Shown here: positions 1-64,000 of the stretch, one piece after another
Layout of the letters: every line of letters begins with the position of its first letter
Position numbering within the stretch: the stretch's first letter is position 1
Origin: a virus
Reading direction: 5' to 3' (one strand)
Length of the DNA stretch: 64,000 bases
IMG/VR virus record: IMGVR_UViG_3300037042_004723
Span: 1 to 64,000 of that record
Notes under the pieces: generated by a model
What the model saw: only the letters and a program-made list of their open reading frames with translations
Databases searched by the model: none
Told to the model about the DNA's origin: nothing
Translations under genes and position numbers: made by a program

Positions 1-258
1 TGATGATGATGTTCATTGTTCCTGTTCGACGTGCCGCAGGGGCAGGTTCTGACAGTAACTACAATCGAGACCCGAGAAACTTTCAGTCTTTCTTGTCTGG
101 CTTGGCGTCGGGGTTCACCTTGACGGTGACGGCAGTCCGCACGACCTCCGGATGGACATCGCAGTACCCGTCATGGTCGAGGTCGCGCTCGCAGCACTGG
201 GTCTTCTTCTCGGGCTCGGTCATGGCCCCAGGTGACAACGCGCAGGCCGTATTGTCAA

Positions 259-801
259 CTACTTGGGCGCCATCGTCATGCTCATCGCCTTGCCCTCGTA
301 GCGGGGCATGCTGATTAGCTTGGCGATATCCATGAGTTCTTTGGCTACCCTGTCCAGGACGATCTTGCCGACCTCAGGGTGAGCGTTCTCGCGGCCCTTG
401 AATCGGACCTCGAACTGAACCTTGTGACCCTCTTCGATGAACTCGCGCGAGTTCTTAATCTTGAAGGCCATGTCGTGCTCGTCGGTCTTTGGGCGGAAGC
501 GGATTTGCTTCAGCTCGGACTGGAACGAGTTCTTCTTCTGCTCGTTCGCCTTCTTGGCGGCCTCGTACTTGAATTTACCGTAATCGCAGATTTTGCATAC
601 CGGCGGCTGCGCAGTAGGCGAAATCTCAATAAGGTCAAGTCCAAGGTCCTGCGCCTTGGCCAAAGCTTCATGGGACGACATGACTCCTAGCTGGGACCCA
701 TCATCCATGACCACTCTGATTTCCAGCACCCGGATTTGGTGATTTATCCTGGGTCCATTACTGCGTGGCCTGCTGCGATCCGTCGATTGAAACGGTGGCA
801 A
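259..801 (-). CDS. infC: Translation initiation factor IF-3 (full length, stand-alone)
   Basis: PRINHQIR, LDLIEISPTAQPPVCKICDYGKFKYE, KQIRFRPKTDEHD, GHKVQFEVRFKGRE are IF3 N- and C-domain signatures; no thrS/rpmI/rplT neighbours. Confidence 0.95.
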   Translation of the reverse strand: MPPFQSTDRSRPRSNGPRINHQIRVLEIRVVMDDGSQLGVMSSHEALAKAQDLGLDLIEISPTAQPPVCKICDYGKFKYEAAKKANEQKKNSFQSELKQIRFRPKTDEHDMAFKIKNSREFIEEGHKVQFEVRFKGRENAHPEVGKIVLDRVAKELMDIAKLISMPRYEGKAMSMTMAPK

Positions 802-803
802 TT

Positions 804-986
804 CTAATTCTCCTTTGATGGGCTGTAGTCGAAGGCTCTATCCAAGCATATGTCTCTGAGGTCGTCAAAGTCTTTGGTAAATTCTTCGTCCCGGCCCTCG
901 AATGGAATCTGCCTGGCGCGGAGGCTCTCGATCAATTTCCACATGAGCCAATACTGTTTTTTATTCAGCTGTTTCTTGTTGCTCAT
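804..986 (-). CDS. Hypothetical protein (60 aa)
   Basis: ORF track; packed between infC and the helicase. Confidence 0.6.
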   Translation of the reverse strand: MSNKKQLNKKQYWLMWKLIESLRARQIPFEGRDEEFTKDFDDLRDICLDRAFDYSPSKEN

Positions 987-3804
987 CTGATTTCGGCCTC
1001 AGCTGGATGATGTTCGAGAGATTCGACGGCTCGGTGATTTCGAGACCGCGCTGTCTAAGAAATGACTCGGCAAGCCGTTTGACGTCGGGCGCGCTGGCCT
1101 GGGCGGTTTCGATGAGGTCTGCGTTGGGGTCGCGGATACCCTGGCTCTGGGACTTCTTGACGCCGAGAACGTCCAGCATCACGGGGTCGCTGCCGTAGTC
1201 GGATAGGAGGAAGTAGGCCATCACTGGATCTGTCTGGCCATCACGGTGGACTCGTCCAATACATTGTTCGTGAACGCCGGGAGACCAGTCCAGCTCACCG
1301 AAAACGACGGTCCTGCACTTGAATTGGAGCCCGTCGAGGCCGGCGCCGGCTCGGAGGGACATCATCAAGATCTTCGACTCGCCGCTCAGGAACTTCTCCT
1401 TAGCGAGCTGCTTCTGGTTGTCGCTCTCGCTGCCGGTGTACATGACCGGTCCCAGGTCGGCCAGCTTGGCGTTGAGGATATCGTAGACCTCGCGATGCCA
1501 GGCGTACAGCAGGACAGGCTCATCGGCCTCGGCAAGCATCCTGACAAAGTCAGCGACGTAGGGGCTGTTGTGCGTGACTGTATAGTCATGCAGAAGAAAC
1601 AACCCGTCGCCGTCCAGAGCGAATCCATGAAAAGTTCCACGACCGACAGATTTGATTTTGATCCCTGACCTGAGTGGGTCTTTAACCTGCCGCCGTGGTG
1701 ATGATTTTTTTCTCACAATACGAAGCGGAAGATTTTCAACTCCATTGCCATAGACGCTAACAAGGAAGGCGGGGAAGCTTTTGCCTGTTTGGTTTTTGGC
1801 TGTGATTTTTTTGACTTTGCTTGCGAGCCCAAGAGACATCGCGAGTTGACAGATCTGATCTGCCAGATGTTCCCATTTGCTGCTGATCGTGTAGCACCCA
1901 GGGCAGTTTAGGTGTCCATCGGTATCTAGTAACCCAGCTAGCAGCAGTTCTCTGTTCCGCCTGGAGTTAATCAGATATTTGTCCGGTATGTGCTTATTTT
2001 GAAATACTTTTAGTTCTTTCAGTAACTGAATCAGTTTATTATGACTAACGAATCCACGGCGACCGACGACTGAATTTCCGGTCCATCCTGGTGATATTCT
2101 GTATGTAGGAGCCGTCCGATCTGGCGCTTTTACTGTGACGAGAAGGCCGTACTGTTTAGCGAAATCACACATGAAATCTGCGATTTCTTCATCGGCAGAA
2201 GTAACAGCAGCAGAATCGCTGGTTCCATCACCTAGCCACAGTCCAAGGAAGTATGGATCTAGCGGTACCGATACCTCAGGGAATTCAATGCCAACCTTAA
2301 ATCCCTTTAGTAAATGATGAAAGTATGGCTTCTTACTTAGGTATTCGTCGACAGATATCTCAATATGGTCACCTTTGATGTATGGTGCGAAGGCGTTTTT
2401 GTTGTTCTTCCTAAGAACGCCAGTTATTTTGAGTGCTAATATGTGATCGCCGTTTACTCTGTATGGTGCAAACAATGGCCTGCGAGAGGTCGATGACACT
2501 TCATGCATCTCGCCACGCCCAGATGACGTAGTGAGAATCTTTCTCGGCTTGCTGTCAGGTCCCATGAGAAGATCGCCGGGCTTTAGATTTTCGACCGCTT
2601 CCGTTGTTCCGTCATACTTTATTACTCGTGTCCCTGGAGCCAAACATTTGGCGATTCCTGTAGCCTGCCTGACGATGTTGGACAGCTCCTCTGCCGCCTG
2701 CATCTTGACGCCCTTTTTGAGGGTGTTTTGAGACAGGATGATTTTCGCAAGCTCGGCAGCCGAATCCTCGATTTTACTGAGGGCTTCGGTGTCGGCTTCG
2801 ACTGCCTGGACGATCTTCGAGAGGGGTTCCAGCTCCCGGCCGACTTCGCTTCGGGTCCGGCGGATCATGAGGCCCTGTTCGCGCATGTAGGATCCGAACG
2901 ACTTGGGGTCCCGAATCTTGGGCCGGTCGGAGTTGTATGAGTCGCACCACTCGCGCGTGAACTCGTCCTTTTGTCCAAGGCAGCCAGGCTCGATCGCGTT
3001 CATGACGCTGAATATCTCGCCGCCGTAGTTGAAGATAGGCGTGGCACTGAGGCCGACTCTCAGTGAGGCGCCCTCCGAGACGTGCATGGCAGCGCTGTAT
3101 TTTTGGGACTCGGCGCGGCGTAGCTCCTGGACCTCGTCGTAGATGACGGTCTTCACAACGCCGGCAAGGGTTTCCGCCCAACCACCGAGCTTGTGGTAGT
3201 TGATGATCAGGACGTCCGGGAACAGCACTTTCTCCCCGCCCTTTCCCTTGCAGACGTCGTAGACGGTGCCTTTTTTGATGACGTGGGTCCTCAGTTTGGG
3301 GAGGAACTTGTCGATCTCTTTGGCCCACTGCTTTGGCAAGTGCGCCAACGTGACCACGAGGGCGGGCAGGTTCGACGGGTCGGTAAGCGTGCAGATGCTT
3401 GTCGCTGTTTTGCCAAGGCCGACATCATCGGCGACCAGGAGCCGGCCGGTTCGCATGGCCAGGTCGGCTGCGATTCTCTGATATTCGCGTGGCTGGAGGG
3501 CCAGCTCGAATTCAGGCGCGGTGTAATCGCCTTCTTGCACCTGATGGACGAGAAGCTCGACATTGCGATGCTCCTCGGTCTTCTCTTCCAGGCTGCGGCG
3601 GTCTGCCTTGGACATCTCCATCGGGTATCTGATCAGGAACCACCCGAGTTCGTGTGAATTCTCGGCCGACGCCGACAGGGACAGCTTGCCGTACTGGTTT
3701 TTGTTGATCTTCTGGAAGACGCGCTTGAGGCGCAGGGCTACCTGCGGCTCGGTCTCAATGATCCAGTACCTGCCATTGAGGGTGACGGTTCCATACGATC
3801 TCAC
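961..3804 (-). CDS. SNF2-family helicase/ATPase containing an intein
   Basis: LVADDVGLGKT (motif I), VIYDEVQ (II), GLSATP (III), SLRAGAGLDGLQ (V), EQCIGRVHRDGQ (VI). Confidence 0.92.
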   Translation of the reverse strand: MRSYGTVTLNGRYWIIETEPQVALRLKRVFQKINKNQYGKLSLSASAENSHELGWFLIRYPMEMSKADRRSLEEKTEEHRNVELLVHQVQEGDYTAPEFELALQPREYQRIAADLAMRTGRLLVADDVGLGKTATSICTLTDPSNLPALVVTLAHLPKQWAKEIDKFLPKLRTHVIKKGTVYDVCKGKGGEKVLFPDVLIINYHKLGGWAETLAGVVKTVIYDEVQELRRAESQKYSAAMHVSEGASLRVGLSATPIFNYGGEIFSVMNAIEPGCLGQKDEFTREWCDSYNSDRPKIRDPKSFGSYMREQGLMIRRTRSEVGRELEPLSKIVQAVEADTEALSKIEDSAAELAKIILSQNTLKKGVKMQAAEELSNIVRQATGIAKCLAPGTRVIKYDGTTEAVENLKPGDLLMGPDSKPRKILTTSSGRGEMHEVSSTSRRPLFAPYRVNGDHILALKITGVLRKNNKNAFAPYIKGDHIEISVDEYLSKKPYFHHLLKGFKVGIEFPEVSVPLDPYFLGLWLGDGTSDSAAVTSADEEIADFMCDFAKQYGLLVTVKAPDRTAPTYRISPGWTGNSVVGRRGFVSHNKLIQLLKELKVFQNKHIPDKYLINSRRNRELLLAGLLDTDGHLNCPGCYTISSKWEHLADQICQLAMSLGLASKVKKITAKNQTGKSFPAFLVSVYGNGVENLPLRIVRKKSSPRRQVKDPLRSGIKIKSVGRGTFHGFALDGDGLFLLHDYTVTHNSPYVADFVRMLAEADEPVLLYAWHREVYDILNAKLADLGPVMYTGSESDNQKQLAKEKFLSGESKILMMSLRAGAGLDGLQFKCRTVVFGELDWSPGVHEQCIGRVHRDGQTDPVMAYFLLSDYGSDPVMLDVLGVKKSQSQGIRDPNADLIETAQASAPDVKRLAESFLRQRGLEITEPSNLSNIIQLRPKSDEQQETAE
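1567..2646 (-). mobile_element. Intein (360 aa) with LAGLIDADG homing endonuclease in the SNF2 helicase
   Basis: GIAK|CLAPGT ... HDYTVTHN|SPYV; LGLWLGDG and LAGLLDTDG motifs; visibly more AT-rich than the exteins. Confidence 0.93.
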
Positions 3805-4202
3805 AGCATGCTTCCGAGGAGGCTATGGCACCTGATGGGCTTGTGATTCATATCTTCTGGGAGATTGGCCAGGCGGGTCTTCGAGGTTACCAGGAGGATG
3901 CCTAGGACTTCGTCGTGTTGGACGTAGCGATGGATCTGGCGGGTAAGCTCGGATAGAGAGTGGTCGATCTTGGCTTCGACTGCGACCTTCTTCTCGGGCC
4001 AATAGAAGTCGACGATGTCATCGTTGGACAGCCGATGCTCCGCAAAGAAGACGCCGTCCAGTGTCCTGAACACCTTGCCGATGCCAGCCTGCAGCTCCTT
4101 TTCGTTGGAGAAGTTGAAGCGGTACTTGCTGAGGACGGAGCTTAGGTGTTCGATCCACTGGATCGCATCAACACGCGGACTGAGAGAAACGATGTCGCTC
4201 AT
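3801..4202 (-). CDS. PD-(D/E)xK nuclease-like protein
   Basis: EKELQ...IVDF...VAVEAK motif pattern; overlaps the helicase start. Confidence 0.6.
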   Translation of the reverse strand: MSDIVSLSPRVDAIQWIEHLSSVLSKYRFNFSNEKELQAGIGKVFRTLDGVFFAEHRLSNDDIVDFYWPEKKVAVEAKIDHSLSELTRQIHRYVQHDEVLGILLVTSKTRLANLPEDMNHKPIRCHSLLGSML

Positions 4203-4471
4203 TCCTGGGCAGCGGTCAGTTCGGCAGGCGACGGCCCCGTTGGCCGTATATTAGTACCGGCCATGGCAAGCACGATGGAAGAGCAAGCCCGTGACGTCAT
4301 GAGTACAGTCGTTGAGAAGTTGCTTGATGCTTCTTCAAGTGCCTGAAGGGAAATGGAATCCCATTGGTTGCTGTGAGCGTTCGTGATGGCGAACTGCACT
4401 CTGGCGAAAGCCGCCAGGACGGCGTCCTGCTTGATCTGGAATTCATCACGTAGTATTTCAATTTTCGACAT
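4199..4471 (-). CDS. Hypothetical protein
   Basis: ORF track; 4-nt overlap with the next gene. Confidence 0.65.
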   Translation of the reverse strand: MSKIEILRDEFQIKQDAVLAAFARVQFAITNAHSNQWDSISLQALEEASSNFSTTVLMTSRACSSIVLAMAGTNIRPTGPSPAELTAAQE

Positions 4472-4568
4472 GCTGTTTCTCTTTCATCTTCTCGACATCG
4501 GTTGATAGCCGCCGCAAGTTCGCTTCTCATTAGCTGATTGTCAAGACAAGGCTTCAGGGGCTAGCCTT

Positions 4569-4937
4569 TCAGGGGAACAGCTCGGCCATGATCTGATCCC
4601 TAAGTAGGGCCAGTTTCAAGTTAACAATGTTTAGCTGTTCTTGTGTCTTGCTGCTTACATCTTCCAGTGTGGTTACGCAGTGCCAATCATCTCCGCATAG
4701 ATATAAGGCGCAGGGGCCGTAGAAACCGTCCTTGATCAGGAACTGGCGTCGACCTAGTCCGCCGAGGCTGACATCGGAAACCATGTGCTTGAAGGGCTCC
4801 CTCTGCTCATGGTTTGCCGAAGCGAATGCCACCAGGTGCTGGAAGATGCGGCCGGCGATCTCCGGTGATATGGGGATCAGCGGCGCCCTGCAATCGTCTG
4901 GAAATGAAATTAGATCAACGCCGAGGATGGAGCCCAT
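4569..4937 (-). CDS. Hypothetical protein
   Basis: ORF track; co-oriented. Confidence 0.6.
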   Translation of the reverse strand: MGSILGVDLISFPDDCRAPLIPISPEIAGRIFQHLVAFASANHEQREPFKHMVSDVSLGGLGRRQFLIKDGFYGPCALYLCGDDWHCVTTLEDVSSKTQEQLNIVNLKLALLRDQIMAELFP

Positions 4938-4946
4938 GCCGACATC

Positions 4947-5120
4947 CTATCTGGTTTCGCATTTCCGGTCTGGCGCCCACGACGGTGTGGACTTCAACGG
5001 CTTCCAGGTCTGCGGATGCTTGCATTTAGCATCTGCCTTGTTCCCCATGAAGATGGCCACGGCCAGGATGAGGCCGAAGGCTGCCTGGAGCGCGAGGATG
5101 CCGAGGAGGGTCTTGATCAT
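4947..5120 (-). CDS. Small membrane protein (57 aa)
   Basis: Manual translation MIKTLLGILALQAAFGLILAVAIFMG...; one hydrophobic helix. Confidence 0.5.
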   Translation of the reverse strand: MIKTLLGILALQAAFGLILAVAIFMGNKADAKCKHPQTWKPLKSTPSWAPDRKCETR

Positions 5121-5470
5121 TGTGGTTTAGGTCCAAAGCCTGAGTAGGGAACCGTGTTCGTGAAGTTCCCGGTCTGCACGGGGAGGTCTCGGTCCCAGTT
5201 CGCAGTGCGGTCTTGTGAGACCTGGTCTTCCAAGTCTTTGCTGAAGTCGTAACACTCGAACGGGTCAAAATTGTCCCCGTTGATGGCCAGGTATCGAACG
5301 AATTCCTGACGTGGACTGCGGCCATCCCCGACGAACAGCGACAGCACCTCGTTGGTCAGGGTGTTTCTCAGGCGGATCATCCACTGAGCGCCGCGCGCTC
5401 GCCCCTCTTGTAACTGCTGCCTGATCTGCGGTTGGAGCTTAGATTTCTCTTCGTTGAAATATTGGCTCAC
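5117..5470 (-). CDS. Hypothetical protein
   Basis: ORF track; overlapping stop/start with neighbour. Confidence 0.65.
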   Translation of the reverse strand: MSQYFNEEKSKLQPQIRQQLQEGRARGAQWMIRLRNTLTNEVLSLFVGDGRSPRQEFVRYLAINGDNFDPFECYDFSKDLEDQVSQDRTANWDRDLPVQTGNFTNTVPYSGFGPKPQ

Positions 5471-5482
5471 CTGTTCAATATA

Positions 5483-6190
5483 TCAGGACGCTGGGGCAGC
5501 GTCATCCTTTGGCGGAGGGCCGCCGAAGTCGAACTCGTCATTGCGGTGGACCGTCATGAGCACGTTACGCTTCATGTAGAAGATCCACTCCACGCCGTTC
5601 TCGTCGGTGACGGTGTAAAGGTCGACGCGCTGGGACCTGTGCTTGTTCTTGCCCGGCTTGGTCCGCTTGGTATAGCTGGTGCCCTGAGCCTTCTTCTGGC
5701 TGCTGTTGTATTGGGCCAGCGGGTACAGCCGTTCGATCATGTTTGCCGCATCGACGACCGAGTCGAAGCCTGCGCGGATTTTAGCCATCTTCAGAGCATG
5801 GGGCGGGATGACGATCTTGTTCCATGGTGTTTTAGGCTCAGGCGGTTGAGGAGGGGTTGCCACCGGCCTGGTTAGCGGGACTCTGCGCCTGGGGTCGTCG
5901 GCCTTGTCGTAGATCTGACCATCAACGTAGATTTTTCCGATCTTACCTTCGACATAGATCTTTCCTCCGGCGCTGTCGCGGATGCGCGCCTGGCACGGCA
6001 GGCACTCCTCGGTGATCACGTGAGTGGCCTCGCTCTCCCAGCGGCGTTCGCTCTCCAGCCGACATGGCAGACCGCACGGAGCTTCGTGGTTGCGAAACCG
6101 CATGCCCTTCTTCTGGCCGTTTTTCATGATCCAGAGACGTCGGATATTCTGCCCACAGCATGGGCATTCTGCAGGTGACAGTTTCGCCAT
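5483..6190 (-). CDS. Hypothetical protein with Cys motifs (CPCC, CLPC)
   Basis: ORF track, 235 aa. Confidence 0.65.
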   Translation of the reverse strand: MAKLSPAECPCCGQNIRRLWIMKNGQKKGMRFRNHEAPCGLPCRLESERRWESEATHVITEECLPCQARIRDSAGGKIYVEGKIGKIYVDGQIYDKADDPRRRVPLTRPVATPPQPPEPKTPWNKIVIPPHALKMAKIRAGFDSVVDAANMIERLYPLAQYNSSQKKAQGTSYTKRTKPGKNKHRSQRVDLYTVTDENGVEWIFYMKRNVLMTVHRNDEFDFGGPPPKDDAAPAS

Positions 6191-6636
6191 CAGTCCACGT
6201 AGTCGCGATCCCAGCGAGCATCTTCTATAGCTTCAGCCCTTGCCTCCATGGCGTATTCGTAGCGCCCCCGGGCGTCCTCTTCGCAGGCTTCGTACATCTC
6301 GTCTTGGATGTATTCCTCTGCCTTGTCCAGAGCAGTCTTGCCGCACCATTTATCCTTGGGGTCATCCTGGAACTGGTGCTGTTCGACGATCCCCTCAAGG
6401 AAGACGGAGAACGGGACGCGCTCCCATGGAGTATTCGGGTCGTTGGTTCGACGGCGCTTGATGTCGCCACTCATCACGTCGGCGGTTCCGCCTTCTGCCG
6501 GGTAACAATCCTCGGGAGGTCCAGAAATCCTTGCTGGTACGTATGGCTCGTAGCTGTCAGCTTCGACCTCGTACTCGTACTCGACGTACTCACCGTTGAT
6601 GATGTGCTCGATGTAGAAGGCTTTAGTGACGGCCAT
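6190..6636 (-). CDS. Acidic hypothetical phage protein
   Basis: ORF track; YEPYVPARISGPPEDCYPAEGG segment; stop overlaps next start. Confidence 0.7.
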   Translation of the reverse strand: MAVTKAFYIEHIINGEYVEYEYEVEADSYEPYVPARISGPPEDCYPAEGGTADVMSGDIKRRRTNDPNTPWERVPFSVFLEGIVEQHQFQDDPKDKWCGKTALDKAEEYIQDEMYEACEEDARGRYEYAMEARAEAIEDARWDRDYVD

Positions 6637-6781
6637 GGTTCACCTTATCGTAGGCGTCTGACGCTTGCTCGTACGTCGTGACGATCTCCTCGCGCGCCTG
6701 GGCGGCGATGATGGTTTCGATCATCAGCTCCCTGCGCAGCTTGGGGTTGGCGAGGATGGCCTTGATGTTCACGCGACGCAT
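6623..6781 (-). CDS. Hypothetical protein (MRRVNIKA..., 52 aa)
   Basis: 3' part of track ORF 6623-7075; start abuts the SWIM gene stop. Confidence 0.55.
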   Translation of the reverse strand: MRRVNIKAILANPKLRRELMIETIIAAQAREEIVTTYEQASDAYDKVNHGRH

Positions 6782-7107
6782 CAGACGGCCACCACGACTG
6801 GCACGGCCGGTCCCTTGCACTTCGGACAGACGTGACCTCCGTCTTGCGCAAGCGCTTGCGCCGTAGGTTCCAGTTCGGCGTTCCACCCACAGCGCTGCGC
6901 CTTTACGGCCAGGATGTGCTTGCAGTATTTTCCCTTGCCGAACTGGTACGCCTGGCAAGAGCACATCCAGTCGTACTGGACTAAGTGAGACGGGAGCATT
7001 GGGCCAAAGCTGACCTTGTGCATGACCCCATTGGACCCAGGCCACTCGGTTTGCCATGCCTTGTTGGATGAGCAAATCCAGGTCGTCACGTTGTGAAAGT
7101 CAGGCAT
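6781..7107 (-). CDS. SWIM zinc-finger protein
   Basis: WMCSCQAYQFGKGKYCKHILAV (CxCxnCxH); class-1 promoter 6 nt before ATG. Confidence 0.8.
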   Translation of the reverse strand: MPDFHNVTTWICSSNKAWQTEWPGSNGVMHKVSFGPMLPSHLVQYDWMCSCQAYQFGKGKYCKHILAVKAQRCGWNAELEPTAQALAQDGGHVCPKCKGPAVPVVVAV

Positions 7108-7163
7108 ATCCTAACTACAATTCAGGTCGCTGTTTCTTTCAGTAAATCAGCAGGCAGGTACAT

Positions 7164-7484
7164 CTACTTGCCGATCATGCTGCTGAGGGCAGCGCCAGCA
7201 TTGCGCCGCCAATCCTCGCGGTCAGAGGTCATCTTGTGAACCAGTGCAGGGCTGATGGCCAGGGCGAGATTCATGATCCGCTGCGCTGCCTTGGCGCCGA
7301 TGATGGACCCCGTATCGAGGTCGGCTACGTCCAACAAGCAGCGAATCATCAGTTCATCCGCCTTGGCGTCCCAGTGCGACATGGGCTTGCCGTTGAAGTG
7401 GCCCTTGCCGTCCACAGGGAAGCCGGGCATCGCTGGCTCGGCGGGCTTGCGCTTCTTGGACCTATCATTGATCGTCTTGCTCAT
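7164..7484 (-). CDS. Hypothetical protein
   Basis: ACGAAA-17-TGTAGA-6-ATG. Confidence 0.7.
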   Translation of the reverse strand: MSKTINDRSKKRKPAEPAMPGFPVDGKGHFNGKPMSHWDAKADELMIRCLLDVADLDTGSIIGAKAAQRIMNLALAISPALVHKMTSDREDWRRNAGAALSSMIGK

Positions 7485-7545
7485 GACCTATCTACAATCG
7501 AGCCATGAGAAAATTTCGTCTCAAATACGCCCATTGTCTAGACGG

Positions 7546-7863
7546 CTACGGGTACCGGACTTTGCTATCGGCTTTTCGCTTCTTGCGGTAGTCCGCCTGA
7601 TAGTCCCTGCATGCTTCGCAGATTTTTAGGTCTTCGAACGGCGGTTTCTTGCGGCACTGCGTGCATAGCTGGGCTGGCCTCGATTCGGTCCTTGCCGAAT
7701 AGAAGATGACGGCGGTGGCCTCGCCGCCGATCAGCTCATTGATCGGCGGCATCAACGTCACCGACTCGATGCGGGTCGGCCCTGCATCTTCGAGGAAGTT
7801 GTTTAGGCTTGCCTCGAAGGCGTCGGGCTCGCGTGGATTAAAACGCAGGACCCTTGCTCGCAT
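7546..7863 (-). CDS. Hypothetical protein with C-terminal CxxC...CxxC
   Basis: LCTQC...ICEAC followed by a basic tail. Confidence 0.65.
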   Translation of the reverse strand: MRARVLRFNPREPDAFEASLNNFLEDAGPTRIESVTLMPPINELIGGEATAVIFYSARTESRPAQLCTQCRKKPPFEDLKICEACRDYQADYRKKRKADSKVRYP

Positions 7864-8179
7864 CTTTTTGCTCCCGCATCTTGCGGCGCGTCCACTCGAT
7901 CATCGAGTCCGACTTGATGGTCCATGCGGTGCCGCCGATCGGCGCCAGCATGTCCACCTTGAAGTCCTCGTAGTACTGGAGTGCCTTCTGGTCATCGCGG
8001 TAGAAATCACACAGCATAGCCAGCGCTAACTGCGCTGCGCCGCTGTTGACAACGCCCCAGTCAAACCCATCCGAAGAGTGATTGCGCAGCTCTTTGCGCG
8101 TCATCAGCTCAACGCCATCGCAGGTGACCAGGCACCCGTTAGCGCCTCGAACTCCTTTGTAGACAACTCCGTGTTTCAT
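7838..8179 (-). CDS. DUF6166-like protein
   Basis: LRNHSSDGFDWG...GAAQLALAML motif, recalled family. Confidence 0.65.
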   Translation of the reverse strand: MKHGVVYKGVRGANGCLVTCDGVELMTRKELRNHSSDGFDWGVVNSGAAQLALAMLCDFYRDDQKALQYYEDFKVDMLAPIGGTAWTIKSDSMIEWTRRKMREQKDASKGPAF

Positions 8180-8252
8180 TTTCTGTTCCTATCATGTTCG
8201 ACGATGCTATGTGGCGTGGACGCCGCCAGAATTATCAGAAGTCCAACGAACG

Positions 8253-8810
8253 TTACTCGTAATACTTTCGCAGCCGGCAGGAGATTGTGGAGATATTGAC
8301 GCCGAATTCCTTGGCCATGTCTGTGTACGTCTTAGTCTTGGCCATCAATAACAATTCGTCGTCCGTTGCGAACAGCTTGCGACAACGCTTATTGCCCCAT
8401 GTTTCGGTTTGCTGGTGACAGTTGGGGCAAAGGAAGCGCAGGTTGTCACAGCTGTTGTTTGAGTCGTTGCCATCGACATGATCGAGATGTAGCGTGAGTG
8501 GCTTGTTTTGCCATATCGGTTGGCTGCCGCATTCGGCACACTCATATTTAATGATGTTATTCTCGATGATTCTTCTTCGAATAGCCTTCGGTGACAAATC
8601 CGCCAGGTCTTTCTTTTCCCTGGGAGCCTTGCGGATATGCCTTCCTGTCCAATGGGTAATATCTATATTTTCTGCAGATATTCTTTCAAGCAGAGCGGCT
8701 CGCCTATGCTGCCTGGAAGATCCAAATAGTTGACGTTCTAAGTGTGTCTTGTTTTTAACTGCAGCCACTATCCTGCGCAGTTCATCGGATGGTACGTCCG
8801 AAATTTTCAT
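8253..8810 (-). CDS. HNH endonuclease (probable free-standing homing endonuclease)
   Basis: CAECG...LTLHLDHVDGNDSNNSCDNLRFLCPNCH; AT-rich; C-terminal HTH-like segment. Confidence 0.85.
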   Translation of the reverse strand: MKISDVPSDELRRIVAAVKNKTHLERQLFGSSRQHRRAALLERISAENIDITHWTGRHIRKAPREKKDLADLSPKAIRRRIIENNIIKYECAECGSQPIWQNKPLTLHLDHVDGNDSNNSCDNLRFLCPNCHQQTETWGNKRCRKLFATDDELLLMAKTKTYTDMAKEFGVNISTISCRLRKYYE

Positions 8811-9018
8811 GAATCCGATGGTACACTAATAATGTCGTATTGAGATACGACGATCTCGTCATCCTTTCAGGTCAGCCGGCTTTAGCCAGCTTCGGTTTCT
8901 CTGCGCAACGTACAACCTCGTCGTCACGGAATTCTACCTCGTGGAGGTTGTAAATCACAGCCATTCCGTTGACGTGGCCTTCCACGAATCCCATGGGTTG
9001 CAAAACCAGATCTGGAGG

Positions 9019-10701
9019 TTATTCGCCATTGCCGGCCAGCTTCCTGCCCCACTGCTCGGCCTTGGCTACCTTGTCTGGAGGTCCCATGAATCTCAGCTTG
9101 CCACCACCGTAGACGTGCCCGATGACCAACATGCCCTTGTCGACAAACGTCTGCGCCATCCTGATAACGTCTGCTCGGGCGAAGGCTCCAGGGACGACCT
9201 CATAGGCCTGCACTTCTTCCTGGTCCGTGAACTCTGTCTTGCCGTTGGTTGGCCCGAAGACGACGCCTAGCTTGTCTGGTCGATCCATGGCAGTGCCCAT
9301 GCCGTACTGGTACAGGCAGTAGAACCCGCGACAGTGGCCAGGCCTGGTGTCGTAGATGGAGCATCCGCGCTCATTGAGGCTCGGGCAGGTTCCCCAGGCA
9401 GGCTTGTTGATTTCCTCGACGCCGAAGACCGTGCAGCAGACCGTACAGTTATGGACGGCGGCCCCTTCTGCGACATAGGATTCATCGTCTTCTACGGATA
9501 GGTTGAACACTTCAATCTGATCGCTTTTTTCAGCGACAGCCTGTACCGGCGTACACCAATAGCCATCCCAGAAAAAGCTTTGCGTTGACGACCAGGCTGT
9601 TTCGATTGGCCGAACTTTGACGGAGTATGAAGCCAGGACGTTGGCATAAGAGGCTGGGATAACTATGTACCATCTGGCGATTCCGAACGTGTACCCGTTG
9701 GACAAACCGGCAAACGAGATGGATGCAGGAATTCCGAGCGAATGGCATAACGCCTGAGCGTCGAGAGCCAACCCACGGTTCACGGTTGTTATCCTGATTT
9801 TGTTCTTGTCGTCACAACTACCGTCCGTGTCTATATATCCGCCTAGGAGATGGAGTCTTTCTTCTCTTGACCAGCCGAAGACGTCTTCATTAAGTTGTTT
9901 GCCGCGTGATCCTTGCCCGCCTTGGCTTACAAGCCAGGCTGCCATTTCTTGGTCGTATGTGTAAATTCTGATCGCTTCTTGATCTTCGCTCATGTTGTAT
10001 ATTTTTGGGACGTTCGCAAGATCTGCTTCGGCGAGAGTGTCTAGCAGCCGGTCGATGTGTGACTCTTCATTGGTACCAGCTGCCAATCCGAATCCTGCCA
10101 GGACATATTCACCTTGGCGCTTCAAACGTTCCTTGATGATATGTCCGTCACCGATATAATATCCGAGAATGCGTGCGCGTTGAGGCCCTGGTCCATTTTT
10201 TGACTGGTGCGTGATTGGTATTGGCGACAGCAGGTAGTCGCCTACTCTGATCTCTTCGGCCGTTGTCCATTGCGTTTGCCAGTCGATTGTTTTGTTACAC
10301 CTGGAACATGTTTTGGCATCGCTCGACGGCCTGTGACCGATACGCTTGCCATTTACCGTTCCGTGGCACGAGCGGACGCTGTTTCGGCGCAGGATCAGGA
10401 ATGGGTGTTCGTTGGTGGCTGTAATTTCCGGTAGGCCTGATGCCTTAATTGACAACGCCCCGTCATCGCTTATCAGTCTCATGGTTGCAGTTACCATTTT
10501 CAAGTTGCCGCGATGAGTTCTGACGAGGTCTCCTATGGCCAGCTCATCGATCGGCCTGTAACCATTCGCCGTTCTAACAAGCGTTCCAGCCACGAAACAG
10601 CCATCGCATGGTCTGACGGCCTGGACGACAGGCAGTGACCGGCGGGGCTTCGCCTGCACCGCCTTCTTGGCCTTGCGCCGTTCTCTATTATTCCGGCCCA
10701 T
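9019..10701 (-). CDS. YkgJ/CxxCxxCC-type cysteine-cluster protein containing an intein
   Basis: Spliced extein reads RPCDG-CTVCC...TCPSLNERGCSIYDTRPGHCRGFYC; start at MGRNNRERRK preferred over the track start 10779. Confidence 0.8.
   Translation of the reverse strand: MGRNNRERRKAKKAVQAKPRRSLPVVQAVRPCDGCFVAGTLVRTANGYRPIDELAIGDLVRTHRGNLKMVTATMRLISDDGALSIKASGLPEITATNEHPFLILRRNSVRSCHGTVNGKRIGHRPSSDAKTCSRCNKTIDWQTQWTTAEEIRVGDYLLSPIPITHQSKNGPGPQRARILGYYIGDGHIIKERLKRQGEYVLAGFGLAAGTNEESHIDRLLDTLAEADLANVPKIYNMSEDQEAIRIYTYDQEMAAWLVSQGGQGSRGKQLNEDVFGWSREERLHLLGGYIDTDGSCDDKNKIRITTVNRGLALDAQALCHSLGIPASISFAGLSNGYTFGIARWYIVIPASYANVLASYSVKVRPIETAWSSTQSFFWDGYWCTPVQAVAEKSDQIEVFNLSVEDDESYVAEGAAVHNCTVCCTVFGVEEINKPAWGTCPSLNERGCSIYDTRPGHCRGFYCLYQYGMGTAMDRPDKLGVVFGPTNGKTEFTDQEEVQAYEVVPGAFARADVIRMAQTFVDKGMLVIGHVYGGGKLRFMGPPDKVAKAEQWGRKLAGNGE
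9448..10599 (-). mobile_element. Intein (384 aa) with LAGLIDADG endonuclease
   Basis: PCDG|CFVAGTLV ... SYVAEGAAVHN|CTVCC; ITATNEHPF block B; LGYYIGDG and LGGYIDTDG. Confidence 0.93.
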
Positions 10702-10921
10702 ATAGTCCGATCCGGAGTTCCATCTTGAGAATGGCTGCGATTTTGGCGAGCGTCTGAATGGTGAGATTTGCCCTCCCATTCAAAATCTGAGAGACGCGAG
10801 CCTCGGTGACGTTCAGATGCGCAGCCAGGTCGCGCTGGGTCATGCCGCTCGCCTCGATCGCTGCCGCCAGCATGCTCGCAACGGCCGAGATGGATTTCTG
10901 ACTATGGCTATTCCTGCCCAT
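10688..10921 (-). CDS. XRE-family HTH protein
   Basis: GMTQRDLAAHLNVTEARVSQILNGRANLTIQTL. Confidence 0.85.
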   Translation of the reverse strand: MGRNSHSQKSISAVASMLAAAIEASGMTQRDLAAHLNVTEARVSQILNGRANLTIQTLAKIAAILKMELRIGLYGPE

Positions 10922-12687
10922 TAATATCCCGTGGTGAACCAGTTGGTGGCCGATATAGGCGCGATTGCCTCTCCTGAGGTATCGAACAGCTTCTGTACTT
11001 CGGGGCTGCGGTACCTTGCCCCCCCAGTGAAGACTTCAATCTGGTCGTTGATTTTACTGTACCCGACTCCATGCGTGTTCTGAGTGATGCACGTTTTCCC
11101 GCCGCGTCTAACCAGGAGCGTACCGTTTTCTACGGAAGCACACCAAACAGGTCCGACGTATTTATCAACTTCCACATTGCTCAATGAAAGGCGCGTTTTG
11201 TGACGGGCGTTGATGGTCAAAAGAAAGCCGGATGCGCCGCGATTTATCTTAGTACTGCGACGACCTGAAACTGCAGCCAGCTCTTGCAAGAGATCAATTT
11301 CTGCTTCCTTGGAAGAAGAAATTTTAATCCCGTTGAAAGACGATCGCCATCCGTCCGTATGCTGATACTCCTCCAGCAGGATTGACGCCTGCCTGGGACT
11401 CAGATCTCTGAACGCTATTGGTAACGTCTTGTTTTTGGCATCAAAAAGAGATGGAATGATCGAAGATTGATTTGAAATACCGATCTTGACAGTTCCGACA
11501 GCCTGCTCATGAGATGAAAACGGGATATTCATTCTTTCCAAGAGAGCGCGCAGTCGATCTATTTTTCTCTGCTTTAGCAGGTGGAATCGTACTTGTTGAT
11601 GTTCGAATCCTCCGTCGGCTGCAACCCAGATGGCCAGCCGGATTTCGTCGTCAGTGATGGTAAGATCGTCTCGCTGGACTGTCCCGGCACATTTGAACAC
11701 CTTTTCGCCTTCTGTCCATTCAGAAGCTTTGAACAGCTCTGGAGCGCCTGTGTATCGGTTAAATCCTACAAGGCCATGTTCTGGCGTGACCAGAAGATCG
11801 ATGTTTCTCGAACTAATGCGATGCATCGGTCCGTCCCATTGATGATCGGCGAACGCTTGAATTTCATTATATTCAAGCGCCCCAGATTGTAGATTCAGTG
11901 TAGCTACCTCATCGCCGACCGTTAGGTTTTTACGGCTTGTCCAGCCGCGTCGAGTGAGCAGTTCTGTTTCATAGTCAAAGCAGTGGCCGCACAGGACGGT
12001 CACCTTCTTGCCTGGATGCTTGGCGACTTCCTCGATGATGACATCGCCGACGGATTTGCAGGAGAACCAGGGCAGCCACTCGTCGTTGCTGAGAGCGCCA
12101 TCATGCCACGTGGCTTCCTTCCAGGGAGGGACGTGAGTCATTAACAGGATATTGTCAAAGCTTGGCAGGGCCTCAGCTAGTGCAGCACGGATCGTGTCGG
12201 CGGATGATCTGCCTAGCTTTCCTAGCAGATCGATTCTGGAGGATAAGCTGTACATAGCCTGAACGCGCGAGAACTCTTCGATTAAGTCCCAGTCGTTTAG
12301 CAGGACGCTGGATTTGGCAGGCAGGCCAAGCTGGCCATCGCCCCAGCCATCGACGCCAATCAGGCAGGCGCTATCTCCAAGGTCTACGACCCCGGCAGCT
12401 TCGATCCAATTCAGTCGGATCTTCCGTTCGGTTATGCTCTTGGCCCACCGTCGCATTTTGCTAATTGAGCTGCCGTAGTAATCGTGGTTGCCAAGGTTGA
12501 AATAAATCGGAATGTCGATTCTTCCCTGCAGCTCTTTGAGCAGGCGCTCGATCAGCTTTGAATTTGAGACATCGCCCGTGAGCACGAGAATGTCAGCATT
12601 CTCCTTGACGATGGTTTGCGCAAAAATAGAGCGCGCCAGGTTGTCGGCGGACTCCAAATGCGTGTCGGTGGCCCAAACGATACGCAT
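10921..12687 (-). CDS. Calcineurin-like metallophosphoesterase containing an intein
   Basis: TDTH, TGD, GNHD, THVPP, GH|TH motifs. Confidence 0.88.
   Translation of the reverse strand: MRIVWATDTHLESADNLARSIFAQTIVKENADILVLTGDVSNSKLIERLLKELQGRIDIPIYFNLGNHDYYGSSISKMRRWAKSITERKIRLNWIEAAGVVDLGDSACLIGVDGWGDGQLGLPAKSSVLLNDWDLIEEFSRVQAMYSLSSRIDLLGKLGRSSADTIRAALAEALPSFDNILLMTHVPPWKEATWHDGALSNDEWLPWFSCKSVGDVIIEEVAKHPGKKVTVLCGHCFDYETELLTRRGWTSRKNLTVGDEVATLNLQSGALEYNEIQAFADHQWDGPMHRISSRNIDLLVTPEHGLVGFNRYTGAPELFKASEWTEGEKVFKCAGTVQRDDLTITDDEIRLAIWVAADGGFEHQQVRFHLLKQRKIDRLRALLERMNIPFSSHEQAVGTVKIGISNQSSIIPSLFDAKNKTLPIAFRDLSPRQASILLEEYQHTDGWRSSFNGIKISSSKEAEIDLLQELAAVSGRRSTKINRGASGFLLTINARHKTRLSLSNVEVDKYVGPVWCASVENGTLLVRRGGKTCITQNTHGVGYSKINDQIEVFTGGARYRSPEVQKLFDTSGEAIAPISATNWFTTGY
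11077..11982 (-). mobile_element. Intein (302 aa) with LAGLIDADG-like endonuclease, Gln-Asn C-terminus
   Basis: LCGH|CFDYETELLT ... GKTCITQN|THG; LLVTPEH block B; WVAADG motif. Confidence 0.88.
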
Positions 12688-12893
12688 CAGAAGGGAACCT
12701 CGAAGGTGGTTTCCTGCTGGACTACGCAGTGGACCGAGAACACGCCGTAGTGGTCCCGATTGATGGCGGGGTACGCCTGGCGAGCCACCTCCGCATCCTC
12801 GTAGGTGTAGTAGATGCGGTGTTCGCAGGTCTTGGCCATGGAAGGCAGGCCCTGCCGCTGGCGCGTCGCGATGATGTAGATCAGATCACTCAT
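12687..12893 (-). CDS. Hypothetical protein
   Basis: ORF track; translationally coupled. Confidence 0.6.
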   Translation of the reverse strand: MSDLIYIIATRQRQGLPSMAKTCEHRIYYTYEDAEVARQAYPAINRDHYGVFSVHCVVQQETTFEVPF

Positions 12894-13308
12894 GGAGATG
12901 CGCCATCACGTTAGCAGTCCAGTACGACTTCTTGCCGATGCGCGACTTGTCCACGCCAGGGAGTGCCGTCCAGGCCGCAGACCTGGCCTTGGAGGCGGCG
13001 ACATCGAACCCAGCGTAGTCGCTGCCAACCATCATCCACTTGTGGTGGTAAACCCATGGGTCCGGCAGCGCCTTCATCATCTTCACCGAGTTGTCTGAGC
13101 CAACCAGGATTGCGTCGCCCATGGTCGGCTCGTGGGCGGTGCCGAAGTCGGCGCACTGGATAAACGTGACGGCCCCGGTGACGCTGTTCATCTTGACCAG
13201 CACGTAGTCGAAACCGACCGGCAACAGGGCCGCCTGGCGCGCGACGTCCACCTCAACGTAATCACGGTGGACGTACACGCAGCCGCCAATGCGCTTGCCG
13301 GCACGCAT
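12886..13308 (-). CDS. Protein resembling the non-MTase domain of the Dnd-associated putative methyltransferase family (TIGR04096-like)
   Basis: GKRIGGCVYVH, DF.TAHEP, YHHKWMMV..DY, RIGKKSYW match the recalled family pattern. Confidence 0.55.
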   Translation of the reverse strand: MRAGKRIGGCVYVHRDYVEVDVARQAALLPVGFDYVLVKMNSVTGAVTFIQCADFGTAHEPTMGDAILVGSDNSVKMMKALPDPWVYHHKWMMVGSDYAGFDVAASKARSAAWTALPGVDKSRIGKKSYWTANVMAHLHE

Positions 13309-13596
13309 TTAAGCGGTTGCCTTGTGCCAGTCGTCAGACGGACGGAGCAAGTGCCAGACGAACGGGCCGGTCATGAAGCTGGTCAGGTGACACCACTTCT
13401 TGGTGTCGAACTCCTGCCCTGTTGCGACAAGAAGGAAAGTCCATGCTTCCTCTGGCTTGCCCGGTACCACCAGCGCCCACAGGCACGGAGAGTTGTTTCC
13501 GTCGACTCCGGCGTGTACGACCTCACAGAACCCGTTGATTTTAATCTCGACGGGCTCTCCGGCCTGGGGGATGGGATACTTGTAGATAAATGCCAT
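13309..13596 (-). CDS. Conserved phage protein (DUF7352-like)
   Basis: IYKYP...LWALV...TG...FVWHL; class-1 promoter 6 nt before ATG. Confidence 0.6.
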   Translation of the reverse strand: MAFIYKYPIPQAGEPVEIKINGFCEVVHAGVDGNNSPCLWALVVPGKPEEAWTFLLVATGQEFDTKKWCHLTSFMTGPFVWHLLRPSDDWHKATA

Positions 13597-13603
13597 GCTC
13601 TAT

Positions 13604-13870
13604 CTACAGTCGAGCGCCGCTAACCTTTCGCTTAGTCGGCTCTTTTTCGGCTCCGGATTGCCACCCATTGGAGTAGGAAACGAAGTTCTTTTCCGGGATT
13701 CCCCTCAGGGTAGATGCACGACCTGTGGCCGCATCAAGATAGCCAACCACGAAGGCGATGCTGTCTTGGCCTCCCTTGGCGGAGTTCTTGACGAAGGTTT
13801 TAACCAGCTTCGTGAAGTCCTTGGTGATCTGATTCGATAGCTTCTGGATTGTCTTGTCGGTCTTGGCCAT
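13604..13870 (-). CDS. Hypothetical protein
   Basis: ORF track; start MAKTDK. Confidence 0.6.
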   Translation of the reverse strand: MAKTDKTIQKLSNQITKDFTKLVKTFVKNSAKGGQDSIAFVVGYLDAATGRASTLRGIPEKNFVSYSNGWQSGAEKEPTKRKVSGARL

Positions 13871-13900
13871 GTCGGGTCTCCTGCGCAAGCGCTTGCGTGG

Positions 13901-14146
13901 CTACTTCGCGGTTCTGACTTGACCACTGGCGTTGACCCGGACGTCCTCTGACGACTCGGCGGGGGTATCTACGCCCTCGATGAGGCCGCAGATGGTGGGG
14001 ACGTCCGCCTTGAGCTGGACTGTCTTGATCGTCCATAGCGTGTCAGGGAACTCGCGGAGGCGGTTCTTCATGATCGTCATGGAGCCGCAGGCCAGCTTCT
14101 TGGCATCGGCATCGGCCTTCTCTACGGCCACGTAAATTTTCGGCAT
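13901..14146 (-). CDS. Hypothetical protein
   Basis: ORF track. Confidence 0.6.
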   Translation of the reverse strand: MPKIYVAVEKADADAKKLACGSMTIMKNRLREFPDTLWTIKTVQLKADVPTICGLIEGVDTPAESSEDVRVNASGQVRTAK

Positions 14147-14251
14147 CGCAGTACCCTCTCATGTAAGCCATTAAAATGGCGTGGAAGGGCGCGATTATAT
14201 GCATCTACGGCCAATTGGAAAGGGGCTTTTGCCCCTGTTGAGATCTTAGGG

Positions 14252-14554
14252 TCAGTCTATTTCGTCGTCGAGGGTGTTCACGGTCGGGACTCGTTCTATC
14301 CCTGCCTTGGTGAGCGCGACGCCGATGGGGTCGTCCGGGCTGGTCGGGTCGACAAGGGAGTGCATGATGGCGATGGCAGCCTGGAGGAGGCGGATTTCCA
14401 CCATGGCCTCCTTGTAAAGCCCGTTCCAGTCGACGGCCGTACAGGTCCAGCCTGCCAGCTCCCAGATGACCTCTCCGTCGTCGCCGATGCCGTCGTTGTA
14501 GTGCTCTTCTTCGAACTCGACGCGCTTGTCGCAGCGTTTACAGAGAGTGCTCAC
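14252..14554 (-). CDS. Hypothetical protein
   Basis: ORF track. Confidence 0.6.
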   Translation of the reverse strand: MSTLCKRCDKRVEFEEEHYNDGIGDDGEVIWELAGWTCTAVDWNGLYKEAMVEIRLLQAAIAIMHSLVDPTSPDDPIGVALTKAGIERVPTVNTLDDEID

Positions 14555-14686
14555 TGGATTTCGTCCTCATGGTTCCGATCTAGATAACATCTTGCGTAGA
14601 GCACGCTGGTCGTATTGGTCCATGAACTGCGGGCTGCTGCCGTTGTATCAGAAGCTGGGGCATGGGCCGATATATGTCCACGACGA

Positions 14687-14899
14687 CTACACGTACTCCG
14701 GCCAGACGAAGATGTCCTCGGGGAATCCGCCCTTGAACTGCGGGCGGATGGGGCCGTGCATCTCCACCACCCAGGCGTACTGCCGGTCCGTCTCGGTGAC
14801 CTGCCGCATGGCGGCGGTTGCTTCGACCTGAGACTTGAAGGGGCCGCATTTTGCGATACCGCCGCCCCTGGCGAACCACTGAATTTTCTTCTTTGCCAT
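14687..14899 (-). CDS. Hypothetical protein
   Basis: ACGAAA-17-TGTAGT-6-ATG. Confidence 0.7.
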   Translation of the reverse strand: MAKKKIQWFARGGGIAKCGPFKSQVEATAAMRQVTETDRQYAWVVEMHGPIRPQFKGGFPEDIFVWPEYV

Positions 14900-14924
14900 G
14901 CCCTAACTACAACGGGGCTGGCGA

Positions 14925-15251
14925 TTATTTTCGTGCTTTGTTCAGGCTTTTGAGCACAGTTTCGGCCTGGGCGATGATGTCCTTGAGGTGGTCAGCGACA
15001 GCGGCGGCCTCCTCCTTGGGGCCAATGAGCTTGGCGACATTCTTCCAGTCGGAGCCATCGCCGGACATGTCCCATTCGATGTCCTTGAGGGCCTTGGAGA
15101 CCTGGAACAGGAGCTTGGCGAATGCTACGCCCTGAGCGCCAAAGGTCGCGGGGCCTTCGTCGGGATGACCGGCGCGGCTGTAGTTGGCGGAGATCTTCAT
15201 CGCCGCTTCTTCGACGCGGCTGTAGAGGTAATCGAGAGATCCGCCGCTCAT
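14925..15251 (-). CDS. Hypothetical phage protein (MSGGSLDYLY...)
   Basis: ORF track. Confidence 0.7.
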   Translation of the reverse strand: MSGGSLDYLYSRVEEAAMKISANYSRAGHPDEGPATFGAQGVAFAKLLFQVSKALKDIEWDMSGDGSDWKNVAKLIGPKEEAAAVADHLKDIIAQAETVLKSLNKARK

Positions 15252-15548
15252 CTATGGCTCCACTTCGCGAAGGAGTGAGACGACGTCACAGGAATCATTT
15301 ACCTTGTCGTCGTAGCCAATAAACGTCAGCTGATTGCCGGCGTATTCTCCCTTGCCATTCCAGACCAGGATGGCCTTCTGGCCGGTTGCGTACTCGTAGC
15401 AGTACTTGGTTCTGATATACAGGTCGGTGCCGTCGATCTTGTACAAGTTAGAGTCCTTGCGCGTGACCGACACCTTGTAGTAATCCGCCGCGTAGCAAAC
15501 GTCTGACATGATCACAGTCAGCAAGACGGCGACGATTAAATTATTCAT
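15252..15548 (-). CDS. Putative exported protein
   Basis: N-terminal hydrophobic signal peptide (LIVAVLLTVIMSDVCYA). Confidence 0.65.
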   Translation of the reverse strand: MNNLIVAVLLTVIMSDVCYAADYYKVSVTRKDSNLYKIDGTDLYIRTKYCYEYATGQKAILVWNGKGEYAGNQLTFIGYDDKVNDSCDVVSLLREVEP

Positions 15549-15847
15549 TTGATCAGTTCCTTCGGCTTCAGAATGGTGGAGAGCTTTGCATCCGGGAACG
15601 CATCCATGACCAGCTTAAGGGCGGCTGCTTGCTTCAGGAAGTCCTCGGGGGTTAGCTCGACTCGGTCTTTGCCCGTGCAGGTAGGGACTAGCCAGAAGAA
15701 TTCGTTCTTCCTGATGAACATGCAGATCTCGACCTTGAGGTCCTTCCAGGACTGGATCATCTCAGGTGTCACGTACTCCATGTCGTCGTTGCAGATGTCG
15801 GCCTGCACGCCGTCGATTGTTACCTGCGACTTGTCATCGTCAACCAT
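15545..15847 (-). CDS. Hypothetical protein
   Basis: GTGAAA-17-TGTAGA-6-ATG. Confidence 0.7.
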   Translation of the reverse strand: MVDDDKSQVTIDGVQADICNDDMEYVTPEMIQSWKDLKVEICMFIRKNEFFWLVPTCTGKDRVELTPEDFLKQAAALKLVMDAFPDAKLSTILKPKELIK

Positions 15848-16063
15848 GGCTTATCTACAATTGAGAGCATCGAATCTTTCACCAAAATGTTCTAACGGCG
15901 ACCGATGAGCATGCGGCCGGAGGACAGAGGCTCGCGATGGGAGACCAGGCCATACAAAAAGTGCCCGTCGGGCCCGGAAGGAAAGGTGATTGGGAAATCG
16001 TTCTCCTTCCGGGACCAACGAGCGAGAAGCCTGTCCTTTCTGATAATCGTCACTGTATCGAGA

Positions 16064-16531
16064 TCACTGAATGTAGATCCAGTCGCGCACCATGCTGGCG
16101 AACTTGACCTTCTTGATCTCGTTGTTGTCGGTGCGCTTAATCTTGACGAAGACGGACTTGCTGTCACCAGAGACGCAGGTATAGGAAACCTTGCCGTCGC
16201 GGCGAGCCCATTTACCTAGACGCCGCCCAAGCAGTTCGTCGAACTGCTTCGCTTTGGCTATGGGCTTGGGGCCGATGATTTTCACCTTGGGCGGGCCCAG
16301 GTCCACGCCTGGCTTGCGCAGGACCGGGATGGCGACGCTGAGCTTCTCCGGGCGGCCCTTCCACGACAATGAGCCTACGACCGTCTGCTTGGGCAGTTCA
16401 GCCCGCATGGCCTCGGCAGCCAGCTTCCAGGCGAGCGCCGTAGCCTCGACGGTGAACAGGTCCATGAGGATGGCGATGCGGGCGGAGAAGACTCGCATCA
16501 GGTCGTCAACTTCTTGAATGGCGTTGCTCAT
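16064..16531 (-). CDS. Hypothetical protein
   Basis: ORF track. Confidence 0.65.
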   Translation of the reverse strand: MSNAIQEVDDLMRVFSARIAILMDLFTVEATALAWKLAAEAMRAELPKQTVVGSLSWKGRPEKLSVAIPVLRKPGVDLGPPKVKIIGPKPIAKAKQFDELLGRRLGKWARRDGKVSYTCVSGDSKSVFVKIKRTDNNEIKKVKFASMVRDWIYIQ

Positions 16532-16557
16532 AGGGTAACCTTGATAGGGGTTTCAAC

Positions 16558-16917
16558 TCAGTCATCCAGCGCCCGTGACTTGGCCTTGGCCGAGACAACC
16601 TTCGGCGGGTCATTCTCGCCACGGGCGACCCTGATGGCCCGCTCATGGCCCGCCAGCGCATCCCTCTTGGAGGCGTGCCGCTCCTGATAGCCGTCGCGAG
16701 CCCCGTTGAAGATCATCGTCTCCCACAGCACCGGAGGGCCTTCTCCGGTGAAATTATGGTCGATGCCGAGAAAGACGGTGGAGACGTAGATCTTGCTCGT
16801 GATGTCATCGACGGCGATGACCCTGTCGTAAGTCTCGAACCACGCGGCCCACTTCATGGTGTCGGTGACAGCCTTCGGCTTGCCGTGCTTGTCCAGGATG
16901 TAGAGCTTCTTGCTCAT
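16558..16917 (-). CDS. Conserved phage hypothetical protein
   Basis: VSTVFLGIDH...PVLWETMIF...GH motif, recalled as common in phages. Confidence 0.7.
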   Translation of the reverse strand: MSKKLYILDKHGKPKAVTDTMKWAAWFETYDRVIAVDDITSKIYVSTVFLGIDHNFTGEGPPVLWETMIFNGARDGYQERHASKRDALAGHERAIRVARGENDPPKVVSAKAKSRALDD

Positions 16918-17321
16918 GGTCGCGCATCATAAATCATACGCAGCTTAGCTATTGTCAAGATGTGGCGCGCAAGCGCTTGCGCCGGTATTAATCCAGGTAC
17001 GTGACTCGGTCGGGGTGTTTATCCAATAGGTTGATCATCTGCATAATAATTCCATCCCCCGGCCCCTTGTTACCGCAGTCGTGCTTGCTGCCCCAGGAAT
17101 CGTCGTTCAACTCAACCCCGAAGATGGTGACGTTGCCGCTACAGGCCTCGCATGGTCACCTGCGCATCAGTTCATCGTCGATGGTTCGTTTGTCGTCGAT
17201 CGTACTGCGGTCTGATTCCGGTTAAGTAGTGCTCCTGTCTTCCAGGAGATGCGTGTCTTAACCGTCCAGACATGAAGCTCTAGTAGCTTAAGAATTATTG
17301 TGTGCCGCAGCCGCATCTCGC

Positions 17322-17597
17322 TCATCCCTGCCTCTCGATATCGTTGAGGGCTACGGCCACGCCATGCAGGGCCTCTGCCTTGGCAAGCAGCTCGCGGATG
17401 TCCGCAGAGGCGTCCATCACACCGTGCATGTCATTTAGCCGCAGACGAACGTCCATGTACCGCCGCATCTCCGCTATGCAGCCATGGAGTTCGTCAATCT
17501 TCCCGAGTATCTCGCTGCGCAGTGAGCTGGATGTTCGGGCCTCAAACACGAGCGTCATGGGGCATCGCTGCGGTTCGCGTTCTGTCTGGTGGTTCAC
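17322..17597 (-). CDS. Hypothetical protein
   Basis: ORF track. Confidence 0.5.
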   Translation of the reverse strand: MNHQTEREPQRCPMTLVFEARTSSSLRSEILGKIDELHGCIAEMRRYMDVRLRLNDMHGVMDASADIRELLAKAEALHGVAVALNDIERQG

Positions 17598-17817
17598 CCC
17601 TGCATGTTTCCACTATTTAATAACAATTGTGAACAGCGGACTGCTCATGGTGCGCTGGCAGCCTTTCGTTTTTCTTGGCAGTACTGACAGAGGAACATGT
17701 TCCGCCAGCCGGCGCGCTCACCCAGGAACACCCGGAAAGGTTGTAATGGCAGATACTTCGTCTCGGGACCGTGGCAGCCTTCGCATAGGTTGCCCTCGCC
17801 TGGCTCGCTGTGCTGTC

Positions 17818-18036
17818 TCATGTTCTGGTGGCCTTCATTCTTGCTCGATGCGCCTTGGCCTGGCGATTCCGTTTACGTCGGTTCCGGCGTTGCCAGTCGG
17901 CCTGGCGCTTCGAGCAGGCGTCGCAGTATACTCGTGGGTGACCTGGCGGCAGCAAGTCGGAGCAGCCTACGCAACGTTTGATCCGTTTTCTTAGCTGGTA
18001 ATAGGCGCGGCGGATGTCATTGGGGATGGGCCCCAT
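17818..18036 (-). CDS. Small basic CxxC...CxxC protein
   Basis: CVGC...YCDAC, Arg-rich tail. Confidence 0.6.
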   Translation of the reverse strand: MGPIPNDIRRAYYQLRKRIKRCVGCSDLLPPGHPRVYCDACSKRQADWQRRNRRKRNRQAKAHRARMKATRT

Positions 18037-18042
18037 AAATAT

Positions 18043-18264
18043 CTACCTCTTCAGCCTCCAGCGGCCTCGGTCATCGTAGTTGAAGTAGGTGGCGTAGGGC
18101 CCTGGCGTCCAGGCGCGGCGGACCAGCTTCCGAAGGGTGATGCTGGTTCTGGTGAACCCTTGGCGGGTGACCCTCCTGAGCGAGAGGACTTTCCGCTCGA
18201 TCCCAGAGCGAACCTCAACGATGACGTCCCCCTTCTTGAGGGCTAGCCACTCCTCAGGCGTCAT
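18043..18264 (-). CDS. Hypothetical protein
   Basis: ORF track. Confidence 0.6.
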   Translation of the reverse strand: MTPEEWLALKKGDVIVEVRSGIERKVLSLRRVTRQGFTRTSITLRKLVRRAWTPGPYATYFNYDDRGRWRLKR

Positions 18265-18318
18265 CGCCCTTCTTGACCTCGTGCGCGTAGCAAATCCATT
18301 TTCCCGTCATCGGCGCGC

Positions 18319-18591
18319 TCATCGCTCCCACCCCGGCGCGGGCCTGCCCATCCCGGGCCACCACTTGCCGCCGCCGTCGGGGTCGTCGATGCCGGTGTGG
18401 GCCGCCCACAGCGCCCCGGCCACGGCGAGGTTCGCGGCGAGGGTCTCGCGCCACGCGGTCGCGGCGATGAGCGTGGCCGCGTCCATCACTAGCCCGTCGA
18501 AGGCGGTGTGCGCGAGCACGGTGGCGGACCCGACGAAGGTCAGGGTGCGCTCGGCGTCGGTGATGGCCAGGTTGATCTCGCGGTCGGTCAT
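18319..18591 (-). CDS. Hypothetical protein (high-GC island)
   Basis: Start MTDREIN; coupled to upstream gene. Confidence 0.55.
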   Translation of the reverse strand: MTDREINLAITDAERTLTFVGSATVLAHTAFDGLVMDAATLIAATAWRETLAANLAVAGALWAAHTGIDDPDGGGKWWPGMGRPAPGWER

Positions 18592-19100
18592 ACAAGCTCC
18601 TTGGAAACGGGTTGAGGTGCGACGCTGCGGGCCAGCCGCAGCCCGTGGACGGCCTCCAGCAGATCCTGCTCGGTGCCGTGGTAGTCCGCGCCCGCGTCGC
18701 GCAGGCGCTCGTGGTGCTGGGCCCACGCCTCGGCCGCGACGATGAGGGGCTGGCACGCCTGCGCCGCACGTGCGCAGCCGGCCGCGTCGAGCAGGGCCAC
18801 CCGATAGTGGTCCCGCTCGGCGGTCAGGCCCTCGACCTCGGCGAGCCGGTCAGACTCGGCCCGCTCCGCGCGCTGGATGGCGGCGTCACGCTCCAGGGCG
18901 GTGGTCGATGCGTCGATGGTCATGTCCACCAGCGACTCGGTCATCTCGTCGCAGAACGAGCGGTGCTCGTCGACCTGCGCGCGTAGGTCATCCCGCTCCC
19001 GCTCGCACTCGGCGAGGCGGGTGCGGAGTTCGTGCATCTCGTCCGTGTCAAACAGCGGGCGGTCGCAGGCACCACAGCACGGCTCGTTGGGATCACTCAC
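18588..19100 (-). CDS. Coiled-coil hypothetical protein (high-GC island)
   Basis: GTG start; ERDAAIQRAERAE-type heptads. Confidence 0.6.
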   Translation of the reverse strand: MSDPNEPCCGACDRPLFDTDEMHELRTRLAECERERDDLRAQVDEHRSFCDEMTESLVDMTIDASTTALERDAAIQRAERAESDRLAEVEGLTAERDHYRVALLDAAGCARAAQACQPLIVAAEAWAQHHERLRDAGADYHGTEQDLLEAVHGLRLARSVAPQPVSKELV

Positions 19101-19842
19101 CGGCGACCTCCTTGCGGATGCGCGAGATAGCACCTTCCTCGTTGGCGCTATCGCAGGCGTACGAGCACGCCTCCTCCACCAGCCCCCGCAGCCGCGCCAC
19201 CTCGGCCCGCTCGGCGTCAAGCTGGCGCTCGAAGTCGCTGTTGGCGTACGAGTCGCGGTCAGCGGTGAGCCACGCCACCTCGACCACCAGCCGCGCGTGG
19301 TCGGCGAGGAGCGCGGGGAGGGCGTTCATGACCTCCGCCGCATCGCCGACGCTCACGTCGTCGAGTGCCGCGAGGCGGGCCAGGTTGTCGAGGTCAGGCG
19401 CATCGCACGTCGCGTGGTGCGCGTCGCGCTCGGCGTCCCGCTCCTCGACGAGCAGCCGCACCGCCTCGATCAGGTCGCCGTTGCTCGCGGGCTCGCACGC
19501 CATCGCAGCAGCGACTTGTGCAAGCACGTGGCGGGCTTCGCGGGCGTGGTGCCGGGCCAAGTCGCGCTCTTTGATCGCCACGTCGTGGAAAGCCTCGGCC
19601 ATGCGCTGCATGGTCTGGGCGAGGTCGCGCGCACGCTCAGCCTGCGCCAGCACGACCTCGCCCTCGACCAGGCGCTTGATGGTCGCGAGGTGGTCGCGGG
19701 CCTCGGTTTCCGCGAGGCGCTGCCACTCGTCGGCGCGGGCGTTGGTGGGGCAGAGGACGAACTCGTCCACGTCGCAGTGAACGCGCGTGGGGTCCGGGTT
19801 GGCGACGGTCAGGCGGATGCCGGTGTCAAAAGGAGTCTTCAC
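19093..19842 (-). CDS. Coiled-coil hypothetical protein (high-GC island)
   Basis: ORF track, 249 aa, E/R/A-rich. Confidence 0.65.
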   Translation of the reverse strand: MKTPFDTGIRLTVANPDPTRVHCDVDEFVLCPTNARADEWQRLAETEARDHLATIKRLVEGEVVLAQAERARDLAQTMQRMAEAFHDVAIKERDLARHHAREARHVLAQVAAAMACEPASNGDLIEAVRLLVEERDAERDAHHATCDAPDLDNLARLAALDDVSVGDAAEVMNALPALLADHARLVVEVAWLTADRDSYANSDFERQLDAERAEVARLRGLVEEACSYACDSANEEGAISRIRKEVAGE

Positions 19843-19948
19843 GGCAGCCCTCCATTGGTGCGAGCGGGCCAGCCCTGCTCGACGGCGTCGTATGGGTCTT
19901 TATTGGCCATGGTCTACCTACAACTCAGGTCGTGGTTTCTTCCGCCAT

Positions 19949-20344
19949 TTACTGCTCTGTGACGGGCGGACGTACGACTTTGGCGCGGATGTCTCTCGTT
20001 ACTTCTAAAGACCTCCCTAGAGACAGAAACCCAGGCTCCTGAGAGTTGCGCGGAGAACAGAACAAGTACCCGCCTTCTACCTTCTGAACGGCGCACCGCT
20101 TGAACGACTCAGCTTCACCGTTCTCGATGGCGGCAGCTAGCTCGATCATCTCCATGGATGTGACCCCTACACAGGCATCGGAGATCTTCCCGGAGTGCAT
20201 CAGCATGCTCCCATACGCCATAGGCTTCATCCAGCGCTCGTTTGGATGATCAACCCGCTCGATGGTCCACCAATCTTTCACGTGCTCTGAGCGCACGACA
20301 ACAGCCCTCACGGCATCCCCAGGCTTGGTCACGTACTCGTTCAT
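19949..20344 (-). CDS. Hypothetical protein
   Basis: ORF track; start MNEYVTK chosen. Confidence 0.55.
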   Translation of the reverse strand: MNEYVTKPGDAVRAVVVRSEHVKDWWTIERVDHPNERWMKPMAYGSMLMHSGKISDACVGVTSMEMIELAAAIENGEAESFKRCAVQKVEGGYLFCSPRNSQEPGFLSLGRSLEVTRDIRAKVVRPPVTEQ

Positions 20345-20794
20345 GCAGGGCATCTCATCACCCAACAAATCTATTGTCAATTTTCTAACCAGGCGCATCT
20401 CCAACACCCTTCCACGCAAGCGTTTGCGCGGGTCCACCAACAATACATAAATCGATCAGGTAAAGAGGCGCATTGTCCAATCAGGGCGATCACTTCCGGA
20501 CCATCTTACATAGATCGGTCATCCCCGAATTGTCCATCAACACTTACACAGGGCAAAATCGGCGGGGTAAATACTTTCACGTTAGTCAACCTCACAACTA
20601 CACTATTAGGAGAACCTCAGGAAAGCAGAACCCTAAGGAAGACTGAAGGGAGAACCTAAGAGATAACCCTCGCAGACTCGGGAGATTGCGGACTCGTTCT
20701 GCGAGGTTGCACAGGGGTAGAGAAAACTCATGAGTTTTCCAGAGGCAAATGGGCCTAGGACGAAGAGGGGAAGACACCCTGGAAAAGGGGAGTT

Positions 20795-20870
20795 GGGCTC
20801 CAAGAATAGGGGGGAGAATAGGAGAGTCGGGCTCCAAGAATAGGGGAGGGAAGGGCTCCAAGAATAGGGG
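20795..20870. repeat. Three 18-bp direct repeats GGGCTCCAAGAATAGGGG (iteron-like)
   Basis: Copies at 20795, 20829 and 20853 in a ~0.9-kb non-coding block. Confidence 0.85.
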
Positions 20871-21277
20871 AGTTGGGCTTGTCCGCGCGCCTCCCGCTGG
20901 GAGAAAAACACTTCCAAATGATCACGACGCAAGCGGCCTAGGTGACGGAAAACTCATGAGTTTTCCGGGTCGCCGCCTGAATTCTCCCGGGAGGGGTGAT
21001 CATGCAAGCGGCCACCCGCTGTACCAGGGGGGTGAGTTTTCCCAGTTCTACAGCTCCTGTGGTGGTGGAAAACTCAGGCCCCTATGGGAGTTTTCCGAAG
21101 CACCCCAGGGTGGAGTTTTCCACCTGGGGGCCCTATAGTGCGTGGGTCGAGTCGCCAAGATCTACACATTGACAATGAAGATCCAAAACAATCGCAGAAT
21201 AGCAGGTGATCTCCTGGTCGGTGCAAAATCGATCGGCGTTTTTGGACTTCTTTTTGCTGTGGTAGGACTTCTTGGCG

Positions 21278-21306
21278 TTGACAATCGTCACGCCACCACG
21301 TAATCG
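21278..21306 (+). promoter_or_regulatory. sigma70-like promoter of the RHH gene (leadered)
   Basis: TTGACA-17-TAATCG, then GAGGG before ATG 21329. Confidence 0.55.
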
Positions 21307-21328
21307 TTTTGAGGGAATCTAAATAGTT

Positions 21329-21793
21329 ATGGCAAGTAAGAAGACGCGAAGGAGCATCAGCATCACGGGGGGTGCGTACTGGGCGCTCAAGGAGCGTTGT
21401 GACAGGGATGGGGTGAGCATGAGCGGGGTAACGGAGAAGCTGGTGCGCGAGTTCCTGGGGCGGCCAGATCGTGATGAGGTTGCGGCTGCGGCTGCGGTGG
21501 CTCCCAAGGCTCCGCCCATGGATCCGCCCCGCCAGCATGTGAAGATGGTGCCGGTGAGGATCGTCGTCGCGCGGCCTCCGAAGTCAACGAAGCCCGCCAA
21601 GCCTGCCCACGCTCCTCCGGTCGTCGCGGCCAAGCCGGTGCTGCGTACCAAGCCGGTGCTGCGTGAGCCGGCTGACCGAGCGGAGCAGATCAGAGCCGCT
21701 GCCGCCCGCATCGCTGCCCGCAAGGCCGATGAGCCGGTCAAGAAGACCGGGGTGCCTGTGGCCGACCTGGCCTCGAAGATCTTCACGTTCTAG
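21329..21793 (+). CDS. Ribbon-helix-helix (CopG-like) DNA-binding protein with Pro/Ala/Lys-rich tail
   Basis: RRSISITGGAYWALKERCDRDGVSMSGVTEKLVREFL. Confidence 0.65.
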   Translation: MASKKTRRSISITGGAYWALKERCDRDGVSMSGVTEKLVREFLGRPDRDEVAAAAAVAPKAPPMDPPRQHVKMVPVRIVVARPPKSTKPAKPAHAPPVVAAKPVLRTKPVLREPADRAEQIRAAAARIAARKADEPVKKTGVPVADLASKIFTF

Positions 21794-22389
21794 AGCAGGT
21801 CGATGGCGGCGTTGATGCGGTCCTCCTTGAAGCTGAGGTACTGCGAGGTGGAGGTGATCCACTTGTGACCCAGCGCCCCCTGAAGCTGCTTGAGGTCACC
21901 GCCCAAGAGGTCGTACATCCGCTCGGCGTAGGTCTTCCTCATGCAGTGGGTGCCAAGGGTTCCCGTCAGCCCGATGGCGGCGAAGGCCGTATCGAACATC
22001 CGCCATACCTGGATGCGGCTGATGCGCTTTCGTGCGCGGCTACAGAACAAGGGGGTGTCGTCCTGGCATCCCCATACCTGGAGCGCCGACAGCCACGCCG
22101 ACACGGCAGCCTTGGCCTTGGCGTTGAGGCGGACGATTCTACCTTCGCCCTTGCCCTTCATGGCGCAGCGGCGAACGGCTACCGAGTCGACAATGGCCCC
22201 GTGCTGGAGTACGTCGCCCACCGTGAGGGACAGGAGTTCGGACACCCGGAAGCCGGTGTTGAGGCCGAGGGTGAAGAAGGTGGCGTTGCGGAGGCCGAGG
22301 CCCTGGCAGCTACGCTGGTCTTCGTCACTGGTAAGGTGCGCGAGGACTCGTTCTGTTTCAGACTTCGTGAGCGGCCGGCATCCCTTCAT
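21790..22389 (-). CDS. Tyrosine recombinase (catalytic domain only)
   Basis: TGFRVSELL (R), KGKG (K), THCMRK (HxxR), LGH, YL; CTGAAA-17-TGTAGG-6-ATG. Confidence 0.92.
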   Translation of the reverse strand: MKGCRPLTKSETERVLAHLTSDEDQRSCQGLGLRNATFFTLGLNTGFRVSELLSLTVGDVLQHGAIVDSVAVRRCAMKGKGEGRIVRLNAKAKAAVSAWLSALQVWGCQDDTPLFCSRARKRISRIQVWRMFDTAFAAIGLTGTLGTHCMRKTYAERMYDLLGGDLKQLQGALGHKWITSTSQYLSFKEDRINAAIDLL

Positions 22390-22430
22390 GCTCTACCTAC
22401 AACTGAGCGGCCGAGATTTTTCAGGGCATT

Positions 22431-22772
22431 TTGGGGTATGTATTCGGAATGATCTTCGCCGCCATCATTGAGGAGTGCCGGTCCATCGTTGAGTCTGGCG
22501 ATTATGGTTCGCTGGCTAAAGCGGCCAGCCGTGCATCGCAAGATGCGTACGACACGTCCCATGAGGCCAAGCGGAAGTCTAAGGACGTCCGCTCCCAGGC
22601 GGTGGCTCAGAGGGCGCATGAGTTTGCGAGCAGGGCGCACCGGACTGCCAGGGAGGCGCTGCCCACGAGGGACCCAGGCCATGATCATCATAGGTCCCTT
22701 GAGAAGGACCATGACAATCACTACACGTACCACCGCGATGCGTATCACGCGATCATGCGGGACTTACCCTAG
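22431..22772 (+). CDS. Hypothetical His-rich protein
   Basis: ORF track; start uncertain. Confidence 0.45.
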   Translation: MGYVFGMIFAAIIEECRSIVESGDYGSLAKAASRASQDAYDTSHEAKRKSKDVRSQAVAQRAHEFASRAHRTAREALPTRDPGHDHHRSLEKDHDNHYTYHRDAYHAIMRDLP

Positions 22773-22814
22773 GTAACGTTCTGCCCTATTGTTGACTATG
22801 CAGCCCAACGTCTA

Positions 22815-23336
22815 TTAACGGCGTTTCCTCATTGCGACGTGTGGGCATTGACCGCAGATGCTTTTGCCTCGGTTGCAGTTCCAGCAGAGAAGCTGGAAGC
22901 GGTCCTTTGGGAAGTTGTTTTTCTTGAGCCATTCATACAGCCGGCCCGTTCCGCCGATGGCTTTGCGGTGCTCACTGCCGTCTTCATGGATGTGATCAAC
23001 GGCGAGGAATTCCGGGATGGTTTCCCCGCAGCACGCGCAAGCTCCGCCGTATGCGGCTAGCACTTCTGCCCTGCGACTGGCCCCCTTCACCTTTTGCCTG
23101 GCGAGGTAGTTCACATACCAATCGGCACGGTTGTCGATTGCTCTCTTTACGCGCACCCTGGTTGATTCCCGAAGCGCTTCCGGTGGTCGCTTCGCCTGGC
23201 TGGCCATGGTCGCTTTTTTGTCGCATCCCTTGCAGTAGGAGTGCGGTCCCCCGCTCGGTCTACTCTTGGATGGCTTGTAGACGTAAAAGTCGGATAATGG
23301 CAATTCCTGCTTGCACTTGGCGCACGCCTTGGTCAT
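22815..23336 (-). CDS. HNH endonuclease
   Basis: YGGACACCGE...FLAVDHI...LLCWNCN; TTGATC-17-TACAGT-6-ATG. Confidence 0.85.
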   Translation of the reverse strand: MTKACAKCKQELPLSDFYVYKPSKSRPSGGPHSYCKGCDKKATMASQAKRPPEALRESTRVRVKRAIDNRADWYVNYLARQKVKGASRRAEVLAAYGGACACCGETIPEFLAVDHIHEDGSEHRKAIGGTGRLYEWLKKNNFPKDRFQLLCWNCNRGKSICGQCPHVAMRKRR

Positions 23337-23667
23337 GCGTCTACTGTACGGTAAAGATCTTTACTGATCAATAGACAGATCTCTGTACCCCGGTAGACGC
23401 CGACTACCATCCGCGTGACGAGGTATGTCATGGCGTGGAGGGAAACGGAAAACTCATGAGTTTTCCGTTTCTGAATCTGAATTCAAACCGAACCGCCTCA
23501 AGGTGTGATGCGGTTAGGCTCGGCCGTCTGGTGAGCGGCTGACGTGGTGGGGGCCGGTAGTGCCCCGCCCGTACCGTGCCGGGTACCCAGAGTTTTCCCT
23601 CGGAGCCCCTGCCCCGCCTGACGCAACGCGCCGTGAAAATCCGGGCGGGCTCAGTTGTAGTAAGGGC

Positions 23668-23901
23668 ATGGCAAGCAAATACGAGTGGGACCGAAACATC
23701 TGGACCGGCAATAGCATTGCCAGGGTGACGGAAAGCATCCGGCTGATCCGCGTGGGCGACGCCGAGGGGTTTCTCTACAGCGCGGAGGATTGGGGCGACC
23801 ATTCCACGGGGTATCCGGTCAAGGGGCCGTGGGAGAGCACCCCGACGAAAGCCATCCGCGAACTGAAAAAGGAAGCCCTCTCAGTTGTAGTGGTGCCATG
23901 A
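23668..23901 (+). CDS. Hypothetical protein (MASKYEW...)
   Basis: GTGAAA-17-TGTAGT-6-ATG; its 3' end contains the next promoter. Confidence 0.75.
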   Translation: MASKYEWDRNIWTGNSIARVTESIRLIRVGDAEGFLYSAEDWGDHSTGYPVKGPWESTPTKAIRELKKEALSVVVVP

Positions 23902-24146
23902 GCAAAGTCACTCCCCGTAAGGCCAACCTCCGCACCCTGCACGCCGCTGGCACCTACTCCAACACCGAGGATTCTTGCGCCCGCCGGCTGGCCCGCGCAA
24001 TCCACGCTGCTGAGTCCACCTGCTGTTCCACGTCGTGGTCCGCGCAGGAGCGCGCCGAGACGTTTTTTAATGCCAACGGGCTGGCCCGTTCCCTCGATGC
24101 GTGCGCCCGGCTGGAAGCATTGCGGTTGCCCGATGCGGATAACTGA
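23898..24146 (+). CDS. Hypothetical protein (MSKVTPRK...)
   Basis: CTGAAA-17-TGTAGT-6-ATG. Confidence 0.75.
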   Translation: MSKVTPRKANLRTLHAAGTYSNTEDSCARRLARAIHAAESTCCSTSWSAQERAETFFNANGLARSLDACARLEALRLPDADN

Positions 24147-24177
24147 AAATCCCGGCAACCCCAGTTGTAGTAAGTCC
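24143..24177 (+). promoter_or_regulatory. Representative class-1 leaderless promoter (about 70 copies in the window)
   Basis: CTGAAA (24143) - 17 nt - TGTAGT (24166) - 6 nt - ATG (24178); same geometry at 25501, 25761, 26045, 26348, 27265, 28279, 31024, 32763, 42709, 43207, 47142, 49098 and minus-strand copies. Confidence 0.85.
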
Positions 24178-25446
24178 ATGAAGCTTCCCCTGACCATCGG
24201 CACCGCCCCGGACGGCGCGCTCGTCCAGCTTCCCATCGCGGCCATGCGCCGTCACATGCTGGCGCTTGGTGCGTCGGGCTCGGGTAAGACCGTGCTCTGC
24301 AAGGTCATCGTCGAGGAGTGCATCCGCAAGGGTCTTCCCGTCATCGCCATTGACCCGCAGGGCGACCTTGCCTCCCTGGCTATCGAGGAGGATTCGGCCA
24401 CGCTCGTTCGCATGGGCGTTGACCCTGGCATCGCGCGTGAGTTCCGCGCCAGGGTTGACGTGAAAATCTGGACGCCCGGTGCTACGCTCGGAATTCCCCT
24501 CTCGTTCACGCCCGCGATGAACGTGCCTACGGGCATCCGCGCCGAGGACCGTATCCGCGCGTTCGGTAGCGTGGCGACCTCGCTTGCCGCCATGGTCGGG
24601 GCCACCGACGAAACCACGTCCGTTGCATTTTCGATGATTCTTGAGTACGCCGACGCCAACAACCTGGCGTGCGAAAACATCAATGATTTCATCAACTTCC
24701 TTGCCGACCCGCCGGACCCGCTGGCGCGCAAGCTTGAGTCCGTCTACGACGCGAAGGCCCGCGCGAAGTCGCACAAGTCGTTTCTTCTCAAGACCTTGGG
24801 AGCTAACCGGCTGCTGTTCGATCTCGGCTGTCCCATCGATGTCAACGAGCTTTTCGGCCTGTACGTCGGCGGGCCGACGGACAACGGCAAGGCTCGGCTT
24901 TCCGTCATCTATCTTAACACCCTGACTTCGCAGGAGGATAAGGAGATTTTCATCGCGCTGCTCTGTTCGGCCATGTACCAGTGGATGCTGACGCTGGATT
25001 CTCAACTCTGGGGCTGTCTGCTGATCGATGAAATAGCTCAATACCTTCCGCCAGTTAGGAACCCTGCCAGCAAGAAAGGGCTCATGCTCTTACTTCGCCA
25101 GGCCCGCAAGTACGGGCTTTGCTGTCTGCTCGGAACCCAAAGCCCTGGTGATATCGACTACAAAGCATTGGGCCAGATCGGTACGGTTGCCATTGGCCGC
25201 ATTCTTGGCGAGCGCGCCTTGGGTAAGGTTGAGTCGCTGATCCGCGCCGCGCCCGGTACCAATGCTGATGAGATCATGGCTAGACTGCCTGCCCTGAAGC
25301 GTGGTGAGTTCGTGCTGATCAATCCCGACGAGTACGATGGGCCGATGGACACGCAGGTCCGTTGGCTCAGTACCAAGCATCGGGTCGTTTCCGCCGACGA
25401 ATTGCCTGGGATGGTTTCCAGGGAAGATCGTGAAAAGTTCGGCTAG
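24178..25446 (+). CDS. HerA/DUF87-like P-loop ATPase (422 aa)
   Basis: HMLALGASGSGKT, IAIDPQGD, LLIDE, RQARKYGL, TQSPGDID. Confidence 0.85.
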   Translation: MKLPLTIGTAPDGALVQLPIAAMRRHMLALGASGSGKTVLCKVIVEECIRKGLPVIAIDPQGDLASLAIEEDSATLVRMGVDPGIAREFRARVDVKIWTPGATLGIPLSFTPAMNVPTGIRAEDRIRAFGSVATSLAAMVGATDETTSVAFSMILEYADANNLACENINDFINFLADPPDPLARKLESVYDAKARAKSHKSFLLKTLGANRLLFDLGCPIDVNELFGLYVGGPTDNGKARLSVIYLNTLTSQEDKEIFIALLCSAMYQWMLTLDSQLWGCLLIDEIAQYLPPVRNPASKKGLMLLLRQARKYGLCCLLGTQSPGDIDYKALGQIGTVAIGRILGERALGKVESLIRAAPGTNADEIMARLPALKRGEFVLINPDEYDGPMDTQVRWLSTKHRVVSADELPGMVSREDREKFG

Positions 25447-25500
25447 GCCAAAGGTCTTATCAAGGTTGAAAATCTTTGTTAGCTCAGTTGTAGTAAGCCC

Positions 25501-25695
25501 ATGAGCATCACAACGGTTGACGGAAAGAAGTGGGCCGAGGAGGAAACGGATGCGGCGACCCTGGCGTTTCTGATCTGGAAGCGGTGGGGCTGCGACATGG
25601 CCGGGGCGGCGGTGGCCTGGCGGCGGCTGCATCAGAATTCCTGCCCTGATGCGGAGTTCGAGAAGCTGGTGCAGCGGGCGGTGGCCCGGCGCTAG
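25501..25695 (+). CDS. Hypothetical protein
   Basis: Class-1 promoter 6 nt before ATG. Confidence 0.75.
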   Translation: MSITTVDGKKWAEEETDAATLAFLIWKRWGCDMAGAAVAWRRLHQNSCPDAEFEKLVQRAVARR

Positions 25696-25760
25696 CCGTG
25701 GCCGGAGAGTTTTCCTGTGCGGTCGGTGAAAATTCAGGTCAGCTCAGTTGTAGTAGGGAC

Positions 25761-25982
25761 ATGAACAAGAACTACAAAGTCGACTACAAAGTCGGGTCGG
25801 TCATCGAGTACAGCCCGTTCGGCGGCGGTTGCCGGCGGGTGGTCGTCGAGGAGAAGGAGGACGATATCAAGAACGGTCGGCCTGGCTTCTCGGGGCATCA
25901 GGTCGGCGCTGGTCCTGGTGGCGGGCTGGGCGGCGGGGTGTGGGGCTACGATGATCAGATCATCCGGGTCGTCAGCAAGTAG
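25761..25982 (+). CDS. Hypothetical protein
   Basis: Class-1 promoter 6 nt before ATG. Confidence 0.75.
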   Translation: MNKNYKVDYKVGSVIEYSPFGGGCRRVVVEEKEDDIKNGRPGFSGHQVGAGPGGGLGGGVWGYDDQIIRVVSK

Positions 25983-26044
25983 ACCCGCGCAAGCCCTTGC
26001 GCCGGTTCCCTGAAAATCCCGGCGTCCACAGTTGTAGTAGGACC

Positions 26045-26266
26045 ATGGACAATCCCAAGAATCGGCTCACGTTCTACCGCAAGTCGATCATCGAGTTGAT
26101 CAACTGCTCCCTCGAAGAAGCCCGGCTCGTCGAAGACCTCATGCGGTCCGAGAACGGCGGGGTACTAAGCCACCTGACCCGCGCCAAGTTCAAGCGGGAG
26201 GCGCTCAAGGCGCTGCGCCAGGTGCCGGCGATGCGCGCCGAGTTCCCTGCCTGGGATCCGTGGTGA
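26045..26266 (+). CDS. Hypothetical protein
   Basis: Class-1 promoter 6 nt before ATG. Confidence 0.75.
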   Translation: MDNPKNRLTFYRKSIIELINCSLEEARLVEDLMRSENGGVLSHLTRAKFKREALKALRQVPAMRAEFPAWDPW

Positions 26267-26347
26267 CACCCGGGCCGTCCCGGCCGTCAGGAGAGTTTTC
26301 TGCCACGGTCACCTGAAAATCCAGCCACCCTCAGTTGTAGTACCACC

Positions 26348-26539
26348 ATGAAAGCAACCTGTCCCGCGAACAAGAAGCACAATCAGTTCACGACCGTAGC
26401 TCACGTCATGGAGGAGTGGCTGGTCGACGACGCTGGCAACTTCATCAAAGTCAGTGCGTCGCTTCAGACGACCCACGGCCCTGATGCTGAAAATATCTGG
26501 ACCTGCGCCGTGTGCGGCGCAGAAGCGGAGGTCAAGTAG
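26348..26539 (+). CDS. Small Zn-ribbon-like protein, paralog A
   Basis: CP...H...WTCAVCG; near-identical to 28539-28730. Confidence 0.8.
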   Translation: MKATCPANKKHNQFTTVAHVMEEWLVDDAGNFIKVSASLQTTHGPDAENIWTCAVCGAEAEVK

Positions 26540-26541
26540 TC

Positions 26542-26784
26542 ATGAGCAAAGCAAGCGTCGTCGATATCGAAGCGTGCATGGCGAAGGTCAAGGCCCTCAC
26601 CCCCGAGCAGACCGACGAGGGCCTGCTCGATGAGGCCGTTCACCATGTCGCTTCGCAAGAGGCGAGAGAGGCCAACAACGGCGGGTTTCAGGCCCAGGTC
26701 ATCTTTCTTCTGGAGAAGGGGCTGACCGTCGAGGACGTGTTATTTCTGTTCGATGATTCCCCCACTCCTGAAAATACTCACTAG
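26542..26784 (+). CDS. Hypothetical protein, paralog B
   Basis: Near-identical to 28733-28981. Confidence 0.8.
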   Translation: MSKASVVDIEACMAKVKALTPEQTDEGLLDEAVHHVASQEAREANNGGFQAQVIFLLEKGLTVEDVLFLFDDSPTPENTH

Positions 26785-26828
26785 TCCAGTTGTAGTCACA
26801 TCAGAACCCAAACGAAAGAAGACGCACC

Positions 26829-27233
26829 GTGGCCAACAATTACCTTCAGTTCTCGTTCCTCGTTCCGCTCAAGACCAAGAAGGAGCGGACGTGGTTGACC
26901 AAGTTCCTGACGGATCGCCCGGAGGGTTTCTGGACCGCCAATCAGATCGACGACTGTGAAGATGTCGAGGACCGAGAGGTCGGGTTCCAGCATGAGTTCA
27001 GTGACGAGGGGGTGCTCATCTACGGGGAGGAGAATGGCGACACCGAGCAGGTGATCCAGATTCTCAAGCAGTTCCTCAAGGCGTCCGGCACCAAGCTGAC
27101 CAAGCTCGGGTTCTGCTACGCGCTGCCCTCGCTGCGCCCTGACGAGTTCGGTGGCGGGGCCATCCTGGTCAAGAAGACCGGCAAGGTCGAGTACATCGAC
27201 GCCAACGAGTGGCTCGCCGGCAAGCTGGCCTGA
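26829..27233 (+). CDS. Hypothetical phage protein (MANNYLQFS...)
   Basis: GTG start after a short leader from a class-1 promoter; DEFGGGA motif. Confidence 0.75.
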   Translation: MANNYLQFSFLVPLKTKKERTWLTKFLTDRPEGFWTANQIDDCEDVEDREVGFQHEFSDEGVLIYGEENGDTEQVIQILKQFLKASGTKLTKLGFCYALPSLRPDEFGGGAILVKKTGKVEYIDANEWLAGKLA

Positions 27234-27264
27234 AAATAACCCCTAGCTCAGGTGTAGTGAACAT

Positions 27265-27756
27265 ATGAGAATCACCGACGTGAAGAAGCTGGGCAAGGGC
27301 GATCAAGTCTACTGGAACGACCCCGCCGGCCCCGAGGGGTGCTCGCGCATCTACAACATCAACACCATCACGGTCTACCCAGGCGGCGTCGTCCACATCT
27401 GCGATGACCTGGGCGAGGTCGAGTGCTACGCCCGTGAGCTTCTGCCAGGGCTGCCCGACAAGCGCCCGACGCTCTGGGACAACAACGAAATCCAGTTCGC
27501 GCGGCTCCTCTGTGAGCTGGTCGCCAACTGCGACGACCTGAAGCTCCTTGAAGTCGCAGAGTCTATGGACCTCGACATGATCGACATTCGTCAGTTGTTC
27601 GACCGCGCCCACGATGTTTGGGAGGCGTCGAAGGCCAAGCACTGTCCGCCGCCAGAGCAGGCTGAGAACACCCGAAAGACGAAGCTTGCGAAGCGCATCG
27701 AGGCTGAAGCGAAGGCGGGTAATCCCCTGTTCGTCAGCTCGAATGGTCGCCGATGA
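27265..27756 (+). CDS. Hypothetical protein
   Basis: Class-1 promoter 6 nt before ATG. Confidence 0.75.
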   Translation: MRITDVKKLGKGDQVYWNDPAGPEGCSRIYNINTITVYPGGVVHICDDLGEVECYARELLPGLPDKRPTLWDNNEIQFARLLCELVANCDDLKLLEVAESMDLDMIDIRQLFDRAHDVWEASKAKHCPPPEQAENTRKTKLAKRIEAEAKAGNPLFVSSNGRR

Positions 27757-27953
27757 CCTTCAAAATCAACCGCGACGACAAGGAGAAGTGCCTCGGGTTC
27801 TTCTACCTCCGCCCAACCTACTGGGAATGGGGCGAGGTGAAGTGCAACGTGTGGTGGGGCCCCCGCCTTGGTATCATCGTCTGGAACGGCGTGGACTGGC
27901 ACCCCTACGAAGACTTCCAGCCCCACACTCTTATCGAGGTGCCGGGCAAGTAG
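27753..27953 (+). CDS. Hypothetical Trp-rich protein
   Basis: ATGA-coupled to upstream gene. Confidence 0.65.
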   Translation: MTFKINRDDKEKCLGFFYLRPTYWEWGEVKCNVWWGPRLGIIVWNGVDWHPYEDFQPHTLIEVPGK

Positions 27954-28024
27954 TCCTCGTGGCAGGAGTTTTCCGCCCGGGTAGAAAATTCGAAAGATTC
28001 CAAGGCCTCAGTTGTAGTTAGGTC

Positions 28025-28246
28025 GTGAACACCAACCAAGGAATTCCGATGACAGATGCCGAGAAGATCAAGACCCTAGAGTCCCGCGTCAAAAACACAG
28101 AGAACAGTCTCCGAGCTGTGGGAGGACGTCTAGAGCGCCTAGAGGAGGAGATGGCGCTCTGCCTCAAGTTCATGCGCGTCCAGGCCGAGAAGATGGCCAA
28201 GGAGAAGGATCCGGACTTCAAGGTCCACCCCAGCTACGAAGCCTAG
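28025..28246 (+). CDS. Hypothetical coiled-coil protein
   Basis: Class-1 promoter 6 nt before GTG. Confidence 0.7.
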   Translation: MNTNQGIPMTDAEKIKTLESRVKNTENSLRAVGGRLERLEEEMALCLKFMRVQAEKMAKEKDPDFKVHPSYEA

Positions 28247-28278
28247 AAAAAACCAGCTAGCCCAGTTGTAGTAGAACC

Positions 28279-28542
28279 ATGGACAAAACAAAGAACCTCT
28301 GGCTGTACCGAGTTCTGGAAACCGATGACGATGGCGATCCGCTCGATCATGGCGCTGCTCGTGCCGACACGCACGATGAGCTAATCGGGTACCTGTCGAA
28401 GCACCTCACCGAGATCGTCGGCGAAGGTGTGGAGCTGACCGTTCGCGTCTACCCCACCTATGACGTGAAGTCCGGCGTCATGCGGTCGGTCAATATGTAC
28501 GATACAAAAATCGGGACCAGCTCAGTTGTAGTGAACCCATGA
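28279..28542 (+). CDS. Hypothetical protein, paralog C
   Basis: Near-identical to 29032-29277. Confidence 0.8.
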   Translation: MDKTKNLWLYRVLETDDDGDPLDHGAARADTHDELIGYLSKHLTEIVGEGVELTVRVYPTYDVKSGVMRSVNMYDTKIGTSSVVVNP

Positions 28543-28730
28543 AGTCAATCTGTCCCACGAGCAAGTCTCACAAGCGGTTCACGACGGTGGCTCACGTCAT
28601 GGAGGAATGGCTGGTCGACGAGACTGGCAACTTCATCAAAGTCAGTGCGTCGCTTCAGACGACCCACGGCCCTGATGCTGAAAATATCTGGACCTGCGCC
28701 GTGTGCGGCGCAGAAGCGGAGGTCAAGTAG
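28539..28730 (+). CDS. Small Zn-ribbon-like protein, paralog A'
   Basis: Duplicate of 26348-26539. Confidence 0.8.
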   Translation: MKSICPTSKSHKRFTTVAHVMEEWLVDETGNFIKVSASLQTTHGPDAENIWTCAVCGAEAEVK

Positions 28731-28732
28731 TC

Positions 28733-28981
28733 ATGAGCAAAGCAAACGTTGTCGATATCGAGAAGTGCATGGACAAGATCAAAACCTTCACCCCTGAGCA
28801 AACCGCCGATGGCTTGCTCGATGAGGCCGTCCATCACGTCGCTTCGCAAGATGCGACCGAGGCCAACAATGGCGGGTTCCAGGCGCAGGTCACCTACCTC
28901 CTGGAGCGCGGCTGCACCGTCGAGGACGTGCTGATGCTCCTCGATAGTTCCATCGATCTGGAGATGGTTCTCGGCGACTGA
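28733..28981 (+). CDS. Hypothetical protein, paralog B'
   Basis: Duplicate of 26542-26784. Confidence 0.8.
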   Translation: MSKANVVDIEKCMDKIKTFTPEQTADGLLDEAVHHVASQDATEANNGGFQAQVTYLLERGCTVEDVLMLLDSSIDLEMVLGD

Positions 28982-29031
28982 AACAATCCACTAGCTCAGG
29001 TGTAGTGAAACCATAGCGTTGTAGTAGAACC

Positions 29032-29277
29032 ATGGACAAAACAAAACCACTCTGGCTGTACCGAGTTCTGGAAACCGATGACGATGGCGACCCGCTCGAT
29101 CATGGCGCTGCTCGTGCCGACACGCACGATGAGCTAATCGGGTACCTGTCGAAGCACCTCACCGATCTCGTCGGCGAGGGGATCGAGCTGACCGTTCGCG
29201 TCTACCCAACGTACGACGCGGAGTCCGGTGTCATGCGGTCGATCAATATGTATGAGACGAAAATCGGGACCCGCTGA
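29032..29277 (+). CDS. Hypothetical protein, paralog C'
   Basis: Duplicate of 28279-28542. Confidence 0.8.
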   Translation: MDKTKPLWLYRVLETDDDGDPLDHGAARADTHDELIGYLSKHLTDLVGEGIELTVRVYPTYDAESGVMRSINMYETKIGTR

Positions 29278-29291
29278 GTTGTAGTAGAACC

Positions 29292-29810
29292 ATGCAGACC
29301 ATTACTTCCGCCGCGACGAGCGTCAACACCCTGGGCAAGGTCTTCAAGGCCCATAACTTCGAGCACGGCGGCATCAACCTGGACATGGGCGGCGGTCGGT
29401 TCGGGACGGCTACCGAGTACCTGCGGGGACTGGGCGTTCGGAACCTCGTGTGGGATCCGTACAACCGCACCCCCGAGCACAACATCCGGGTCCTGGCTGA
29501 GTGGGGTGAGTGCGTCAAGCAGGCTGACATCCCGCGCACCATCACCATCAGCAACGTGCTGAACGTGATCAAGGAGAAGGCTGCCCGCCGCCACCTCCTG
29601 GAGATGGCGGCGGCTGGTGTCGTCGACCGTTGGACCCCGGTCTACATCGGCGTGTACGAGGGGGACAAGAGCGGCGTGGGGCGTGAGACGTCCAAGGGCT
29701 ATCAGCTCAACCGGAAGATGGCGGCGTACCTGCCGGAGATCAAGAAGTTCTTCGGCTACGCGGAGGTGCGCTGCGGCATCATCGTGGCGAGCGACAGCCT
29801 GTGCTGCTAG
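29292..29810 (+). CDS. Class I SAM-dependent methyltransferase-like protein
   Basis: NLDMGGG (motif I), WDPYN, SNVLNVIKE, VYEGD, GYQ. Confidence 0.75.
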   Translation: MQTITSAATSVNTLGKVFKAHNFEHGGINLDMGGGRFGTATEYLRGLGVRNLVWDPYNRTPEHNIRVLAEWGECVKQADIPRTITISNVLNVIKEKAARRHLLEMAAAGVVDRWTPVYIGVYEGDKSGVGRETSKGYQLNRKMAAYLPEIKKFFGYAEVRCGIIVASDSLCC

Positions 29811-29873
29811 CAGTGGAGGAGGGCGAAGACGGTCGCCGTTGAGGCGGCGAAGATGATCAGCAACGCCAAGTCA

Positions 29874-29902
29874 CTGAGCCTGCGAGGGCTCAGTTTCTTT
29901 TT
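29874..29902 (+). terminator. Intrinsic terminator
   Basis: CTGAGCC/GGCTCAG stem followed by TTTCTTTTT. Confidence 0.65.
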
Positions 29903-30038
29903 GTTTGGCAGCTTGTAGGCCACGTTGCCCATCAGCTCTTTCTTCAGACGAGGATCATCCACGGAGATCTATCATCTCAATTTGCGCGGTGATTGTCCAG
30001 TGCGTGAAAATCCTAACCCTCTCAGTTGTAGTGAATCC

Positions 30039-30221
30039 ATGTGGAAGCCAACCGATGAGATGAGCGTCGACGAGTGCGAGAACGAGATGCATCACCTGGA
30101 GGATTACTTCCAGATGTGCGTCGAGGGCCAGCACGGGATCTCCACCAAGGAGGTCGTCAGGTATCGTAGGTGCGTCGAGCGCGTGCGCGCTGCCGGTCGG
30201 CACACCTGCCCGGTCATGTGA
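30039..30221 (+). CDS. Hypothetical protein
   Basis: Class-1 promoter 6 nt before ATG. Confidence 0.7.
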   Translation: MWKPTDEMSVDECENEMHHLEDYFQMCVEGQHGISTKEVVRYRRCVERVRAAGRHTCPVM

Positions 30222-30255
30222 AAATCCAACCACCCTCAGCTGTAGTAAGGACACC

Positions 30256-30573
30256 ATGATTCTTTTTCTTTGCTACTTCTGTCCGCCGCTCGCCGTGCTC
30301 TGCATGGGCAGGCCTTTCAGCGCAGTCATGAACTGCTTCTTTACGATGCTCCTCTGGGCTCCAGGCGTCGGCCATGCCTTGGTCCACTACGCAGACTACC
30401 GGGGCGGCAAGCACGTCAAGACCCTCACGCGCGCCATCAACAACCCCGCACACACCCGTCAGCCCCGAGCGTCGTCTCCACGTATCAAGAAGGAGGTCGT
30501 CGCGGTGGCCCCGGTTTACGATAGCCCGCACGTGGGCAAGAACGGCACGCGGTTTCGCGCCAAGAGTAACTAG
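30256..30573 (+). CDS. YqaE/Pmp3-like small membrane protein with basic tail
   Basis: LCYFCPPLAVL...N..FTMLLWAPGVGHAL. Confidence 0.7.
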   Translation: MILFLCYFCPPLAVLCMGRPFSAVMNCFFTMLLWAPGVGHALVHYADYRGGKHVKTLTRAINNPAHTRQPRASSPRIKKEVVAVAPVYDSPHVGKNGTRFRAKSN

Positions 30574-30714
30574 TTCCGGGAGGCCGTGCCCAAGAACGGC
30601 CGGTAAGTGGTGGCAAGACATTAGACGTAGCTGGGAACGTCAAGCCATCCGCCTTCCTCTTTTCGGAAACGGAAAACTCAGGAGTTTTCCTGATTCACGC
30701 AAGCGCTTGCGCCG

Positions 30715-30827
30715 GTCGAGCTGGTCCATGCTCACGCCCCTGGCCCTGGACGCACCACCGCCCGTGCTGCTACCGCCGCATTGTGTACAGCGGTGTGGCG
30801 CAGTGCGTTAGACCGTTTTCGGTCCAA
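30715..30827 (-). ncRNA. Putative structured ncRNA from a class-1 promoter
   Basis: GTGAAA-17-TGTAGT (30834-39); GACCG/CGGUC hairpin, then nested ACGCACU/GGUGCGU, CGCC/GGCG and ACCGCUG/CGGCGGU; 3' end approximate. Confidence 0.5.
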
Positions 30828-31023
30828 GACCTTACTACAACTGAGCCGGCCGATTTTTTCACCCCATAGGAGTTTTCCGCCACGCAGGATGCAGCGGTCC
30901 CGGGCGACTGTCACCCCCCCCCACCCACCTACTGCAACTGAGCCTCCGCAGACTTTCAGGACGGGCTTACGAAAAATCGACAAGCCTTTCGAAAATCGGA
31001 GCTAGCTGGATTGTAGTTAGGTC

Positions 31024-32463
31024 ATGAACGCGAACAACTCGAACAACAAGGTGAACACCATGGATGACTCCGCCGCCCGCTTCTCGCTCCTCGAACTTGA
31101 CAACGGTACGGTCGCCCCGGCGGCTACCCTGGCCCCGGTCCTGACCGTGGTCCCCGCCCCCCGCGTGGAGGGTGGCGTGTGTGCCGAGGGCAAGGCCCGC
31201 GCTCAGGCTGATCAGGCCGACGCCGAGGCGGCTGGCTGGTCCCTCAAGCCCCCGGTCTATGCCATCGGCAGTCGGGTCAACTCCACGGGCGTGGCGAACT
31301 TCCGCGCCAGTCGCCAGGACCACGATGACAAGGCCAGCGTCGGCCAGGCGTGCGAGAGGCTCATCGACATCGTGAAGGCCGAGGACCGCCGGGATATCGT
31401 CATCCAGGTCCCCACGCTCTCGATGTTCCCCGACGGGCGCATCACCCGTGGCGGTGGCCCCCTCGCTGTCTCGGAGCGCGCCTTCAACGGCGTGGGCACG
31501 CACATCACCCCGGGCGGGGCTGGCTACCTCCGCTCGTGTCCGCCGGAGCTTCGCGCCGTGAATTTCAACCATTGGGCGAAGGAGGGTTTCCGCGAGGACG
31601 GCCGGGCCACGTCCAAGGCAATCGAGGCGTGGGAGGAGGGTGGCGAGGTCGGCTCCCAGCCCGGCCCCGTCATGAAGGCGAAGGAGGTCACCCTCCGGAC
31701 CCGCCTGAACCACGCCAGCGGCAAGCGTGAGGCGTGGAGCTTCGTCGGCCCGAAGTACGGGGCGCACGATGTCGATGCCATCGCCGAGCAGGTGATGCGC
31801 TCCGAGGCCATCCCGGCGGACGCCAAGTGCGACATCGTGTACGACGGCTACCGTGCGCGTATCGACGTGCTGTTCCACACGAACATCCAGCCGGAGAAGG
31901 CTGTCGCTGGCGAGATTTTCAAGGCTGGCATCATGCTCAAGACTTCCGACGACGGCTCGGGGAGCATCCAGGTCAGCGCGCAGGTGTTCCGCAACCTCTG
32001 CCTGAACCTCATCATCATCGACCATGCCAAGGATATGGTCACCCGCCGCAAGCACATCGGCACGGGCATCGAGGCGGCTGTCGCCGACGGTATCGCCACG
32101 GCCATGGGCAAGGTCAAGGTGTTCGCGGACAAGTGGTCCGAGGCGTCCCTGGAGAACGTGCTGGAGAAGTACGGTGCCCACGACATCGAGGCCGTGATGC
32201 GCGGTCTGGTGTTCAACAAGGTGGTTCACGTCTCGGGTGTCCGTCCCGACGACATGTTCGAGCGGTTGATGCGCGCCTACCAGGCCGAGCCTGGCTATGG
32301 CAAGACCGCCATCGTCAACGCGGTCACCCGCGCAGCCCACAGCGAGACGTGGGGCTCATGGGCGGACGTGGAGGACCTGGAGCGCAAGGGTGGGGAGCTT
32401 CTCTTCGCCAAGCAGTGGTCTGTTTCTATCCCCGACGACGAGCGCGAGGGGCTGTCGTACTAG
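31024..32463 (+). CDS. DUF932-family protein
   Basis: TSDDGSGSIQV...FRNLCLN signature; leaderless class-1 start. Confidence 0.7.
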   Translation: MNANNSNNKVNTMDDSAARFSLLELDNGTVAPAATLAPVLTVVPAPRVEGGVCAEGKARAQADQADAEAAGWSLKPPVYAIGSRVNSTGVANFRASRQDHDDKASVGQACERLIDIVKAEDRRDIVIQVPTLSMFPDGRITRGGGPLAVSERAFNGVGTHITPGGAGYLRSCPPELRAVNFNHWAKEGFREDGRATSKAIEAWEEGGEVGSQPGPVMKAKEVTLRTRLNHASGKREAWSFVGPKYGAHDVDAIAEQVMRSEAIPADAKCDIVYDGYRARIDVLFHTNIQPEKAVAGEIFKAGIMLKTSDDGSGSIQVSAQVFRNLCLNLIIIDHAKDMVTRRKHIGTGIEAAVADGIATAMGKVKVFADKWSEASLENVLEKYGAHDIEAVMRGLVFNKVVHVSGVRPDDMFERLMRAYQAEPGYGKTAIVNAVTRAAHSETWGSWADVEDLERKGGELLFAKQWSVSIPDDEREGLSY

Positions 32464-32520
32464 GCCCGAGGGGCGGGGCGGTTTCCTGAAAAAAGGAGCC
32501 GCCTCAGTTGTAGTGTCTTT

Positions 32521-32680
32521 GTGACCGGAGGGCGTCGATACCGAACTGGCTGGAGTGATCCCGGTGTCAGGCCGGAGGGTAGGCTGGAGTTCTAGACCCA
32601 GCTGATCTCCGGGGCAGAGGGGCCACGCTGTCACCCGTGCATGGGTGCGAAGGCCAGGGCGAGGAGCCCTCCGGTTGCTT
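32521..32680 (+). ncRNA. Putative structured ncRNA (~160 nt)
   Basis: Class-1 promoter predicts +1 at 32521; 5' GUGACCGGAGGGC pairs fully with GCCCUCCGGUUGC (32666-78); internal hairpins; no ATG at +1. Confidence 0.7.
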
Positions 32681-32762
32681 TCGTATATAGAGTTTTCTTC
32701 GGTATGGAGTTTTCTTCGCTGCGGGCGCTGAAAATTAAGGCGAGCCCAGTTGTAGTAGAGCC

Positions 32763-33047
32763 ATGAGAGACGCCAAGCCCTACTGGACCAAGCACCCCGC
32801 CTACCTGGAGCACTGGCCGTTCGCCACCATGGCGCACGACTCGGGCGACTGGGAGGCATTCGTCGTGGACTACAAGCGAACCCAGGACTACAGCGGCGGG
32901 AAGTTCATCGAGTTCTTCTGGGACGGGGATTTTCAGGAGGCGATCAGCTACACGCCGACCTCGAACCCGGCTGAGTGCCTCGCCCAGTTCGCCGTGTTCT
33001 GGCTGGAAACGGAGTACGACTGGGGCAACGCTGAAAAATCCAGCTAG
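32763..33047 (+). CDS. Hypothetical aromatic-rich protein
   Basis: Class-1 promoter 6 nt before ATG. Confidence 0.75.
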   Translation: MRDAKPYWTKHPAYLEHWPFATMAHDSGDWEAFVVDYKRTQDYSGGKFIEFFWDGDFQEAISYTPTSNPAECLAQFAVFWLETEYDWGNAEKSS

Positions 33048-33065
33048 CTCAGTTGTAGTAAGAGC

Positions 33066-33185
33066 ATGGACCCAACAATTGATCGATGGCCAGACAACGA
33101 CGGTGGCTACAGGCCAGGGAACGTTCGTTGGGCTACTCGGAAACAACAGTATCAAAACAGGAGAAAACGTCGTGGATCCAAATAG
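33066..33185 (+). pseudogene. 39-aa HNH endonuclease C-terminal fragment with its own promoter
   Basis: MDPTIDRWPDNDGGYRPGNVRWATRKQQYQNRR; missed by the ORF track. Confidence 0.65.
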
Positions 33186-33357
33186 TGACCTCAAGAAGAT
33201 GCTGAAGCTGGCAGCTAAGATGCTGCGCGACCACGAGGACGAGGACCTTGAAGGCATTGATCGGGACGATGCGAATCGCCTGGCCGAGATGGTCGAAGCC
33301 CTGGATGGATGGCTGAGCAAGGGCGGATTTCTGCCCGGAAAGTGGGAGCGCAAGTGA
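33172..33357 (+). CDS. Hypothetical protein (MDPNSDLKK...)
   Basis: GTG start; 3' part of track ORF 33079-33357. Confidence 0.6.
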   Translation: MDPNSDLKKMLKLAAKMLRDHEDEDLEGIDRDDANRLAEMVEALDGWLSKGGFLPGKWERK

Positions 33358-33623
33358 GCAAGTCAAAGAAGCAGGTCGTTCACGTTTGCCTGTACAGCCA
33401 CAGGCACTGGATCGACGTTTGCGTCTACAAGACAGCCAAGGCGATGGAGGCCGGAGTCCTCAACGTGATGCACCTCCGGGTCGACGAGTGGGACGACGGC
33501 GACGTGGCCAAGTTCCGCAAGCTGCGCAGCTTCGACAAGAAGCTGGCCCTGTTCCACGATGTCGAGATGGGCATCAGCTACGGCGAGACGCTGGAGATGT
33601 TCGAGAGGACGGTGGAGGGGTAA
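33354..33623 (+). CDS. Hypothetical protein
   Basis: GTGA-coupled. Confidence 0.65.
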   Translation: MSKSKKQVVHVCLYSHRHWIDVCVYKTAKAMEAGVLNVMHLRVDEWDDGDVAKFRKLRSFDKKLALFHDVEMGISYGETLEMFERTVEG

Positions 33624-33693
33624 GGTCAGCGCGGCTGAGCCGCCATTCAGTCGGAGAAAACTCTAAGAGTTTTCTATGCGTATACGACGAGAG

Positions 33694-33722
33694 GACCTAA
33701 GGTAAAAGTTTTACCTTAGGTC
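33694..33722. repeat. Perfect 14-1-14 palindrome GACCTAAGGTAAAA-G-TTTTACCTTAGGTC
   Basis: Read directly; lies between convergent genes. Confidence 0.8.
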
Positions 33723-33739
33723 TGAGCCCCCTCTGGTTT

Positions 33740-34150
33740 CTAGAACTCCTGCTCGGTGGCGGGTGCCGGCACGGCGGTCAGGGTGGGCTTGACCTTGGCC
33801 GGCTTGGCGGGCTCCGTGTCCTTGACCAGCCGACGGAGGCGGTCCAGGGCGTTCTTCGTCAGCCGGTACTTGCCGTCACCAACCTCGCTCTCGTGGGTGA
33901 CCCACTGGCTACGAACCAGGCGGCGGAGGGTGTTGCGGACCCGTGAGCATCCGCGCGCCCGTCCGCCCTGAATCTTGTGCCAGTTCAGGTCATCCATGAT
34001 CTCCTGAATGGTCCGCACAGGGCGACCCTCGGTTGCCAGCGAGGTGACCAGGAGCTGCTCGTTCTTGGTTAGCTCGTTGAAGGTTAGCTGAAGTGCGCCA
34101 GCGCGCTGTCCTTGCGAGGACGTGAATTCTGTCTTGGTTTGGGTGCTCAT
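33740..34150 (-). CDS. Winged-helix DNA-binding protein
   Basis: RVRNTLRRLVRSQWV...GDGKYRLT; paralogous to the N-terminal half of 35289-35990. Confidence 0.7.
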   Translation of the reverse strand: MSTQTKTEFTSSQGQRAGALQLTFNELTKNEQLLVTSLATEGRPVRTIQEIMDDLNWHKIQGGRARGCSRVRNTLRRLVRSQWVTHESEVGDGKYRLTKNALDRLRRLVKDTEPAKPAKVKPTLTAVPAPATEQEF

Positions 34151-34266
34151 GCCATTACTACAACTGGCTGTGGATAAACTTTCGCGGAAAAAGGGCGCTC
34201 TTGCCTGGGGGCTAACTTTGATCGTCCGATCGTGAAAATCCCAACAGGCTCAGTTGTAGTAGCTAC

Positions 34267-34695
34267 ATGATGACTGCAACCACTGAGAAGCAAAGATCAA
34301 ACATGTTCTTTTCGTGCGGTCCGAACGAGGAGGACCGGCAGGTTGTGTCCTCCAAGTTCTACCGGGAGGATGAGTGCGGTCACTACTACAAGCTAACGGC
34401 CCCGCTGTTCGTGAACCTCAAGGACGGGGATGGCAAGCGGAAGCTGACGCAGGTGACCGGCCCCGTCGTGTTCACGGCGGATGGCTGTGATTTCTGGGGC
34501 GGGGAGAAGGCCAAGGGCTTTCGCTCCAAGGTGATCGAGAACCCGACCTACCGCTCGCTCATGGGCGCGGCGAAGTCATCGCAGGCGAAGACCAAGGACT
34601 ACCACCACTCGTTCATCGAGGGTGCCTACTTCAAGGGCTACGAGGAGATCGACGGCCGCCAGGTGATGATCCTCCAGATGGCGTTAGGTAGCTGA
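34267..34695 (+). CDS. Hypothetical protein
   Basis: Class-1 promoter 6 nt before ATG. Confidence 0.75.
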   Translation: MMTATTEKQRSNMFFSCGPNEEDRQVVSSKFYREDECGHYYKLTAPLFVNLKDGDGKRKLTQVTGPVVFTADGCDFWGGEKAKGFRSKVIENPTYRSLMGAAKSSQAKTKDYHHSFIEGAYFKGYEEIDGRQVMILQMALGS

Positions 34696-34793
34696 AAAAG
34701 CACCCTGGCCCAGTTGTAGTAGAGACATGAACCTCCAGGAAATTGTCCAAGCTCTTGCGCCGCTGGTTGATCACAAGAATCACGATGTGTGCG

Positions 34794-34991
34794 TCATGCC
34801 GCCCCGATCAGATCGGTGACGCGACACCCGAGCGCCCTTGCGATCGACCGCAGGCTGCGGAGCGTCGGCTCGTGCGTCCCGTGGATCCACCCGTGAACTG
34901 TGCTGCGCGGACAGCCGCAGCGTCGTGCAATCTCCGCGTCTATGATGCCGGCGCGATCACGCGCTCGGACGATGCGTTGCGAGGTCGTCAT
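34794..34991 (-). CDS. XRE-family HTH repressor-like protein (65 aa)
   Basis: AEIARRCGCPRSTVHGWIHGTHEPTLRSLRSIARALGC. Confidence 0.85.
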   Translation of the reverse strand: MTTSQRIVRARDRAGIIDAEIARRCGCPRSTVHGWIHGTHEPTLRSLRSIARALGCRVTDLIGAA

Positions 34992-35107
34992 GTGGTTACC
35001 GTTCGCACAAAACGAACAGAATAACAAGAAGTAATATCGACGGGTTGGGCGGCGATTCCACCGGGGGCGTAATTGTCCTCCGGTGTTGTTGTCTTTTGAA
35101 AAGCCTA

Positions 35108-35177
35108 ATGGATAAGGCTGCGTGCCAACGTTATCCACAGGGATCTGTTAACCACACGATTCCACAGGAAATTCACA
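35108..35177. promoter_or_regulatory. DnaA-box-like cluster
   Basis: TTATCCACA 35131, TTAACCACA 35148, GATTCCACA 35158, partial inverse ATGGATAA 35108; another perfect box TGTGGATAA at 34169. Confidence 0.5.
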
Positions 35178-35288
35178 GGGTGATTTTCTTGACCACCCTG
35201 ATTATCGCGTAGTACGAGCGTTGTCCGCGAAGTAAATGAAAAAAACGAGCTGCCCTGGTTGTAGTAGGGGTGCGGAAGGAGCCTTGAT

Positions 35289-35990
35289 ATGGATGAATCT
35301 ATGATGGCAGGCAAGGATGACACGCTCTCGTTCGAGGATATGAAGCCGGAGGAGCGTGCGATCCTCCAGGCGCTGCAAGCTGCTCATGATGCTGGGCAAA
35401 ACGTCCTGCGGATCGCTGAGATCATGTCGGCGAACGGCTGGGATGACGTGGACGACCACGAGTGTCCCGATGGCAACTGCTCGGTGTGCAGTGCTGCGTT
35501 GCGTCTTGGAAACAGCAAGGTTCGCAACAACTTGCGCCGCCTCATGCGGTGCGGACTGATCCACCGCCCGCTCGATGGCTCCTACGCCCTGACGCCTGAG
35601 CCCCGCCGAACCGCTCCACAGGCTGAGGCGGTTCCCAAGCTGTTGCGAATCAAGCGGAACCCCAGAGAACTGAATGTTTCCGAGGTCCGCATCCTGCGGG
35701 GCGTGGAGTACGGATCGCTCAATGTCAAGATGGTCGAGTCGGTCAAGAAGACGGACTGCACCATCTACAACGCCTGCTTGTCCCAGGCGATCTCCGGCAA
35801 GTGGGCGGGCTTCTCCTGCGCCGATTGCACGGCCTACGATGCGCCTACCCAGTTCCAGAGGGAGTGCGATGTGCTCGCCCTGCGTGCGCTCGATACCGCC
35901 GCAGAGATGGTCGAGGAGCACGGCAAGGTCAACCGCATCCGTGGCGTGAAGCCGGGCGCGGATGCCAAGCGGACCGAGGCCGGCGAGTAG
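35289..35990 (+). CDS. Winged-helix protein with Cys-rich C-terminal domain
   Basis: SKVRNNLRRLMRCGLI...DGSYALT; C...C...CADC; SD AAGGAG. Confidence 0.7.
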   Translation: MDESMMAGKDDTLSFEDMKPEERAILQALQAAHDAGQNVLRIAEIMSANGWDDVDDHECPDGNCSVCSAALRLGNSKVRNNLRRLMRCGLIHRPLDGSYALTPEPRRTAPQAEAVPKLLRIKRNPRELNVSEVRILRGVEYGSLNVKMVESVKKTDCTIYNACLSQAISGKWAGFSCADCTAYDAPTQFQRECDVLALRALDTAAEMVEEHGKVNRIRGVKPGADAKRTEAGE

Positions 35991-36047
35991 GGGACGCGGC
36001 GCGCAAGCGCTTGCGCGGCTCGGAAAACTCTTAGAGTTTTCCGCTTC

Positions 36048-36126
36048 ACCTAAAGAAAAAAGCCCCGCCGACCAGGGTTATGCTGAACACACGACGGAAT
36101 TGCCGCTATTCACCCTGGCCGGCGGG
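36048..36126 (-). terminator. 15-bp stem, 33-nt loop, U-tract (terminator or 3' sRNA)
   Basis: CCCGCCGGCCAGGGU/ACCCUGGUCGGCGGG then GCUUUUUUCUUU on the minus strand. Confidence 0.7.
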
Positions 36127-36135
36127 AGAAACAGT

Positions 36136-36543
36136 CTACCTGCAATCGATGGGCGTGAACATCCCTGATGCGTATCGGCCGCTCTGATACTCAACCGACC
36201 GCCTGGGGACGACGACGAGGCGCTCCTCGCCGAACTCGCCGTTCATGGTCCCGATATCGATGCAGTAGTCGTAGTCGTATGCCTTGGGTGCGCGGGTGCG
36301 CAGGAGGGAGAACCGGTCGGTCACATCCTCGATGAGATGCGGCGGGTCGCCCACGAGGGAGCGCAGGCACTGCTCGGCGATGAAGAATTGCTTGCTCGTC
36401 GTGGACATGGGCACGGACACGTAGGCCCCATCGACCTTCGCCACGTTGGCCTTCTCGTGGAACCGGAGGGTAGCGTCCGGGCGGTCCTCGATCAGCTGCT
36501 CGTACTGCTCGGCGGGAATCTTGACTTGGATGATTCTGAACAT
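36136..36543 (-). CDS. Hypothetical protein
   Basis: Class-1 promoter 6 nt before ATG. Confidence 0.75.
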   Translation of the reverse strand: MFRIIQVKIPAEQYEQLIEDRPDATLRFHEKANVAKVDGAYVSVPMSTTSKQFFIAEQCLRSLVGDPPHLIEDVTDRFSLLRTRAPKAYDYDYCIDIGTMNGEFGEERLVVVPRRSVEYQSGRYASGMFTPIDCR

Positions 36544-36611
36544 GCCCTAACTACAACTGAGCCAACCGAAACTTTCTCGAAAAAATCAGCTTGCTCAGGT
36601 GTAGTATAGGT

Positions 36612-36992
36612 ATGACAAAGACAATCAATCAGCCAGAAGAGCACGTTCCGGCGGCTCAGATGTTCCGCAGGGCGCTCGAAAAGACGCTGGAGGCGCTCCA
36701 GGCCATGAAGGACGCGCACCACGCAACGATCAAGGCGCACGGGTTCAGCGCGAGTACGGAGGGCACGCTGTTCGATAGCGTGGTGCCCGTGGTCGATGTG
36801 ATCTCCACGATGCTCGCCAGGAACGTTGCCTTCGTTGAGGAGCAAGATAAGAAGTGGTTGGCGGCCCGTCGCATCGTTTCGCAGTTGGACGAGGACGCTC
36901 CGGCCGTGCCGCCGGGGCTGATCCTTCGCGATGGGGTGGAGTATGGATGTCACAATGATGCATGTCGAGATTGCTATGAGGGGGGAAGTTAA
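36612..36992 (+). CDS. Hypothetical protein
   Basis: Divergent class-1 promoter 6 nt before ATG. Confidence 0.7.
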   Translation: MTKTINQPEEHVPAAQMFRRALEKTLEALQAMKDAHHATIKAHGFSASTEGTLFDSVVPVVDVISTMLARNVAFVEEQDKKWLAARRIVSQLDEDAPAVPPGLILRDGVEYGCHNDACRDCYEGGS

Positions 36993-37099
36993 GTAGTCGG
37001 CGGGCTTCGGCCCAGTCCGAAGAGAGAAAACTCTTAGAGTTTTCCGGCCTGTCGGCGGGCTTCGGGCCGGCAGCGCGGGCGGGTGCTAGCGGGCGACCC

Positions 37100-37339
37100 T
37101 CACGCGGCCACCTTGCGCTCGATCAGCAGCGCCCACCTGATCGCTGTGACCTTCACCACGTCGTGCCCGTCGAGCGCGGCGCGGATGGCGGTGCGCTGGC
37201 GCGCGGCCTCCTCGGTGGTGCGCGCCGACACGATCCCCTCCGGGATCAGCAGCGTGATCGGCGCATCGGCAAGATCACCCGTCCAGGTCAGGCCGGTGTA
37301 GTCGCCGCCGACGACCGTGACCGTGACCGGCAGGCTCAC
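37100..37339 (-). CDS. Hypothetical protein (high-GC)
   Basis: GTG start coupled to upstream gene. Confidence 0.55.
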   Translation of the reverse strand: MSLPVTVTVVGGDYTGLTWTGDLADAPITLLIPEGIVSARTTEEAARQRTAIRAALDGHDVVKVTAIRWALLIERKVAA

Positions 37340-38142
37340 GACGCCACCTCGACCAGCAGCGCGCGGCCGAGCGCGCTGGTCGCGGGGTCGTCGCCGTAGT
37401 CGTCCTCGATCCTGCCAGCCTCGACGAGGGCGTCGATCACGCCCCGGAGGTCGCCGTCCTCGTAGGCCACGACGGCGCGCTCCAGCGCCTCGACGCACCC
37501 GCGCGCGGCATCGAGGGCCGTCCTCGCGTACTCCACGGCCGACTCGTAGGCGGCGCGCTCCTCGTCCGACGCGCCGGCCGGGCACTCGGCGGCGACGATT
37601 TCCGCGTCGCGGAGGCCGTCTAGCTGCTCGATCGTACAGACGGGGTGAGTGACCTCTCCCTGGTCGCGCCCGTCCTCGCTGTACCAGCCGGCCGAGTAGC
37701 CGAGTCCGTCGTACCAGTCCTCCACGTCCTCGTGGTCCGTGGAGGCGTCCGGCCGGAGGACGACCAGCCGGTCCTGGTACTCCACGCTCACGCGGCGGAC
37801 CAGCGGTGCCGCGTACCGGATCGAGTGGGTGCCCGTGGCCGTGAGATCGATCTGGGACGACCAGTCCACCGACCAGCCCTCCGGGATCTCCGCCTCGACA
37901 GTCTCGGCGTCCTGCGCCCCGTAGACGACGCGCGGGCCGTTCGGGCCGTCGAGGGTGATCTGGATCTCGGTTGGCTCGATTGGCTCGGGTTCGTCGTTCT
38001 CGTCGTCCTCGCTGGAGTGGAGGTAGAGAACCTCGTTACGCTCGTCCGCCATCCGCTGCGCGATCCGGTGCGCGAGGTGGTCCACGAGTCCCGTGGTAAT
38101 CTGGTTGCCGTGGCCGTCGTCGATTGAGTAGGTCGTGTACAT
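37336..38142 (-). CDS. Acidic hypothetical protein (high-GC)
   Basis: 268 aa; class-1 promoter 6 nt before ATG. Confidence 0.75.
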   Translation of the reverse strand: MYTTYSIDDGHGNQITTGLVDHLAHRIAQRMADERNEVLYLHSSEDDENDEPEPIEPTEIQITLDGPNGPRVVYGAQDAETVEAEIPEGWSVDWSSQIDLTATGTHSIRYAAPLVRRVSVEYQDRLVVLRPDASTDHEDVEDWYDGLGYSAGWYSEDGRDQGEVTHPVCTIEQLDGLRDAEIVAAECPAGASDEERAAYESAVEYARTALDAARGCVEALERAVVAYEDGDLRGVIDALVEAGRIEDDYGDDPATSALGRALLVEVAS

Positions 38143-38210
38143 GTTCTCACTACAACTAGGGTTGGTGGTTTTTTCGCGAAAAAGTGAGCCCCCACAGTTG
38201 TAGTGAAACC

Positions 38211-38465
38211 ATGAGCAAGACCATCAAGGAACTGGCGCAGGAAGCCCTGGACGTTCAGAATGCCTGCAACCTGACGGCGGTTATCCAGTCTTTCGCCCGC
38301 GCGATGATTGACCTGGGCGAGCACGTCAAGGGCACCGATGCCCGCAACTCTCACCCCGTCACGGTCCTCTGGGCGGACAAGGTGGCCCACCTAACGGGCA
38401 TCCAGGATATCGGCAACGACGCCACCATGAAGGCATACAACGCGGTCTACGCCTTGGCCGCCTGA
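38211..38465 (+). CDS. Hypothetical protein
   Basis: Class-1 promoter 6 nt before ATG. Confidence 0.75.
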   Translation: MSKTIKELAQEALDVQNACNLTAVIQSFARAMIDLGEHVKGTDARNSHPVTVLWADKVAHLTGIQDIGNDATMKAYNAVYALAA

Positions 38466-38593
38466 CAGCTTCGACGAGCTAGCCCGAGGCGCAAGCACGC
38501 TGCCAGCACGGGGCCGAGGGATAATGCAGCTGCTCGTCACCATGGTTCAGAAAACTCTAAGAGTTTTCCGACACACGGCTTACGCCGGGCTGG

Positions 38594-39238
38594 CTAGATG
38601 CTCACACCGTCGCCGCAGGTCTTGCAGTCCGGGTTGATGCCGCCATCCATCCCGCAGTCGTCGCACCCGTGGGTCTGGTCCCATAGCTCGTTGACTTCAT
38701 CCTCGACGTACTGAACCGCGCCATCCAGGTCCTTGGCCTCGCACGGCAGGTAGACCGGAGATGCGGTTACCTCCGCGTCAGTGCCCTCGACGATGCTCCC
38801 CATGAGAAACATCCCGTTGTGCGGCTCCATGATGGGCACGTCCACCGTATCGGTCAGCTCGAAGCTGGAACGCCCCTTGGCTTCCAGGGTGAGGAACTCC
38901 TGCATCCCGTTGTCCGTGACCGGCGGGACGATGGAGTCGAACGGGGGCCAAAAGTACTCCAGCACCGCACGGGGCACCTTGCTGTCGATCACCCGGTCAC
39001 CATTGAACGAGAACATCCCACGCTCCCAGATGCCGTCCACCTTGCGGAAGTAGCAGGTCCACGTCTCCTGACGCTTGCCGACCTGACGCAGACCGGGCGT
39101 GGTAATGCTCGCCCACGCTCCGCAGTCCGTATCCTTGTAGAGCCGGCGGCTCAGGCGCGCGTTGCTGTGCTCCAGGTTGTCGGGCTCAAAGTCCGCGTCG
39201 AAGTGCGCGAACAGATCCTCAATGGTCTTGATGCTCAT
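38594..39238 (-). CDS. Hypothetical protein with C-terminal Cys motifs
   Basis: YKDTDCGAW; GCDDC...CKTC; class-1 promoter. Confidence 0.75.
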   Translation of the reverse strand: MSIKTIEDLFAHFDADFEPDNLEHSNARLSRRLYKDTDCGAWASITTPGLRQVGKRQETWTCYFRKVDGIWERGMFSFNGDRVIDSKVPRAVLEYFWPPFDSIVPPVTDNGMQEFLTLEAKGRSSFELTDTVDVPIMEPHNGMFLMGSIVEGTDAEVTASPVYLPCEAKDLDGAVQYVEDEVNELWDQTHGCDDCGMDGGINPDCKTCGDGVSI

Positions 39239-39269
39239 GACTTTACTACACCTGCGAGGGTTGGAATTT

Positions 39270-39410
39270 TCACGAAGTGGAAATGACCACACTCATCGCA
39301 TCGCATGAATCTTCACCGGAGTACCCGCAGAGCGACGGCACCTCGATGACGGTTCCGACCACGGCGGCGTAGTCGGCTCGGGCTTTCTCGATGGCTTCTT
39401 CCAGGGTCAT
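39270..39410 (-). CDS. Small hypothetical protein (46 aa)
   Basis: Class-1 promoter 6 nt before ATG. Confidence 0.5.
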   Translation of the reverse strand: MTLEEAIEKARADYAAVVGTVIEVPSLCGYSGEDSCDAMSVVISTS

Positions 39411-39530
39411 GGTCCTACTACAACTGAGGTCGCCGGTTTTTTCTCGGACCATGGTGCAGGTACGGCCCGGAAAACTCTAAGAGTTTTCTCAACCGCCTCA
39501 CAGGCTGAAGCGGTTTCCCGCCTCAGCCTC

Positions 39531-39704
39531 TCAGAAGGTTGGGGTGTGAACGATGTCGGCGCGCATGACGGTCACCTCGTAGGTCTTTTTGGCCTTGAGG
39601 ATTGCGGCGGCGAGCTGCTGCGCCTCATACGAGGTCACCGCGAAGACCTCGCAGCGCTTGCCCCGGTACAGCCCGACGAATGGATGCTTGGTGGTTTCGC
39701 TCAT
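39531..39704 (-). CDS. Small hypothetical protein (57 aa, MSETTKHPF...)
   Basis: Manual translation; class-1 promoter 6 nt before ATG. Confidence 0.7.
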   Translation of the reverse strand: MSETTKHPFVGLYRGKRCEVFAVTSYEAQQLAAAILKAKKTYEVTVMRADIVHTPTF

Positions 39705-39951
39705 GGCCTTACTACAACTGAGCTAGGCCAACTTTTCAGCGAAGTTCTCGGCCAGCCGCTCACGCTTGCGAGCCGCCCAGCCCTCAGCGATGGAGCACGA
39801 CTCGGCACACGCCGCAATTCCCCGAGTGGTTTCCTTTTTGCCCTGAGAAAACTCTTAGAGTTTTCCGAATCCGCCGTCAGTCGATGCCCTCCCAGGCGTC
39901 CGTTGCTCTGGCGGGCAAGATCGCCCGTGGTGCGCTGCGAGGTCGCGTATT

Positions 39952-40566
39952 TCAGCCGACCACGCGACCGACGACCGCGCGCGGCTCGTAGGGCTTCGCG
40001 CTCTCGATGTGGTAGGTCGCCAACGTCTTGCCCTCGTCGCCGATATGGCGCTTGGCGAGGGCGTAGGCGTCAGCCTCGGTTTCCGCCTCAATAATGAGGC
40101 GGCTCTGAGGGTTGTAGTTGGTTGGGATGCGCGAGTAGAGCACGCACCACGTCGGCAGTGCGGGCGGAGTGACGATCACCTGAGGCTCCTTCGCGTATTT
40201 CAGCTTGAGAAGGTTGTCGATAAGCTTCATCACGATGCGCGGGTTCGCCTGGTCAGAGAACTTTTCCGCCGCGTCGTCGCTTGCCTCGTCGCTTGCGGCG
40301 GCCTTCGCGCAGGCGCGCAGGTTCAACAGGTCCAACTCGGTAAGCGTGTCCCCTACCGAGCCGTAGCGGTCGTCAACGTCATCGAGGACAGCTTCCAGTG
40401 ACTCGAACTCGTTGCCGTCGATCCGGTAGACCCACCTGTTGGGGAGGTCATCGACCGTGATCGTTTGCCCCCGGTACTCAACGCTGAGGTCGCCCTCATC
40501 GACGCGGAGGGCAACGAGGTCTCGCTCGCTCGCTGTCATTTTCTTTTTCTTTTTTGCGATGCTCAT
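39952..40566 (-). CDS. Hypothetical protein (MSIAKKKKK...)
   Basis: Class-1 promoter defines the start at 40566. Confidence 0.7.
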   Translation of the reverse strand: MSIAKKKKKMTASERDLVALRVDEGDLSVEYRGQTITVDDLPNRWVYRIDGNEFESLEAVLDDVDDRYGSVGDTLTELDLLNLRACAKAAASDEASDDAAEKFSDQANPRIVMKLIDNLLKLKYAKEPQVIVTPPALPTWCVLYSRIPTNYNPQSRLIIEAETEADAYALAKRHIGDEGKTLATYHIESAKPYEPRAVVGRVVG

Positions 40567-40597
40567 GTTCTCACTACAACTGGGGTTGGATGTTTTT

Positions 40598-40870
40598 TCA
40601 GCTGAAGATGCCGGAGCGCGTATCCACCTGGCACTGCTTACCAGGGTTGGCGACGAGGAAGGCGCACGCCTCTCGGGCCGAACGGAAGTACGGCAACGGC
40701 TGGCCGTCCTCGGTGAGCCCACAGCGGGCGTCGTAGGCGTCACGGGTGTAGACCCGATCCGGACCGTTCCCGCCGTTGTAGCCCAGCGTGCGGACGTTGT
40801 TGAGGTCGCCGTCCGGACTCCAGACAATCCAGACCGATTCCGTTCTCTGCTTGAGCTGTGCGTTTGCCAT
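40598..40870 (-). CDS. Hypothetical protein
   Basis: Class-1 promoter 6 nt before ATG. Confidence 0.75.
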   Translation of the reverse strand: MANAQLKQRTESVWIVWSPDGDLNNVRTLGYNGGNGPDRVYTRDAYDARCGLTEDGQPLPYFRSAREACAFLVANPGKQCQVDTRSGIFS

Positions 40871-40939
40871 GCCCTTACTACAACTGAGCTAGCTAGCATT
40901 TTCGTTGAAAATTCAGGCTGGCTCAGTTGTAGTTACGTT

Positions 40940-41046
40940 GCTTGCTTGGCGCGTACGTGGACAGCCCTCAAGCCCGAAGTAGTCGTAGGCTGGCGACGAA
41001 AGGGTGAGAGCCACGTATGGGGGTTCGATTCCCCCTGGCATTACTA
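40940..41046 (+). ncRNA. Putative ncRNA with a tRNA-like T-arm
   Basis: TTGAAA-17-TGTAGT (40928), no ATG; UACGUGG/CCACGUA helix then GGGGG-UUCGAUU-CCCCC. Confidence 0.65.
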
Positions 41047-41205
41047 TTTGAAAATTGAAGTAGCGGTTCAGTCCGTCATAAAAGGCACCCTCCCCAGCCG
41101 GTACTCAGGCCATGTCATGGGAGCTACTGACCTTCAATTTTCTGTTTCAAGTGGAAAACTCTAAGAGTTTTCTCCCCGTCACCTGGCCCGAAGGCCGGGG
41201 CTGCA

Positions 41206-41736
41206 CTAGCCCAGCAGCTGGGCCAGTGCAGCCTTCGCCCGGCTGGCCATGGCCACGGTCACGCCCACCTCACGGGCCGCATCGGTCCACGACTGGCTAC
41301 GCATGAACGCTTCAACAACGGCACGGTGAACCGGCTTGAGCGACGCAACGGCTGCGCGAACCCCCGCAATCTCCTGGCCCCTCACCATGTCGAGGTGCGG
41401 ATCACTGTCGGCGGGCAACGCCTCAGCCACGGGGATGCTGCGCCCGTCGTCGCTCACGACCTGGGGCATCTGAGACTCGAACCTGTGATGAGCCAAGCGC
41501 AGCCAGTTGTGTGCGCGGTACTTCGCAAAGCACGTGAAGTGTGACCGGGCCGAACCCTTGCCCGCATCGAAGGTACGCACGCCGTAGTCGAGCGCCTCGA
41601 CCATGACGCGGCTCATGCACTCGTCGAGGTCGCTCTCGGTGGAGTAGCGCGACCGGCGCAGCACGTTAGCCACGGTGGCGCGCATGGCGGGAAGGACGGT
41701 TAGAATCTCGGAGTGAATCGCTTTGGTGTTCAGCAT
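41206..41736 (-). CDS. ECF-like sigma-70 factor, paralog 1
   Basis: FDAGKGSARSHF...AHNWLR (region 2) and C-terminal HTH; TTGACA-17-TATGAT-7-ATG places the start at MLNTK. Confidence 0.75.
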   Translation of the reverse strand: MLNTKAIHSEILTVLPAMRATVANVLRRSRYSTESDLDECMSRVMVEALDYGVRTFDAGKGSARSHFTCFAKYRAHNWLRLAHHRFESQMPQVVSDDGRSIPVAEALPADSDPHLDMVRGQEIAGVRAAVASLKPVHRAVVEAFMRSQSWTDAAREVGVTVAMASRAKAALAQLLG

Positions 41737-41857
41737 GGTAAGAATCATATACTAAGGGATTGTCAATGTCAACACCTAAGATGGCCATACTGAAGATCTT
41801 TTTGAGAAAACTCAATCAAAGCAATGCAAGAGCGGGCAACCCTTGCGTTACTTCTGA

Positions 41858-42640
41858 TCAGCCGCCCGGCGTGGCCGAAGCTTCGAGCTTCGATCCGCAG
41901 CACGGGCAGAGCCCCGAGCGATCGGACTGGACGTGCAGCTTGCCCGCCTCCCACGACTCGCCCTTGTCCTGCTCCGTGCGATCGTACGCCTCTAATTGCG
42001 TCTTAGCGCCGAAGCCAGCCGCGCCATCACGATACCAATTGTTCGCGTTGTCGGTGTCCCAGCATGCGCCGCAAGCGTCACGATCGCCCGTGCAGTAGAT
42101 GGAAGCCCGAGCATTATCGAAAATGCTCATTTCCTCGCCGCTCACCTCGAACACGCGGGGCCGCGTGTAGCCGCCCCGGACATCCGCTCCGCCGTGGATT
42201 GAGAGCACCACGTATGCCTGGAAATCCAGAACGAAATAAGTGAACTGAATAACCTGGGAAAGGAGATCTTCCCCGTTGTACGTGTTGACGGTCACGGGAT
42301 TCTCATCATTGTAGATGCCACGGGGCCGGTTCTCGCCCTTGCCGAGGTACTCAAGCCAGAGCCCGACGAGCGCGAAACACGACTCGTCCTTGTGCTCCGC
42401 CCTCGCACAGAAGCGGCGGAACTTCTGATCCATGGACTTGGACAGCGTGAGGCGGTCCGCGAGCCAGTGGTACACGTTGAGCGTGACTTCGATCCCGTAC
42501 TTGAAATCGAGGGTAGCCAGTGGTTCCGCATCGAACTTGCGACCCTGGTTACGCTGCCACGCGCGACCGTTCGTGCCGCCGCTGTCGAGGAAGTGGGTGC
42601 CCGTGTTCTCCGTCAGCATATTTGCGATGGTGTTGTTCAT
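41858..42640 (-). CDS. Conserved phage hypothetical protein (260 aa)
   Basis: ENTGTHFLDSGG...R.WQRN, HGGADVRGGYT; class-1 promoter. Confidence 0.8.
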   Translation of the reverse strand: MNNTIANMLTENTGTHFLDSGGTNGRAWQRNQGRKFDAEPLATLDFKYGIEVTLNVYHWLADRLTLSKSMDQKFRRFCARAEHKDESCFALVGLWLEYLGKGENRPRGIYNDENPVTVNTYNGEDLLSQVIQFTYFVLDFQAYVVLSIHGGADVRGGYTRPRVFEVSGEEMSIFDNARASIYCTGDRDACGACWDTDNANNWYRDGAAGFGAKTQLEAYDRTEQDKGESWEAGKLHVQSDRSGLCPCCGSKLEASATPGG

Positions 42641-42708
42641 GTCTCTACTACAACTGGACTAGCTGAGATTTTCGCGAAATTGCATGGGCCCTCAGTTGTA
42701 GTCTATGC

Positions 42709-42918
42709 ATGAGGAAACAAATATCAGTCCACACGGCAACACCTGGGGATCTCGTTCGTCTCGCGCGTGAGAATGGATACGAGATTCTCCCCGGCAGGGG
42801 AAAGGGATCACACATCGTCCTAACCAAAGCAGGTTCACCAAATGTCACAATCCCAGGCGGAAAGCATGTCGGCCGCAACGTGGTCCGCCGCATGATAAAG
42901 GTAATCATGGCAGCATGA
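42709..42918 (+). CDS. hicA: HicA-family toxin-like protein (no HicB seen)
   Basis: GY....RGKGSHIVLTK.G...VTIP...VGRNVVRRMIK; class-1 promoter 6 nt before ATG. Confidence 0.75.
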   Translation: MRKQISVHTATPGDLVRLARENGYEILPGRGKGSHIVLTKAGSPNVTIPGGKHVGRNVVRRMIKVIMAA

Positions 42919-42989
42919 AGCAAGGCAAGGGGGGCTCGGCATCCCCCGAGCCACACACTCGGAAAACTCTAAGAGTTTTCTCTCCTGCC

Positions 42990-43136
42990 TCACGGCACCT
43001 TCACCGAAGTGGCTGCCGCCTGGGCGAACGAGGTTGTTTCGCCCGGTCGGGTCATGTTCATCTGGGCCATGCGAGACTTCATCCAGCGCCAGAACTCCTT
43101 GGCGCACCATGGACACTGTGGGCTGCAATTCTTCAT
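42990..43136 (-). CDS. Small hypothetical protein (48 aa, MKNCSPQCPWC...)
   Basis: Manual translation; class-1 promoter 6 nt before ATG. Confidence 0.6.
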   Translation of the reverse strand: MKNCSPQCPWCAKEFWRWMKSRMAQMNMTRPGETTSFAQAAATSVKVP

Positions 43137-43206
43137 GCAAAGACTACAACTGAGCTAGCTCAGATTTTCAGGTGAAAAAACCAGCTAGCTGAATTGTAGT
43201 AAGGGC

Positions 43207-43575
43207 ATGACCAAGAATACACTGACCGTTATCGTCTGCCGCGTGGGCCAGTTGGCCGTGGTTGAGCAGATGGCCCCTGGGCTCAAGCCCATGCAGGACA
43301 TCGTGGGCGGGCACATCGAGTGCGTCGGCCTGGAAGGCACGCCCTTTGAGCACGGTATCGACCTGTGGTGCGATGAAGAGTTCCTCCTCAAGGACTACAA
43401 GCCAAACCGAACGATCGGCCCCCGGCTTGTCATCCACGGTGATTTCTTCATCGCCGCTCATGACGGGGAGGGCGAAACCCTTGGGCTCACCGATGCAGAG
43501 GTCGCCCGCCTCTTGCCCAAGGTGAAGTCGTGGCCGGTCTTCCTTGGTGCCGGGCTCACGGTTCAGGAGGTCTAA
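43207..43575 (+). CDS. DUF3846-like protein
   Basis: L..MQDIVGGHIECV...LWCDEE......PNR...I.GDFFI. Confidence 0.75.
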   Translation: MTKNTLTVIVCRVGQLAVVEQMAPGLKPMQDIVGGHIECVGLEGTPFEHGIDLWCDEEFLLKDYKPNRTIGPRLVIHGDFFIAAHDGEGETLGLTDAEVARLLPKVKSWPVFLGAGLTVQEV

Positions 43576-43647
43576 CCGGTCGGGCTACGGCCTTGGCCCG
43601 GTAAAACTCTAGACGCCCGGAGGGCGCAAGCGCCGACGCCAGCCGGC

Positions 43648-43941
43648 CTAGCCGAGCACCGCGAACTCGTGGCGACCGCCGCCCAGCTTGCTCCCGCAGC
43701 ACCCGCACGAGCGCCACGAGAACTCATCACAGCCCTTGCCCGCCTCGCTGTCGAAGTTCGGCACGAGATTAGGGCCGAGCGACGCCAGCCCGGCGTTCAC
43801 CTCAGCGATGCGCGCGTCACGCTTGGCCTCAGCCTCAGCGCCCCGCCCGTTCATCTGGTAGTCGAAGATGGAGTAGTCGCCGTTGACGGCGACCGTGGTG
43901 CAGTCGTCGCAGAGTAGGATTCCGTCCCTGATGATTTCCAT
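43648..43941 (-). CDS. Cys-containing hypothetical protein
   Basis: LCDDC...FSWRSCGCCG; class-1 promoter. Confidence 0.75.
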   Translation of the reverse strand: MEIIRDGILLCDDCTTVAVNGDYSIFDYQMNGRGAEAEAKRDARIAEVNAGLASLGPNLVPNFDSEAGKGCDEFSWRSCGCCGSKLGGGRHEFAVLG

Positions 43942-44011
43942 GTAGCAACTACAACTGAGCTAGCTCAGGTTTTCAGGTGAAAATACCGGCGCTCTCAGTT
44001 GTAGTAGCTAC

Positions 44012-44221
44012 ATGAAGAACAACATCACCGAGTACAGCGACGAGGAACTGAGCCTCACCGTCATGAACGACTACCAGCTCTACAAGATGCGCCGCCTACC
44101 GCTGCGCCACCTGCGCGCGACGCTGGAGGAGATTTTCATCTTCACCACCGATCAGTGGGTCGATCTGGTCGAGACCATCGAGGCCGACCTGGCCGAGGGC
44201 GACGAGGCGACGAGCAACTAA
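44012..44221 (+). CDS. Hypothetical protein
   Basis: Class-1 promoter 6 nt before ATG. Confidence 0.75.
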   Translation: MKNNITEYSDEELSLTVMNDYQLYKMRRLPLRHLRATLEEIFIFTTDQWVDLVETIEADLAEGDEATSN

Positions 44222-44311
44222 GGCTCGGGGCTACGGCCCACTGGAAGAAAACTCTAAGAGTTTTCTGAACCACCTCACAGGCTGAGGCGGTTGCCTGTCA
44301 GATTCCGACGG

Positions 44312-44512
44312 CTAGTGCGTCTTCTTCCCGTAGCTGATGCGGAACCACACCCCGCCGTGCATCGCGGCGTCACTCTTGCCCACGAAGCATTTGAAGTCGG
44401 CGTGCTTCAGGTCGGCGGGCATGTTGCGTACGCCAAGCCTCATCGCCCCTGCGCGGGTCATGGGCTTGTCGAACGTGTGTAGACCGCATTTCACGAACAG
44501 CTTTTCGTCCAT
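44312..44512 (-). CDS. Hypothetical protein
   Basis: Class-1-like promoter before ATG. Confidence 0.7.
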   Translation of the reverse strand: MDEKLFVKCGLHTFDKPMTRAGAMRLGVRNMPADLKHADFKCFVGKSDAAMHGGVWFRISYGKKTH

Positions 44513-44653
44513 ATCCCTACTACAATTCAGCCCTTAGAAAGTTTCGTGCGATGGAGCGAAAATTCAGTGTCAGCCAGTTGTAGTAAGACCACGAGAGCGA
44601 AATCAACCGGCCCCGATTCCCGGACGCCCCCCGATTCGCAAAGGATGATTCAG

Positions 44654-44995
44654 ATGAGCACCGCGACCAAGACCGTCCACGCCACCCTTCCCGTGTTCGT
44701 TGCCAAGCAGGAGGGCACCGTCGAGGTGACCCTCGATGAGGCGCTCGCCAACATCAAGGCGCTGCGCGCCCAGATGGCCCCGCTGGAGAAGGCCGAGAAG
44801 CAGCTTATCGAGCTGACCAAGGCCATGATGAAGGCCAAGGGCGTGGAGACGTACACCGCCCCCAGCGGTGACCGCGCGCTCTGGTCGGAGAGCCAGCGCA
44901 GCGAGTTCGACAAGGAGCTTGCCAAGGAGTTGCTCAAGGAGGATTGGGCGCGGGTCCACTCCTTCAAGACCGTCAAGAGCTTCACGGTCAAGTAG
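44654..44995 (+). CDS. Hypothetical Lys-rich helical protein
   Basis: Leadered transcript from a class-1 promoter; AAGGA before ATG. Confidence 0.7.
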   Translation: MSTATKTVHATLPVFVAKQEGTVEVTLDEALANIKALRAQMAPLEKAEKQLIELTKAMMKAKGVETYTAPSGDRALWSESQRSEFDKELAKELLKEDWARVHSFKTVKSFTVK

Positions 44996-44999
44996 GGTT

Positions 45000-45152
45000 C
45001 GTCCCCCGGGAGATAAAACCGGGCTCTGTGACCGCCAGCGCAGCACAACGCTGGACTACTGGCGGCGTCGGTTCAGCGACGTAAACATCTGTGGGAGGCT
45101 GCACACGCCCACGGCGCTCGCTCCCTGGCGGTCAGGGGGCACTTTTCTTTTC
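45000..45152 (+). ncRNA. Putative structured 3'-UTR RNA
   Basis: UGACCGCCAG (45029)/CUGGCGGUCA (45125) closes three hairpins; U-rich tail. Confidence 0.5.
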
Positions 45153-45202
45153 GGCTCAAGAAAACTCTAAGAGTTTTCCGGTTGAGGGCCGAAGCCCAGC
45201 GG

Positions 45203-45664
45203 CTAGCCCCACGAGATGTGGCGGTTGCCAGCCTTCTCGCAGATGCGGAGCATTTGCTCCGTACGCATCCGCAGGTAGCCAGGCATGCGGTCGCCCACGA
45301 TCACGCGCGGGTTCCCCGCAACGCCCATGGCAGCCGCACGGTCCTCGCCCGAGAGGGCGGGGTCGTGGTTGCGCGATTCGTCCCACAGGCGACGACGGCA
45401 ACGTGCGGCCAGTTCGGGCGCAGGAATATCCCCACCGTAATCGGCGCGGATGCTAATCCACTCCATGAATTCCAGCGCGTTGCCGTTGCCCATGTTGACT
45501 TCGGTGTCTGTGCAGTCGGAGCACGAGAACATTTCGGGCGTCTTCTGATCATTTGCCCACGCGGCATCGCACGCATCGCACCAGCGTTGCGAGCAATCGC
45601 AACGGTAGGCCCTGACCATCTGGCCAGCCGCGTTCACTTCCGTGATGTAGAACGTGATGCTCAT
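45203..45664 (-). CDS. Cys-rich hypothetical protein
   Basis: CDCS..WCDAC...CSDC; class-1 promoter. Confidence 0.75.
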   Translation of the reverse strand: MSITFYITEVNAAGQMVRAYRCDCSQRWCDACDAAWANDQKTPEMFSCSDCTDTEVNMGNGNALEFMEWISIRADYGGDIPAPELAARCRRRLWDESRNHDPALSGEDRAAAMGVAGNPRVIVGDRMPGYLRMRTEQMLRICEKAGNRHISWG

Positions 45665-46179
45665 GGTTCTACTACAACTGAGGCAGCCTGGATTTTCATG
45701 GATTCGACGGCAAGGTCTTCGCTCTGATACACGTCCTTCCCATCGATCATGATGATGCGCGTGCGGATGGGCACCCACACGCCGTCACGGAGAGCCCTTG
45801 CCTCGCTCCACGTGGTCCGGTCGGCGAGCACGTAGCCCCTGCCAACCTTCTGAACCCACCCGATGATCGTCCCTGGGAACCTGTCTGTGTCGTACCAGAT
45901 CGGCGCGGTGACGTTGGCGTAGACGGTATCGCCCTCGATCCCGCCCTTGTCCTTGAAGTCACCCACGATGACGTAGGGGACCGTCGCGCCCTTGCCCATC
46001 ACGTTGTGCGCGTTGCGCTCGGTGTTGGCCTCGGTCAGCTTGTAGCCGTTGTAGCCGTAATCGCCCTTCCACATCGACGAGTGGCGGTAGGCGTACGAGT
46101 AGAGGTGAGCCGAGACCTTCGCCCCGTTCACGGCCAGCTGGACCGTCCTGCTGCGTAGCGAGTAGATGTAGATTCCCAT
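45661..46179 (-). CDS. Hypothetical protein
   Basis: Class-1 promoter; 3' end contains the next promoter. Confidence 0.75.
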   Translation of the reverse strand: MGIYIYSLRSRTVQLAVNGAKVSAHLYSYAYRHSSMWKGDYGYNGYKLTEANTERNAHNVMGKGATVPYVIVGDFKDKGGIEGDTVYANVTAPIWYDTDRFPGTIIGWVQKVGRGYVLADRTTWSEARALRDGVWVPIRTRIIMIDGKDVYQSEDLAVESMKIQAASVVVEP

Positions 46180-46247
46180 GACCTAACTACAACTGGGCTC
46201 CCTGGTATTTTCATGAAAAAACCAGCCCGCCTAGTTGTAGTAAGACC

Positions 46248-46412
46248 ACAGGAACAAACAAGCCAACCGGCCAAAAAATAAACACCCCAAACCACAGGAA
46301 TCAATCAATGCTCATATAAGTGACGGTCAATCCCCTCTTGCTCTACCGTAAGCGTGGGGGTCCGAGAATATCTAAGGTAGCCGAGGGGGCTGATCTCCCC
46401 TCGGAGGAATCG
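46248..46412 (+). ncRNA. Putative A/C-rich ncRNA with GGA motifs
   Basis: Class-1 promoter predicts +1 at 46248; no ORF beyond MLI*; ACAGGAA twice; 3' hairpin CCGAGGGG/CCCCUCGG. Confidence 0.4.
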
Positions 46413-46483
46413 CGTCGAGAGTTTTCCGAACGACACTGCATCGATTGCCTGAAAATCCCAGGTGGCCCAGTTGTAGTAGAACC

Positions 46484-46705
46484 ATGAGCAAGTTCAGCAT
46501 CAACGACACGGTCCGGGCGCTACACGACATCATCGACGGCGACGACGTGGTGTGCGCCCGCAAGGGCGACGAGGGCATCATCATCGACATCATCGAGGAC
46601 GAGCCGGACTGCCCGGCGGGCGCGGCCTTCGATGTGCTCTGGCCGCACATGATTACCATCACGAGCGCAAGCGAGATGGAACCGCTGGGCACGCTGCTCA
46701 ACTGA
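46484..46705 (+). CDS. Small beta-rich (SH3-like) hypothetical protein
   Basis: KFSINDTVRA...KGDEGIIID; class-1 promoter. Confidence 0.7.
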   Translation: MSKFSINDTVRALHDIIDGDDVVCARKGDEGIIIDIIEDEPDCPAGAAFDVLWPHMITITSASEMEPLGTLLN

Positions 46706-46812
46706 GCGGCTGGCCTTCGGGCTCGCAGGCGTTGGAAAACTCCTATGGTTATTCGGCCTAGAGTTTTCCGCCCTGGGCGGCCGGGGTCGGGCCCGGCCGC
46801 CTCCTGTGGGGG

Positions 46813-47061
46813 CTAGGCCGCCACCTCCACGAACCCGTGGGAGACGAGCAGCGCCTCGAACTGGGCCAGCAGCTTGTCGGGCTTGCCCGAGAGCCCGAAC
46901 TCCTTACGGAGGATCGTGCTGCACTTGGGGGCCTTGGCGGTGAGCCGCATCCCTGGGTACTTGATCTCGAACTTGAGCCCGCTGAGGATCATCCGGAGTC
47001 GGATGCCGCCCATGGCGTAGGTCTTGTGATGCTCGATCTGCTCGGTCGCCTTGGTGTTCAT
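46813..47061 (-). CDS. Hypothetical protein
   Basis: Class-1 promoter 6 nt before ATG. Confidence 0.75.
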   Translation of the reverse strand: MNTKATEQIEHHKTYAMGGIRLRMILSGLKFEIKYPGMRLTAKAPKCSTILRKEFGLSGKPDKLLAQFEALLVSHGFVEVAA

Positions 47062-47141
47062 GTACCTACTACAACTGAGCTAGCTGGTATTTTCACAGCA
47101 CATCAAATGAAAATCCGGGGCACCCCAGTTGTAGTAGGTAC

Positions 47142-47345
47142 ATGAAGAAGCTGACCACCAAGAAGCTGGACGCGCACATCTCCTCGGTCTACTACCGCGT
47201 GGCCGATGGCAAGGCTATCAACATCATGGACATCGGCAAGGTGTTCAAGGCCGCGCGTGATGCCTATCAGGCCATGCCGGATCTCGCCGTCGTCGAAGCG
47301 GCCATCATCGGCGCGGTCGCCAAGTACTGCAGGGCGGTGAACTAA
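47142..47345 (+). CDS. Hypothetical protein
   Basis: Class-1 promoter 6 nt before ATG. Confidence 0.75.
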   Translation: MKKLTTKKLDAHISSVYYRVADGKAINIMDIGKVFKAARDAYQAMPDLAVVEAAIIGAVAKYCRAVN

Positions 47346-47581
47346 TGGACACCACCAAGAAGCAAACCGTCACCTGCATCGTCCGCGACAATCACCGTCA
47401 TGGCTACCCGGATCCCCTGATCTATGTGGTCGACGTGTCCGATCCACAGGACGAGGTCGAGGTACTCAAGGCTGTCACCGAGTCTCGCCGTGCGGACCTC
47501 GGTGGCGACGACAAGCTCGATCTAACCATCCTGTTGGTCTTTTCCGGCACCCTCAACACAATTTCAGATTGGCGCGAGTGA
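47345..47581 (+). CDS. Hypothetical protein
   Basis: TAATG-coupled. Confidence 0.7.
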   Translation: MDTTKKQTVTCIVRDNHRHGYPDPLIYVVDVSDPQDEVEVLKAVTESRRADLGGDDKLDLTILLVFSGTLNTISDWRE

Positions 47582-47585
47582 ACTA

Positions 47586-47783
47586 ATGCCCCATTTCACA
47601 TTCACCGTCACCCGCGAGACCACCGAGAGCGTGACCGTCACCGTCGAGGCTGACTCCATCAAGGAGGCACATCGCAAAGCGCTGGCCACCCAGTACGGGA
47701 TTCGAGGGTGGGCATATGACGAAGGGAATCACCCTCGCGAGGCATACATCCCCGACGAGGACGATTACAAGGAGGAGGTCTAG
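47586..47783 (+). CDS. Hypothetical protein
   Basis: In operon; V.VEADS.KEA motif. Confidence 0.7.
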   Translation: MPHFTFTVTRETTESVTVTVEADSIKEAHRKALATQYGIRGWAYDEGNHPREAYIPDEDDYKEEV

Positions 47784-47785
47784 CC

Positions 47786-47995
47786 ATGCGCGAATGGCGC
47801 GGATACTGTGAACGCTGCGGCGATAAGTCGTTCAGCTACACGATGTCGCGGTTCAACACTCAGTTGATCTGCGGCCCCTGCAAAAAGAAAGAACGCGAGC
47901 ACCCTGATTACCAGCGCGCGGCGGATGCCGAGCTGGCGTCGTTGAAGCGTGGTGAGCGCAACTTTCCGGGCATCGGGAAGCCGAAGGACCTCTAA
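47786..47995 (+). CDS. Small Zn-finger-like protein
   Basis: CERC...MSRFNT.LIC..C..KE..HPDY. Confidence 0.75.
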   Translation: MREWRGYCERCGDKSFSYTMSRFNTQLICGPCKKKEREHPDYQRAADAELASLKRGERNFPGIGKPKDL

Positions 47996-48077
47996 CCAAG
48001 AAGGAGGAGGGGGCGCGCAAGCGCTTGCGTCGATAGAAAACTCTTAGAGTTTTCCGTTAAGGGCCTTAGCCCGAGGG

Positions 48078-48299
48078 CTACCAGCGCCCCTCGCCATACC
48101 CGTAATCGGGTTCGATGGGCTCGTCGACGTCGGCCTGCGAGTACCCCGTGAGGATCTCCGGGCGGTAGCGACTGAGCTTCGCCGCCCGACACTCGTCGCA
48201 CACCCGGCAGAGCGGGATGCCCTGCGCGTCGTGCTCCCACCACGAGCCGTCGGACTTAGTGTGCGGGTGCCGCTTCAGATGCTCGCTCGGTTGCTTCAT
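48078..48299 (-). CDS. Small CxxC protein
   Basis: WWEHDAQGIPLCRVCDEC; class-1 promoter. Confidence 0.75.
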   Translation of the reverse strand: MKQPSEHLKRHPHTKSDGSWWEHDAQGIPLCRVCDECRAAKLSRYRPEILTGYSQADVDEPIEPDYGYGEGRW

Positions 48300-48368
48300 G
48301 TAGCTACTACAATTCAGCTCGCCCCAATTTTCACTGAAAATACCAGCTAGCCCAGTTGTAGTAGGTAC

Positions 48369-48566
48369 ATGAAGACGATGACCATCAAGGTTCCCCAGTC
48401 CACCCGCCGCTCGGGCGCTGCCATCGCGGCGATGCACCGCAATCCCGTCATCATGCGCCACCGGCTACAGCCTCGGGGCGGGGCGCGCAACGTCCAGGCG
48501 TCCTACTTCGACGAGATCATCGTCGAGGATGAGTCGCACTGGTTCGACGAGGACCGGGACGGCTGA
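48369..48566 (+). CDS. Hypothetical protein
   Basis: Class-1 promoter 6 nt before ATG. Confidence 0.7.
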   Translation: MKTMTIKVPQSTRRSGAAIAAMHRNPVIMRHRLQPRGGARNVQASYFDEIIVEDESHWFDEDRDG

Positions 48567-48574
48567 TCAGTCCT

Positions 48575-48642
48575 GGCACTGACCGGGACGGTTCCCGGCG
48601 GATGATAGCCTGAAAGGCGGTTCGACCCCGCCCAGTGCCACC
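48575..48642 (+). tRNA. tRNA-like element with a shrunken anticodon arm (possible Ile-GAU relic)
   Basis: Acceptor GGCACUG/CAGUGCC-A-CC; D-arm CGGG/CCCG; T-arm GGCGG-UUCGACC-CCGCC; 66 nt to the discriminator. Confidence 0.65.
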
Positions 48643-48721
48643 GCAGCGGAAAACTCTAAGAGTTTTCTAAGCCGCGCTGGGCTTGGTAGCCCGTCACCCT
48701 TGGTAGGGCTTGCGCTGTCGC

Positions 48722-49027
48722 TCACGCCGGGCGGGAGACGTGGCCCTCCGTTCCGTCGTCGAAGGTGATCGGATCGTGCTCCCCGCAGAGCTTGGCGACC
48801 GTGAGCCCATCGGGCAGGTTGGGCACGCTGAACAGGAGCGAGCCACGGTCGAACACCCAGGGCTCGAAGGTGATCGGCGTGTCGAGCGGAATGTCGATGG
48901 CAACGCTCATCGCATCGAAGGTCAGCACGTCACCCTTGACGGTGAGTCTGCGAACCAGCCTGCCCGAGTAGAGGCAGCGAATTTCCGCACCATGGTGCCC
49001 GTTCATCAAGTCAGCGAAAGTCTTCAT
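48722..49027 (-). CDS. Hypothetical protein
   Basis: Class-1 promoter 6 nt before ATG. Confidence 0.7.
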   Translation of the reverse strand: MKTFADLMNGHHGAEIRCLYSGRLVRRLTVKGDVLTFDAMSVAIDIPLDTPITFEPWVFDRGSLLFSVPNLPDGLTVAKLCGEHDPITFDDGTEGHVSRPA

Positions 49028-49097
49028 GGTTCTACTACAACTGGGCCAACCGAAACTTTCACCTGAAAACCTGAGCTAGCTCAGTTGTAGTTAGACC

Positions 49098-49679
49098 ATG
49101 AGCATCATCGTTAAAATCATCCAGGACGACAACGCAGAGTCGCCCCGCACCTTCGACAACGTTGGCGTCATGGCGTGTTGGCACCGACGCTACAACCTTG
49201 GTGACGTGCAGCCTAAGGGCGAGGATCCGGCCGAGTGGCTCAAGGAGAATGCCCCCAAGGGCTCAGTGGCGCTTCCCCTGTATCTGTACGATCACAGCGG
49301 GATCACCATGAGCACGGGCTCCTTTGGTGACGTGTGGGATTCCGGCCAGGTCGGCTGGATTGTCGCCACGCCCGACGCAATCCGTAAGAACTTCATGGTC
49401 AAGCGCATCACGGCCAAGATGCGCGCAACCGTTGAGGAAATCCTCAAGTCCGAAGTGAAGATTTACGACCACTACCTCACGGGCAACGTGTGGGGCTACA
49501 CCATCGAATCCGTCAAGGATTGCGATTCGTGCGGCCACGAAACCAAGGGGGACGAGGACGTGGACGATTCGTGTTGGGGGTTCTTCGGCGATGATCTGGC
49601 CTTCACCGGGATCAAGGATCACGTGGACGCGAAGTATCACGAAGCTCTCGAAGCAGCGTGGGACATGCGGTTCCGGTAG
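49098..49679 (+). CDS. Conserved phage hypothetical protein
   Basis: LPLYLYDHSGITM...WDSGQVGWI...YL.GNVWGY...SCWGFFG. Confidence 0.8.
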   Translation: MSIIVKIIQDDNAESPRTFDNVGVMACWHRRYNLGDVQPKGEDPAEWLKENAPKGSVALPLYLYDHSGITMSTGSFGDVWDSGQVGWIVATPDAIRKNFMVKRITAKMRATVEEILKSEVKIYDHYLTGNVWGYTIESVKDCDSCGHETKGDEDVDDSCWGFFGDDLAFTGIKDHVDAKYHEALEAAWDMRFR

Positions 49680-49796
49680 GCGGACCGGCGGGGTTCGTTG
49701 CCTCGCAGGCTTGGAAAACTCTGGCCCATAGGGAGTTTTCTTGGCCGCGCCCGCCGGGCGGCCAAGGCTACGGCTTGTCCTTTACCTCGGCCACGG

Positions 49797-50204
49797 TTAC
49801 GTTGAACGGGCCGCTTCGATTTGGTGAGCGCGCCACTCTTGGTAGCCGAGCCGCGTGTCGCCGTTGGCTACCTCGTGCTGCCAATCTTCCTCGGGGTACG
49901 CCCACGTCAGCAGCACCCAGACCTGGGATTCGCCGCCTTCGTAGTCATCCGGGATGACATCAAGCCGGTTGCCATGCTCGTCGAATGGGCGGAGGTCAAC
50001 GCCCTCCAGCGCGCCACGGACTGCGTGAGCAATTTCATCCTGATCAATGTGATCGGGCACGTTGACATCATTGAGCATGTCGTCGAAGGCGCTCTCGATG
50101 GTTCCGCCAAGGTATGCGCCGACCAGGCATTCACCGGGACGGTTGTGATGGTCCTGTAGGTAGTCCGAGAAGCACGTGTCGATGTAGCGAGCGTTGATGG
50201 TCAT
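49797..50204 (-). CDS. Acidic hypothetical protein
   Basis: EVANGDTRLGY.EW motif; class-1 promoter. Confidence 0.75.
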   Translation of the reverse strand: MTINARYIDTCFSDYLQDHHNRPGECLVGAYLGGTIESAFDDMLNDVNVPDHIDQDEIAHAVRGALEGVDLRPFDEHGNRLDVIPDDYEGGESQVWVLLTWAYPEEDWQHEVANGDTRLGYQEWRAHQIEAARST

Positions 50205-50273
50205 GGTCCTACTACAATTCAGTTCATCGGGATTTTCACTGAAAATTATAGGATACTCGGTTGTAGTAAGGTC

Positions 50274-50486
50274 ATGGAGTTCTTCAGCGAGAAGGTTCGG
50301 CGCATCGCGTATCTGCGCATGTATGGCAGAACGGTTGAGGAGATTCTCAAGCAGGTTGAGGCCACCGAGACTGAGCTGAGGCTGCTCGTGGCGTGCGCAG
50401 ATCTGTTCATCGACTACTCGCCGTTCGATCCGCCCAAGCGGACGGAGCCCATCTCGCCGGTCAGCGGGGAGTTCACGGCCCGCTAG
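50274..50486 (+). CDS. Hypothetical protein
   Basis: Class-1 promoter 6 nt before ATG. Confidence 0.7.
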   Translation: MEFFSEKVRRIAYLRMYGRTVEEILKQVEATETELRLLVACADLFIDYSPFDPPKRTEPISPVSGEFTAR

Positions 50487-50551
50487 GGCTTTGCGTGTAG
50501 AAGAAAACTCTTAGAGTTTTCTTAACCGCACCCGCTTGCGCGGGCTCGGGC

Positions 50552-50719
50552 CTAGTAGCCCCGGTCATCCCCTTCCTTAGCACGATCTTTCCAGGCATCC
50601 CAGTCGAACCCGGAGTCATCACCCTGGGCCATCATGCGGGCCACGGCGGCCCACGAGCACGCCGGGGGCTCGACGGTGGACGGGGCGGGTTTCTCGGTCT
50701 GCTTCTTCGTGTTGCTCAT
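50552..50719 (-). CDS. Small hypothetical protein (55 aa)
   Basis: Manual translation MSNTKKQTEK...; class-1 promoter. Confidence 0.65.
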   Translation of the reverse strand: MSNTKKQTEKPAPSTVEPPACSWAAVARMMAQGDDSGFDWDAWKDRAKEGDDRGY

Positions 50720-50752
50720 GTAGCTACTACAACTGAGCCCGCCCGGATTTTC

Positions 50753-51001
50753 TCAAGAGCCGAACTTTTTATCAGAGCCTGCGTCCCGCCAGGTGTACGA
50801 CTTCGTTGTCGGCTTCTCTGGCACTTGTTGCGGGTCGATTCTTCCGAGGGACGCACTCGGATCGCCGGCCTTGTATTTCTTACTGGTCATGCCGAGATCG
50901 CGCAGCCGCTTCTCAATCTCCTTTAGAGTTTTCTCGGATGGCTTGTTGAGCCATGGCGTTACGATGGCTTCGCGGATGGACTCGATCAGCGACTTGAGCA
51001 T
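50753..51001 (-). CDS. Hypothetical protein
   Basis: ORF track. Confidence 0.6.
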   Translation of the reverse strand: MLKSLIESIREAIVTPWLNKPSEKTLKEIEKRLRDLGMTSKKYKAGDPSASLGRIDPQQVPEKPTTKSYTWRDAGSDKKFGS

Positions 51002-51013
51002 TCCCTGGGTATA

Positions 51014-51460
51014 TCAGAGAGCCGCGACAAGCGCGATTGCCTTGCCGAAGTTGGCGACATCAGGCAAGGCGAAGCTGTGCGCCGCCACCGTGCGGGCGAA
51101 CTCCACGACCTGGGCAACGGTGACGTAGGGGAGCACGTCGTCACCGCTGAAGCGCGGGTCAGGGTTGAACCACTTACGCTTTGTTCCCCAGTCCTCGCCA
51201 CAGACCACCCACGGCTCATCAAACGCCTCGGGATACCACGCAGCCGCCTCGAAGGTCGGCTCGTCGCCCGGCTTCCAGTAGCCACGGCCGACGTTGCTGT
51301 ACGCGCCAGAGTGCCACTGAACGCTCAGGGTCATCCCATTCTCGAAGGTGACGAGCAGCCCCGTCTGTGGGCCACCGTCGCGCTCGAAGCACGGCTCAAC
51401 CTCCTGCACGGGGAGGTTGGCGGAACCGAGGGAGTCAGCGAGGGTCAGGTGGTTCATCAT
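51014..51460 (-). CDS. Hypothetical phage protein
   Basis: FENGMTLSVQWH.G.Y motif; class-1 promoter; starts MMNHLT. Confidence 0.75.
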   Translation of the reverse strand: MMNHLTLADSLGSANLPVQEVEPCFERDGGPQTGLLVTFENGMTLSVQWHSGAYSNVGRGYWKPGDEPTFEAAAWYPEAFDEPWVVCGEDWGTKRKWFNPDPRFSGDDVLPYVTVAQVVEFARTVAAHSFALPDVANFGKAIALVAAL

Positions 51461-51596
51461 GGCGTAACTACAACTGAGCTTATCTGGATTTTCATGTAAT
51501 CGACAGACGCCCGCGCCGCTTGATGCGTGACGGCCCTGAACATAGAAAACTCTTAGAGTTTTCCGATGCCATCACGGCGCGGTGCGCCTTGGGCCC

Positions 51597-51821
51597 TTAG
51601 TAGCCTCCACCTTCTGCGCGGTCAGCGCACGGGTCACACTGGTATCCCCTGGCGCGGTCAGCCGGCGTGAGCCTGTTTGGCTTGCGACACGTGGGGCAAG
51701 GCAGGTTGCGAGGGTTGCTCGCGGTTGCGGCGCGAAGGGCAGAGTTCCCGCCGGGGTCGGCGAAGTCGCAACCGTCGTGATCCGACCAGTCGTCGCCGAT
51801 TTCGTTGTAGTAGTTGGACAT
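51597..51821 (-). CDS. Small Zn-finger-like protein
   Basis: PCPTC...GYQCDPCAD; class-1 promoter. Confidence 0.75.
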   Translation of the reverse strand: MSNYYNEIGDDWSDHDGCDFADPGGNSALRAATASNPRNLPCPTCRKPNRLTPADRARGYQCDPCADRAEGGGY

Positions 51822-51856
51822 GAAGCTACTACAACTCAGCCCGGCCGAATTTTCAC

Positions 51857-52120
51857 TCAATTCGCGCTGATTGCCGGCCATTGCTGGGCCTTGATCAGGC
51901 CGGACATGGACGGGTCATCCGACGGCTCCCATCCTTCCGCAAGGAGCGCATCGCACGCCTGGCGGAGCTGTTGACAGGCACCTCGCAGATGCGACGAGTC
52001 GCCACCACGCGCAGCTCGGTTAGCGCGCACCATCGCAAGCTTGGCCGACCAGAAGTCAGCGAGTAGCTCAGTCCACAGGTCGAGCTTGCCGTATCTCATC
52101 GCGATTTCCCTGGTGTTCAT
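51857..52120 (-). CDS. Hypothetical protein
   Basis: Class-1 promoter before MNTREIA. Confidence 0.6.
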   Translation of the reverse strand: MNTREIAMRYGKLDLWTELLADFWSAKLAMVRANRAARGGDSSHLRGACQQLRQACDALLAEGWEPSDDPSMSGLIKAQQWPAISAN

Positions 52121-52289
52121 TTTGCTACTACACCTGGGCTTGCTCAGATTTTCAGGCAATCGACAGACGCCTGATCAGCGCACTTCTGACAGAGAAAACT
52201 CTAAGAGTTTTCCGACGCACGGCAGTAACGGGGAGCCCGCCGCCCCCCCCCTTCCCGGCCGCACTCGCCGGGTGGGCTAGCCGTTATTT

Positions 52290-52499
52290 TCACTCCGCGT
52301 AGAGCACGTGGCCTTCCTGGCGCACCTTGCCAGCCCGCACCAAGATCCCCACGATGCTCTGGAACTGACCCAGCGTGCAGCCCTGGCCCATGAGCACGGC
52401 ATACAGCGGACCCTCGGGGGCACCGTCCGGACCCATCTCCTTGATGGTATCGAACACGGCAGCGATGACAGCGATGACGGCCTTTTGTTGGTTGCTCAT
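52290..52499 (-). CDS. Small winged-helix-like protein
   Basis: PEGPLYAVLM...FQSIVGILVRAGKV; class-1 promoter. Confidence 0.7.
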   Translation of the reverse strand: MSNQQKAVIAVIAAVFDTIKEMGPDGAPEGPLYAVLMGQGCTLGQFQSIVGILVRAGKVRQEGHVLYAE

Positions 52500-52637
52500 G
52501 TACCTACTACAACTGGGCTAGCCTGGATTTTCAGGCAATCGACCGAGCGTATTTCTGACACTCGGGACGCCCACGGCCAGAGAAAACTCTAAGAGTTTTC
52601 TTAACCCCGAAGGGCGGCGAGCCCGGCCCGGCCCCGT

Positions 52638-53159
52638 CTAGCGGAGCGCCTTCAGCTTGGCGGCGATTTCCCGGCGGCGGCGGGTGGCCGTGGCCGGCGA
52701 CCATCCCACCAGTGCGCCCGCCTCGGTCTGGGTCATGCCCCGGTTGATTGCCAGGATGAACGCGCGCTCGCCCTCGGGGAGCGTGGCAAGCGCCATGGCA
52801 AGCCACTGGCCTTCCTCGGTGCGCAGGGCATCCGCCCGACCGTCAGAGCCCGGAAGGCCGTCCACAATCCGGTCCATCCCTTCCGCCCGGTCTGAATCGC
52901 CGTCCGACTTCTTGGTCACCACGTCGTGGGTGCGGTAGCCCTCCGACTTGACGTGGTTGCGGGCAACGTTGCCCGCGAGCTTGGCGCAGAACGTCGCCAC
53001 CTTGCCACGGGTGGGGTCGAAAACCTCGCCCTTTTCCAGGCACTCAACAACGGAATTATTAAGGATATCCTCCTCGTCGCCGCGCTTGCCCACGGCGCGC
53101 AGGATGGCGACGGTCATAGCGGTGAGAACTTCGGTGGTCATGTCGTTGCGGTTGAGCAT
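52638..53159 (-). CDS. ECF-like sigma-70 factor, paralog 2
   Basis: FDPTRGKVATF...ARNHVK; LPEGER...MTQTEAGALVGWSPAT. Confidence 0.8.
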   Translation of the reverse strand: MLNRNDMTTEVLTAMTVAILRAVGKRGDEEDILNNSVVECLEKGEVFDPTRGKVATFCAKLAGNVARNHVKSEGYRTHDVVTKKSDGDSDRAEGMDRIVDGLPGSDGRADALRTEEGQWLAMALATLPEGERAFILAINRGMTQTEAGALVGWSPATATRRRREIAAKLKALR

Positions 53160-53371
53160 TCATCAGTTGTAGCCTATCATGAGCCGATAGTCAAGGTATC
53201 TTTTGTCATGGTATGCAGATACTTGGCACGATCATTGACAATGCATTGGTATGACCGGAAAACTCTACGGCGCAAGCGTAAGAGTTTTCCTGGTGCGCCA
53301 AGCGGCGCGGTGCGCCAAGCGGGGCCAGAACGCGCCACGCCAACCCCCGTGGGGGCCGCGCCGGGCGTGGC

Positions 53372-53662
53372 CTAGTCGTCGATGCTCGCCACCATCTCGC
53401 GGAACTTCGCCATGATGGCGGCCATCTCCCCCTCGGTCGGGCTCAGTTCGTAGTCGACCAACCCGGCGGCATCGCGGATGTCCTCCTCGGTGTAGGGCAC
53501 GCGACGGGCGGAGCAGTCCGCGAGGACGGTGACCTCCGCTGTGGTGTACCGGCGCGCGGGTCGCCAGCCGGGCGGCAGCTTGCCGCCGGTCAGAACCCAC
53601 GTGTCCGTGATGTTCTCGTAGATGGAGATAGCGGCCTCTTCGATTGCGGTGTGATTCATCAT
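53372..53662 (-). CDS. Hypothetical protein (MMNHT...)
   Basis: Class-1 motif 8 nt before the first ATG. Confidence 0.7.
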   Translation of the reverse strand: MMNHTAIEEAAISIYENITDTWVLTGGKLPPGWRPARRYTTAEVTVLADCSARRVPYTEEDIRDAAGLVDYELSPTEGEMAAIMAKFREMVASIDD

Positions 53663-53802
53663 CTGTATCCACTACAACTGTGCTTTCCGGGATTTTCGTA
53701 CAATCGACATCGCGCCCCGGCAGCTCGAAATCTGACAGGCGACCGAGAAAACTCTTAGAGTTTTCCTGGCCCGGCAAGAGCCGGGGCCCCCGGCCCCGCC
53801 TC

Positions 53803-54306
53803 CTAGCGGAGCGCCGCCAGCTTCTCGGCGATTGCCTTGCGGCGGCGGGTGGAGGTGGCCGGGGACCATCCGACCAGCGCGCCCGCCTCGGTCTGGCCCA
53901 TGCCCTGATTGATTGCCCGGATGAAGGCCCGTTCCTCGTCGGTGAGCGTGGCGAGCGCCATGGCAAGCCACTGGCCTTCCTCGGTGCGCAGGGCATCGGC
54001 CCGGCCATCGTCGCCCGGAAGGCCATCCACGATGCGCGTGGGCTCGCCTTCCTCGCCCTTGGTCACCACGTCATGCGAGCGGTATCCCTCAGCCTTGACG
54101 TGGTTACGGGCCACGTTGCCCGCGAGCTTGGCGCAGAACGTCGCCACCTTGCCCCGGGCGGCATCGAACGCCTCGCCCTTCTCCAGGCACTCCACCACGG
54201 AATCGTTGAGGATATCCTCAAGGTCGGCACGCTTGCCGACAGCGCGGACAATGGCGACGGTCATGGCGGTGAGGACTGCGGAGGTCATGTCGGTGTGGTT
54301 CAGCAT
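53803..54306 (-). CDS. ECF-like sigma-70 factor, paralog 3
   Basis: Closely similar to paralog 2; TTGCAT-17-TAAGGT-7-ATG. Confidence 0.8.
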   Translation of the reverse strand: MLNHTDMTSAVLTAMTVAIVRAVGKRADLEDILNDSVVECLEKGEAFDAARGKVATFCAKLAGNVARNHVKAEGYRSHDVVTKGEEGEPTRIVDGLPGDDGRADALRTEEGQWLAMALATLTDEERAFIRAINQGMGQTEAGALVGWSPATSTRRRKAIAEKLAALR

Positions 54307-54466
54307 GGGATTGACCTTAAGCTATATCTTATCTCAATGCAACAACAATCGACAGGGATCTGCACTTATTTTTCCGGGCCAGCTTCCGGTGGCTTACGGA
54401 AAACTCTAAACGTCTGACAGTGCATGGAGTTTTCCGGTTGCCCGGTGGCGCGGTGCGCCCGGTGGC

Positions 54467-54700
54467 TCACATCGCGGCGATCTCGGCGAGGAGAGCCGCC
54501 GTCTCGGACGCGGGGATCGGCCCGTGGTCGCAGACCCGGTCGTCAAGGTCTGCGATCAGGTCGCCGAGGTTGATCACCTCGTCCAGTAGGATTGCGGCAT
54601 CCTCGTTGCTCGCATCGATGGAGCGACGCTCCGTCTCAAGCTGATCCGCGACGAGGATGGCGCGGACCGTGGTGCAGTGGTGGCACTTGTTGTTCTTCAT
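54467..54700 (-). CDS. Hypothetical protein
   Basis: Class-1 motif upstream. Confidence 0.7.
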   Translation of the reverse strand: MKNNKCHHCTTVRAILVADQLETERRSIDASNEDAAILLDEVINLGDLIADLDDRVCDHGPIPASETAALLAEIAAM

Positions 54701-54753
54701 CTGTATCCACTACAACTGTGCTCGGCGGGATTTTCAGGCAATCGACATCGCGT

Positions 54754-54794
54754 TCAGGCCCGTGAGCTGGTCAGGCCCGTGAGCTGGTCAGGCC
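54754..54794. repeat. 17-bp tandem duplication TCAGGCCCGTGAGCTGG x2.4
   Basis: Read directly. Confidence 0.8.
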
Positions 54795-54871
54795 GGAAAA
54801 CTCTAATTAGGTTAGAGCTATTAGAGTTTTCTTGACCACAACGGTCGGCGCGGACCGTCGTGGTCTTGCGC

Positions 54872-55093
54872 CTAGGACATCGCCAGAAGGTTGCGCGCTT
54901 CCTGATCAGTCAAGATCATGTCAGTCCCGCAATCCAGATAGGCGTGCCGTCCCGTCGTCGGCTGCCAGCAATAGAGCAACCGCGCGCCGGTCCGCGTGGT
55001 GAACGGTACCTCGGTACCGTTGCAGGCTGCGACCCACATCCCTTGCTCTGCTTTCGCCTCACGCTCTGTGATGGTTTCAATAATTGTCTTCAT
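54872..55093 (-). CDS. Hypothetical protein
   Basis: ORF track; GTEVPF..R.G..LLYCW. Confidence 0.7.
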   Translation of the reverse strand: MKTIIETITEREAKAEQGMWVAACNGTEVPFTTRTGARLLYCWQPTTGRHAYLDCGTDMILTDQEARNLLAMS

Positions 55094-55123
55094 GTCTTTT
55101 TCAGCCTTTCGAAGGTTCGAAGG

Positions 55124-55315
55124 TTAGCGGACCTGCTTCGCGAGTTGCTCAGTGCTCGCCAGGAAGATATCGCTACCGCCGCACTTGGGGCACCCGTCGC
55201 ACCCGTAGGTAGCCTTTTCGGCCTGCTTCAAGGTGAGTAGCTTGCCGCACTCCTGGCAAGCCCAGTCCTTGATCGTGCGAGTCTTAACCTTCGTCGTCGT
55301 GGTGTTGTTCAGCAT
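55124..55315 (-). CDS. Small Zn-ribbon protein (MLNNT...)
   Basis: CQECG...GCPKCGGSD; TTGACA-17-TACTGT-6-ATG. Confidence 0.75.
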   Translation of the reverse strand: MLNNTTTTKVKTRTIKDWACQECGKLLTLKQAEKATYGCDGCPKCGGSDIFLASTEQLAKQVR

Positions 55316-55490
55316 TGATAGACAGTACACCTATTGACGTGCATTGTCAAGGTATCTTTTGCCTATCAATGTCGAATGTCTCGCAATGGGCGATAGAAAA
55401 CTCTAATGGGCTTTAGGCTCCCAATGATTACAGAGTTTTCTATTGGACAGTTGGCGGGCTCGGTGTCCCGCTGTCCTTTAGAACTGTCCC

Positions 55491-55844
55491 TTAGGCGACG
55501 CCGAGGGCCTGCGCCACGTCAACAACCCAGTTGACCGGCTCGGGGTAGCGATGCACGCGGCCGTTATCGACCCGGCCCTGACGCATGGTGATGTTCGAGT
55601 AGCGCACCAGGGTGAAGCGCCACGTCTTCGTGGTCGGCTCCCAGCGGAAGCCACGCGCCTTGAGAGCGTTACGGGCCTGGTAGGCATTGCCGACCACGAT
55701 CTCCGTCTCGGTGTACTTGATCGAGATCTTCGCCTCCACGGCCTCCCACAGCGCGGCGCGCTTGAAGGTCTCGGCCATCATGGCGGCCATCTCGGCCATC
55801 TCGGGTTGCGTCTCGGCGGTGTCCGTCTCGGTGTGATTCAGCAT
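55491..55844 (-). CDS. Hypothetical protein (MLNHT...)
   Basis: LKARGFRWEPTTKTW motif. Confidence 0.75.
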   Translation of the reverse strand: MLNHTETDTAETQPEMAEMAAMMAETFKRAALWEAVEAKISIKYTETEIVVGNAYQARNALKARGFRWEPTTKTWRFTLVRYSNITMRQGRVDNGRVHRYPEPVNWVVDVAQALGVA

Positions 55845-55993
55845 TCCCCTTTATCGCACGGACCGAGGTGCATTGTCAAGCATGTAATGCCATGCAATGC
55901 AGATAGTTGTACGGAAAACTCTAAGCTCTGACAGTGGGGTGGAGTTTTCTGATGCGCTTGCGGCGCGCGGTCTGCGGCCTGCCCGGCGGGGCC

Positions 55994-56278
55994 TTACTCG
56001 CCCGGATCTCCGTAGGAGGATTCAATCTCGGCACCGCAGTGATCGCAGGGCATCGGCGGACCCTCCCAGTAAACATCAGCACCGATCAGCCGCCACTGCT
56101 TATCGGTGTCCGGGGCCTCGGACGCCTCGCTTCCGTTGTCGCCGTTGGCGCAGGCGGGGCACAGACACCCTCCGTCGGCCACGTAGTAGACCAGCGTGTA
56201 GCAGCCGATCGAGGTGAAGGAGTACAAACGACCATTGCCCATACGCGGGAGGGCGGCGGAAGCGGTGTTGTTCAGCAT
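55994..56278 (-). CDS. Cys-rich hypothetical protein (MLNNT...)
   Basis: DGGCLCPAC...CDHCG.EIESSYG; TTGACA-17-TAAGGT-6-ATG. Confidence 0.8.
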   Translation of the reverse strand: MLNNTASAALPRMGNGRLYSFTSIGCYTLVYYVADGGCLCPACANGDNGSEASEAPDTDKQWRLIGADVYWEGPPMPCDHCGAEIESSYGDPGE

Positions 56279-56419
56279 GTACAGACCTTAGCAGGTCTTG
56301 CGTGTATTGTCAATCGCATAATGCCATTCAATGCAGATAGTTAGGCGGAAAACTCTAACCTATAAGCTGTTAAAGGGAGTTTTCTTAGCGTGCGTCGGCC
56401 GGGCGAACCCGGCGGGCTG

Positions 56420-56641
56420 CTAAGCGCCGGTCGGGATGTACTTCGACCCCTTGATGAACGGGCCCCAGACGGTGAGACCACCCGAGGTGATCTCGATGGC
56501 TTCGTCCTCGCGGAGCGTGCGGTACATGTCGATCGCCAGGTTCCTGACGTCATCGAACGCGCGGCCCTGCTGCGCAGGGTGCGAGGAGATGGTCTCGAAG
56601 CGGGCGGCGGGCTTGGCAACTGCGATGTGGTAGTTCAGCAT
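56420..56641 (-). CDS. Hypothetical protein (MLNYH...)
   Basis: TTGACA-17-TAAGGT-6-ATG. Confidence 0.7.
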   Translation of the reverse strand: MLNYHIAVAKPAARFETISSHPAQQGRAFDDVRNLAIDMYRTLREDEAIEITSGGLTVWGPFIKGSKYIPTGA

Positions 56642-56843
56642 TTAATGACCTTAGCAGGTGATGGTTGCATTGTCAATGCATTGAATGCGTGACAATGATG
56701 AATTGCTTCGAGTGGCGGCGTATCCTGCCCCTACTACAATTGTGCTCGCCTGAATTTTCATCATATCAATGCAGGGGAAAACTCTAAGGTCTGACAGCAG
56801 GTAGAGTTTTCTTAACGCCTGACCGGGCGAACCCGGCGGGGCC

Positions 56844-57149
56844 CTAGAACATCCACTGAACCGGCGGGGCGTTCTCGCTCCACGCGGCGACCAGCATGTC
56901 TCGGTCGTCGTCGAACACAACAGGCTCGAACGACACCACGCACTCGCTCTCGGCCTGCGTCAGCTTGCGGTACTGACGGAGCGCGGCCTTACGCTCTTGC
57001 TTGGCCCAGTCCAGCCACCCGCAGTCGGCGCAGCAGGGGTCCCACACCTGGCACTGCCAGTCGATGAACGCTGCCAGGGCTTCCTCGATAGCCAGGTCGT
57101 TCTCGTGGTCTGCCAGCCCTTCGGCTAGCGCGGCTTGTCTGTTCAGCAT
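56844..57149 (-). CDS. Hypothetical protein (MLNRQ...)
   Basis: ORF track; CCADC. Confidence 0.7.
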   Translation of the reverse strand: MLNRQAALAEGLADHENDLAIEEALAAFIDWQCQVWDPCCADCGWLDWAKQERKAALRQYRKLTQAESECVVSFEPVVFDDDRDMLVAAWSENAPPVQWMF

Positions 57150-57199
57150 CTGTCCTCCTAGTGGTGATGACGTGGCGGGGCGCGCGAATCTGACGGGGG

Positions 57200-57337
57200 C
57201 TAGCCCATGACTCGCTGGAACGGGTCAGCGATGGCGATGGCTTGCGCCATGGTCATCTGCCCGATGGCTCGGCTACCATTGCGACCGAGGAGGGTCAGGG
57301 CGCGGCAGGAAACGACCTTCACGATGATTTGCTTCAC
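57200..57337 (-). CDS. Small hypothetical protein (45 aa)
   Basis: Class-1 promoter 6 nt before GTG. Confidence 0.55.
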   Translation of the reverse strand: MKQIIVKVVSCRALTLLGRNGSRAIGQMTMAQAIAIADPFQRVMG

Positions 57338-57465
57338 GCTATCACTACAACTGTGCTCGGTCGGATTTTCAGGTGATTTTATCGAAGACCAGGCCGGGCT
57401 AGACCAGGCCGGAAAACTCTTAGAGTTTTCTTGATGCAGCATCGGCGCGGTGCGCCGGGCCCCGC

Positions 57466-57852
57466 CTAGATGAGCGACAGGAGGGCCGCTCCGTCCGGCG
57501 TGGCCGGGGCCACGTTCCAGTGGGGGCCGAACGAGATCCCGACCACATCGGGCGTCTCATCCTGGCGCGCGTCGCCCATCACCGTGCCGATGATGTAGCT
57601 GCCATCGCGGGCCACCAGGGCCACGTTGCAGCCCAGGGAAGCGGCCACGGTGGCCTGCTTCGCGAAGATTAGCCGATCGGGGCCGATGAGGGCCTCGATC
57701 TCGGCCAGTCGCTCGGCGATGAACTCGGCCTCATCGTCGCCGCCACCGCAGCACCAGTCGCAACCCACCAGGGTGTCGCTCATGACCGCGCGACGCGCGC
57801 GGAGGGTGATGCGCTCGGAGAGGAGGAGGGCGACCGTGGAGTGGTTCAGCAT
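57466..57852 (-). CDS. Hypothetical protein (MLNHS...)
   Basis: GCDWCCGGGD; class-2 promoter. Confidence 0.75.
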   Translation of the reverse strand: MLNHSTVALLLSERITLRARRAVMSDTLVGCDWCCGGGDDEAEFIAERLAEIEALIGPDRLIFAKQATVAASLGCNVALVARDGSYIIGTVMGDARQDETPDVVGISFGPHWNVAPATPDGAALLSLI

Positions 57853-58030
57853 TCATCAGTTGTAGCATGGTTACCTTGACAATGCAACAACTATCTACTA
57901 ACAATCGACTGTCAAGATCTGCGGATCCTGTTAGGAAAACTCGGGTTGGCGCAACGCAGTGCGTGGCCATATGAGAGTTTTCCAAACCCACGGGCGAGAT
58001 CGGGCGGGGTGCCCGGTCGCCCCGGTCGGG

Positions 58031-58588
58031 CTACTCGTCGCCGTCCTCGTCGCCGTCCTCGCCGGACACAGCGGCCTTGAGCGCGGCGAGGAGCGCGGCC
58101 CGCTTGCGCGTGGCCTTGACGGCGTTCCAGCCGAACGCCTTGCCAGCGTCCCCGATGGACTCGCCCCGGATGAGGGCCCGGACGAAGGCCCGGTCGGTCT
58201 CGTCCTGGATCTCGGAGATCGCCAGGGCCAGATCTTGAGCCTCCATCGAACGGGCCACCTCGACCCGCCCATCGGCACCGGGCAGGGACTCGACGATCAT
58301 CTCGCCGCCATTCTCGCCCTCATCGTCGCTCGCCGTCACCACGTCATGCGAGCGGTAGCCCTCGGCCTTCATGTGGTTGCGGGCCGTGTTCCCGGCGATC
58401 TTGCAGCAGAAGTTGCTGAAGTTGCCACGGGCCGCGTCGAAGCTCTCGATCTGCTCCATGACGCGCACGCACGAATCGTTCAGGATGTCGTTCAGGTCGG
58501 CATTCTTGCCAACGGCGCGGACGATCGCGCCCGTCATGGATCCGATGGTGGTGGTGGTGATGATGGTCGGGACCGTGTGATTCAGCAT
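58031..58588 (-). CDS. ECF-like sigma-70 factor, paralog 4
   Basis: FDAARGNFSNF...ARNHMK; HTH IGDAGKAFGWNAVKATR. Confidence 0.8.
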   Translation of the reverse strand: MLNHTVPTIITTTTIGSMTGAIVRAVGKNADLNDILNDSCVRVMEQIESFDAARGNFSNFCCKIAGNTARNHMKAEGYRSHDVVTASDDEGENGGEMIVESLPGADGRVEVARSMEAQDLALAISEIQDETDRAFVRALIRGESIGDAGKAFGWNAVKATRKRAALLAALKAAVSGEDGDEDGDE

Positions 58589-58732
58589 TCATCAGTTGTA
58601 GCCTATCAAGAGCCGATAGTCAAGGTATCTTTTGCCATGCAATGCAGATAGTTTGCACTGTCCTTAACAATGCATTAACCTGACCGGAAAACTCTAAACC
58701 ACCATTGAGGGCACATGGCCTTTAGAGTTTTC
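58589..58732 (-). repeat. ~140-bp class-2 promoter cassette; near-identical copies before 53159, 59089, 59613, 60169 and 62532
   Basis: Shared gatagtcaaggtatcttttgccatgcaatgcagatag...caatgca...gaccggaaaactc. Confidence 0.85.
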
Positions 58733-58777
58733 TCCATGGCGGAAAAATCTGACGCGGTGCGCCAGCCCGCCGGGCTG

Positions 58778-59089
58778 CTACTCGGTGTAGCAGCCGGGGC
58801 AGGTGGTCACCCCGAGCGCGTCACAGTGGCCGCCCTCGTCGAGACGGTGGCCGACCGTGAGCCCGGCCCGGGTGGCGTCTTCGAGGGTAGCGCCCACGTT
58901 GACAGCGTTCGCGGCTTCGATCTCAGCGTCGCAGACGTCGCACGTCTCGACGGCGAACATTCTGATCATGCCAGGGTAAACGCTGGCAGTCGCATTCGAG
59001 AAACCCCAGTTCTTCGCCAGCGAACGGAGTGCCATAACGGCGAGGGGGAGGTGGCGGGTGGAACCAAAGAACTTCGTGTGATTCAGCAT
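58778..59089 (-). CDS. Cys-containing hypothetical protein (MLNHT...)
   Basis: TCDVC...HC...TCPGC. Confidence 0.7.
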   Translation of the reverse strand: MLNHTKFFGSTRHLPLAVMALRSLAKNWGFSNATASVYPGMIRMFAVETCDVCDAEIEAANAVNVGATLEDATRAGLTVGHRLDEGGHCDALGVTTCPGCYTE

Positions 59090-59268
59090 TCATCAGTTGT
59101 AGCCTATCAAGAGCCGATAGTCAATGTATCTTTTGCCTTGCTATGCAGATAGTTGGCACGATCCTTGACAATGCACTGGTCAGACCGGAAAACTCTGTTT
59201 AACCATTAAGGCACATGGCCTTTAGAGTTTTCTCCCAGCACTGGCGGCCCCGGCGGCGGGCCGGGGGG

Positions 59269-59613
59269 CTAGCGGTCCAGCGGGTGGCAGGTGTTGATCA
59301 CCTGTCCCATGTAGTCCATTGCGGCCAGGAAGTCCCCAGCGGGGCGGATCAGCAAGGCGCACAGGTCGCCCGGCAGCATGGCCAGGGCATCCGCGCAGAA
59401 GGCGTCCCACACGTGACCCGGCTGGAAGATGAACGGGGCCAGGTCCGCCAGGTCGATCATCCCGTCCTCCCACTGGTCACGGCGCTCGGCGTCCGTGGTG
59501 GCCAGGAGGGTGCCGAAGGACGGCAGGGCGGCCACGGTGGCCTGGTAGGCGACCCATGCCTCCATGGTGGCAACGGTGGCGGGGGAGGTGGCGGGAGCGG
59601 TGTTCTTGAGCAT
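59269..59613 (-). CDS. Hypothetical protein (MLKNT...)
   Basis: Class-2 promoter 6 nt before ATG. Confidence 0.7.
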   Translation of the reverse strand: MLKNTAPATSPATVATMEAWVAYQATVAALPSFGTLLATTDAERRDQWEDGMIDLADLAPFIFQPGHVWDAFCADALAMLPGDLCALLIRPAGDFLAAMDYMGQVINTCHPLDR

Positions 59614-59791
59614 CCATCAGTTGTAGCCTATCAAGAGCCGATAGTCAAGGTATCTTTTGCCATGCAATACAGATAGTTGGCACACATCTTGACAATGCAT
59701 TGGTCAGACCGGAAAACTCTATTTAGTCATTAAGCATTAGCTTAAGTGGAGTTTTCCTGTCTGGAGTCGGCGCGGTGCGCCGGCCCGGATC

Positions 59792-60169
59792 TCAGAGCGA
59801 AGCGCCGGCCAGATAGGCGGCGATCACGAGCCGATCTGCCTGAGCGCGGAGGATGGCATCGGCCTGATCGTCCTCCTGCGCGAGCTGGCGATACCAGTTC
59901 TCCTCGCGTCGCCAGCTCGCCAGCTCGGCGAAGTAATCGAAATAACGCTCCTCGTCGCTCGTCATGTGGTACTCGTCCCACATGTCAGCGTCCATGATTG
60001 CGCACTCGGCGCAATCACAGCCCCGGAGCGGACAGGCCGTCCAGAACGGGGCCACGTCCAGATCCAGGCCGTTGTCGGCCAGAGTCATCGCCTTGCGTCG
60101 GGCAAGGTTCGCGAGGTGGAGCTTGTGCCCCTGGTAGCGGTGCATCGTGTGGCCGGTGGTGTTCGACAT
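59792..60169 (-). CDS. Hypothetical protein (MSNTT...)
   Basis: CPLRGCDCAEC; class-2 cassette upstream. Confidence 0.65.
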   Translation of the reverse strand: MSNTTGHTMHRYQGHKLHLANLARRKAMTLADNGLDLDVAPFWTACPLRGCDCAECAIMDADMWDEYHMTSDEERYFDYFAELASWRREENWYRQLAQEDDQADAILRAQADRLVIAAYLAGASL

Positions 60170-60347
60170 CTGAGAACCATCATGGACTATCATCGCCCGA
60201 TTGTCAAGGTATCTTTTGCCATGCAATGCAGATAGTTTGCGCGTACCTGACAATGCATTTACTTTAACCGGAAAACTCCATTAATGGCCTGGTAATGGAG
60301 TTTTCTTGACAGGCCTAGTCGGCGCCGGAGGGCGCCCGGCCCTGAGG

Positions 60348-60923
60348 CTAGATCTTGTCGGCCAGAGCGGCCGTGATCGAGCGGTAGCGGCGCGTCGTGG
60401 TCGCGGGTGACCAGCCCAAGAGGGCGCCGGCCTCGCACTGGCCCATGCCCCCGGCCATCGCATCCAGGAACGTCTGCGAGTCAGCGTCAAGCGCGAGCAT
60501 GGCATCGGCCAGAGCCTTGCGCTCGAAGTAGCGCACCATGTCAGCGGCGCCATCCACGCCCACGAGCGTATCGACGAGCGCGACCTCGGAGTCATCGTCG
60601 CCGAGGTTCGTCTCGGAGTCGTGGTTACGGTTCGCGTGAGCCTTGCGCCAGTTGCGCGCAGCGTTCGCAGCGATGCGGCACGCCCACGAGACGATCGACC
60701 CCTTCGACCAGTCGAACGACTCGGCGTGCTCCATCATGCTCACGAGCGCATCCTGCACAACGTCAGACGTTGCGCTCGTCTCGCCGATGGTACGCTCGAC
60801 GGTGCGCGCCATGGTCTTGAACAGGTCGGGGTTGCCGATCTGGCTCATGACGTCCAAGCGAGTCTCGCTCGACGCGCCCGTGGAAGTGAAACCGTTGTGA
60901 CCGATGTTCGTGTGATTCACCAT
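60348..60923 (-). CDS. ECF-like sigma-70 factor, paralog 5
   Basis: DVVQDALV...FDWSKGSIVSWACRIAANAARNWRK; MGQCEAGALLGWSPATTTRR. Confidence 0.85.
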   Translation of the reverse strand: MVNHTNIGHNGFTSTGASSETRLDVMSQIGNPDLFKTMARTVERTIGETSATSDVVQDALVSMMEHAESFDWSKGSIVSWACRIAANAARNWRKAHANRNHDSETNLGDDDSEVALVDTLVGVDGAADMVRYFERKALADAMLALDADSQTFLDAMAGGMGQCEAGALLGWSPATTTRRYRSITAALADKI

Positions 60924-61169
60924 ACATAGCATGGCTATCTTTACAATGATACATCAATCGACTAACAAATCACTGTCAAGATCTGTGGATCCTGTTAGGA
61001 AAACTCTATGGTGCGAGGCCATATGGAGTTTTCCGCTTAAGCCAGTTGGCCCGGCGGGGCCGGTCGGGCTACTTCTTGAAGGTGGCCGTAGCCAGATCGA
61101 GCGTGATGCACTCGCCGGTCGCCGGATCTACGAAGTAGACCGGGGCCGTGGGGCGCTTGGCCCGCTTCA

Positions 61170-61481
61170 CTAGCGGCCCCTCCGGCCGCGCACGTAGTTG
61201 AGTTCCTCCATGGCGGCATCGGCTCCGACCCCGGCCGCGAACGCCGCGCCGAAAACCTCGGCATCCTCCTCGGCGTAGGACTCGGACGAGCGGACCGTGC
61301 GGCCCGTGGTCAGGCGACCCGAGCGGGCCAGGGGGCGGCCGTCCGGGGCCACCTCGGCGAGCTTGCGCAGGGTCTTGAGGGAGACGGCGTTACCCTCGGA
61401 GGGGGCGCACGTGGTGACCTTCCCGCCCTTCGCGAGGAAGGCGGCGAGGGCGGCGGCGGCGGACTCGGTCTTGTTCAGCAT
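61170..61481 (-). CDS. Hypothetical protein (MLNKT...)
   Basis: AFLAKGGKVTTC motif; class-2 promoter. Confidence 0.75.
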   Translation of the reverse strand: MLNKTESAAAALAAFLAKGGKVTTCAPSEGNAVSLKTLRKLAEVAPDGRPLARSGRLTTGRTVRSSESYAEEDAEVFGAAFAAGVGADAAMEELNYVRGRRGR

Positions 61482-61657
61482 TCACCATACATAGCATGGC
61501 TATCTTGACAATGCAACAACTATCTAACAACAATCGACTGTCAAGATCTGTGGATCCTGTTAGTGATAAGCGGAAAACTCGCTTTAGCTTTTAAGCGGGG
61601 CTTAGGCGGAGTTTTCCCGATGCCCCGGTGGCGGGATCCGCCCCCCGACCCGGTCGC

Positions 61658-61930
61658 CTACCGGAAGGCGGCGGGGTGCGGGTAGGTCTGGCGGAACCCG
61701 TACTCGACCTCCCGGAGGTCATCCTCGGCGACCTCGAAGGCCGCAAAGGCCGCGTCCATGGCATCGGACGCCTCACCCTCGCCGTCCGTCCCGTTCGCCT
61801 TGCGCATGGCCTTGCAGGCCGCTTCGAGCGCACGGGCCGCGCCGTCCCGCAGGTCCAGGAAGCGGGCAACCGTGGCCGGGTCGGCCACGAACATCTCAAC
61901 CGCGCGCTGGGCATTCCGTTTGTTCAGCAT
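61658..61930 (-). CDS. Hypothetical helical protein (MLNKR...)
   Basis: TTGACT-17-TAAGGT-5-ATG. Confidence 0.7.
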   Translation of the reverse strand: MLNKRNAQRAVEMFVADPATVARFLDLRDGAARALEAACKAMRKANGTDGEGEASDAMDAAFAAFEVAEDDLREVEYGFRQTYPHPAAFR

Positions 61931-62118
61931 GCCTAACCTTAACCCAGGACTTAAGCTAAGTCAATCACCGAATGCGACGCAATGACGATTTATTTAGGTG
62001 GCCTTTAACAAGAAAACTCCCGCGCAAGCGCTTGCGTTGGAGTTTTCCTGATGTGCTAGCGGCCCCGGCGGGGGCGGGGCGCTTTTCCGGGCTAGCGGCC
62101 CCGGCGGGGGCGAGGGAG

Positions 62119-62532
62119 CTAGCGATCCCAGCGACCGCCGATCCGGGGGCCGTCGTCGCCGGACTGCCACGGGAGCGCGCGGGGCGGGAGCGATGCCGCT
62201 CGGACCCGCTCGGCCTCAATCTCGCGCCACTGGCGCGCCTCGCGCGCTTCGTCCGTCTCGCCCGTGTCCCACCACTCCTTCTCCGGCGGGGCAGCCGCTA
62301 GGGCTGCTGCCTTAGCAGCTTCGCGCGCGTCCCGCTCGGCGGAGAGCCGCACGTCGATCGCGTCCCGCTCGGCGCGGATCGCGGCGAGCTTGCGCTCCTT
62401 GATCGTCATGGGAGGCGCCTCCACAGTGAAGCTCGCCGGAGCCTCCGGCTCCAACGCGAGCGGGGCCACGGGCCCCACGGGGGCCGGGGAGAGGGAAGCG
62501 AGCGCTGCAAAGGACTTGAAGGTCTTGCTCAT
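62119..62532 (-). CDS. Hypothetical Ala/Arg/Glu-rich protein ending GPRIGGRWDR
   Basis: TTGACA-17-TACATT-7-ATG. Confidence 0.7.
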   Translation of the reverse strand: MSKTFKSFAALASLSPAPVGPVAPLALEPEAPASFTVEAPPMTIKERKLAAIRAERDAIDVRLSAERDAREAAKAAALAAAPPEKEWWDTGETDEAREARQWREIEAERVRAASLPPRALPWQSGDDGPRIGGRWDR

Positions 62533-62728
62533 GTCAATGAATGTAGCCTATCAAGAGCCCATTGTCAAGGTATCCTTTGCCATGCAATGCAGATAGTTTG
62601 CGCGTACCTGACAATGCATTAACCTGACCGGAAAACTCTATTTAACCATTAAGCATTAGCTTAAAAGGAGTTTTCCTGTCTGGGGTCGGCGTGGCCGACT
62701 AGCGCTAGTCGGCCACGCTGCCGGGGCG

Positions 62729-63055
62729 CTACACCCGGTAGAAGCCCCGGCACCCAACCACGGCCCCACCCTCGTCGCGCACGAGCGCGCCGGGGGTCAG
62801 CAGGTCCGCAGTGGACCGGCCCGCCTCGCGCGCGGCGCTCGCCGCGAGCGCGCTCACGACGAGCCAAACCCCGCTCTGGGGCGCGGGGAGACCGACCGGC
62901 TCCCCGCGCGTGACGCGCGACGTCGGGACGCCACAGACGTCCTCCGTGGTCTCGGTTGTCTCGGTGGCACGGGCGACCCCCTCCGAGGGGAGGGTGCGGG
63001 TGGAGCCGTCCGCGAGGACGACCGCGACGATGTGCGGGGTGAGGTTCTTGAGCAT
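62729..63055 (-). CDS. Conserved viral hypothetical protein (NLTPH...VS...VRD..G...GC)
   Basis: Recalled motif pattern; TTGACA-17-TATGGT-6-ATG. Confidence 0.75.
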   Translation of the reverse strand: MLKNLTPHIVAVVLADGSTRTLPSEGVARATETTETTEDVCGVPTSRVTRGEPVGLPAPQSGVWLVVSALAASAAREAGRSTADLLTPGALVRDEGGAVVGCRGFYRV

Positions 63056-63090
63056 GATAAGACCATAGCAGTTCATCACTGCATTGTCAA
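63056..63090 (-). promoter_or_regulatory. Representative class-2 (sigma70-like) leaderless promoter (about 19 copies)
   Basis: TTGACA (63090-85) - 17 - TATGGT (63067-62) - 6 - ATG. Confidence 0.85.
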
Positions 63091-63221
63091 TGTATATTTT
63101 GCCATGCAATGGGGAATATTTAACCGACCTTGACAACTGCCTTAGTGCAACGAGAAAACTCCCTTTAACAGGCCATTAATAGAGTTTTCCGCTTGGCCGG
63201 TTAGCCCGGCGGGCCGGTCGG

Positions 63222-63632
63222 CTACTCGTAGCGGACGGTGAGGCTCGCCGCGTAGGGAGCGGGCGAGAATACGAGGGTGAGCGCGGTAACGTCGCACGTG
63301 GGGACGTCGCGGGGGATCTTGGCGAGCAGTAGCTCGGCAACGTGGCGTGCGAGTCTCTCGCACGAGAGCGCGGTGCCACGCTCGGCGATCCGGTCCATGT
63401 ACAGGCCCACCATGGCCTGGTCGAACAGGAAGCCCCGGTCGTCCAGGCGCGGCGCGCACGTCACGGTCAGGTCCCACCGGACCGGGATCGCCTTGCGGCC
63501 CCCGTCGACGTTCACAAGGGCCCCAGCGGGGCCACAGTGGTTCGGGCCCGAGACAACGAAATTCGAGATCCCCGCGCGCTGCAGCGTGAAGCTGGCGAGC
63601 TTGAGCGCGGGGCGGGCGGTGTGATTCAGCAT
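63222..63632 (-). CDS. Possible QueD/6-PTPS-like T-fold protein (MLNHT...)
   Basis: LTVTC..RLDDRGFLFDQ and SCERLARHV resemble QueD G..vDF and E.lA motifs; His triad not evident. Confidence 0.45.
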   Translation of the reverse strand: MLNHTARPALKLASFTLQRAGISNFVVSGPNHCGPAGALVNVDGGRKAIPVRWDLTVTCAPRLDDRGFLFDQAMVGLYMDRIAERGTALSCERLARHVAELLLAKIPRDVPTCDVTALTLVFSPAPYAASLTVRYE

Positions 63633-63821
63633 TCATCAGTGATAGCACAGCTACCTTGACAATGATACAACAATCGAACAACAATCGACTGTCAAGGTAA
63701 GGCAATCCTGTCAGGAAAACTCTATGGTGCAAGGCCCTTAATGGAGTTTTCCGGTTAGGCCAGTGGCCCGGCGGGGCCGGGGGCTAGCGGTTGGCCGGTC
63801 GGGCCGCTTACCCGGCGGGGG

Positions 63822-64000
63822 CTAGCGGTCCCAGCGACCCGCGATTCTGGGGCCGTGACCCTCGTCGGGAGCGGTCGCGCGGGCCCGTGCGGCGCGTACC
63901 TTTTCCTCTTCGACGGCGAGCCGCGCCGCCGTCTCCTCCGCCGACTCGGCGGCCCTTGCCGCCTCCCAGGCAGCGCGCCCCGCGCGATACATCTCCCTGA
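63822..64000 (-). CDS. Partial CDS (5'-truncated by window edge), paralog of 62119-62532
   Basis: Ends GPRIAGRWDR*. Confidence 0.65.
   Translation of the reverse strand, partial: REMYRAGRAAWEAARAAESAEETAARLAVEEEKVRAARARATAPDEGHGPRIAGRWDR

What the first reader, a model, noticed from the sequence alone, without database searches (positions are those of the whole stretch)
32521..32680. Promoter-defined ~160-nt ncRNA closed by a 13-bp terminal helix
Seen: predicted +1 coincides exactly with the first base of a fully paired 13-bp 5'/3' helix. Internal helices include GAUACCG/CGGUGUC, CCGGAG/CUCCGG with nested GCUGG/CCAGC, and CACCC/GGGUG. There is no start codon at +1. I do not recognise the family. 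The coincidence of +1 and the helix end independently supports the promoter model.
Basis: partly seen in the sequence, partly recalled or inferred. Interest (0 to 1): 0.72.

Follow-up and report, generated by a model that had tools for sequence, protein, structure and literature searches.

The report
Phage small RNA with two K-turns
The flagged stretch is a real, promoter-driven structured non-coding RNA gene (about 160-190 nt) of an uncultivated 197-kb T4-like phage; six related metagenomic phages keep its helices through compensatory base changes, it matches no known RNA family, and its function is unknown.

Summary

**Promoter and 5' end.** The window carries about 60 copies of TGAAAAT-N11-CAGTTGTAGT-N6-ATG, a promoter for leaderless genes. 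One copy (32487-32514) is followed at the ATG position by G32521, the first base of a 13-bp helix that closes 32521-32678.

**Homologues.** Six were recovered beside the same DUF932-like gene: three 158-nt forms and three of about 100 nt. All start 6-7 nt after the -10 motif.

**Structure.**
- In P1, 5 of 13 pairs change on both sides and 98.9% of cells pair.
- Inner helices H2 and P3 also covary.
- A covariance model built only from the short forms finds the window element end to end.
- The long forms are 92-98% identical, against 78-85% for the neighbouring gene.

**Corrections.**
- +1 is GTG, a possible start, but the frame is 5 codons in 5 of 7 copies.
- The core reads P1, K-turn-like module, 13-bp helix, second K-turn-like module, variable apical domain. 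This is a box C/D-like order of motifs.

Rfam gives no match. This scan had not noted the sequence on other DNA. Transcription and function remain untested.

The parts
32487..32493 (+). -35-like element TGAAAAA of the phage promoter class
   Evidence: Part of TGAAAAT-N11-CAGTTGTAGT, found 66 times in the window against 1.7 expected. Conserved in 14 relatives at this site.
32505..32514 (+). -10-region motif CAGTTGTAGT, followed by the 6-nt spacer 32515-32520
   Evidence: 49 of 63 such motifs in the genome are followed by ATG after exactly 6 nt.
32521..32533 (+). P1 5' arm. Its first base is the predicted transcription start (GTG).
   Evidence: All 7 homologues start P1 6-7 nt after the -10 motif.
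32534..32538 (+). K-turn-like module 1, bulged strand: 3-nt loop GUC, then G17 A18
   Evidence: G-N-Y-G-A follows P1 in 7 of 7 copies. The covariance model aligns it to the model's GA.
32539..32552 (+). H2 5' strand (14 nt), pairing with 32651-32663
   Evidence: Compensatory change at 23-140. The equivalent helix in the short forms has 3 compensatory pairs.
32553..32554 (+). K-turn-like module 2, non-bulged strand: G33 A34, directly before P3
   Evidence: Invariant GA in 7 of 7 copies.
32555..32568 (+). P3 5' strand, pairing with 32613-32626
   Evidence: Compensatory changes at 36-105 and 39-102. In the short forms 4 of 6 P3 pairs are compensatory.
32572..32612 (+). Apical hairpin B (CCGGAGG/UCUCCGG, with nested GGCUGG/CCAGCU and a UCUAGA loop), found only in the long form
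   Evidence: Pair probability >=0.98. Invariant among the 4 long copies. Absent from the short forms.
32613..32626 (+). P3 3' strand
32627..32650 (+). K-turn-like module 2, bulged strand: GCU, then inserted hairpin C (32630-32648, loop GUGCAU), then G129 A130
   Evidence: The short forms have a plain 3-nt loop plus GA here. The model aligns G129 A130 to the GA. The hairpin C loop changes UGCA to CGCG in L127.
32651..32663 (+). H2 3' strand (13 nt; it begins the conserved GAAGGC motif)
   Evidence: This spacer is 13 nt in all copies. Covariation.
32664..32665 (+). K-turn-like module 1, non-bulged strand: G144 A145, directly before the P1 3' arm
   Evidence: Invariant in 7 of 7 copies.
32666..32678 (+). 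P1 3' arm
   Evidence: 98.9% of cells paired and 5 of 13 pairs compensatory. Sliding the partner gives only 30-48% paired.
32679..32714 (+). 3' tail with two direct GAGTTTTC cassette-end sites (32690-32697 and 32707-32714). The 3' end probably lies in this stretch.
   Evidence: GAGTTTTC, or its palindrome, ends nearly every cassette. It follows P1 by 7-11 nt in the 6 copies with sequence there; L130 ends at the contig end. The next promoter starts at about 32729.

Best explanation
This is a stand-alone small-RNA gene of a T4-like phage.

**Transcription unit.** One of the phage's own leaderless-gene promoters (TGAAAAA 32487-32493, CAGTTGTAGT 32505-32514) starts transcription at G32521. The RNA runs to 32678 and probably a little further, to the GAGUUUUC sites at 32690/32707.

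**Fold.** It forms a rod closed by a 13-bp helix between its two ends (P1). Inside P1 lie:
- a K-turn-like module (3-nt bulge plus tandem G.A/A.G);
- a 13-bp imperfect helix (H2);
- a second, mirror-image K-turn-like module;
- a variable apical domain (P3). In this lineage P3 carries two extra hairpins (B and C).

**Status of each step.**
- Shown here: the promoter geometry, conservation of the RNA, covariation of P1, H2 and P3, strand specificity and the lack of a conserved ORF.
- Inferred from sequence only: the two K-turns.
- Inferred: that it is transcribed as a discrete RNA.
- Inferred, and the weakest step: that it acts as a compact protein-binding scaffold or decoy. The host or phage partner would recognise K-turns, and P1 would shield both ends. 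The timing (during host take-over) is likewise inferred, from the gene's place in a region of small ORFs that resembles an early region.
For: **Promoter and +1**
- The motif occurs 66 times against 1.7 expected. ATG lies exactly 6 nt downstream in 49 of 63 copies.
- All 7 homologues put the first base of P1 at that position.
- The promoter is conserved in 14 relatives.

**Conserved structure**
- P1: 98.9% of cells paired and 5 of 13 pairs compensatory; 0-1 of 500 shuffles reach these values.
- Long forms: compensatory changes at 23-140, 36-105 and 39-102.
- Short forms: 88% of cells paired, 13 of 34 pairs compensatory, 0 of 500 shuffles as high.
- Model R2, built without any long form, finds window 32521-32678 end to end (27.7 bits, E about 0.003) and only there in the 197-kb genome.

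**Selection**
- The element is 92-98% identical across long forms. The adjacent gene is 78-85% identical, with 75-80% identity at third codon positions.

**Strand**
- The plus strand folds at -86.3 kcal/mol against -67.9 for the minus strand. Short forms give z = -3.7 to -4.9 on plus and -1.1 to -2.7 on minus.

**K-turn modules**
- All four GA dinucleotides are invariant in 7 of 7 copies, with fixed spacing: 13-bp P1 + 3 nt + GA, spacers of 12-14 and 13 nt.
- Junction bases are invariant in 14 of 16 columns, against 24 of 68 paired columns (Fisher p = 1.8e-4).
- The pattern fits the published definition of a K-turn: a 3-nt bulge followed on its 3' side by G.A and A.G pairs, with C-G at position -1 (PMC5061560).
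Against:
- There are only 7 copies, and 4 of them are near-identical.
- The helix models were derived from these same sequences, so the slid-partner controls are biased in their favour.
- K-turns are inferred from sequence alone. The phage encodes no L7Ae-family protein and the host is unknown.
- Close relatives carry, behind the same promoter, either a bare hairpin (L125, L002) or unrelated RNAs (types A and C). The specific RNA is therefore dispensable for the phage clade.
- No canonical terminator is detected.
Confidence: 0.6

Rival explanations
1. It is only an elaborated terminator or insulator. P1 plus its tail ends transcription coming from the DUF932-like gene and from the local promoter. 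The interior is an expansion with no function of its own.
For: - In L125 and L002 the same promoter is followed just by a P1-like hairpin with a U-rich tail.
- The window's 3' arm and tail align with the plain terminator of L001.
- P1 sits where other cassettes have a GC-rich hairpin before GAGTTTTC.
Against: - The interior is more conserved than the neighbouring gene.
- Its helices covary, and 14 of 16 junction bases are invariant.
- The tail of the short forms is not U-rich.
- The scan finds no terminator.
Confidence: 0.15
2. It is a trans-acting antisense RNA that pairs with the major capsid (gp23-like) mRNA and delays or tunes capsid synthesis.
For: - RNA nt 14-30 (16 of 17) and 62-91 (24 of 30) are complementary to the plus-strand gp23-like gene at genome 152837-152853 and 152642-152671.
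- Two hits this strong within 400 nt were reached by 1 of 300 shuffles.
Against: - Each hit alone is at chance level (78 of 300 shuffles), and the test was post hoc.
- Both segments lie inside stable helices.
- Segment 14-30 differs at 4 positions in L128 and is unrelated in the short forms.
Confidence: 0.07
3. It is a leaderless mini-ORF: GTG at +1 is translated into a 5-24-residue peptide.
For: - GTG sits at +1, and GTG or TTG is used at other leaderless cassettes.
- Five of 7 copies have a 5-codon frame ending in the UGA of the first K-turn module.
Against: - The peptides differ (MTGGR, MTSKC, MTGRR, or 24 residues).
- Changes in codons 3-5 are compensated on the 3' arm, which points to selection on the RNA.
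- The start codon is buried in a 13-bp helix.
Confidence: 0.04
4. It is a DNA-level element, such as a recombination site, cruciform or protein-binding inverted repeat of the cassette array, rather than an RNA.
For: - It lies in an array of cassettes bounded by GAAAACTC/GAGTTTTC sites, with a tyrosine recombinase at the head of the array.
- The unit is swapped between otherwise syntenic genomes: L131 has the same downstream gene as the window, and the DUF932-like gene lies upstream in both.
Against: - Conserved G-U pairs would be A-C mismatches on the other strand, and the plus strand is favoured by 18-20 kcal/mol.
- A conserved promoter is positioned exactly at the first base of the helix.
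Confidence: 0.04

Closest known systems
Box C/D small RNAs of archaea and eukaryotes (two K-turns: C/D and C'/D')
   Same: - The order of motifs along the RNA is the same: terminal stem, C-like (G-R-U-G-A), 12-14-nt spacer, D'-like (CUGA/GGA), internal stem, C'-like (N-N-U-G-A), 13-nt spacer, D-like (GGA/UGA), terminal stem.
- Both have K-turn-type junctions with a 3-nt bulge and tandem G.A pairs.
   Different: - The virus is bacterial: its sigma-70-type factors and promoter geometry say so.
- The phage has no fibrillarin or L7Ae.
- The two spacers pair with each other instead of being free guides.
- The box sequences deviate from the consensus, the terminal stem is 13 bp, and no Rfam snoRNA/sRNA model matches.
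K-turn-containing bacterial RNAs (SAM-I, lysine and T-box leaders, OLE RNA)
   Same: They use a K-turn next to a closing helix as an architectural or protein-binding element (PMC5061560; PMC9723947, title and abstract seen).
   Different: - There is no downstream gene under its control, because the next gene has its own leaderless promoter.
- No Rfam match.
- Two mirrored K-turn modules separated by one 13-bp helix.
phi29 packaging RNA (pRNA, RF00044)
   Same: A phage RNA of similar size whose 5' and 3' ends pair in a helix, with a junction and loops that could mediate RNA-RNA contacts. Here the loops have palindromic cores: UCUAGA, and UGCA changing to CGCG.
   Different: - No covariance-model match.
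- The phage is T4-like (gp23-type capsid), and from my own knowledge no pRNA is known in T4-type packaging.
- Loop-loop pairing was not tested.
T4 small stable RNAs rnaC/rnaD; 6S RNA; bacterial Y RNAs (YrlA)
   Same: All are stable structured RNAs, closed by or rich in long helices, that act as protein partners or have unknown function. T4-type phages are known to encode orphan small RNAs (from my own knowledge).
   Different: - No Rfam hit to 6S, YrlA or any other family.
- The phage has no Ro60 or RtcB.
- The unit has its own promoter rather than being processed from a tRNA cluster.

Membership tests
Any Rfam 15 family | Covariance-model score at or above the family's gathering threshold | tested here: not met
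   No hit in the whole window at gathering thresholds. At E<=10 the region 32440-32770 gives only two hits, to lncRNA models (E 0.3 and 2, far below their gathering scores), over the promoter region (32463-32528) rather than the RNA body. Nothing on the homologous elements in 11 related loci.
K-turn motif | Canonical helix, 3-nt bulge, then tandem G.A and A.G pairs opening a non-canonical helix | tested here: met
   Met at sequence level, at two sites, in 7 of 7 copies. Site 1 is P1 | G-N-Y | G-A, with G-A | P1 opposite. Site 2 is P3 | N-N-U (plus hairpin C in the long form) | G-A, with G-A | P3 opposite. Definition taken from PMC5061560.
K-turn motif | Kinked three-dimensional geometry (about 50 degrees), induced by Mg2+, tertiary contacts or an L7Ae-type protein | not testable with these tools
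   No RNA 3D or probing tool is available. Position 3b.3n is A.G (the HmKt-7 type, which folds in Mg2+ by rule 2 of PMC5061560) at site 1 of the short forms and site 2 of the long forms. Elsewhere it is U.G, U.U, A.U, A.A or G.U.
Box C/D guide RNA | Boxes C (RUGAUGA) and D (CUGA) near the ends, with internal C'/D' boxes | tested here: inconclusive
   The short forms have GAUGAAG twice, plus CUGA and UGGA. The long forms have UYGAUAC, CUGGA, GCGAAGG and GGA/UGA. The topology matches; the box sequences match only in part.
Box C/D guide RNA | Single-stranded 10-21-nt guides upstream of D and D' that pair with a target RNA | tested here: not met
   The two spacers pair with each other in all copies, with compensatory changes.
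Box C/D guide RNA | Partner proteins fibrillarin, Nop5 and L7Ae available | tested here: not met
   The phage genome has no match to PF01269 or PF01248. Nop5 was not searched. The host appears to be bacterial (Sigma70_r2 proteins). The host genome itself is unknown.
Intrinsic terminator | Short GC-rich hairpin immediately followed by a U-tract | tested here: not met
   No terminator-like site in 32300-32900. P1 encloses 132 nt, and the U4 run lies 11 nt downstream, inside GAGUUUUC.
Leaderless protein-coding cassette of this phage | Start codon at +1 opening a conserved reading frame | tested here: not met
   GTG is present, but the frame is 5 codons in 5 of 7 copies and 24 in the other two, with no conserved peptide.
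Riboswitch or other cis-regulatory leader | Sits in the 5' UTR of the gene it controls | tested here: not met
   The next gene (ATG 32763) has its own complete promoter at 32729-32756, with ATG at its +1. Two cassette-end sites lie between it and the RNA.

The most novel reading that the evidence does not exclude
A bacterial virus encodes an RNA with the box C/D-type double K-turn layout. In this reading it assembles with a K-turn-binding protein, or self-associates through its palindromic loops, into a particle that reprograms host or phage gene expression early in infection. The site would be one of several interchangeable 'RNA cassettes' (types A, B, C) that phages of this clade swap in a dedicated promoter-terminator slot, much as accessory anti-host genes are swapped.
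Probability: 0.15. Interest if true: 0.8.

Novelty: new variant of a known kind. Interest (0 to 1): 0.62.

Why it matters
Structured non-coding RNAs of large uncultivated phages are almost unexplored.

- This one has a promoter-defined 5' end, covariation-supported helices and invariant junction bases that read as two K-turns. That makes it a well-defined candidate for a new ribonucleoprotein or RNA-only device in a bacterial virus.
- The locus is a conserved promoter/terminator slot. In sister phages it holds at least three unrelated structured RNAs or a bare hairpin. This suggests that phages exchange small-RNA cassettes as they exchange accessory protein genes.
- The finding also gives independent support to the leaderless-promoter model for the whole 40-kb cassette region. 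The RNA's closing helix starts exactly where leaderless start codons do, in seven genomes.

Tried and rejected
**Searches that found nothing**
- Rfam at gathering and at permissive thresholds, on the window and on relatives.
- BLAST of the region and of the flanking protein against 50,697 phage records.
- Self-BLAST in the 197-kb genome: no second copy.
- Single-sequence model R1 in three related viral genomes. The one hit (G001, E 2.5) lies inside a collagen-like coding region and was rejected.
- Exact-pattern scans of viral contigs: the promoter plus GTGACC, the GAAGGC..GGTTRC..GAGTTTTC pattern and the hairpin B core gave only chance matches in unrelated coding DNA.
- The downstream 94-aa protein has no relatives in viral contigs.
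- The DUF932-like protein has no relatives in GTDB genomes.
- Three literature searches found no description of this RNA or phage group.

**Partner proteins**
- The phage genome has no match to L7Ae, fibrillarin, Ro60/TROVE or RtcB.

**Function of the neighbouring DUF932-like gene**
- Only a sub-threshold DUF932 hit in Pfam.
- No NCBIfam family and no PDB relative by sequence.
- The Atlas lists only viral DUF932 clusters.
- An AlphaFold model (mean pLDDT 76) has no significant Foldseek match in the PDB. The best is a Whirly protein at E 0.047, which was rejected.

**Readings rejected**
- The 24-codon ORF.
- A hairpin spanning the -35 element: weak support only, not pursued.

Full report
**Context.** The window is the first 64 kb of a single-contig 197,279-bp virus record with 57% G+C.
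- It encodes a gp23-type major capsid protein that is at most 41% identical to that of any phage in the collection.
- It also encodes intein-bearing helicases, a tyrosine recombinase and several proteins with Sigma-70 region 2.
- It is therefore a deep-branching T4-like virus of an unknown bacterium.

**The cassette region.** Between about 20 and 60 kb almost every small gene is its own cassette.
- Each starts with the motif TGAAAAT-N11-CAGTTGTAGT. The core occurs 66 times, against 1.7 expected.
- In 49 of the 63 genome copies that carry the -35-like part, ATG follows after exactly six bases. These are leaderless mRNAs.
- Cassettes end with a GC-rich hairpin and then GAGTTTTC, or with the palindrome GAAAACTC-N3-GAGTTTTC between convergent units.
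- In my early notes I wrote N13 for the spacer. Recounting on the sequence gives N11, which means 16-17 bp between the TGAAAA and TGTAGT hexamers.

**The observation.**
- The motif lies at 32487-32493 and 32505-32514, followed by six bases. G32521 is then both the position of a leaderless start and the first base of a 13-pair helix with 32666-32678. The helix has 11 Watson-Crick pairs plus U-G and G-U.
- The plus strand folds at -86.3 kcal/mol (z = -3.57; none of 200 shuffles as good). The minus strand folds at -67.9.
The third, GAUACCG/CGGUGUC, has probability 0.00 in the ensemble.
- Two direct GAGTTTTC sites follow at 32690 and 32707. The next promoter and its ATG (32763) come directly after.
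- The unit thus has the full anatomy of a cassette, with a structured RNA in place of the ORF.

**Homologues.**
- Nothing was found by Rfam, by BLAST against phage records or by a single-sequence covariance model in three related viral genomes.
- I then used the upstream gene, a DUF932-like protein, as an anchor to fetch relatives from viral contigs, metagenome contigs, and by protein search plus contig look-up.
- The promoter after this gene is conserved in 14 relatives. What follows it differs.
  - Three loci (L123, L127, L128) carry a 158-nt copy of the window element.
  - Three (L130, L007, L011) carry a form of about 100 nt.
  - L125/L126 and L002/L003/L010 carry only a P1-like hairpin with a U-rich tail.
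  - L124, L129, L131, L134, L008 and L009 carry an unrelated RNA of about 95 nt with three hairpins ('type A').
  - L135/L136 carry a third RNA ('type C'), again closed by a helix that starts at +1.
- L131 has the same downstream gene as the window but holds type A.

**Evidence that the structure is selected.**
- *P1.* Across the seven copies, 98.9% of cells pair and 5 of 13 pairs change on both sides. For example, GGAGGGC/GCCCUCC becomes GGACGAC/GUCGUCC or AGCAAG/CUUGCU. Sliding the partner by 1-3 columns leaves 30-48% paired.
- *Long forms.* Among the four long copies the few substitutions are concentrated in compensatory positions: 23-140 G-C to U-A, 36-105 U-A to C-G, and 39-102 U-G to A-U.
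- *Short forms.* Among the three short forms the P1/H2/P3 model has 88% of cells paired and 13 of 34 compensatory pairs; none of 500 shuffles reaches this. RNAfold on L130 returns exactly this architecture on its own.
- *Independent detection.* Model R2, built from the short forms only, recovers all four long copies with exact ends. In the window it hits 32521-32678 at 27.7 bits, E about 0.003, and it hits nowhere else in the genome.
- *Conservation.* The long copies are 92-98% identical. The adjacent gene is 78-85% identical, with 75-80% identity at third codon positions.
- *Strand.* The short forms fold far better on the plus strand: -42 to -56 against -24 to -36 kcal/mol.
- *Coding.* The frame from +1 is 5 codons in five copies. 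The peptides differ, and the codon changes are compensated in the 3' arm.

**Architecture.** All seven copies share a fixed geometry.
- P1 (13 bp) is followed by three bases (G-N-Y) and then GA.
- After 12-14 bases comes GA, directly before P3.
- After P3 come three bases (N-N-U) and GA. In the long form hairpin C is inserted here.
- After exactly 13 bases comes GA, directly before the P1 3' arm.
- The two spacers pair with each other to form H2.
- Each junction is a canonical helix, a 3-nt bulge and tandem G.A/A.G pairs opposite a GA. This is the published definition of a K-turn, including the usual C-G pair at position -1 (PMC5061560).
- The junction bases are invariant in 14 of 16 columns among the short forms, against 24 of 68 paired columns and 2 of 16 apical-loop columns (p = 1.8e-4).
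- The order C-like, spacer, D'-like, stem, C'-like, spacer, D-like inside a terminal stem is that of box C/D RNAs.
- Three things argue against membership of that family. The spacers are not free guides, the virus is bacterial, and it encodes no fibrillarin or L7Ae. I therefore report a resemblance in layout, not membership. The K-turn fold itself is inferred from sequence, not shown.

**How it probably works.**
- *Shown:* a conserved transcription-unit anatomy and a conserved RNA fold.
- *Inferred:* the phage promoter fires at G32521. The RNA folds into a rod whose two ends are locked in P1. Two kinks compact it and offer protein-binding sites. The apical domain is free to vary, from about 30 nt to about 90 nt with hairpins B and C in this lineage.
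- The most likely role is as a scaffold or decoy for a K-turn-recognising host or phage protein. Early timing is suggested only by the gene's place in a region of small ORFs that resembles an early region.
- Because sister phages replace it with other RNAs or a bare hairpin, it is accessory rather than core.
- I put about 0.85 on 'real conserved structured RNA', about 0.55 on the K-turns and much less on the specific role.

**Rivals.**
- A pure terminator or insulator fits the minimal forms and the alignment of the 3' arm with L001's terminator. It does not fit the conservation and covariation of the interior.
- An antisense role against the capsid mRNA rests on two complementary segments in the gp23-like gene. 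Jointly they were reached by 1 of 300 shuffles, but each alone is at chance level, the test was post hoc, and the segments are not conserved in other variants.
- A mini-ORF and a DNA-level element are unlikely, for the reasons given above.

**Limits.**
- No expression data could be obtained.
- There are only seven copies, four of them close.
- The helix models were derived from the same sequences they were tested on.
- The host is unknown.
- The neighbouring protein gave no functional lead.
- This scan had not noted this sequence on other DNA.

Noticed in passing
window 23600-57400, both strands: About 60 single-gene cassettes, each with TGAAAAT-N11-CAGTTGTAGT-N6-ATG (leaderless start). In the genome, 49 of 63 motif copies have ATG at exactly +7 from the end of the motif. 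Divergent pairs overlap back to back.
   Followed up: partly
window 20722-63750 (101 sites in the genome up to 65.2 kb): GAGTTTTC, or the palindrome GAAAACTC-N3-GAGTTTTC (also with 11-32-nt spacers), ends nearly every cassette, usually 5-11 nt after a GC-rich hairpin. Its role is open: a sequence-specific termination or processing signal, or a recombination site.
   Followed up: partly
L124:2995-3092, L129:2688-2783, L131:2693-2787, L134:2692-2786, L008:3002-3092, L009:2980-3073: 'Type A': a different RNA of about 95 nt with three hairpins, behind the same promoter after the DUF932-like gene. It has two compensatory pairs and a conserved loop UGGUUUAC/UGGUUCAGG. No Rfam match.
   Followed up: partly
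L135:2713-2831 and L136 (same sequence): 'Type C': a third RNA in the same slot. It is closed by GUGAGGCGGG/CCCGCCUCAC starting at +1, followed by a U-rich tail and GAGTTTTC. It contains GGCGUUGAU...GGAGCU, which resembles the first K-turn-like module of the window RNA.
   Followed up: partly
L125:2995-3026, L002:4493-4522: Minimal forms: the conserved promoter fires straight into a 9-bp P1-like hairpin (loops CCAACCG and GAGA) with a U-rich tail. In L002 the 5' arm overlaps the -10/+1 spacer.
   Followed up: partly
window 40934-41060 (+): Another promoter of the same class without an ORF. The transcript would contain a perfect T-arm-like hairpin GGGGG-UUCGAUU-CCCCC. It is not alignable with type A.
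   Followed up: partly
window 26787(+), 44575(+), 46232(+), 56742(-), 30940(-): Further promoter copies not followed by a start codon at +1. They may give leadered mRNAs or more non-coding units.
   Followed up: no
genome 152642-152671 and 152837-152853 (L137:643-672 and 838-854): Two segments of the RNA (nt 62-91, 24 of 30; nt 14-30, 16 of 17) are antisense to the gp23-like major capsid gene. The paired occurrence was reached by 1 of 300 shuffles, but it is not conserved in other RNA variants.
   Followed up: partly
window 32476-32504: The -35 element lies in the loop of a possible hairpin (GGCGG..UCC / GGA..CCGCC) that could end the upstream gene's transcript. Covariation across 14 relatives is weak.
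   Followed up: partly
window 961-3804(-) and 9019-10779(-): An SNF2-type helicase interrupted by an intein with a LAGLIDADG homing endonuclease, and a second intein-containing protein.
   Followed up: no
window 58031-58588(-), 60348-60932(-), 53803-54306(-); 21790-22389(-): Phage proteins with Sigma-70 region 2 (two above the Pfam cut-off, one below), and a 199-aa tyrosine recombinase at the head of the cassette array.
   Followed up: partly
L007:3844-3916(-): A tRNA gene (72 bits) about 520 nt downstream of the short-form RNA in the 72.9-kb relative.
   Followed up: no

Follow-up and report, generated by a model that had tools for sequence, protein, structure and literature searches.

ECF-like sigma factor paralogs and a dense phage promoter motif in the early arm of a distant T4-like phage genome

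Why would one phage genome carry five sigma factor-like genes, and which polymerase and promoters might they serve? The genes lie in the 64-kb window analysed here, which is the early arm of the 197-kb genome of an uncultured, distant T4-like myovirus with T4-like virion genes. An earlier note on this DNA had proposed that host sigma70 expresses the five genes, and that their products then read a second, phage-specific class of promoters. Three Pfam domain searches, for RNAP beta, RNAP beta' and T7-type polymerase domains, returned no match in the phage genome. As no RNAP of its own was detected and the genome includes the sigma genes and approximately 73 ECF-style promoters, it is most likely the host polymerase that is reprogrammed. 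The phage IF3 did not identify that host, sharing only approximately 50% identity with the infC products of Sphingomonadales, Polyangiales and Verrucomicrobia.

The sigma genes and their kinship

All five genes were found on the minus strand at the places expected, and are mutual paralogs: sigma1 (41206..41736; 176 aa), sigma2 (52638..53159; 173 aa), sigma3 (53803..54306; 167 aa), sigma4 (58031..58588; 185 aa) and sigma5 (60348..60923; 191 aa). The earlier count of five holds for the window, and a very diverged sixth sigma-like gene, at 64278–64808 in the genome, lies just beyond its end, so that the total is five and probably six. Judged against orthologs, the most likely starts are M5 for sigma1 (41736, MLNTK), where the longest ORF extends to 41748, and 60923 for sigma5 (MVNHT). 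When sigma5 was used to query its own genome, the other four were retrieved with E values of 7.6e-32, 2.5e-28, 1.7e-23 and 2.7e-4. The region 2-like FD..(R/K)G...A.N block that had been noticed previously is invariant across the alignment (F60, D61, G65, A75, A79 and N81). As had also been noticed, sigma2 and sigma3 are close (79% identity) and sigma1, the most diverged paralog, shares only 21–27% identity with the others. Sigma5 represents the most widely conserved lineage, with 24 metagenomic homologs, and sigma1 has orthologs in L010 and L012 that are 47–50% identical to it. Sigma4, in which the region 4.2 helix is altered (GWNAVKATRKR) and the tail is acidic, groups with P0041 and P0038 in a separate lineage of the tree (support 98).

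The architecture is that of ECF sigmas, with sigma2 and sigma4 domains, a short linker, neither region 1.1 nor region 3, and lengths of 167–191 aa. When a sigma5-family profile was compared with PDB sequences, the best matches were ECF sigmas, namely a sigE/sigW chimera (1.6e-7) and CnrH (1.8e-7), and AlgU, SigK and SigL were also matched. The CnrH alignment spans both domains (profile positions 42–176). A profile of the sigma1 clade matched Rhodobacter sphaeroides RpoE at 6.3e-5 and also SigK, and hhalign joined this clade to the sigma5 family (99.9%, E 3.5e-34). PHROG 1740 ('RNA polymerase sigma factor') was matched at 1e-8 to 1e-9 (2.4e-9 for sigma2). With Pfam Sigma70_r2 (cut-off 24), sigma5 scored 39.4 bits, sigma4 34.6 and sigma3 20.3; sigma1 and sigma2 were without a match in this single-sequence search, though profile comparison does link them. 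Scores fell below the cut-offs of TIGR02937 (sigma70-ECF; 42.9), where sigma5 was best at 41.1 bits and the others reached 25–35 (sigma2 35.2), and of Sigma70_r4_2 (25.7), where the best paralog scored 15 bits. Going by these scores, the kinship to curated ECF models is clear but remote.

Structure prediction agrees. The AF2 model of sigma5 (pLDDT 79.8) consists of two helical bundles and a low-confidence linker, and its top Foldseek matches were sigma factors, almost all of the full-length ECF type. The sigma2/sigma4 fold that the earlier note wished to see checked is therefore present by profile searches, AF2 model and Foldseek. For the core polymerase, the sigma2 domain of sigma5 was co-folded with residues 200–360 of Caulobacter beta' and scored 0.66, while the best of three controls scored 0.01; the score mark used is attained by 58 of 80 solved complexes and by 2 of 110 mismatched pairs. 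The runs had at least 77% of contacts in common, with a partner pLDDT of at least 76, and the predicted interface sets beta' 273–300 (the clamp helices) against the region 2.1/2.2 helices of the sigma. In silico, the sigma2 domain is thus predicted to dock on the beta' clamp helices. As like complexes have already been solved, this pass indicates likeness and is not proof of binding by this copy.

Promoters of the sigma genes and of the early arm

Each sigma gene had been credited with its own sigma70-like promoter. Four of the five have one that can be read, 6–7 nt from the ATG and of leaderless type, all on the minus strand. As read from the sequence, that of sigma1 (41743..41772) is TTGACA-N17-TATGAT-N7-ATG. 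Those of sigma2 (53160..53194) and sigma4 (58589..58623) are class-2 promoters of the form TTGACT-N17-TACAAC-N6-ATG, and that of sigma3 (54307..54342) is TTGCAT-N17-TAAGGT-N7-ATG. Sigma5 does not bear the claim out as clearly: its upstream cassette (60924..60990, minus strand) belongs to a second cassette family, is homologous to those before g123, g129 and g133, and has an ambiguous -10 element and start site, the expected start site missing the ATG. In a related 2-sigma phage, represented by the two contigs G001 and G002, both sigma genes in G002 have readable sigma70-type promoters, and the sigma1 ortholog has the same layout (TTGACT-N17-TAGGTT-N6-ATG). The phage motif described below, NGAAA-N17-TGTAGN, was found upstream of none of the five sigma genes, nor of those in G002. 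Judging by the upstream sequence, positive autoregulation from a sigma's own target promoter would not be expected. A hairpin element precedes all five sigma genes, and from 51 to 64 kb a GGAAAACTC-loop-GAGTTTTCC hairpin and a promoter precede nearly every gene. The early region is hyperplastic, and its units are cassettes of a single gene in which an early promoter comes after a conserved stem-loop.

The TGAAA/TGTAGT (class-1) promoters of the earlier note are abundant, with 48 strict matches to TGAAA-N14-20-TGTAGT in the window where 0.05 are expected by chance. The relaxed form NGAAA-N17-TGTAGN occurs at 73 sites, all but one of which are in the first 71 kb, and at 62 of the 73 a start codon lies 5–7 nt downstream, which implies leaderless mRNAs. 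The main class-1a array, (T/C/A)GAAAAT-N9-gCtCAGTTGTAGT-N6-ATG, extends over 23634..57371 and uses both strands, with 12 divergent pairs arranged back to back. Class-1b sites, (T/C)GAAAG...TGTAG(A/G/T)TAGG.C-ATG, are found on the minus strand in the left arm (58..22423) at the heads of longer operons. The TGTAGA and TGTAGG variants reported from the left arm are there, with -35 elements at 7518, 13630, 15881 and 22423. Group-1 sigmas require A at -11, with which the G at this position of the motif conflicts, and GAAA and xGT elements with a 16–17 nt spacer are ECF-like, resembling sigW, sigE and PvdS-type promoters. The geometry of the motif suits ECF promoters, and its G at -11 is at odds with a housekeeping sigma. 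A search for a late-promoter motif yielded none, and no gp55 relative was seen among 10 candidates scanned.

The earlier note had named co-occurrence of the sigma clade and the TGTAGT motif across phages as a check. The motif is dense, with the same spacing to the ATG, in every relative covered by our scan, namely G001/G002 (2 sigmas), L012 (3 sigmas) and L025 (at least 2 sigmas); L115 also has 3 sigmas. A blind scan of IMG/VR with TGAAAA-N14-GTTGTAGT agrees. Among the matches listed, the only stretch with multiple matches (six) was from G001, G002 was the sole contig listed twice, and other stretches had a single match. The sigma clade thus accompanies the motif across phages whose sigmas are only approximately 50% identical.

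A two-tier reading and its rivals

We consider the best explanation, to which we give a probability of about 0.7, to be that host sigma70 leads to expression of the phage ECF-type sigmas, and these to expression of the motif regulon. At the start of infection, the housekeeping holoenzyme of the host would fire sigma70-type promoters (TTGACA-N17-TAnnnT or TACAAC) located 6–7 nt from the ATG of some 15–20 immediate-early genes, producing leaderless mRNAs. This set would include the five sigma paralogs and the diverged sixth. Their products, two-domain (sigma2 and sigma4) ECF-type proteins, would bind host core via the beta' clamp helices and redirect it to the approximately 73 phage promoters, NGAAA(A/G)-N16-TGTAGN, the -10 element of which ends 6 nt before the ATG, so that leaderless mRNAs would again be made. 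Sigma5, sigma2 and sigma3, which have a near-identical -35-reading helix (GWSPATxTRR), are the likeliest readers of the main promoter class. Sigma1, from a separate ancestral lineage, may read the GAAAG/TGTAG(A/G)TAGG subclass, or late promoters. We infer core binding in vivo, the assignment of sigmas to promoters and the timing; timing and transcription start sites are deduced from geometry. The scheme has two tiers only and no sigma-to-sigma step. As first proposed in the earlier note it is unproven but well supported, by the lack of an RNAP match, the host-type promoters of the sigma genes, the ECF-like motif and the co-occurrence.

With one dominant promoter class and six sigmas, no distinct target was found for most paralogs. 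It is possible, as a refinement compatible with the two-tier reading but a good deal less probable than it, that the paralogs divide the work by promoter subclass or by time of action. Sigma5, sigma2 and sigma3 could, for instance, serve class 1a (GAAAAT...CAGTTGTAGT), sigma1 class 1b (GAAAG...TGTAG(A/G)TAGG) at the head of longer operons, and sigma4 and/or the sixth sigma late promoters. The 2-sigma phage G002 already has both deep lineages, one sigma5-like and the other sigma1-like, and in region 4.2 sigma4 and sigma1 have helices unlike the one common to sigma5, sigma2 and sigma3. However, the S-x-A-T-x-(T/S)-R helix core is kept in all lineages, so they may have the same -35 preference, and no separate late motif was found. 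The suggestion that the -10 variants are paralog-specific fared unevenly. In this phage, the association of the -35 variant with the last -10 base is weak (p=0.037, with only 5 non-T sites), and in the 3-sigma relatives that base varies with no linked change visible among the listed sites. In G002, the -35 position-6 variant is associated with the last -10 base more convincingly (Fisher p=1.2e-4), and the two motif subclasses occupy different genome regions, with class-1b set apart. More speculatively, and in our view rather doubtful, the six sigmas may be non-redundant, either as a phage-built timing and targeting device that replaces both MotA/AsiA (middle) and gp55 (late) of T4 or as paralogs tuned to hosts. 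In the first case, the 1a, 1b and late promoter sets would have different paralogs as their readers. In the second, different hosts would be met with different paralogs, each matched to an RNAP core or an anti-sigma defence, and sigma copy number would be a determinant of host range or counter-defence.

The two remaining explanations give the phage sigmas other work. A host factor, either a host ECF sigma or a phage-modified host holoenzyme, could read the motif array and leave the phage sigmas to target host or late genes. Promoters of the GAAA-N16-xGT kind do resemble those of many bacterial ECF sigmas. We nevertheless regard this as improbable, because the motif tracks the phage sigma clade even among sigmas that are only approximately 50% identical, a stress-gated host ECF sigma would be heavily burdened by 73 near-identical sites, and the sigma genes are under early promoters, where the reader of the next tier is expected. 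The least probable explanation, with very little in its favour, is the decoy role raised earlier, in which the main effect of the paralogs would be to sequester core RNAP and so silence host transcription, with promoter reading a lesser function. A set of six sigmas expressed together does look redundant, given that their predicted -35 specificities are largely alike, and the predicted beta' interface is canonical. However, within lineages conservation is highest in the DNA-reading helix of region 4.2, nearly invariant inside each of them, and in the region 2 block, and dN/dS is 0.25–0.36 over the whole length in unsaturated pairs, including sigma2 and sigma3 (0.28). The paralogs are under purifying selection. 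Conservation of the DNA-reading helix and these dN/dS values disfavour a decoy, as does the existence of a large matching promoter regulon.

Comparison with known systems

Bacterial ECF sigmas (Escherichia coli sigmaE, Bacillus subtilis SigW, CnrH and Mycobacterium tuberculosis SigH/L/K) provide the best sequence and fold matches, and have in common with the phage proteins the sigma2 and sigma4 domains; their bipartite promoters with a 16–17 nt spacer are matched by the putative target motif of the phage sigmas. The phage set differs in that the genes are monocistronic and leaderless, no autoregulatory promoter was found, scores are below curated cut-offs, and none of the genes neighbouring the sigma genes matched an anti-sigma family in Pfam or PHROG. 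By its own account, the published classification of ECF sigmas did not capture those of phages (PMC7826278). In Deinococcus-Thermus, the -10 region adjoins the ORF and leaderless mRNAs are made with the housekeeping sigma as the reader (PMC12340547). The fixed distance of 6–7 nt between -10 element and start codon, maintained genome-wide, is similar, but the phage adds an alternative, phage-specific promoter.

Middle transcription in T4 depends on MotA/AsiA, and late transcription on gp55/gp33/gp45 (PMC2839356). PeSL cassettes, known from T4-like phages, flank small genes in hyperplastic regions and consist of a conserved stem-loop with an early promoter after it (PMC4122927). The phage described here, with its distantly T4-like virion genes, has the same layout of hairpin and early promoter. 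SPO1 (gp28, gp33/34 and gp2.21) and SP10 encode three sigma factors each (PMC9429907, PMC13401047), and host-sigma-dependent early genes encode sigmas that drive later classes there too. However, SPO1 has a true cascade, from gp28 to gp33/34, with distinct promoter classes, while here the sigmas are mutual ECF-type paralogs, all of their genes have host-type promoters (ambiguous for sigma5) and one phage class dominates. The podophage phiEco32 uses a sigma, gp36, with the helper gp79 at middle and late promoters (PMC12276001). It has no RNAP of its own, and a distant ECF-like phage sigma takes host core for later promoters, as is proposed for the phage described here, in which no RNAP was detected. 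It differs in having one sigma where the T4-like phage has five or six, in its partner, as no gp79-like protein was identified here, and in its promoters, as those of the T4-like phage lie directly against the ATG and imply leaderless mRNAs. No ECF-type sigma set was found in the literature on T4-like phages. What is new is the number of sigma paralogs, which is unusually large for a phage, and their T4-like setting.

Identity of the sigma paralogs

The earlier note described five ECF-like sigma factors, sigma1 to sigma5, at window positions 41206, 52638, 53803, 58031 and 60348. All five minus-strand ORFs are present and have good coding-potential scores. When sigma5 was used as a query, the other four were recovered with E-values of 7.6e-32, 2.5e-28, 1.7e-23 and 2.7e-4, in agreement with the mutual paralogy claimed, and alignment revealed that the region-2-like block FD..G...A..N is invariant across the paralogs. 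Orthologs place the start codon of sigma1 at M5 (MLNTK) and that of sigma5 at MVNHT; with ortholog-based starts, the N-terminus is ML-N in four of the five sigmas and MV-N in sigma5. The dN/dS ratio is 0.25-0.36 in unsaturated pairs, the sigma2/sigma3 duplicates among them.

Sigma4 and sigma5 scored above the Pfam Sigma70_r2 cut-off, and PHROG 1740 ('RNA polymerase sigma factor') was matched at 1e-8 to 1e-9. With the curated sigma70-ECF model TIGR02937, every single-sequence score was under the cut-off (best 41.1 versus 42.9 bits). The sigma fold itself was recovered by both profile and structure. A 24-sequence sigma5-family profile returned ECF sigmas as its best PDB matches, with CnrH aligned over both domains, while a sigma1-clade profile matched RpoE of R. 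sphaeroides and SigK, and matched the sigma5 profile at E 3.5e-34. In a structural search with the AlphaFold model of sigma5 (pLDDT 79.8), the top matches were sigma factors, almost all of the ECF type. We conclude that, as far as computation can tell, the five paralogs are sigma factors and remote members of the sigma70-ECF family. By its own statement, the published ECF classification does not capture phage ECFs (PMC7826278). Among the ten genes adjoining the sigma genes, neither an anti-sigma factor nor any other named family was found using Pfam and PHROG.

A sixth sigma-like gene, encoding a highly diverged 176 aa protein, is on the minus strand at genome positions 64278-64808 (L017:278-808), 278 bases beyond the window end, and has a TTGACA-type promoter upstream. 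Its family is collinear with the sigma5 family (hhalign 96.8%, E 2.2e-10), its TIGR02937 score is 26 bits, and two of its homologs are labelled 'specialized sigma subunit' by JGI. Among the Foldseek matches listed for its predicted fold (pLDDT 69), all were sigma factors, though weak ones (E 2e-3 and above).

Probable early promoters and class 1 regulon

The phage motif TGAAA-N14-20-TGTAGT occurs at 48 sites in the window versus 0.05 expected. In the relaxed form NGAAA-N17-TGTAGN (class 1), 73 sites were found genome-wide, of which 72 are inside the first 71 kb. The 16-17 nt spacer and the GAAA and xGT elements resemble those of ECF promoters, and a G at -11 rules out normal recognition by a housekeeping sigma. 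At most sites the -10 element ends 6 nt ahead of the start codon, and an ATG or GTG is found 5-7 nt downstream in 62/73. As this spacing makes the A of the ATG the expected transcription start, the mRNAs are predicted to be leaderless. Shine-Dalgarno sequences precede late genes, unlike the class 1 genes. Between 36577 and 50240 in the window there are 12 divergent class 1 pairs (for example 43143-43170, minus, with 43173-43200, plus), their -35 elements back to back and 1-13 nt apart, each driving two small genes outwards.

Translation initiation factor IF3 is also encoded by the phage (window 259-729, minus strand; TIGR00168 infC, score 199 bits, cut-off 60), a noteworthy gene given that early mRNAs here seem to be leaderless. 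Sought as a clue to the host, its relatives were infC of Sphingomonadales, Polyangiales and Verrucomicrobia, at approximately 50% identity.

Each sigma gene had been assigned its own sigma70-like promoter. This is legible for four of the five: TTGACA-N17-TATGAT-N7-ATG for sigma1, TTGACT-N17-TACAAC-N6-ATG for both sigma2 and sigma4, and TTGCAT-N17-TAAGGT-N7-ATG for sigma3. Sigma5 is preceded by a second-family cassette in which the -10 element could not be cleanly placed. As read, the promoters are of the group 1 type and set against the start codon, and both sigma genes in G002, a contig of a related phage, are likewise under group-1-type promoters abutting the start codon. The phage-specific motif is absent upstream of all sigma genes, so autoregulation and sigma-to-sigma steps are both lacking.

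A conserved hairpin, GGAAAACTC-(loop 3 to about 35 nt)-GAGTTTTCC, recurs approximately 45 times between about 20.7 and 63.8 kb in the window (for example, minus strand, 51.5-63.7 kb), flanked by a GC-rich hairpin on one side and the next promoter on the other. This layout matches that of PeSL cassettes (terminator/promoter) in T4-like phages (PMC4122927). At least ten unrelated early genes, sigma genes included, start ATGCTG(AAC) (window 52.6-59.6 kb, and G002), and the sigma70-type promoter cassettes appear to reach into coding sequence. The common start points to shuffling by way of cassettes or to a 5' end favoured in leaderless mRNAs.

Relatives, lineage and late region

We found 24 close metagenomic homologs of sigma5, and at 50% clustering there were 74 representatives with E-values below 1e-10. 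A quick tree contained four lineages: sigma1-type, sigma5-type, sigma2/3-type and sigma4-type. G001 and G002, two IMG/VR contigs of one related phage, carry a sigma5-like and a sigma1-like protein, two sigmas in all. Among other relatives, L012 and L115 have three each in the conserved order sigma5 ... sigma2/3 ... sigma1, and L025 has at least two before the contig ends. A motif scan that covered G001/G002, L012 and L025 found the motif dense and with equal ATG spacing in all of these, as co-occurrence of clade and motif predicts. When IMG/VR was scanned blind for TGAAAA-N14-GTTGTAGT, the listed stretches had one match each, save for one from G001 with six; no contig other than G002 was listed twice. 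The exact 17-base form returned only six single matches in IMG/VR, which is chance level.

The region 4.2 recognition helices are GWSPATTTRR (sigma5-type), GWSPATATRRR (sigma2/3-type), GW(N/H/S)A(V/A)KATRKR (sigma4-type) and G(V/M)SxATASR(M/A)K (sigma1-type). Given the similarity of their helices, sigma5, sigma2 and sigma3 should have a common -35 preference. A promoter subclass, GAAAG...TGTAG(A/G/T)TAGG, heads the longer left-arm operons. On the proposal that -10 variants may be paralog-specific, the association between -35 and -10 variants is significant in G002 (p=1.2e-4) but weak in this phage (p=0.037).

The 197,279 bp IMG/VR record, whose first 64 kb make up the window, is complete according to CheckV and has approximately 300 genes by our own codon-bias calls. 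Its right two thirds code for a myovirus; among the PHROG matches are a tape measure, a baseplate wedge, helicases, one of them DnaB-like, and a portal that contains an HNH insert. A head-region protein is approximately 35% identical to the head maturation protease/scaffolding region of T4-like Klebsiella phages. No close relative was found among 50,697 deposited phage genomes (megablast of 40-62 kb; tblastn of sigma4 and sigma5), and hence there is no cultured close relative within that set.

The portal gene (1712 aa; L024:2551-7689, plus) has an internal HNH-endonuclease segment, and a 1463 aa protein (L020:11669-16060, plus) has merely a short terminase-like stretch. Both may contain intein or homing-endonuclease insertions. 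Intergenic stretches at genome positions approximately 90.6-98.3 kb (L018) look like a minus-strand tRNA gene cluster; the window contains no tRNA genes.

A distinct late promoter was not found: an enumeration of two-block motifs upstream of genes between 71 and 197 kb turned up none that recurred. Only AGATCT and TGATAT are enriched in late upstream regions. From 124 to 197 kb (L020-L023), where operons are Shine-Dalgarno-led and lack a bipartite promoter, AGATCT is in 8/26 upstream regions, and the count for TGATAT is seven across 3 kb of intergenic sequence versus five across 70 kb of coding sequence. Each is a candidate core for a late promoter. Among ten mid-size proteins encoded at 99-124 kb and scanned with PHROG, none was gp55-like and one was a 'transcriptional regulator'.

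Probable two-tier transcription

No domain of RNAP beta, of RNAP beta' or of a T7-type polymerase was detected anywhere in the genome, in searches whose controls were positive for the two multisubunit domains and negative for the T7-type one. Dependence on the host polymerase follows, unless the phage has one of its own that is too diverged to detect. In a model that pairs the sigma2 domain of sigma5 with Caulobacter beta' 200-360, the score was 0.66 and that of the best control 0.01. The model passed on this comparison, but as sigma-beta' complexes have already been solved, this shows likeness only. A score of 0.66 was attained by 58/80 solved complexes and 2/110 mismatched pairs. At least 77% of contacts were common between runs, partner pLDDT was at least 76, and the predicted interface is on the beta' clamp helices.

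The best-supported reading, with a probability of about 0.7, is the two-tier scheme that had been put forward as possible: host sigma70 expresses the phage sigmas, which then serve the class 1 regulon. Host factors are unlikely to be responsible for class 1 transcription. The alternative raised earlier, that the sigmas are decoys which sequester core RNAP, was weighed and rejected as their main role, and a decoy role is unlikely. Within the two-tier scheme, paralog-specific regulons are a possible refinement.

An uncultured T4-like phage lineage seemingly runs its middle programme with an ECF-type sigma family that expanded from two to six copies; coupled to this family are a phage-borne IF3 and approximately 73 leaderless promoters that are nearly identical. 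What is new in it is the size of the paralog family and of the regulon, and the T4-like setting. As a small set of orthogonal sigma/promoter pairs defined by sequence, the system lends itself to testing, and it naturally raises the question of why sigmas that seemingly recognise one and the same -35 element should have multiplied in a virus. Sigma factors encoded by phages are textbook matter. Characterised phages have one to three, SPO1 and SP10 having three each (PMC9429907), whereas five, and probably six, are found here.
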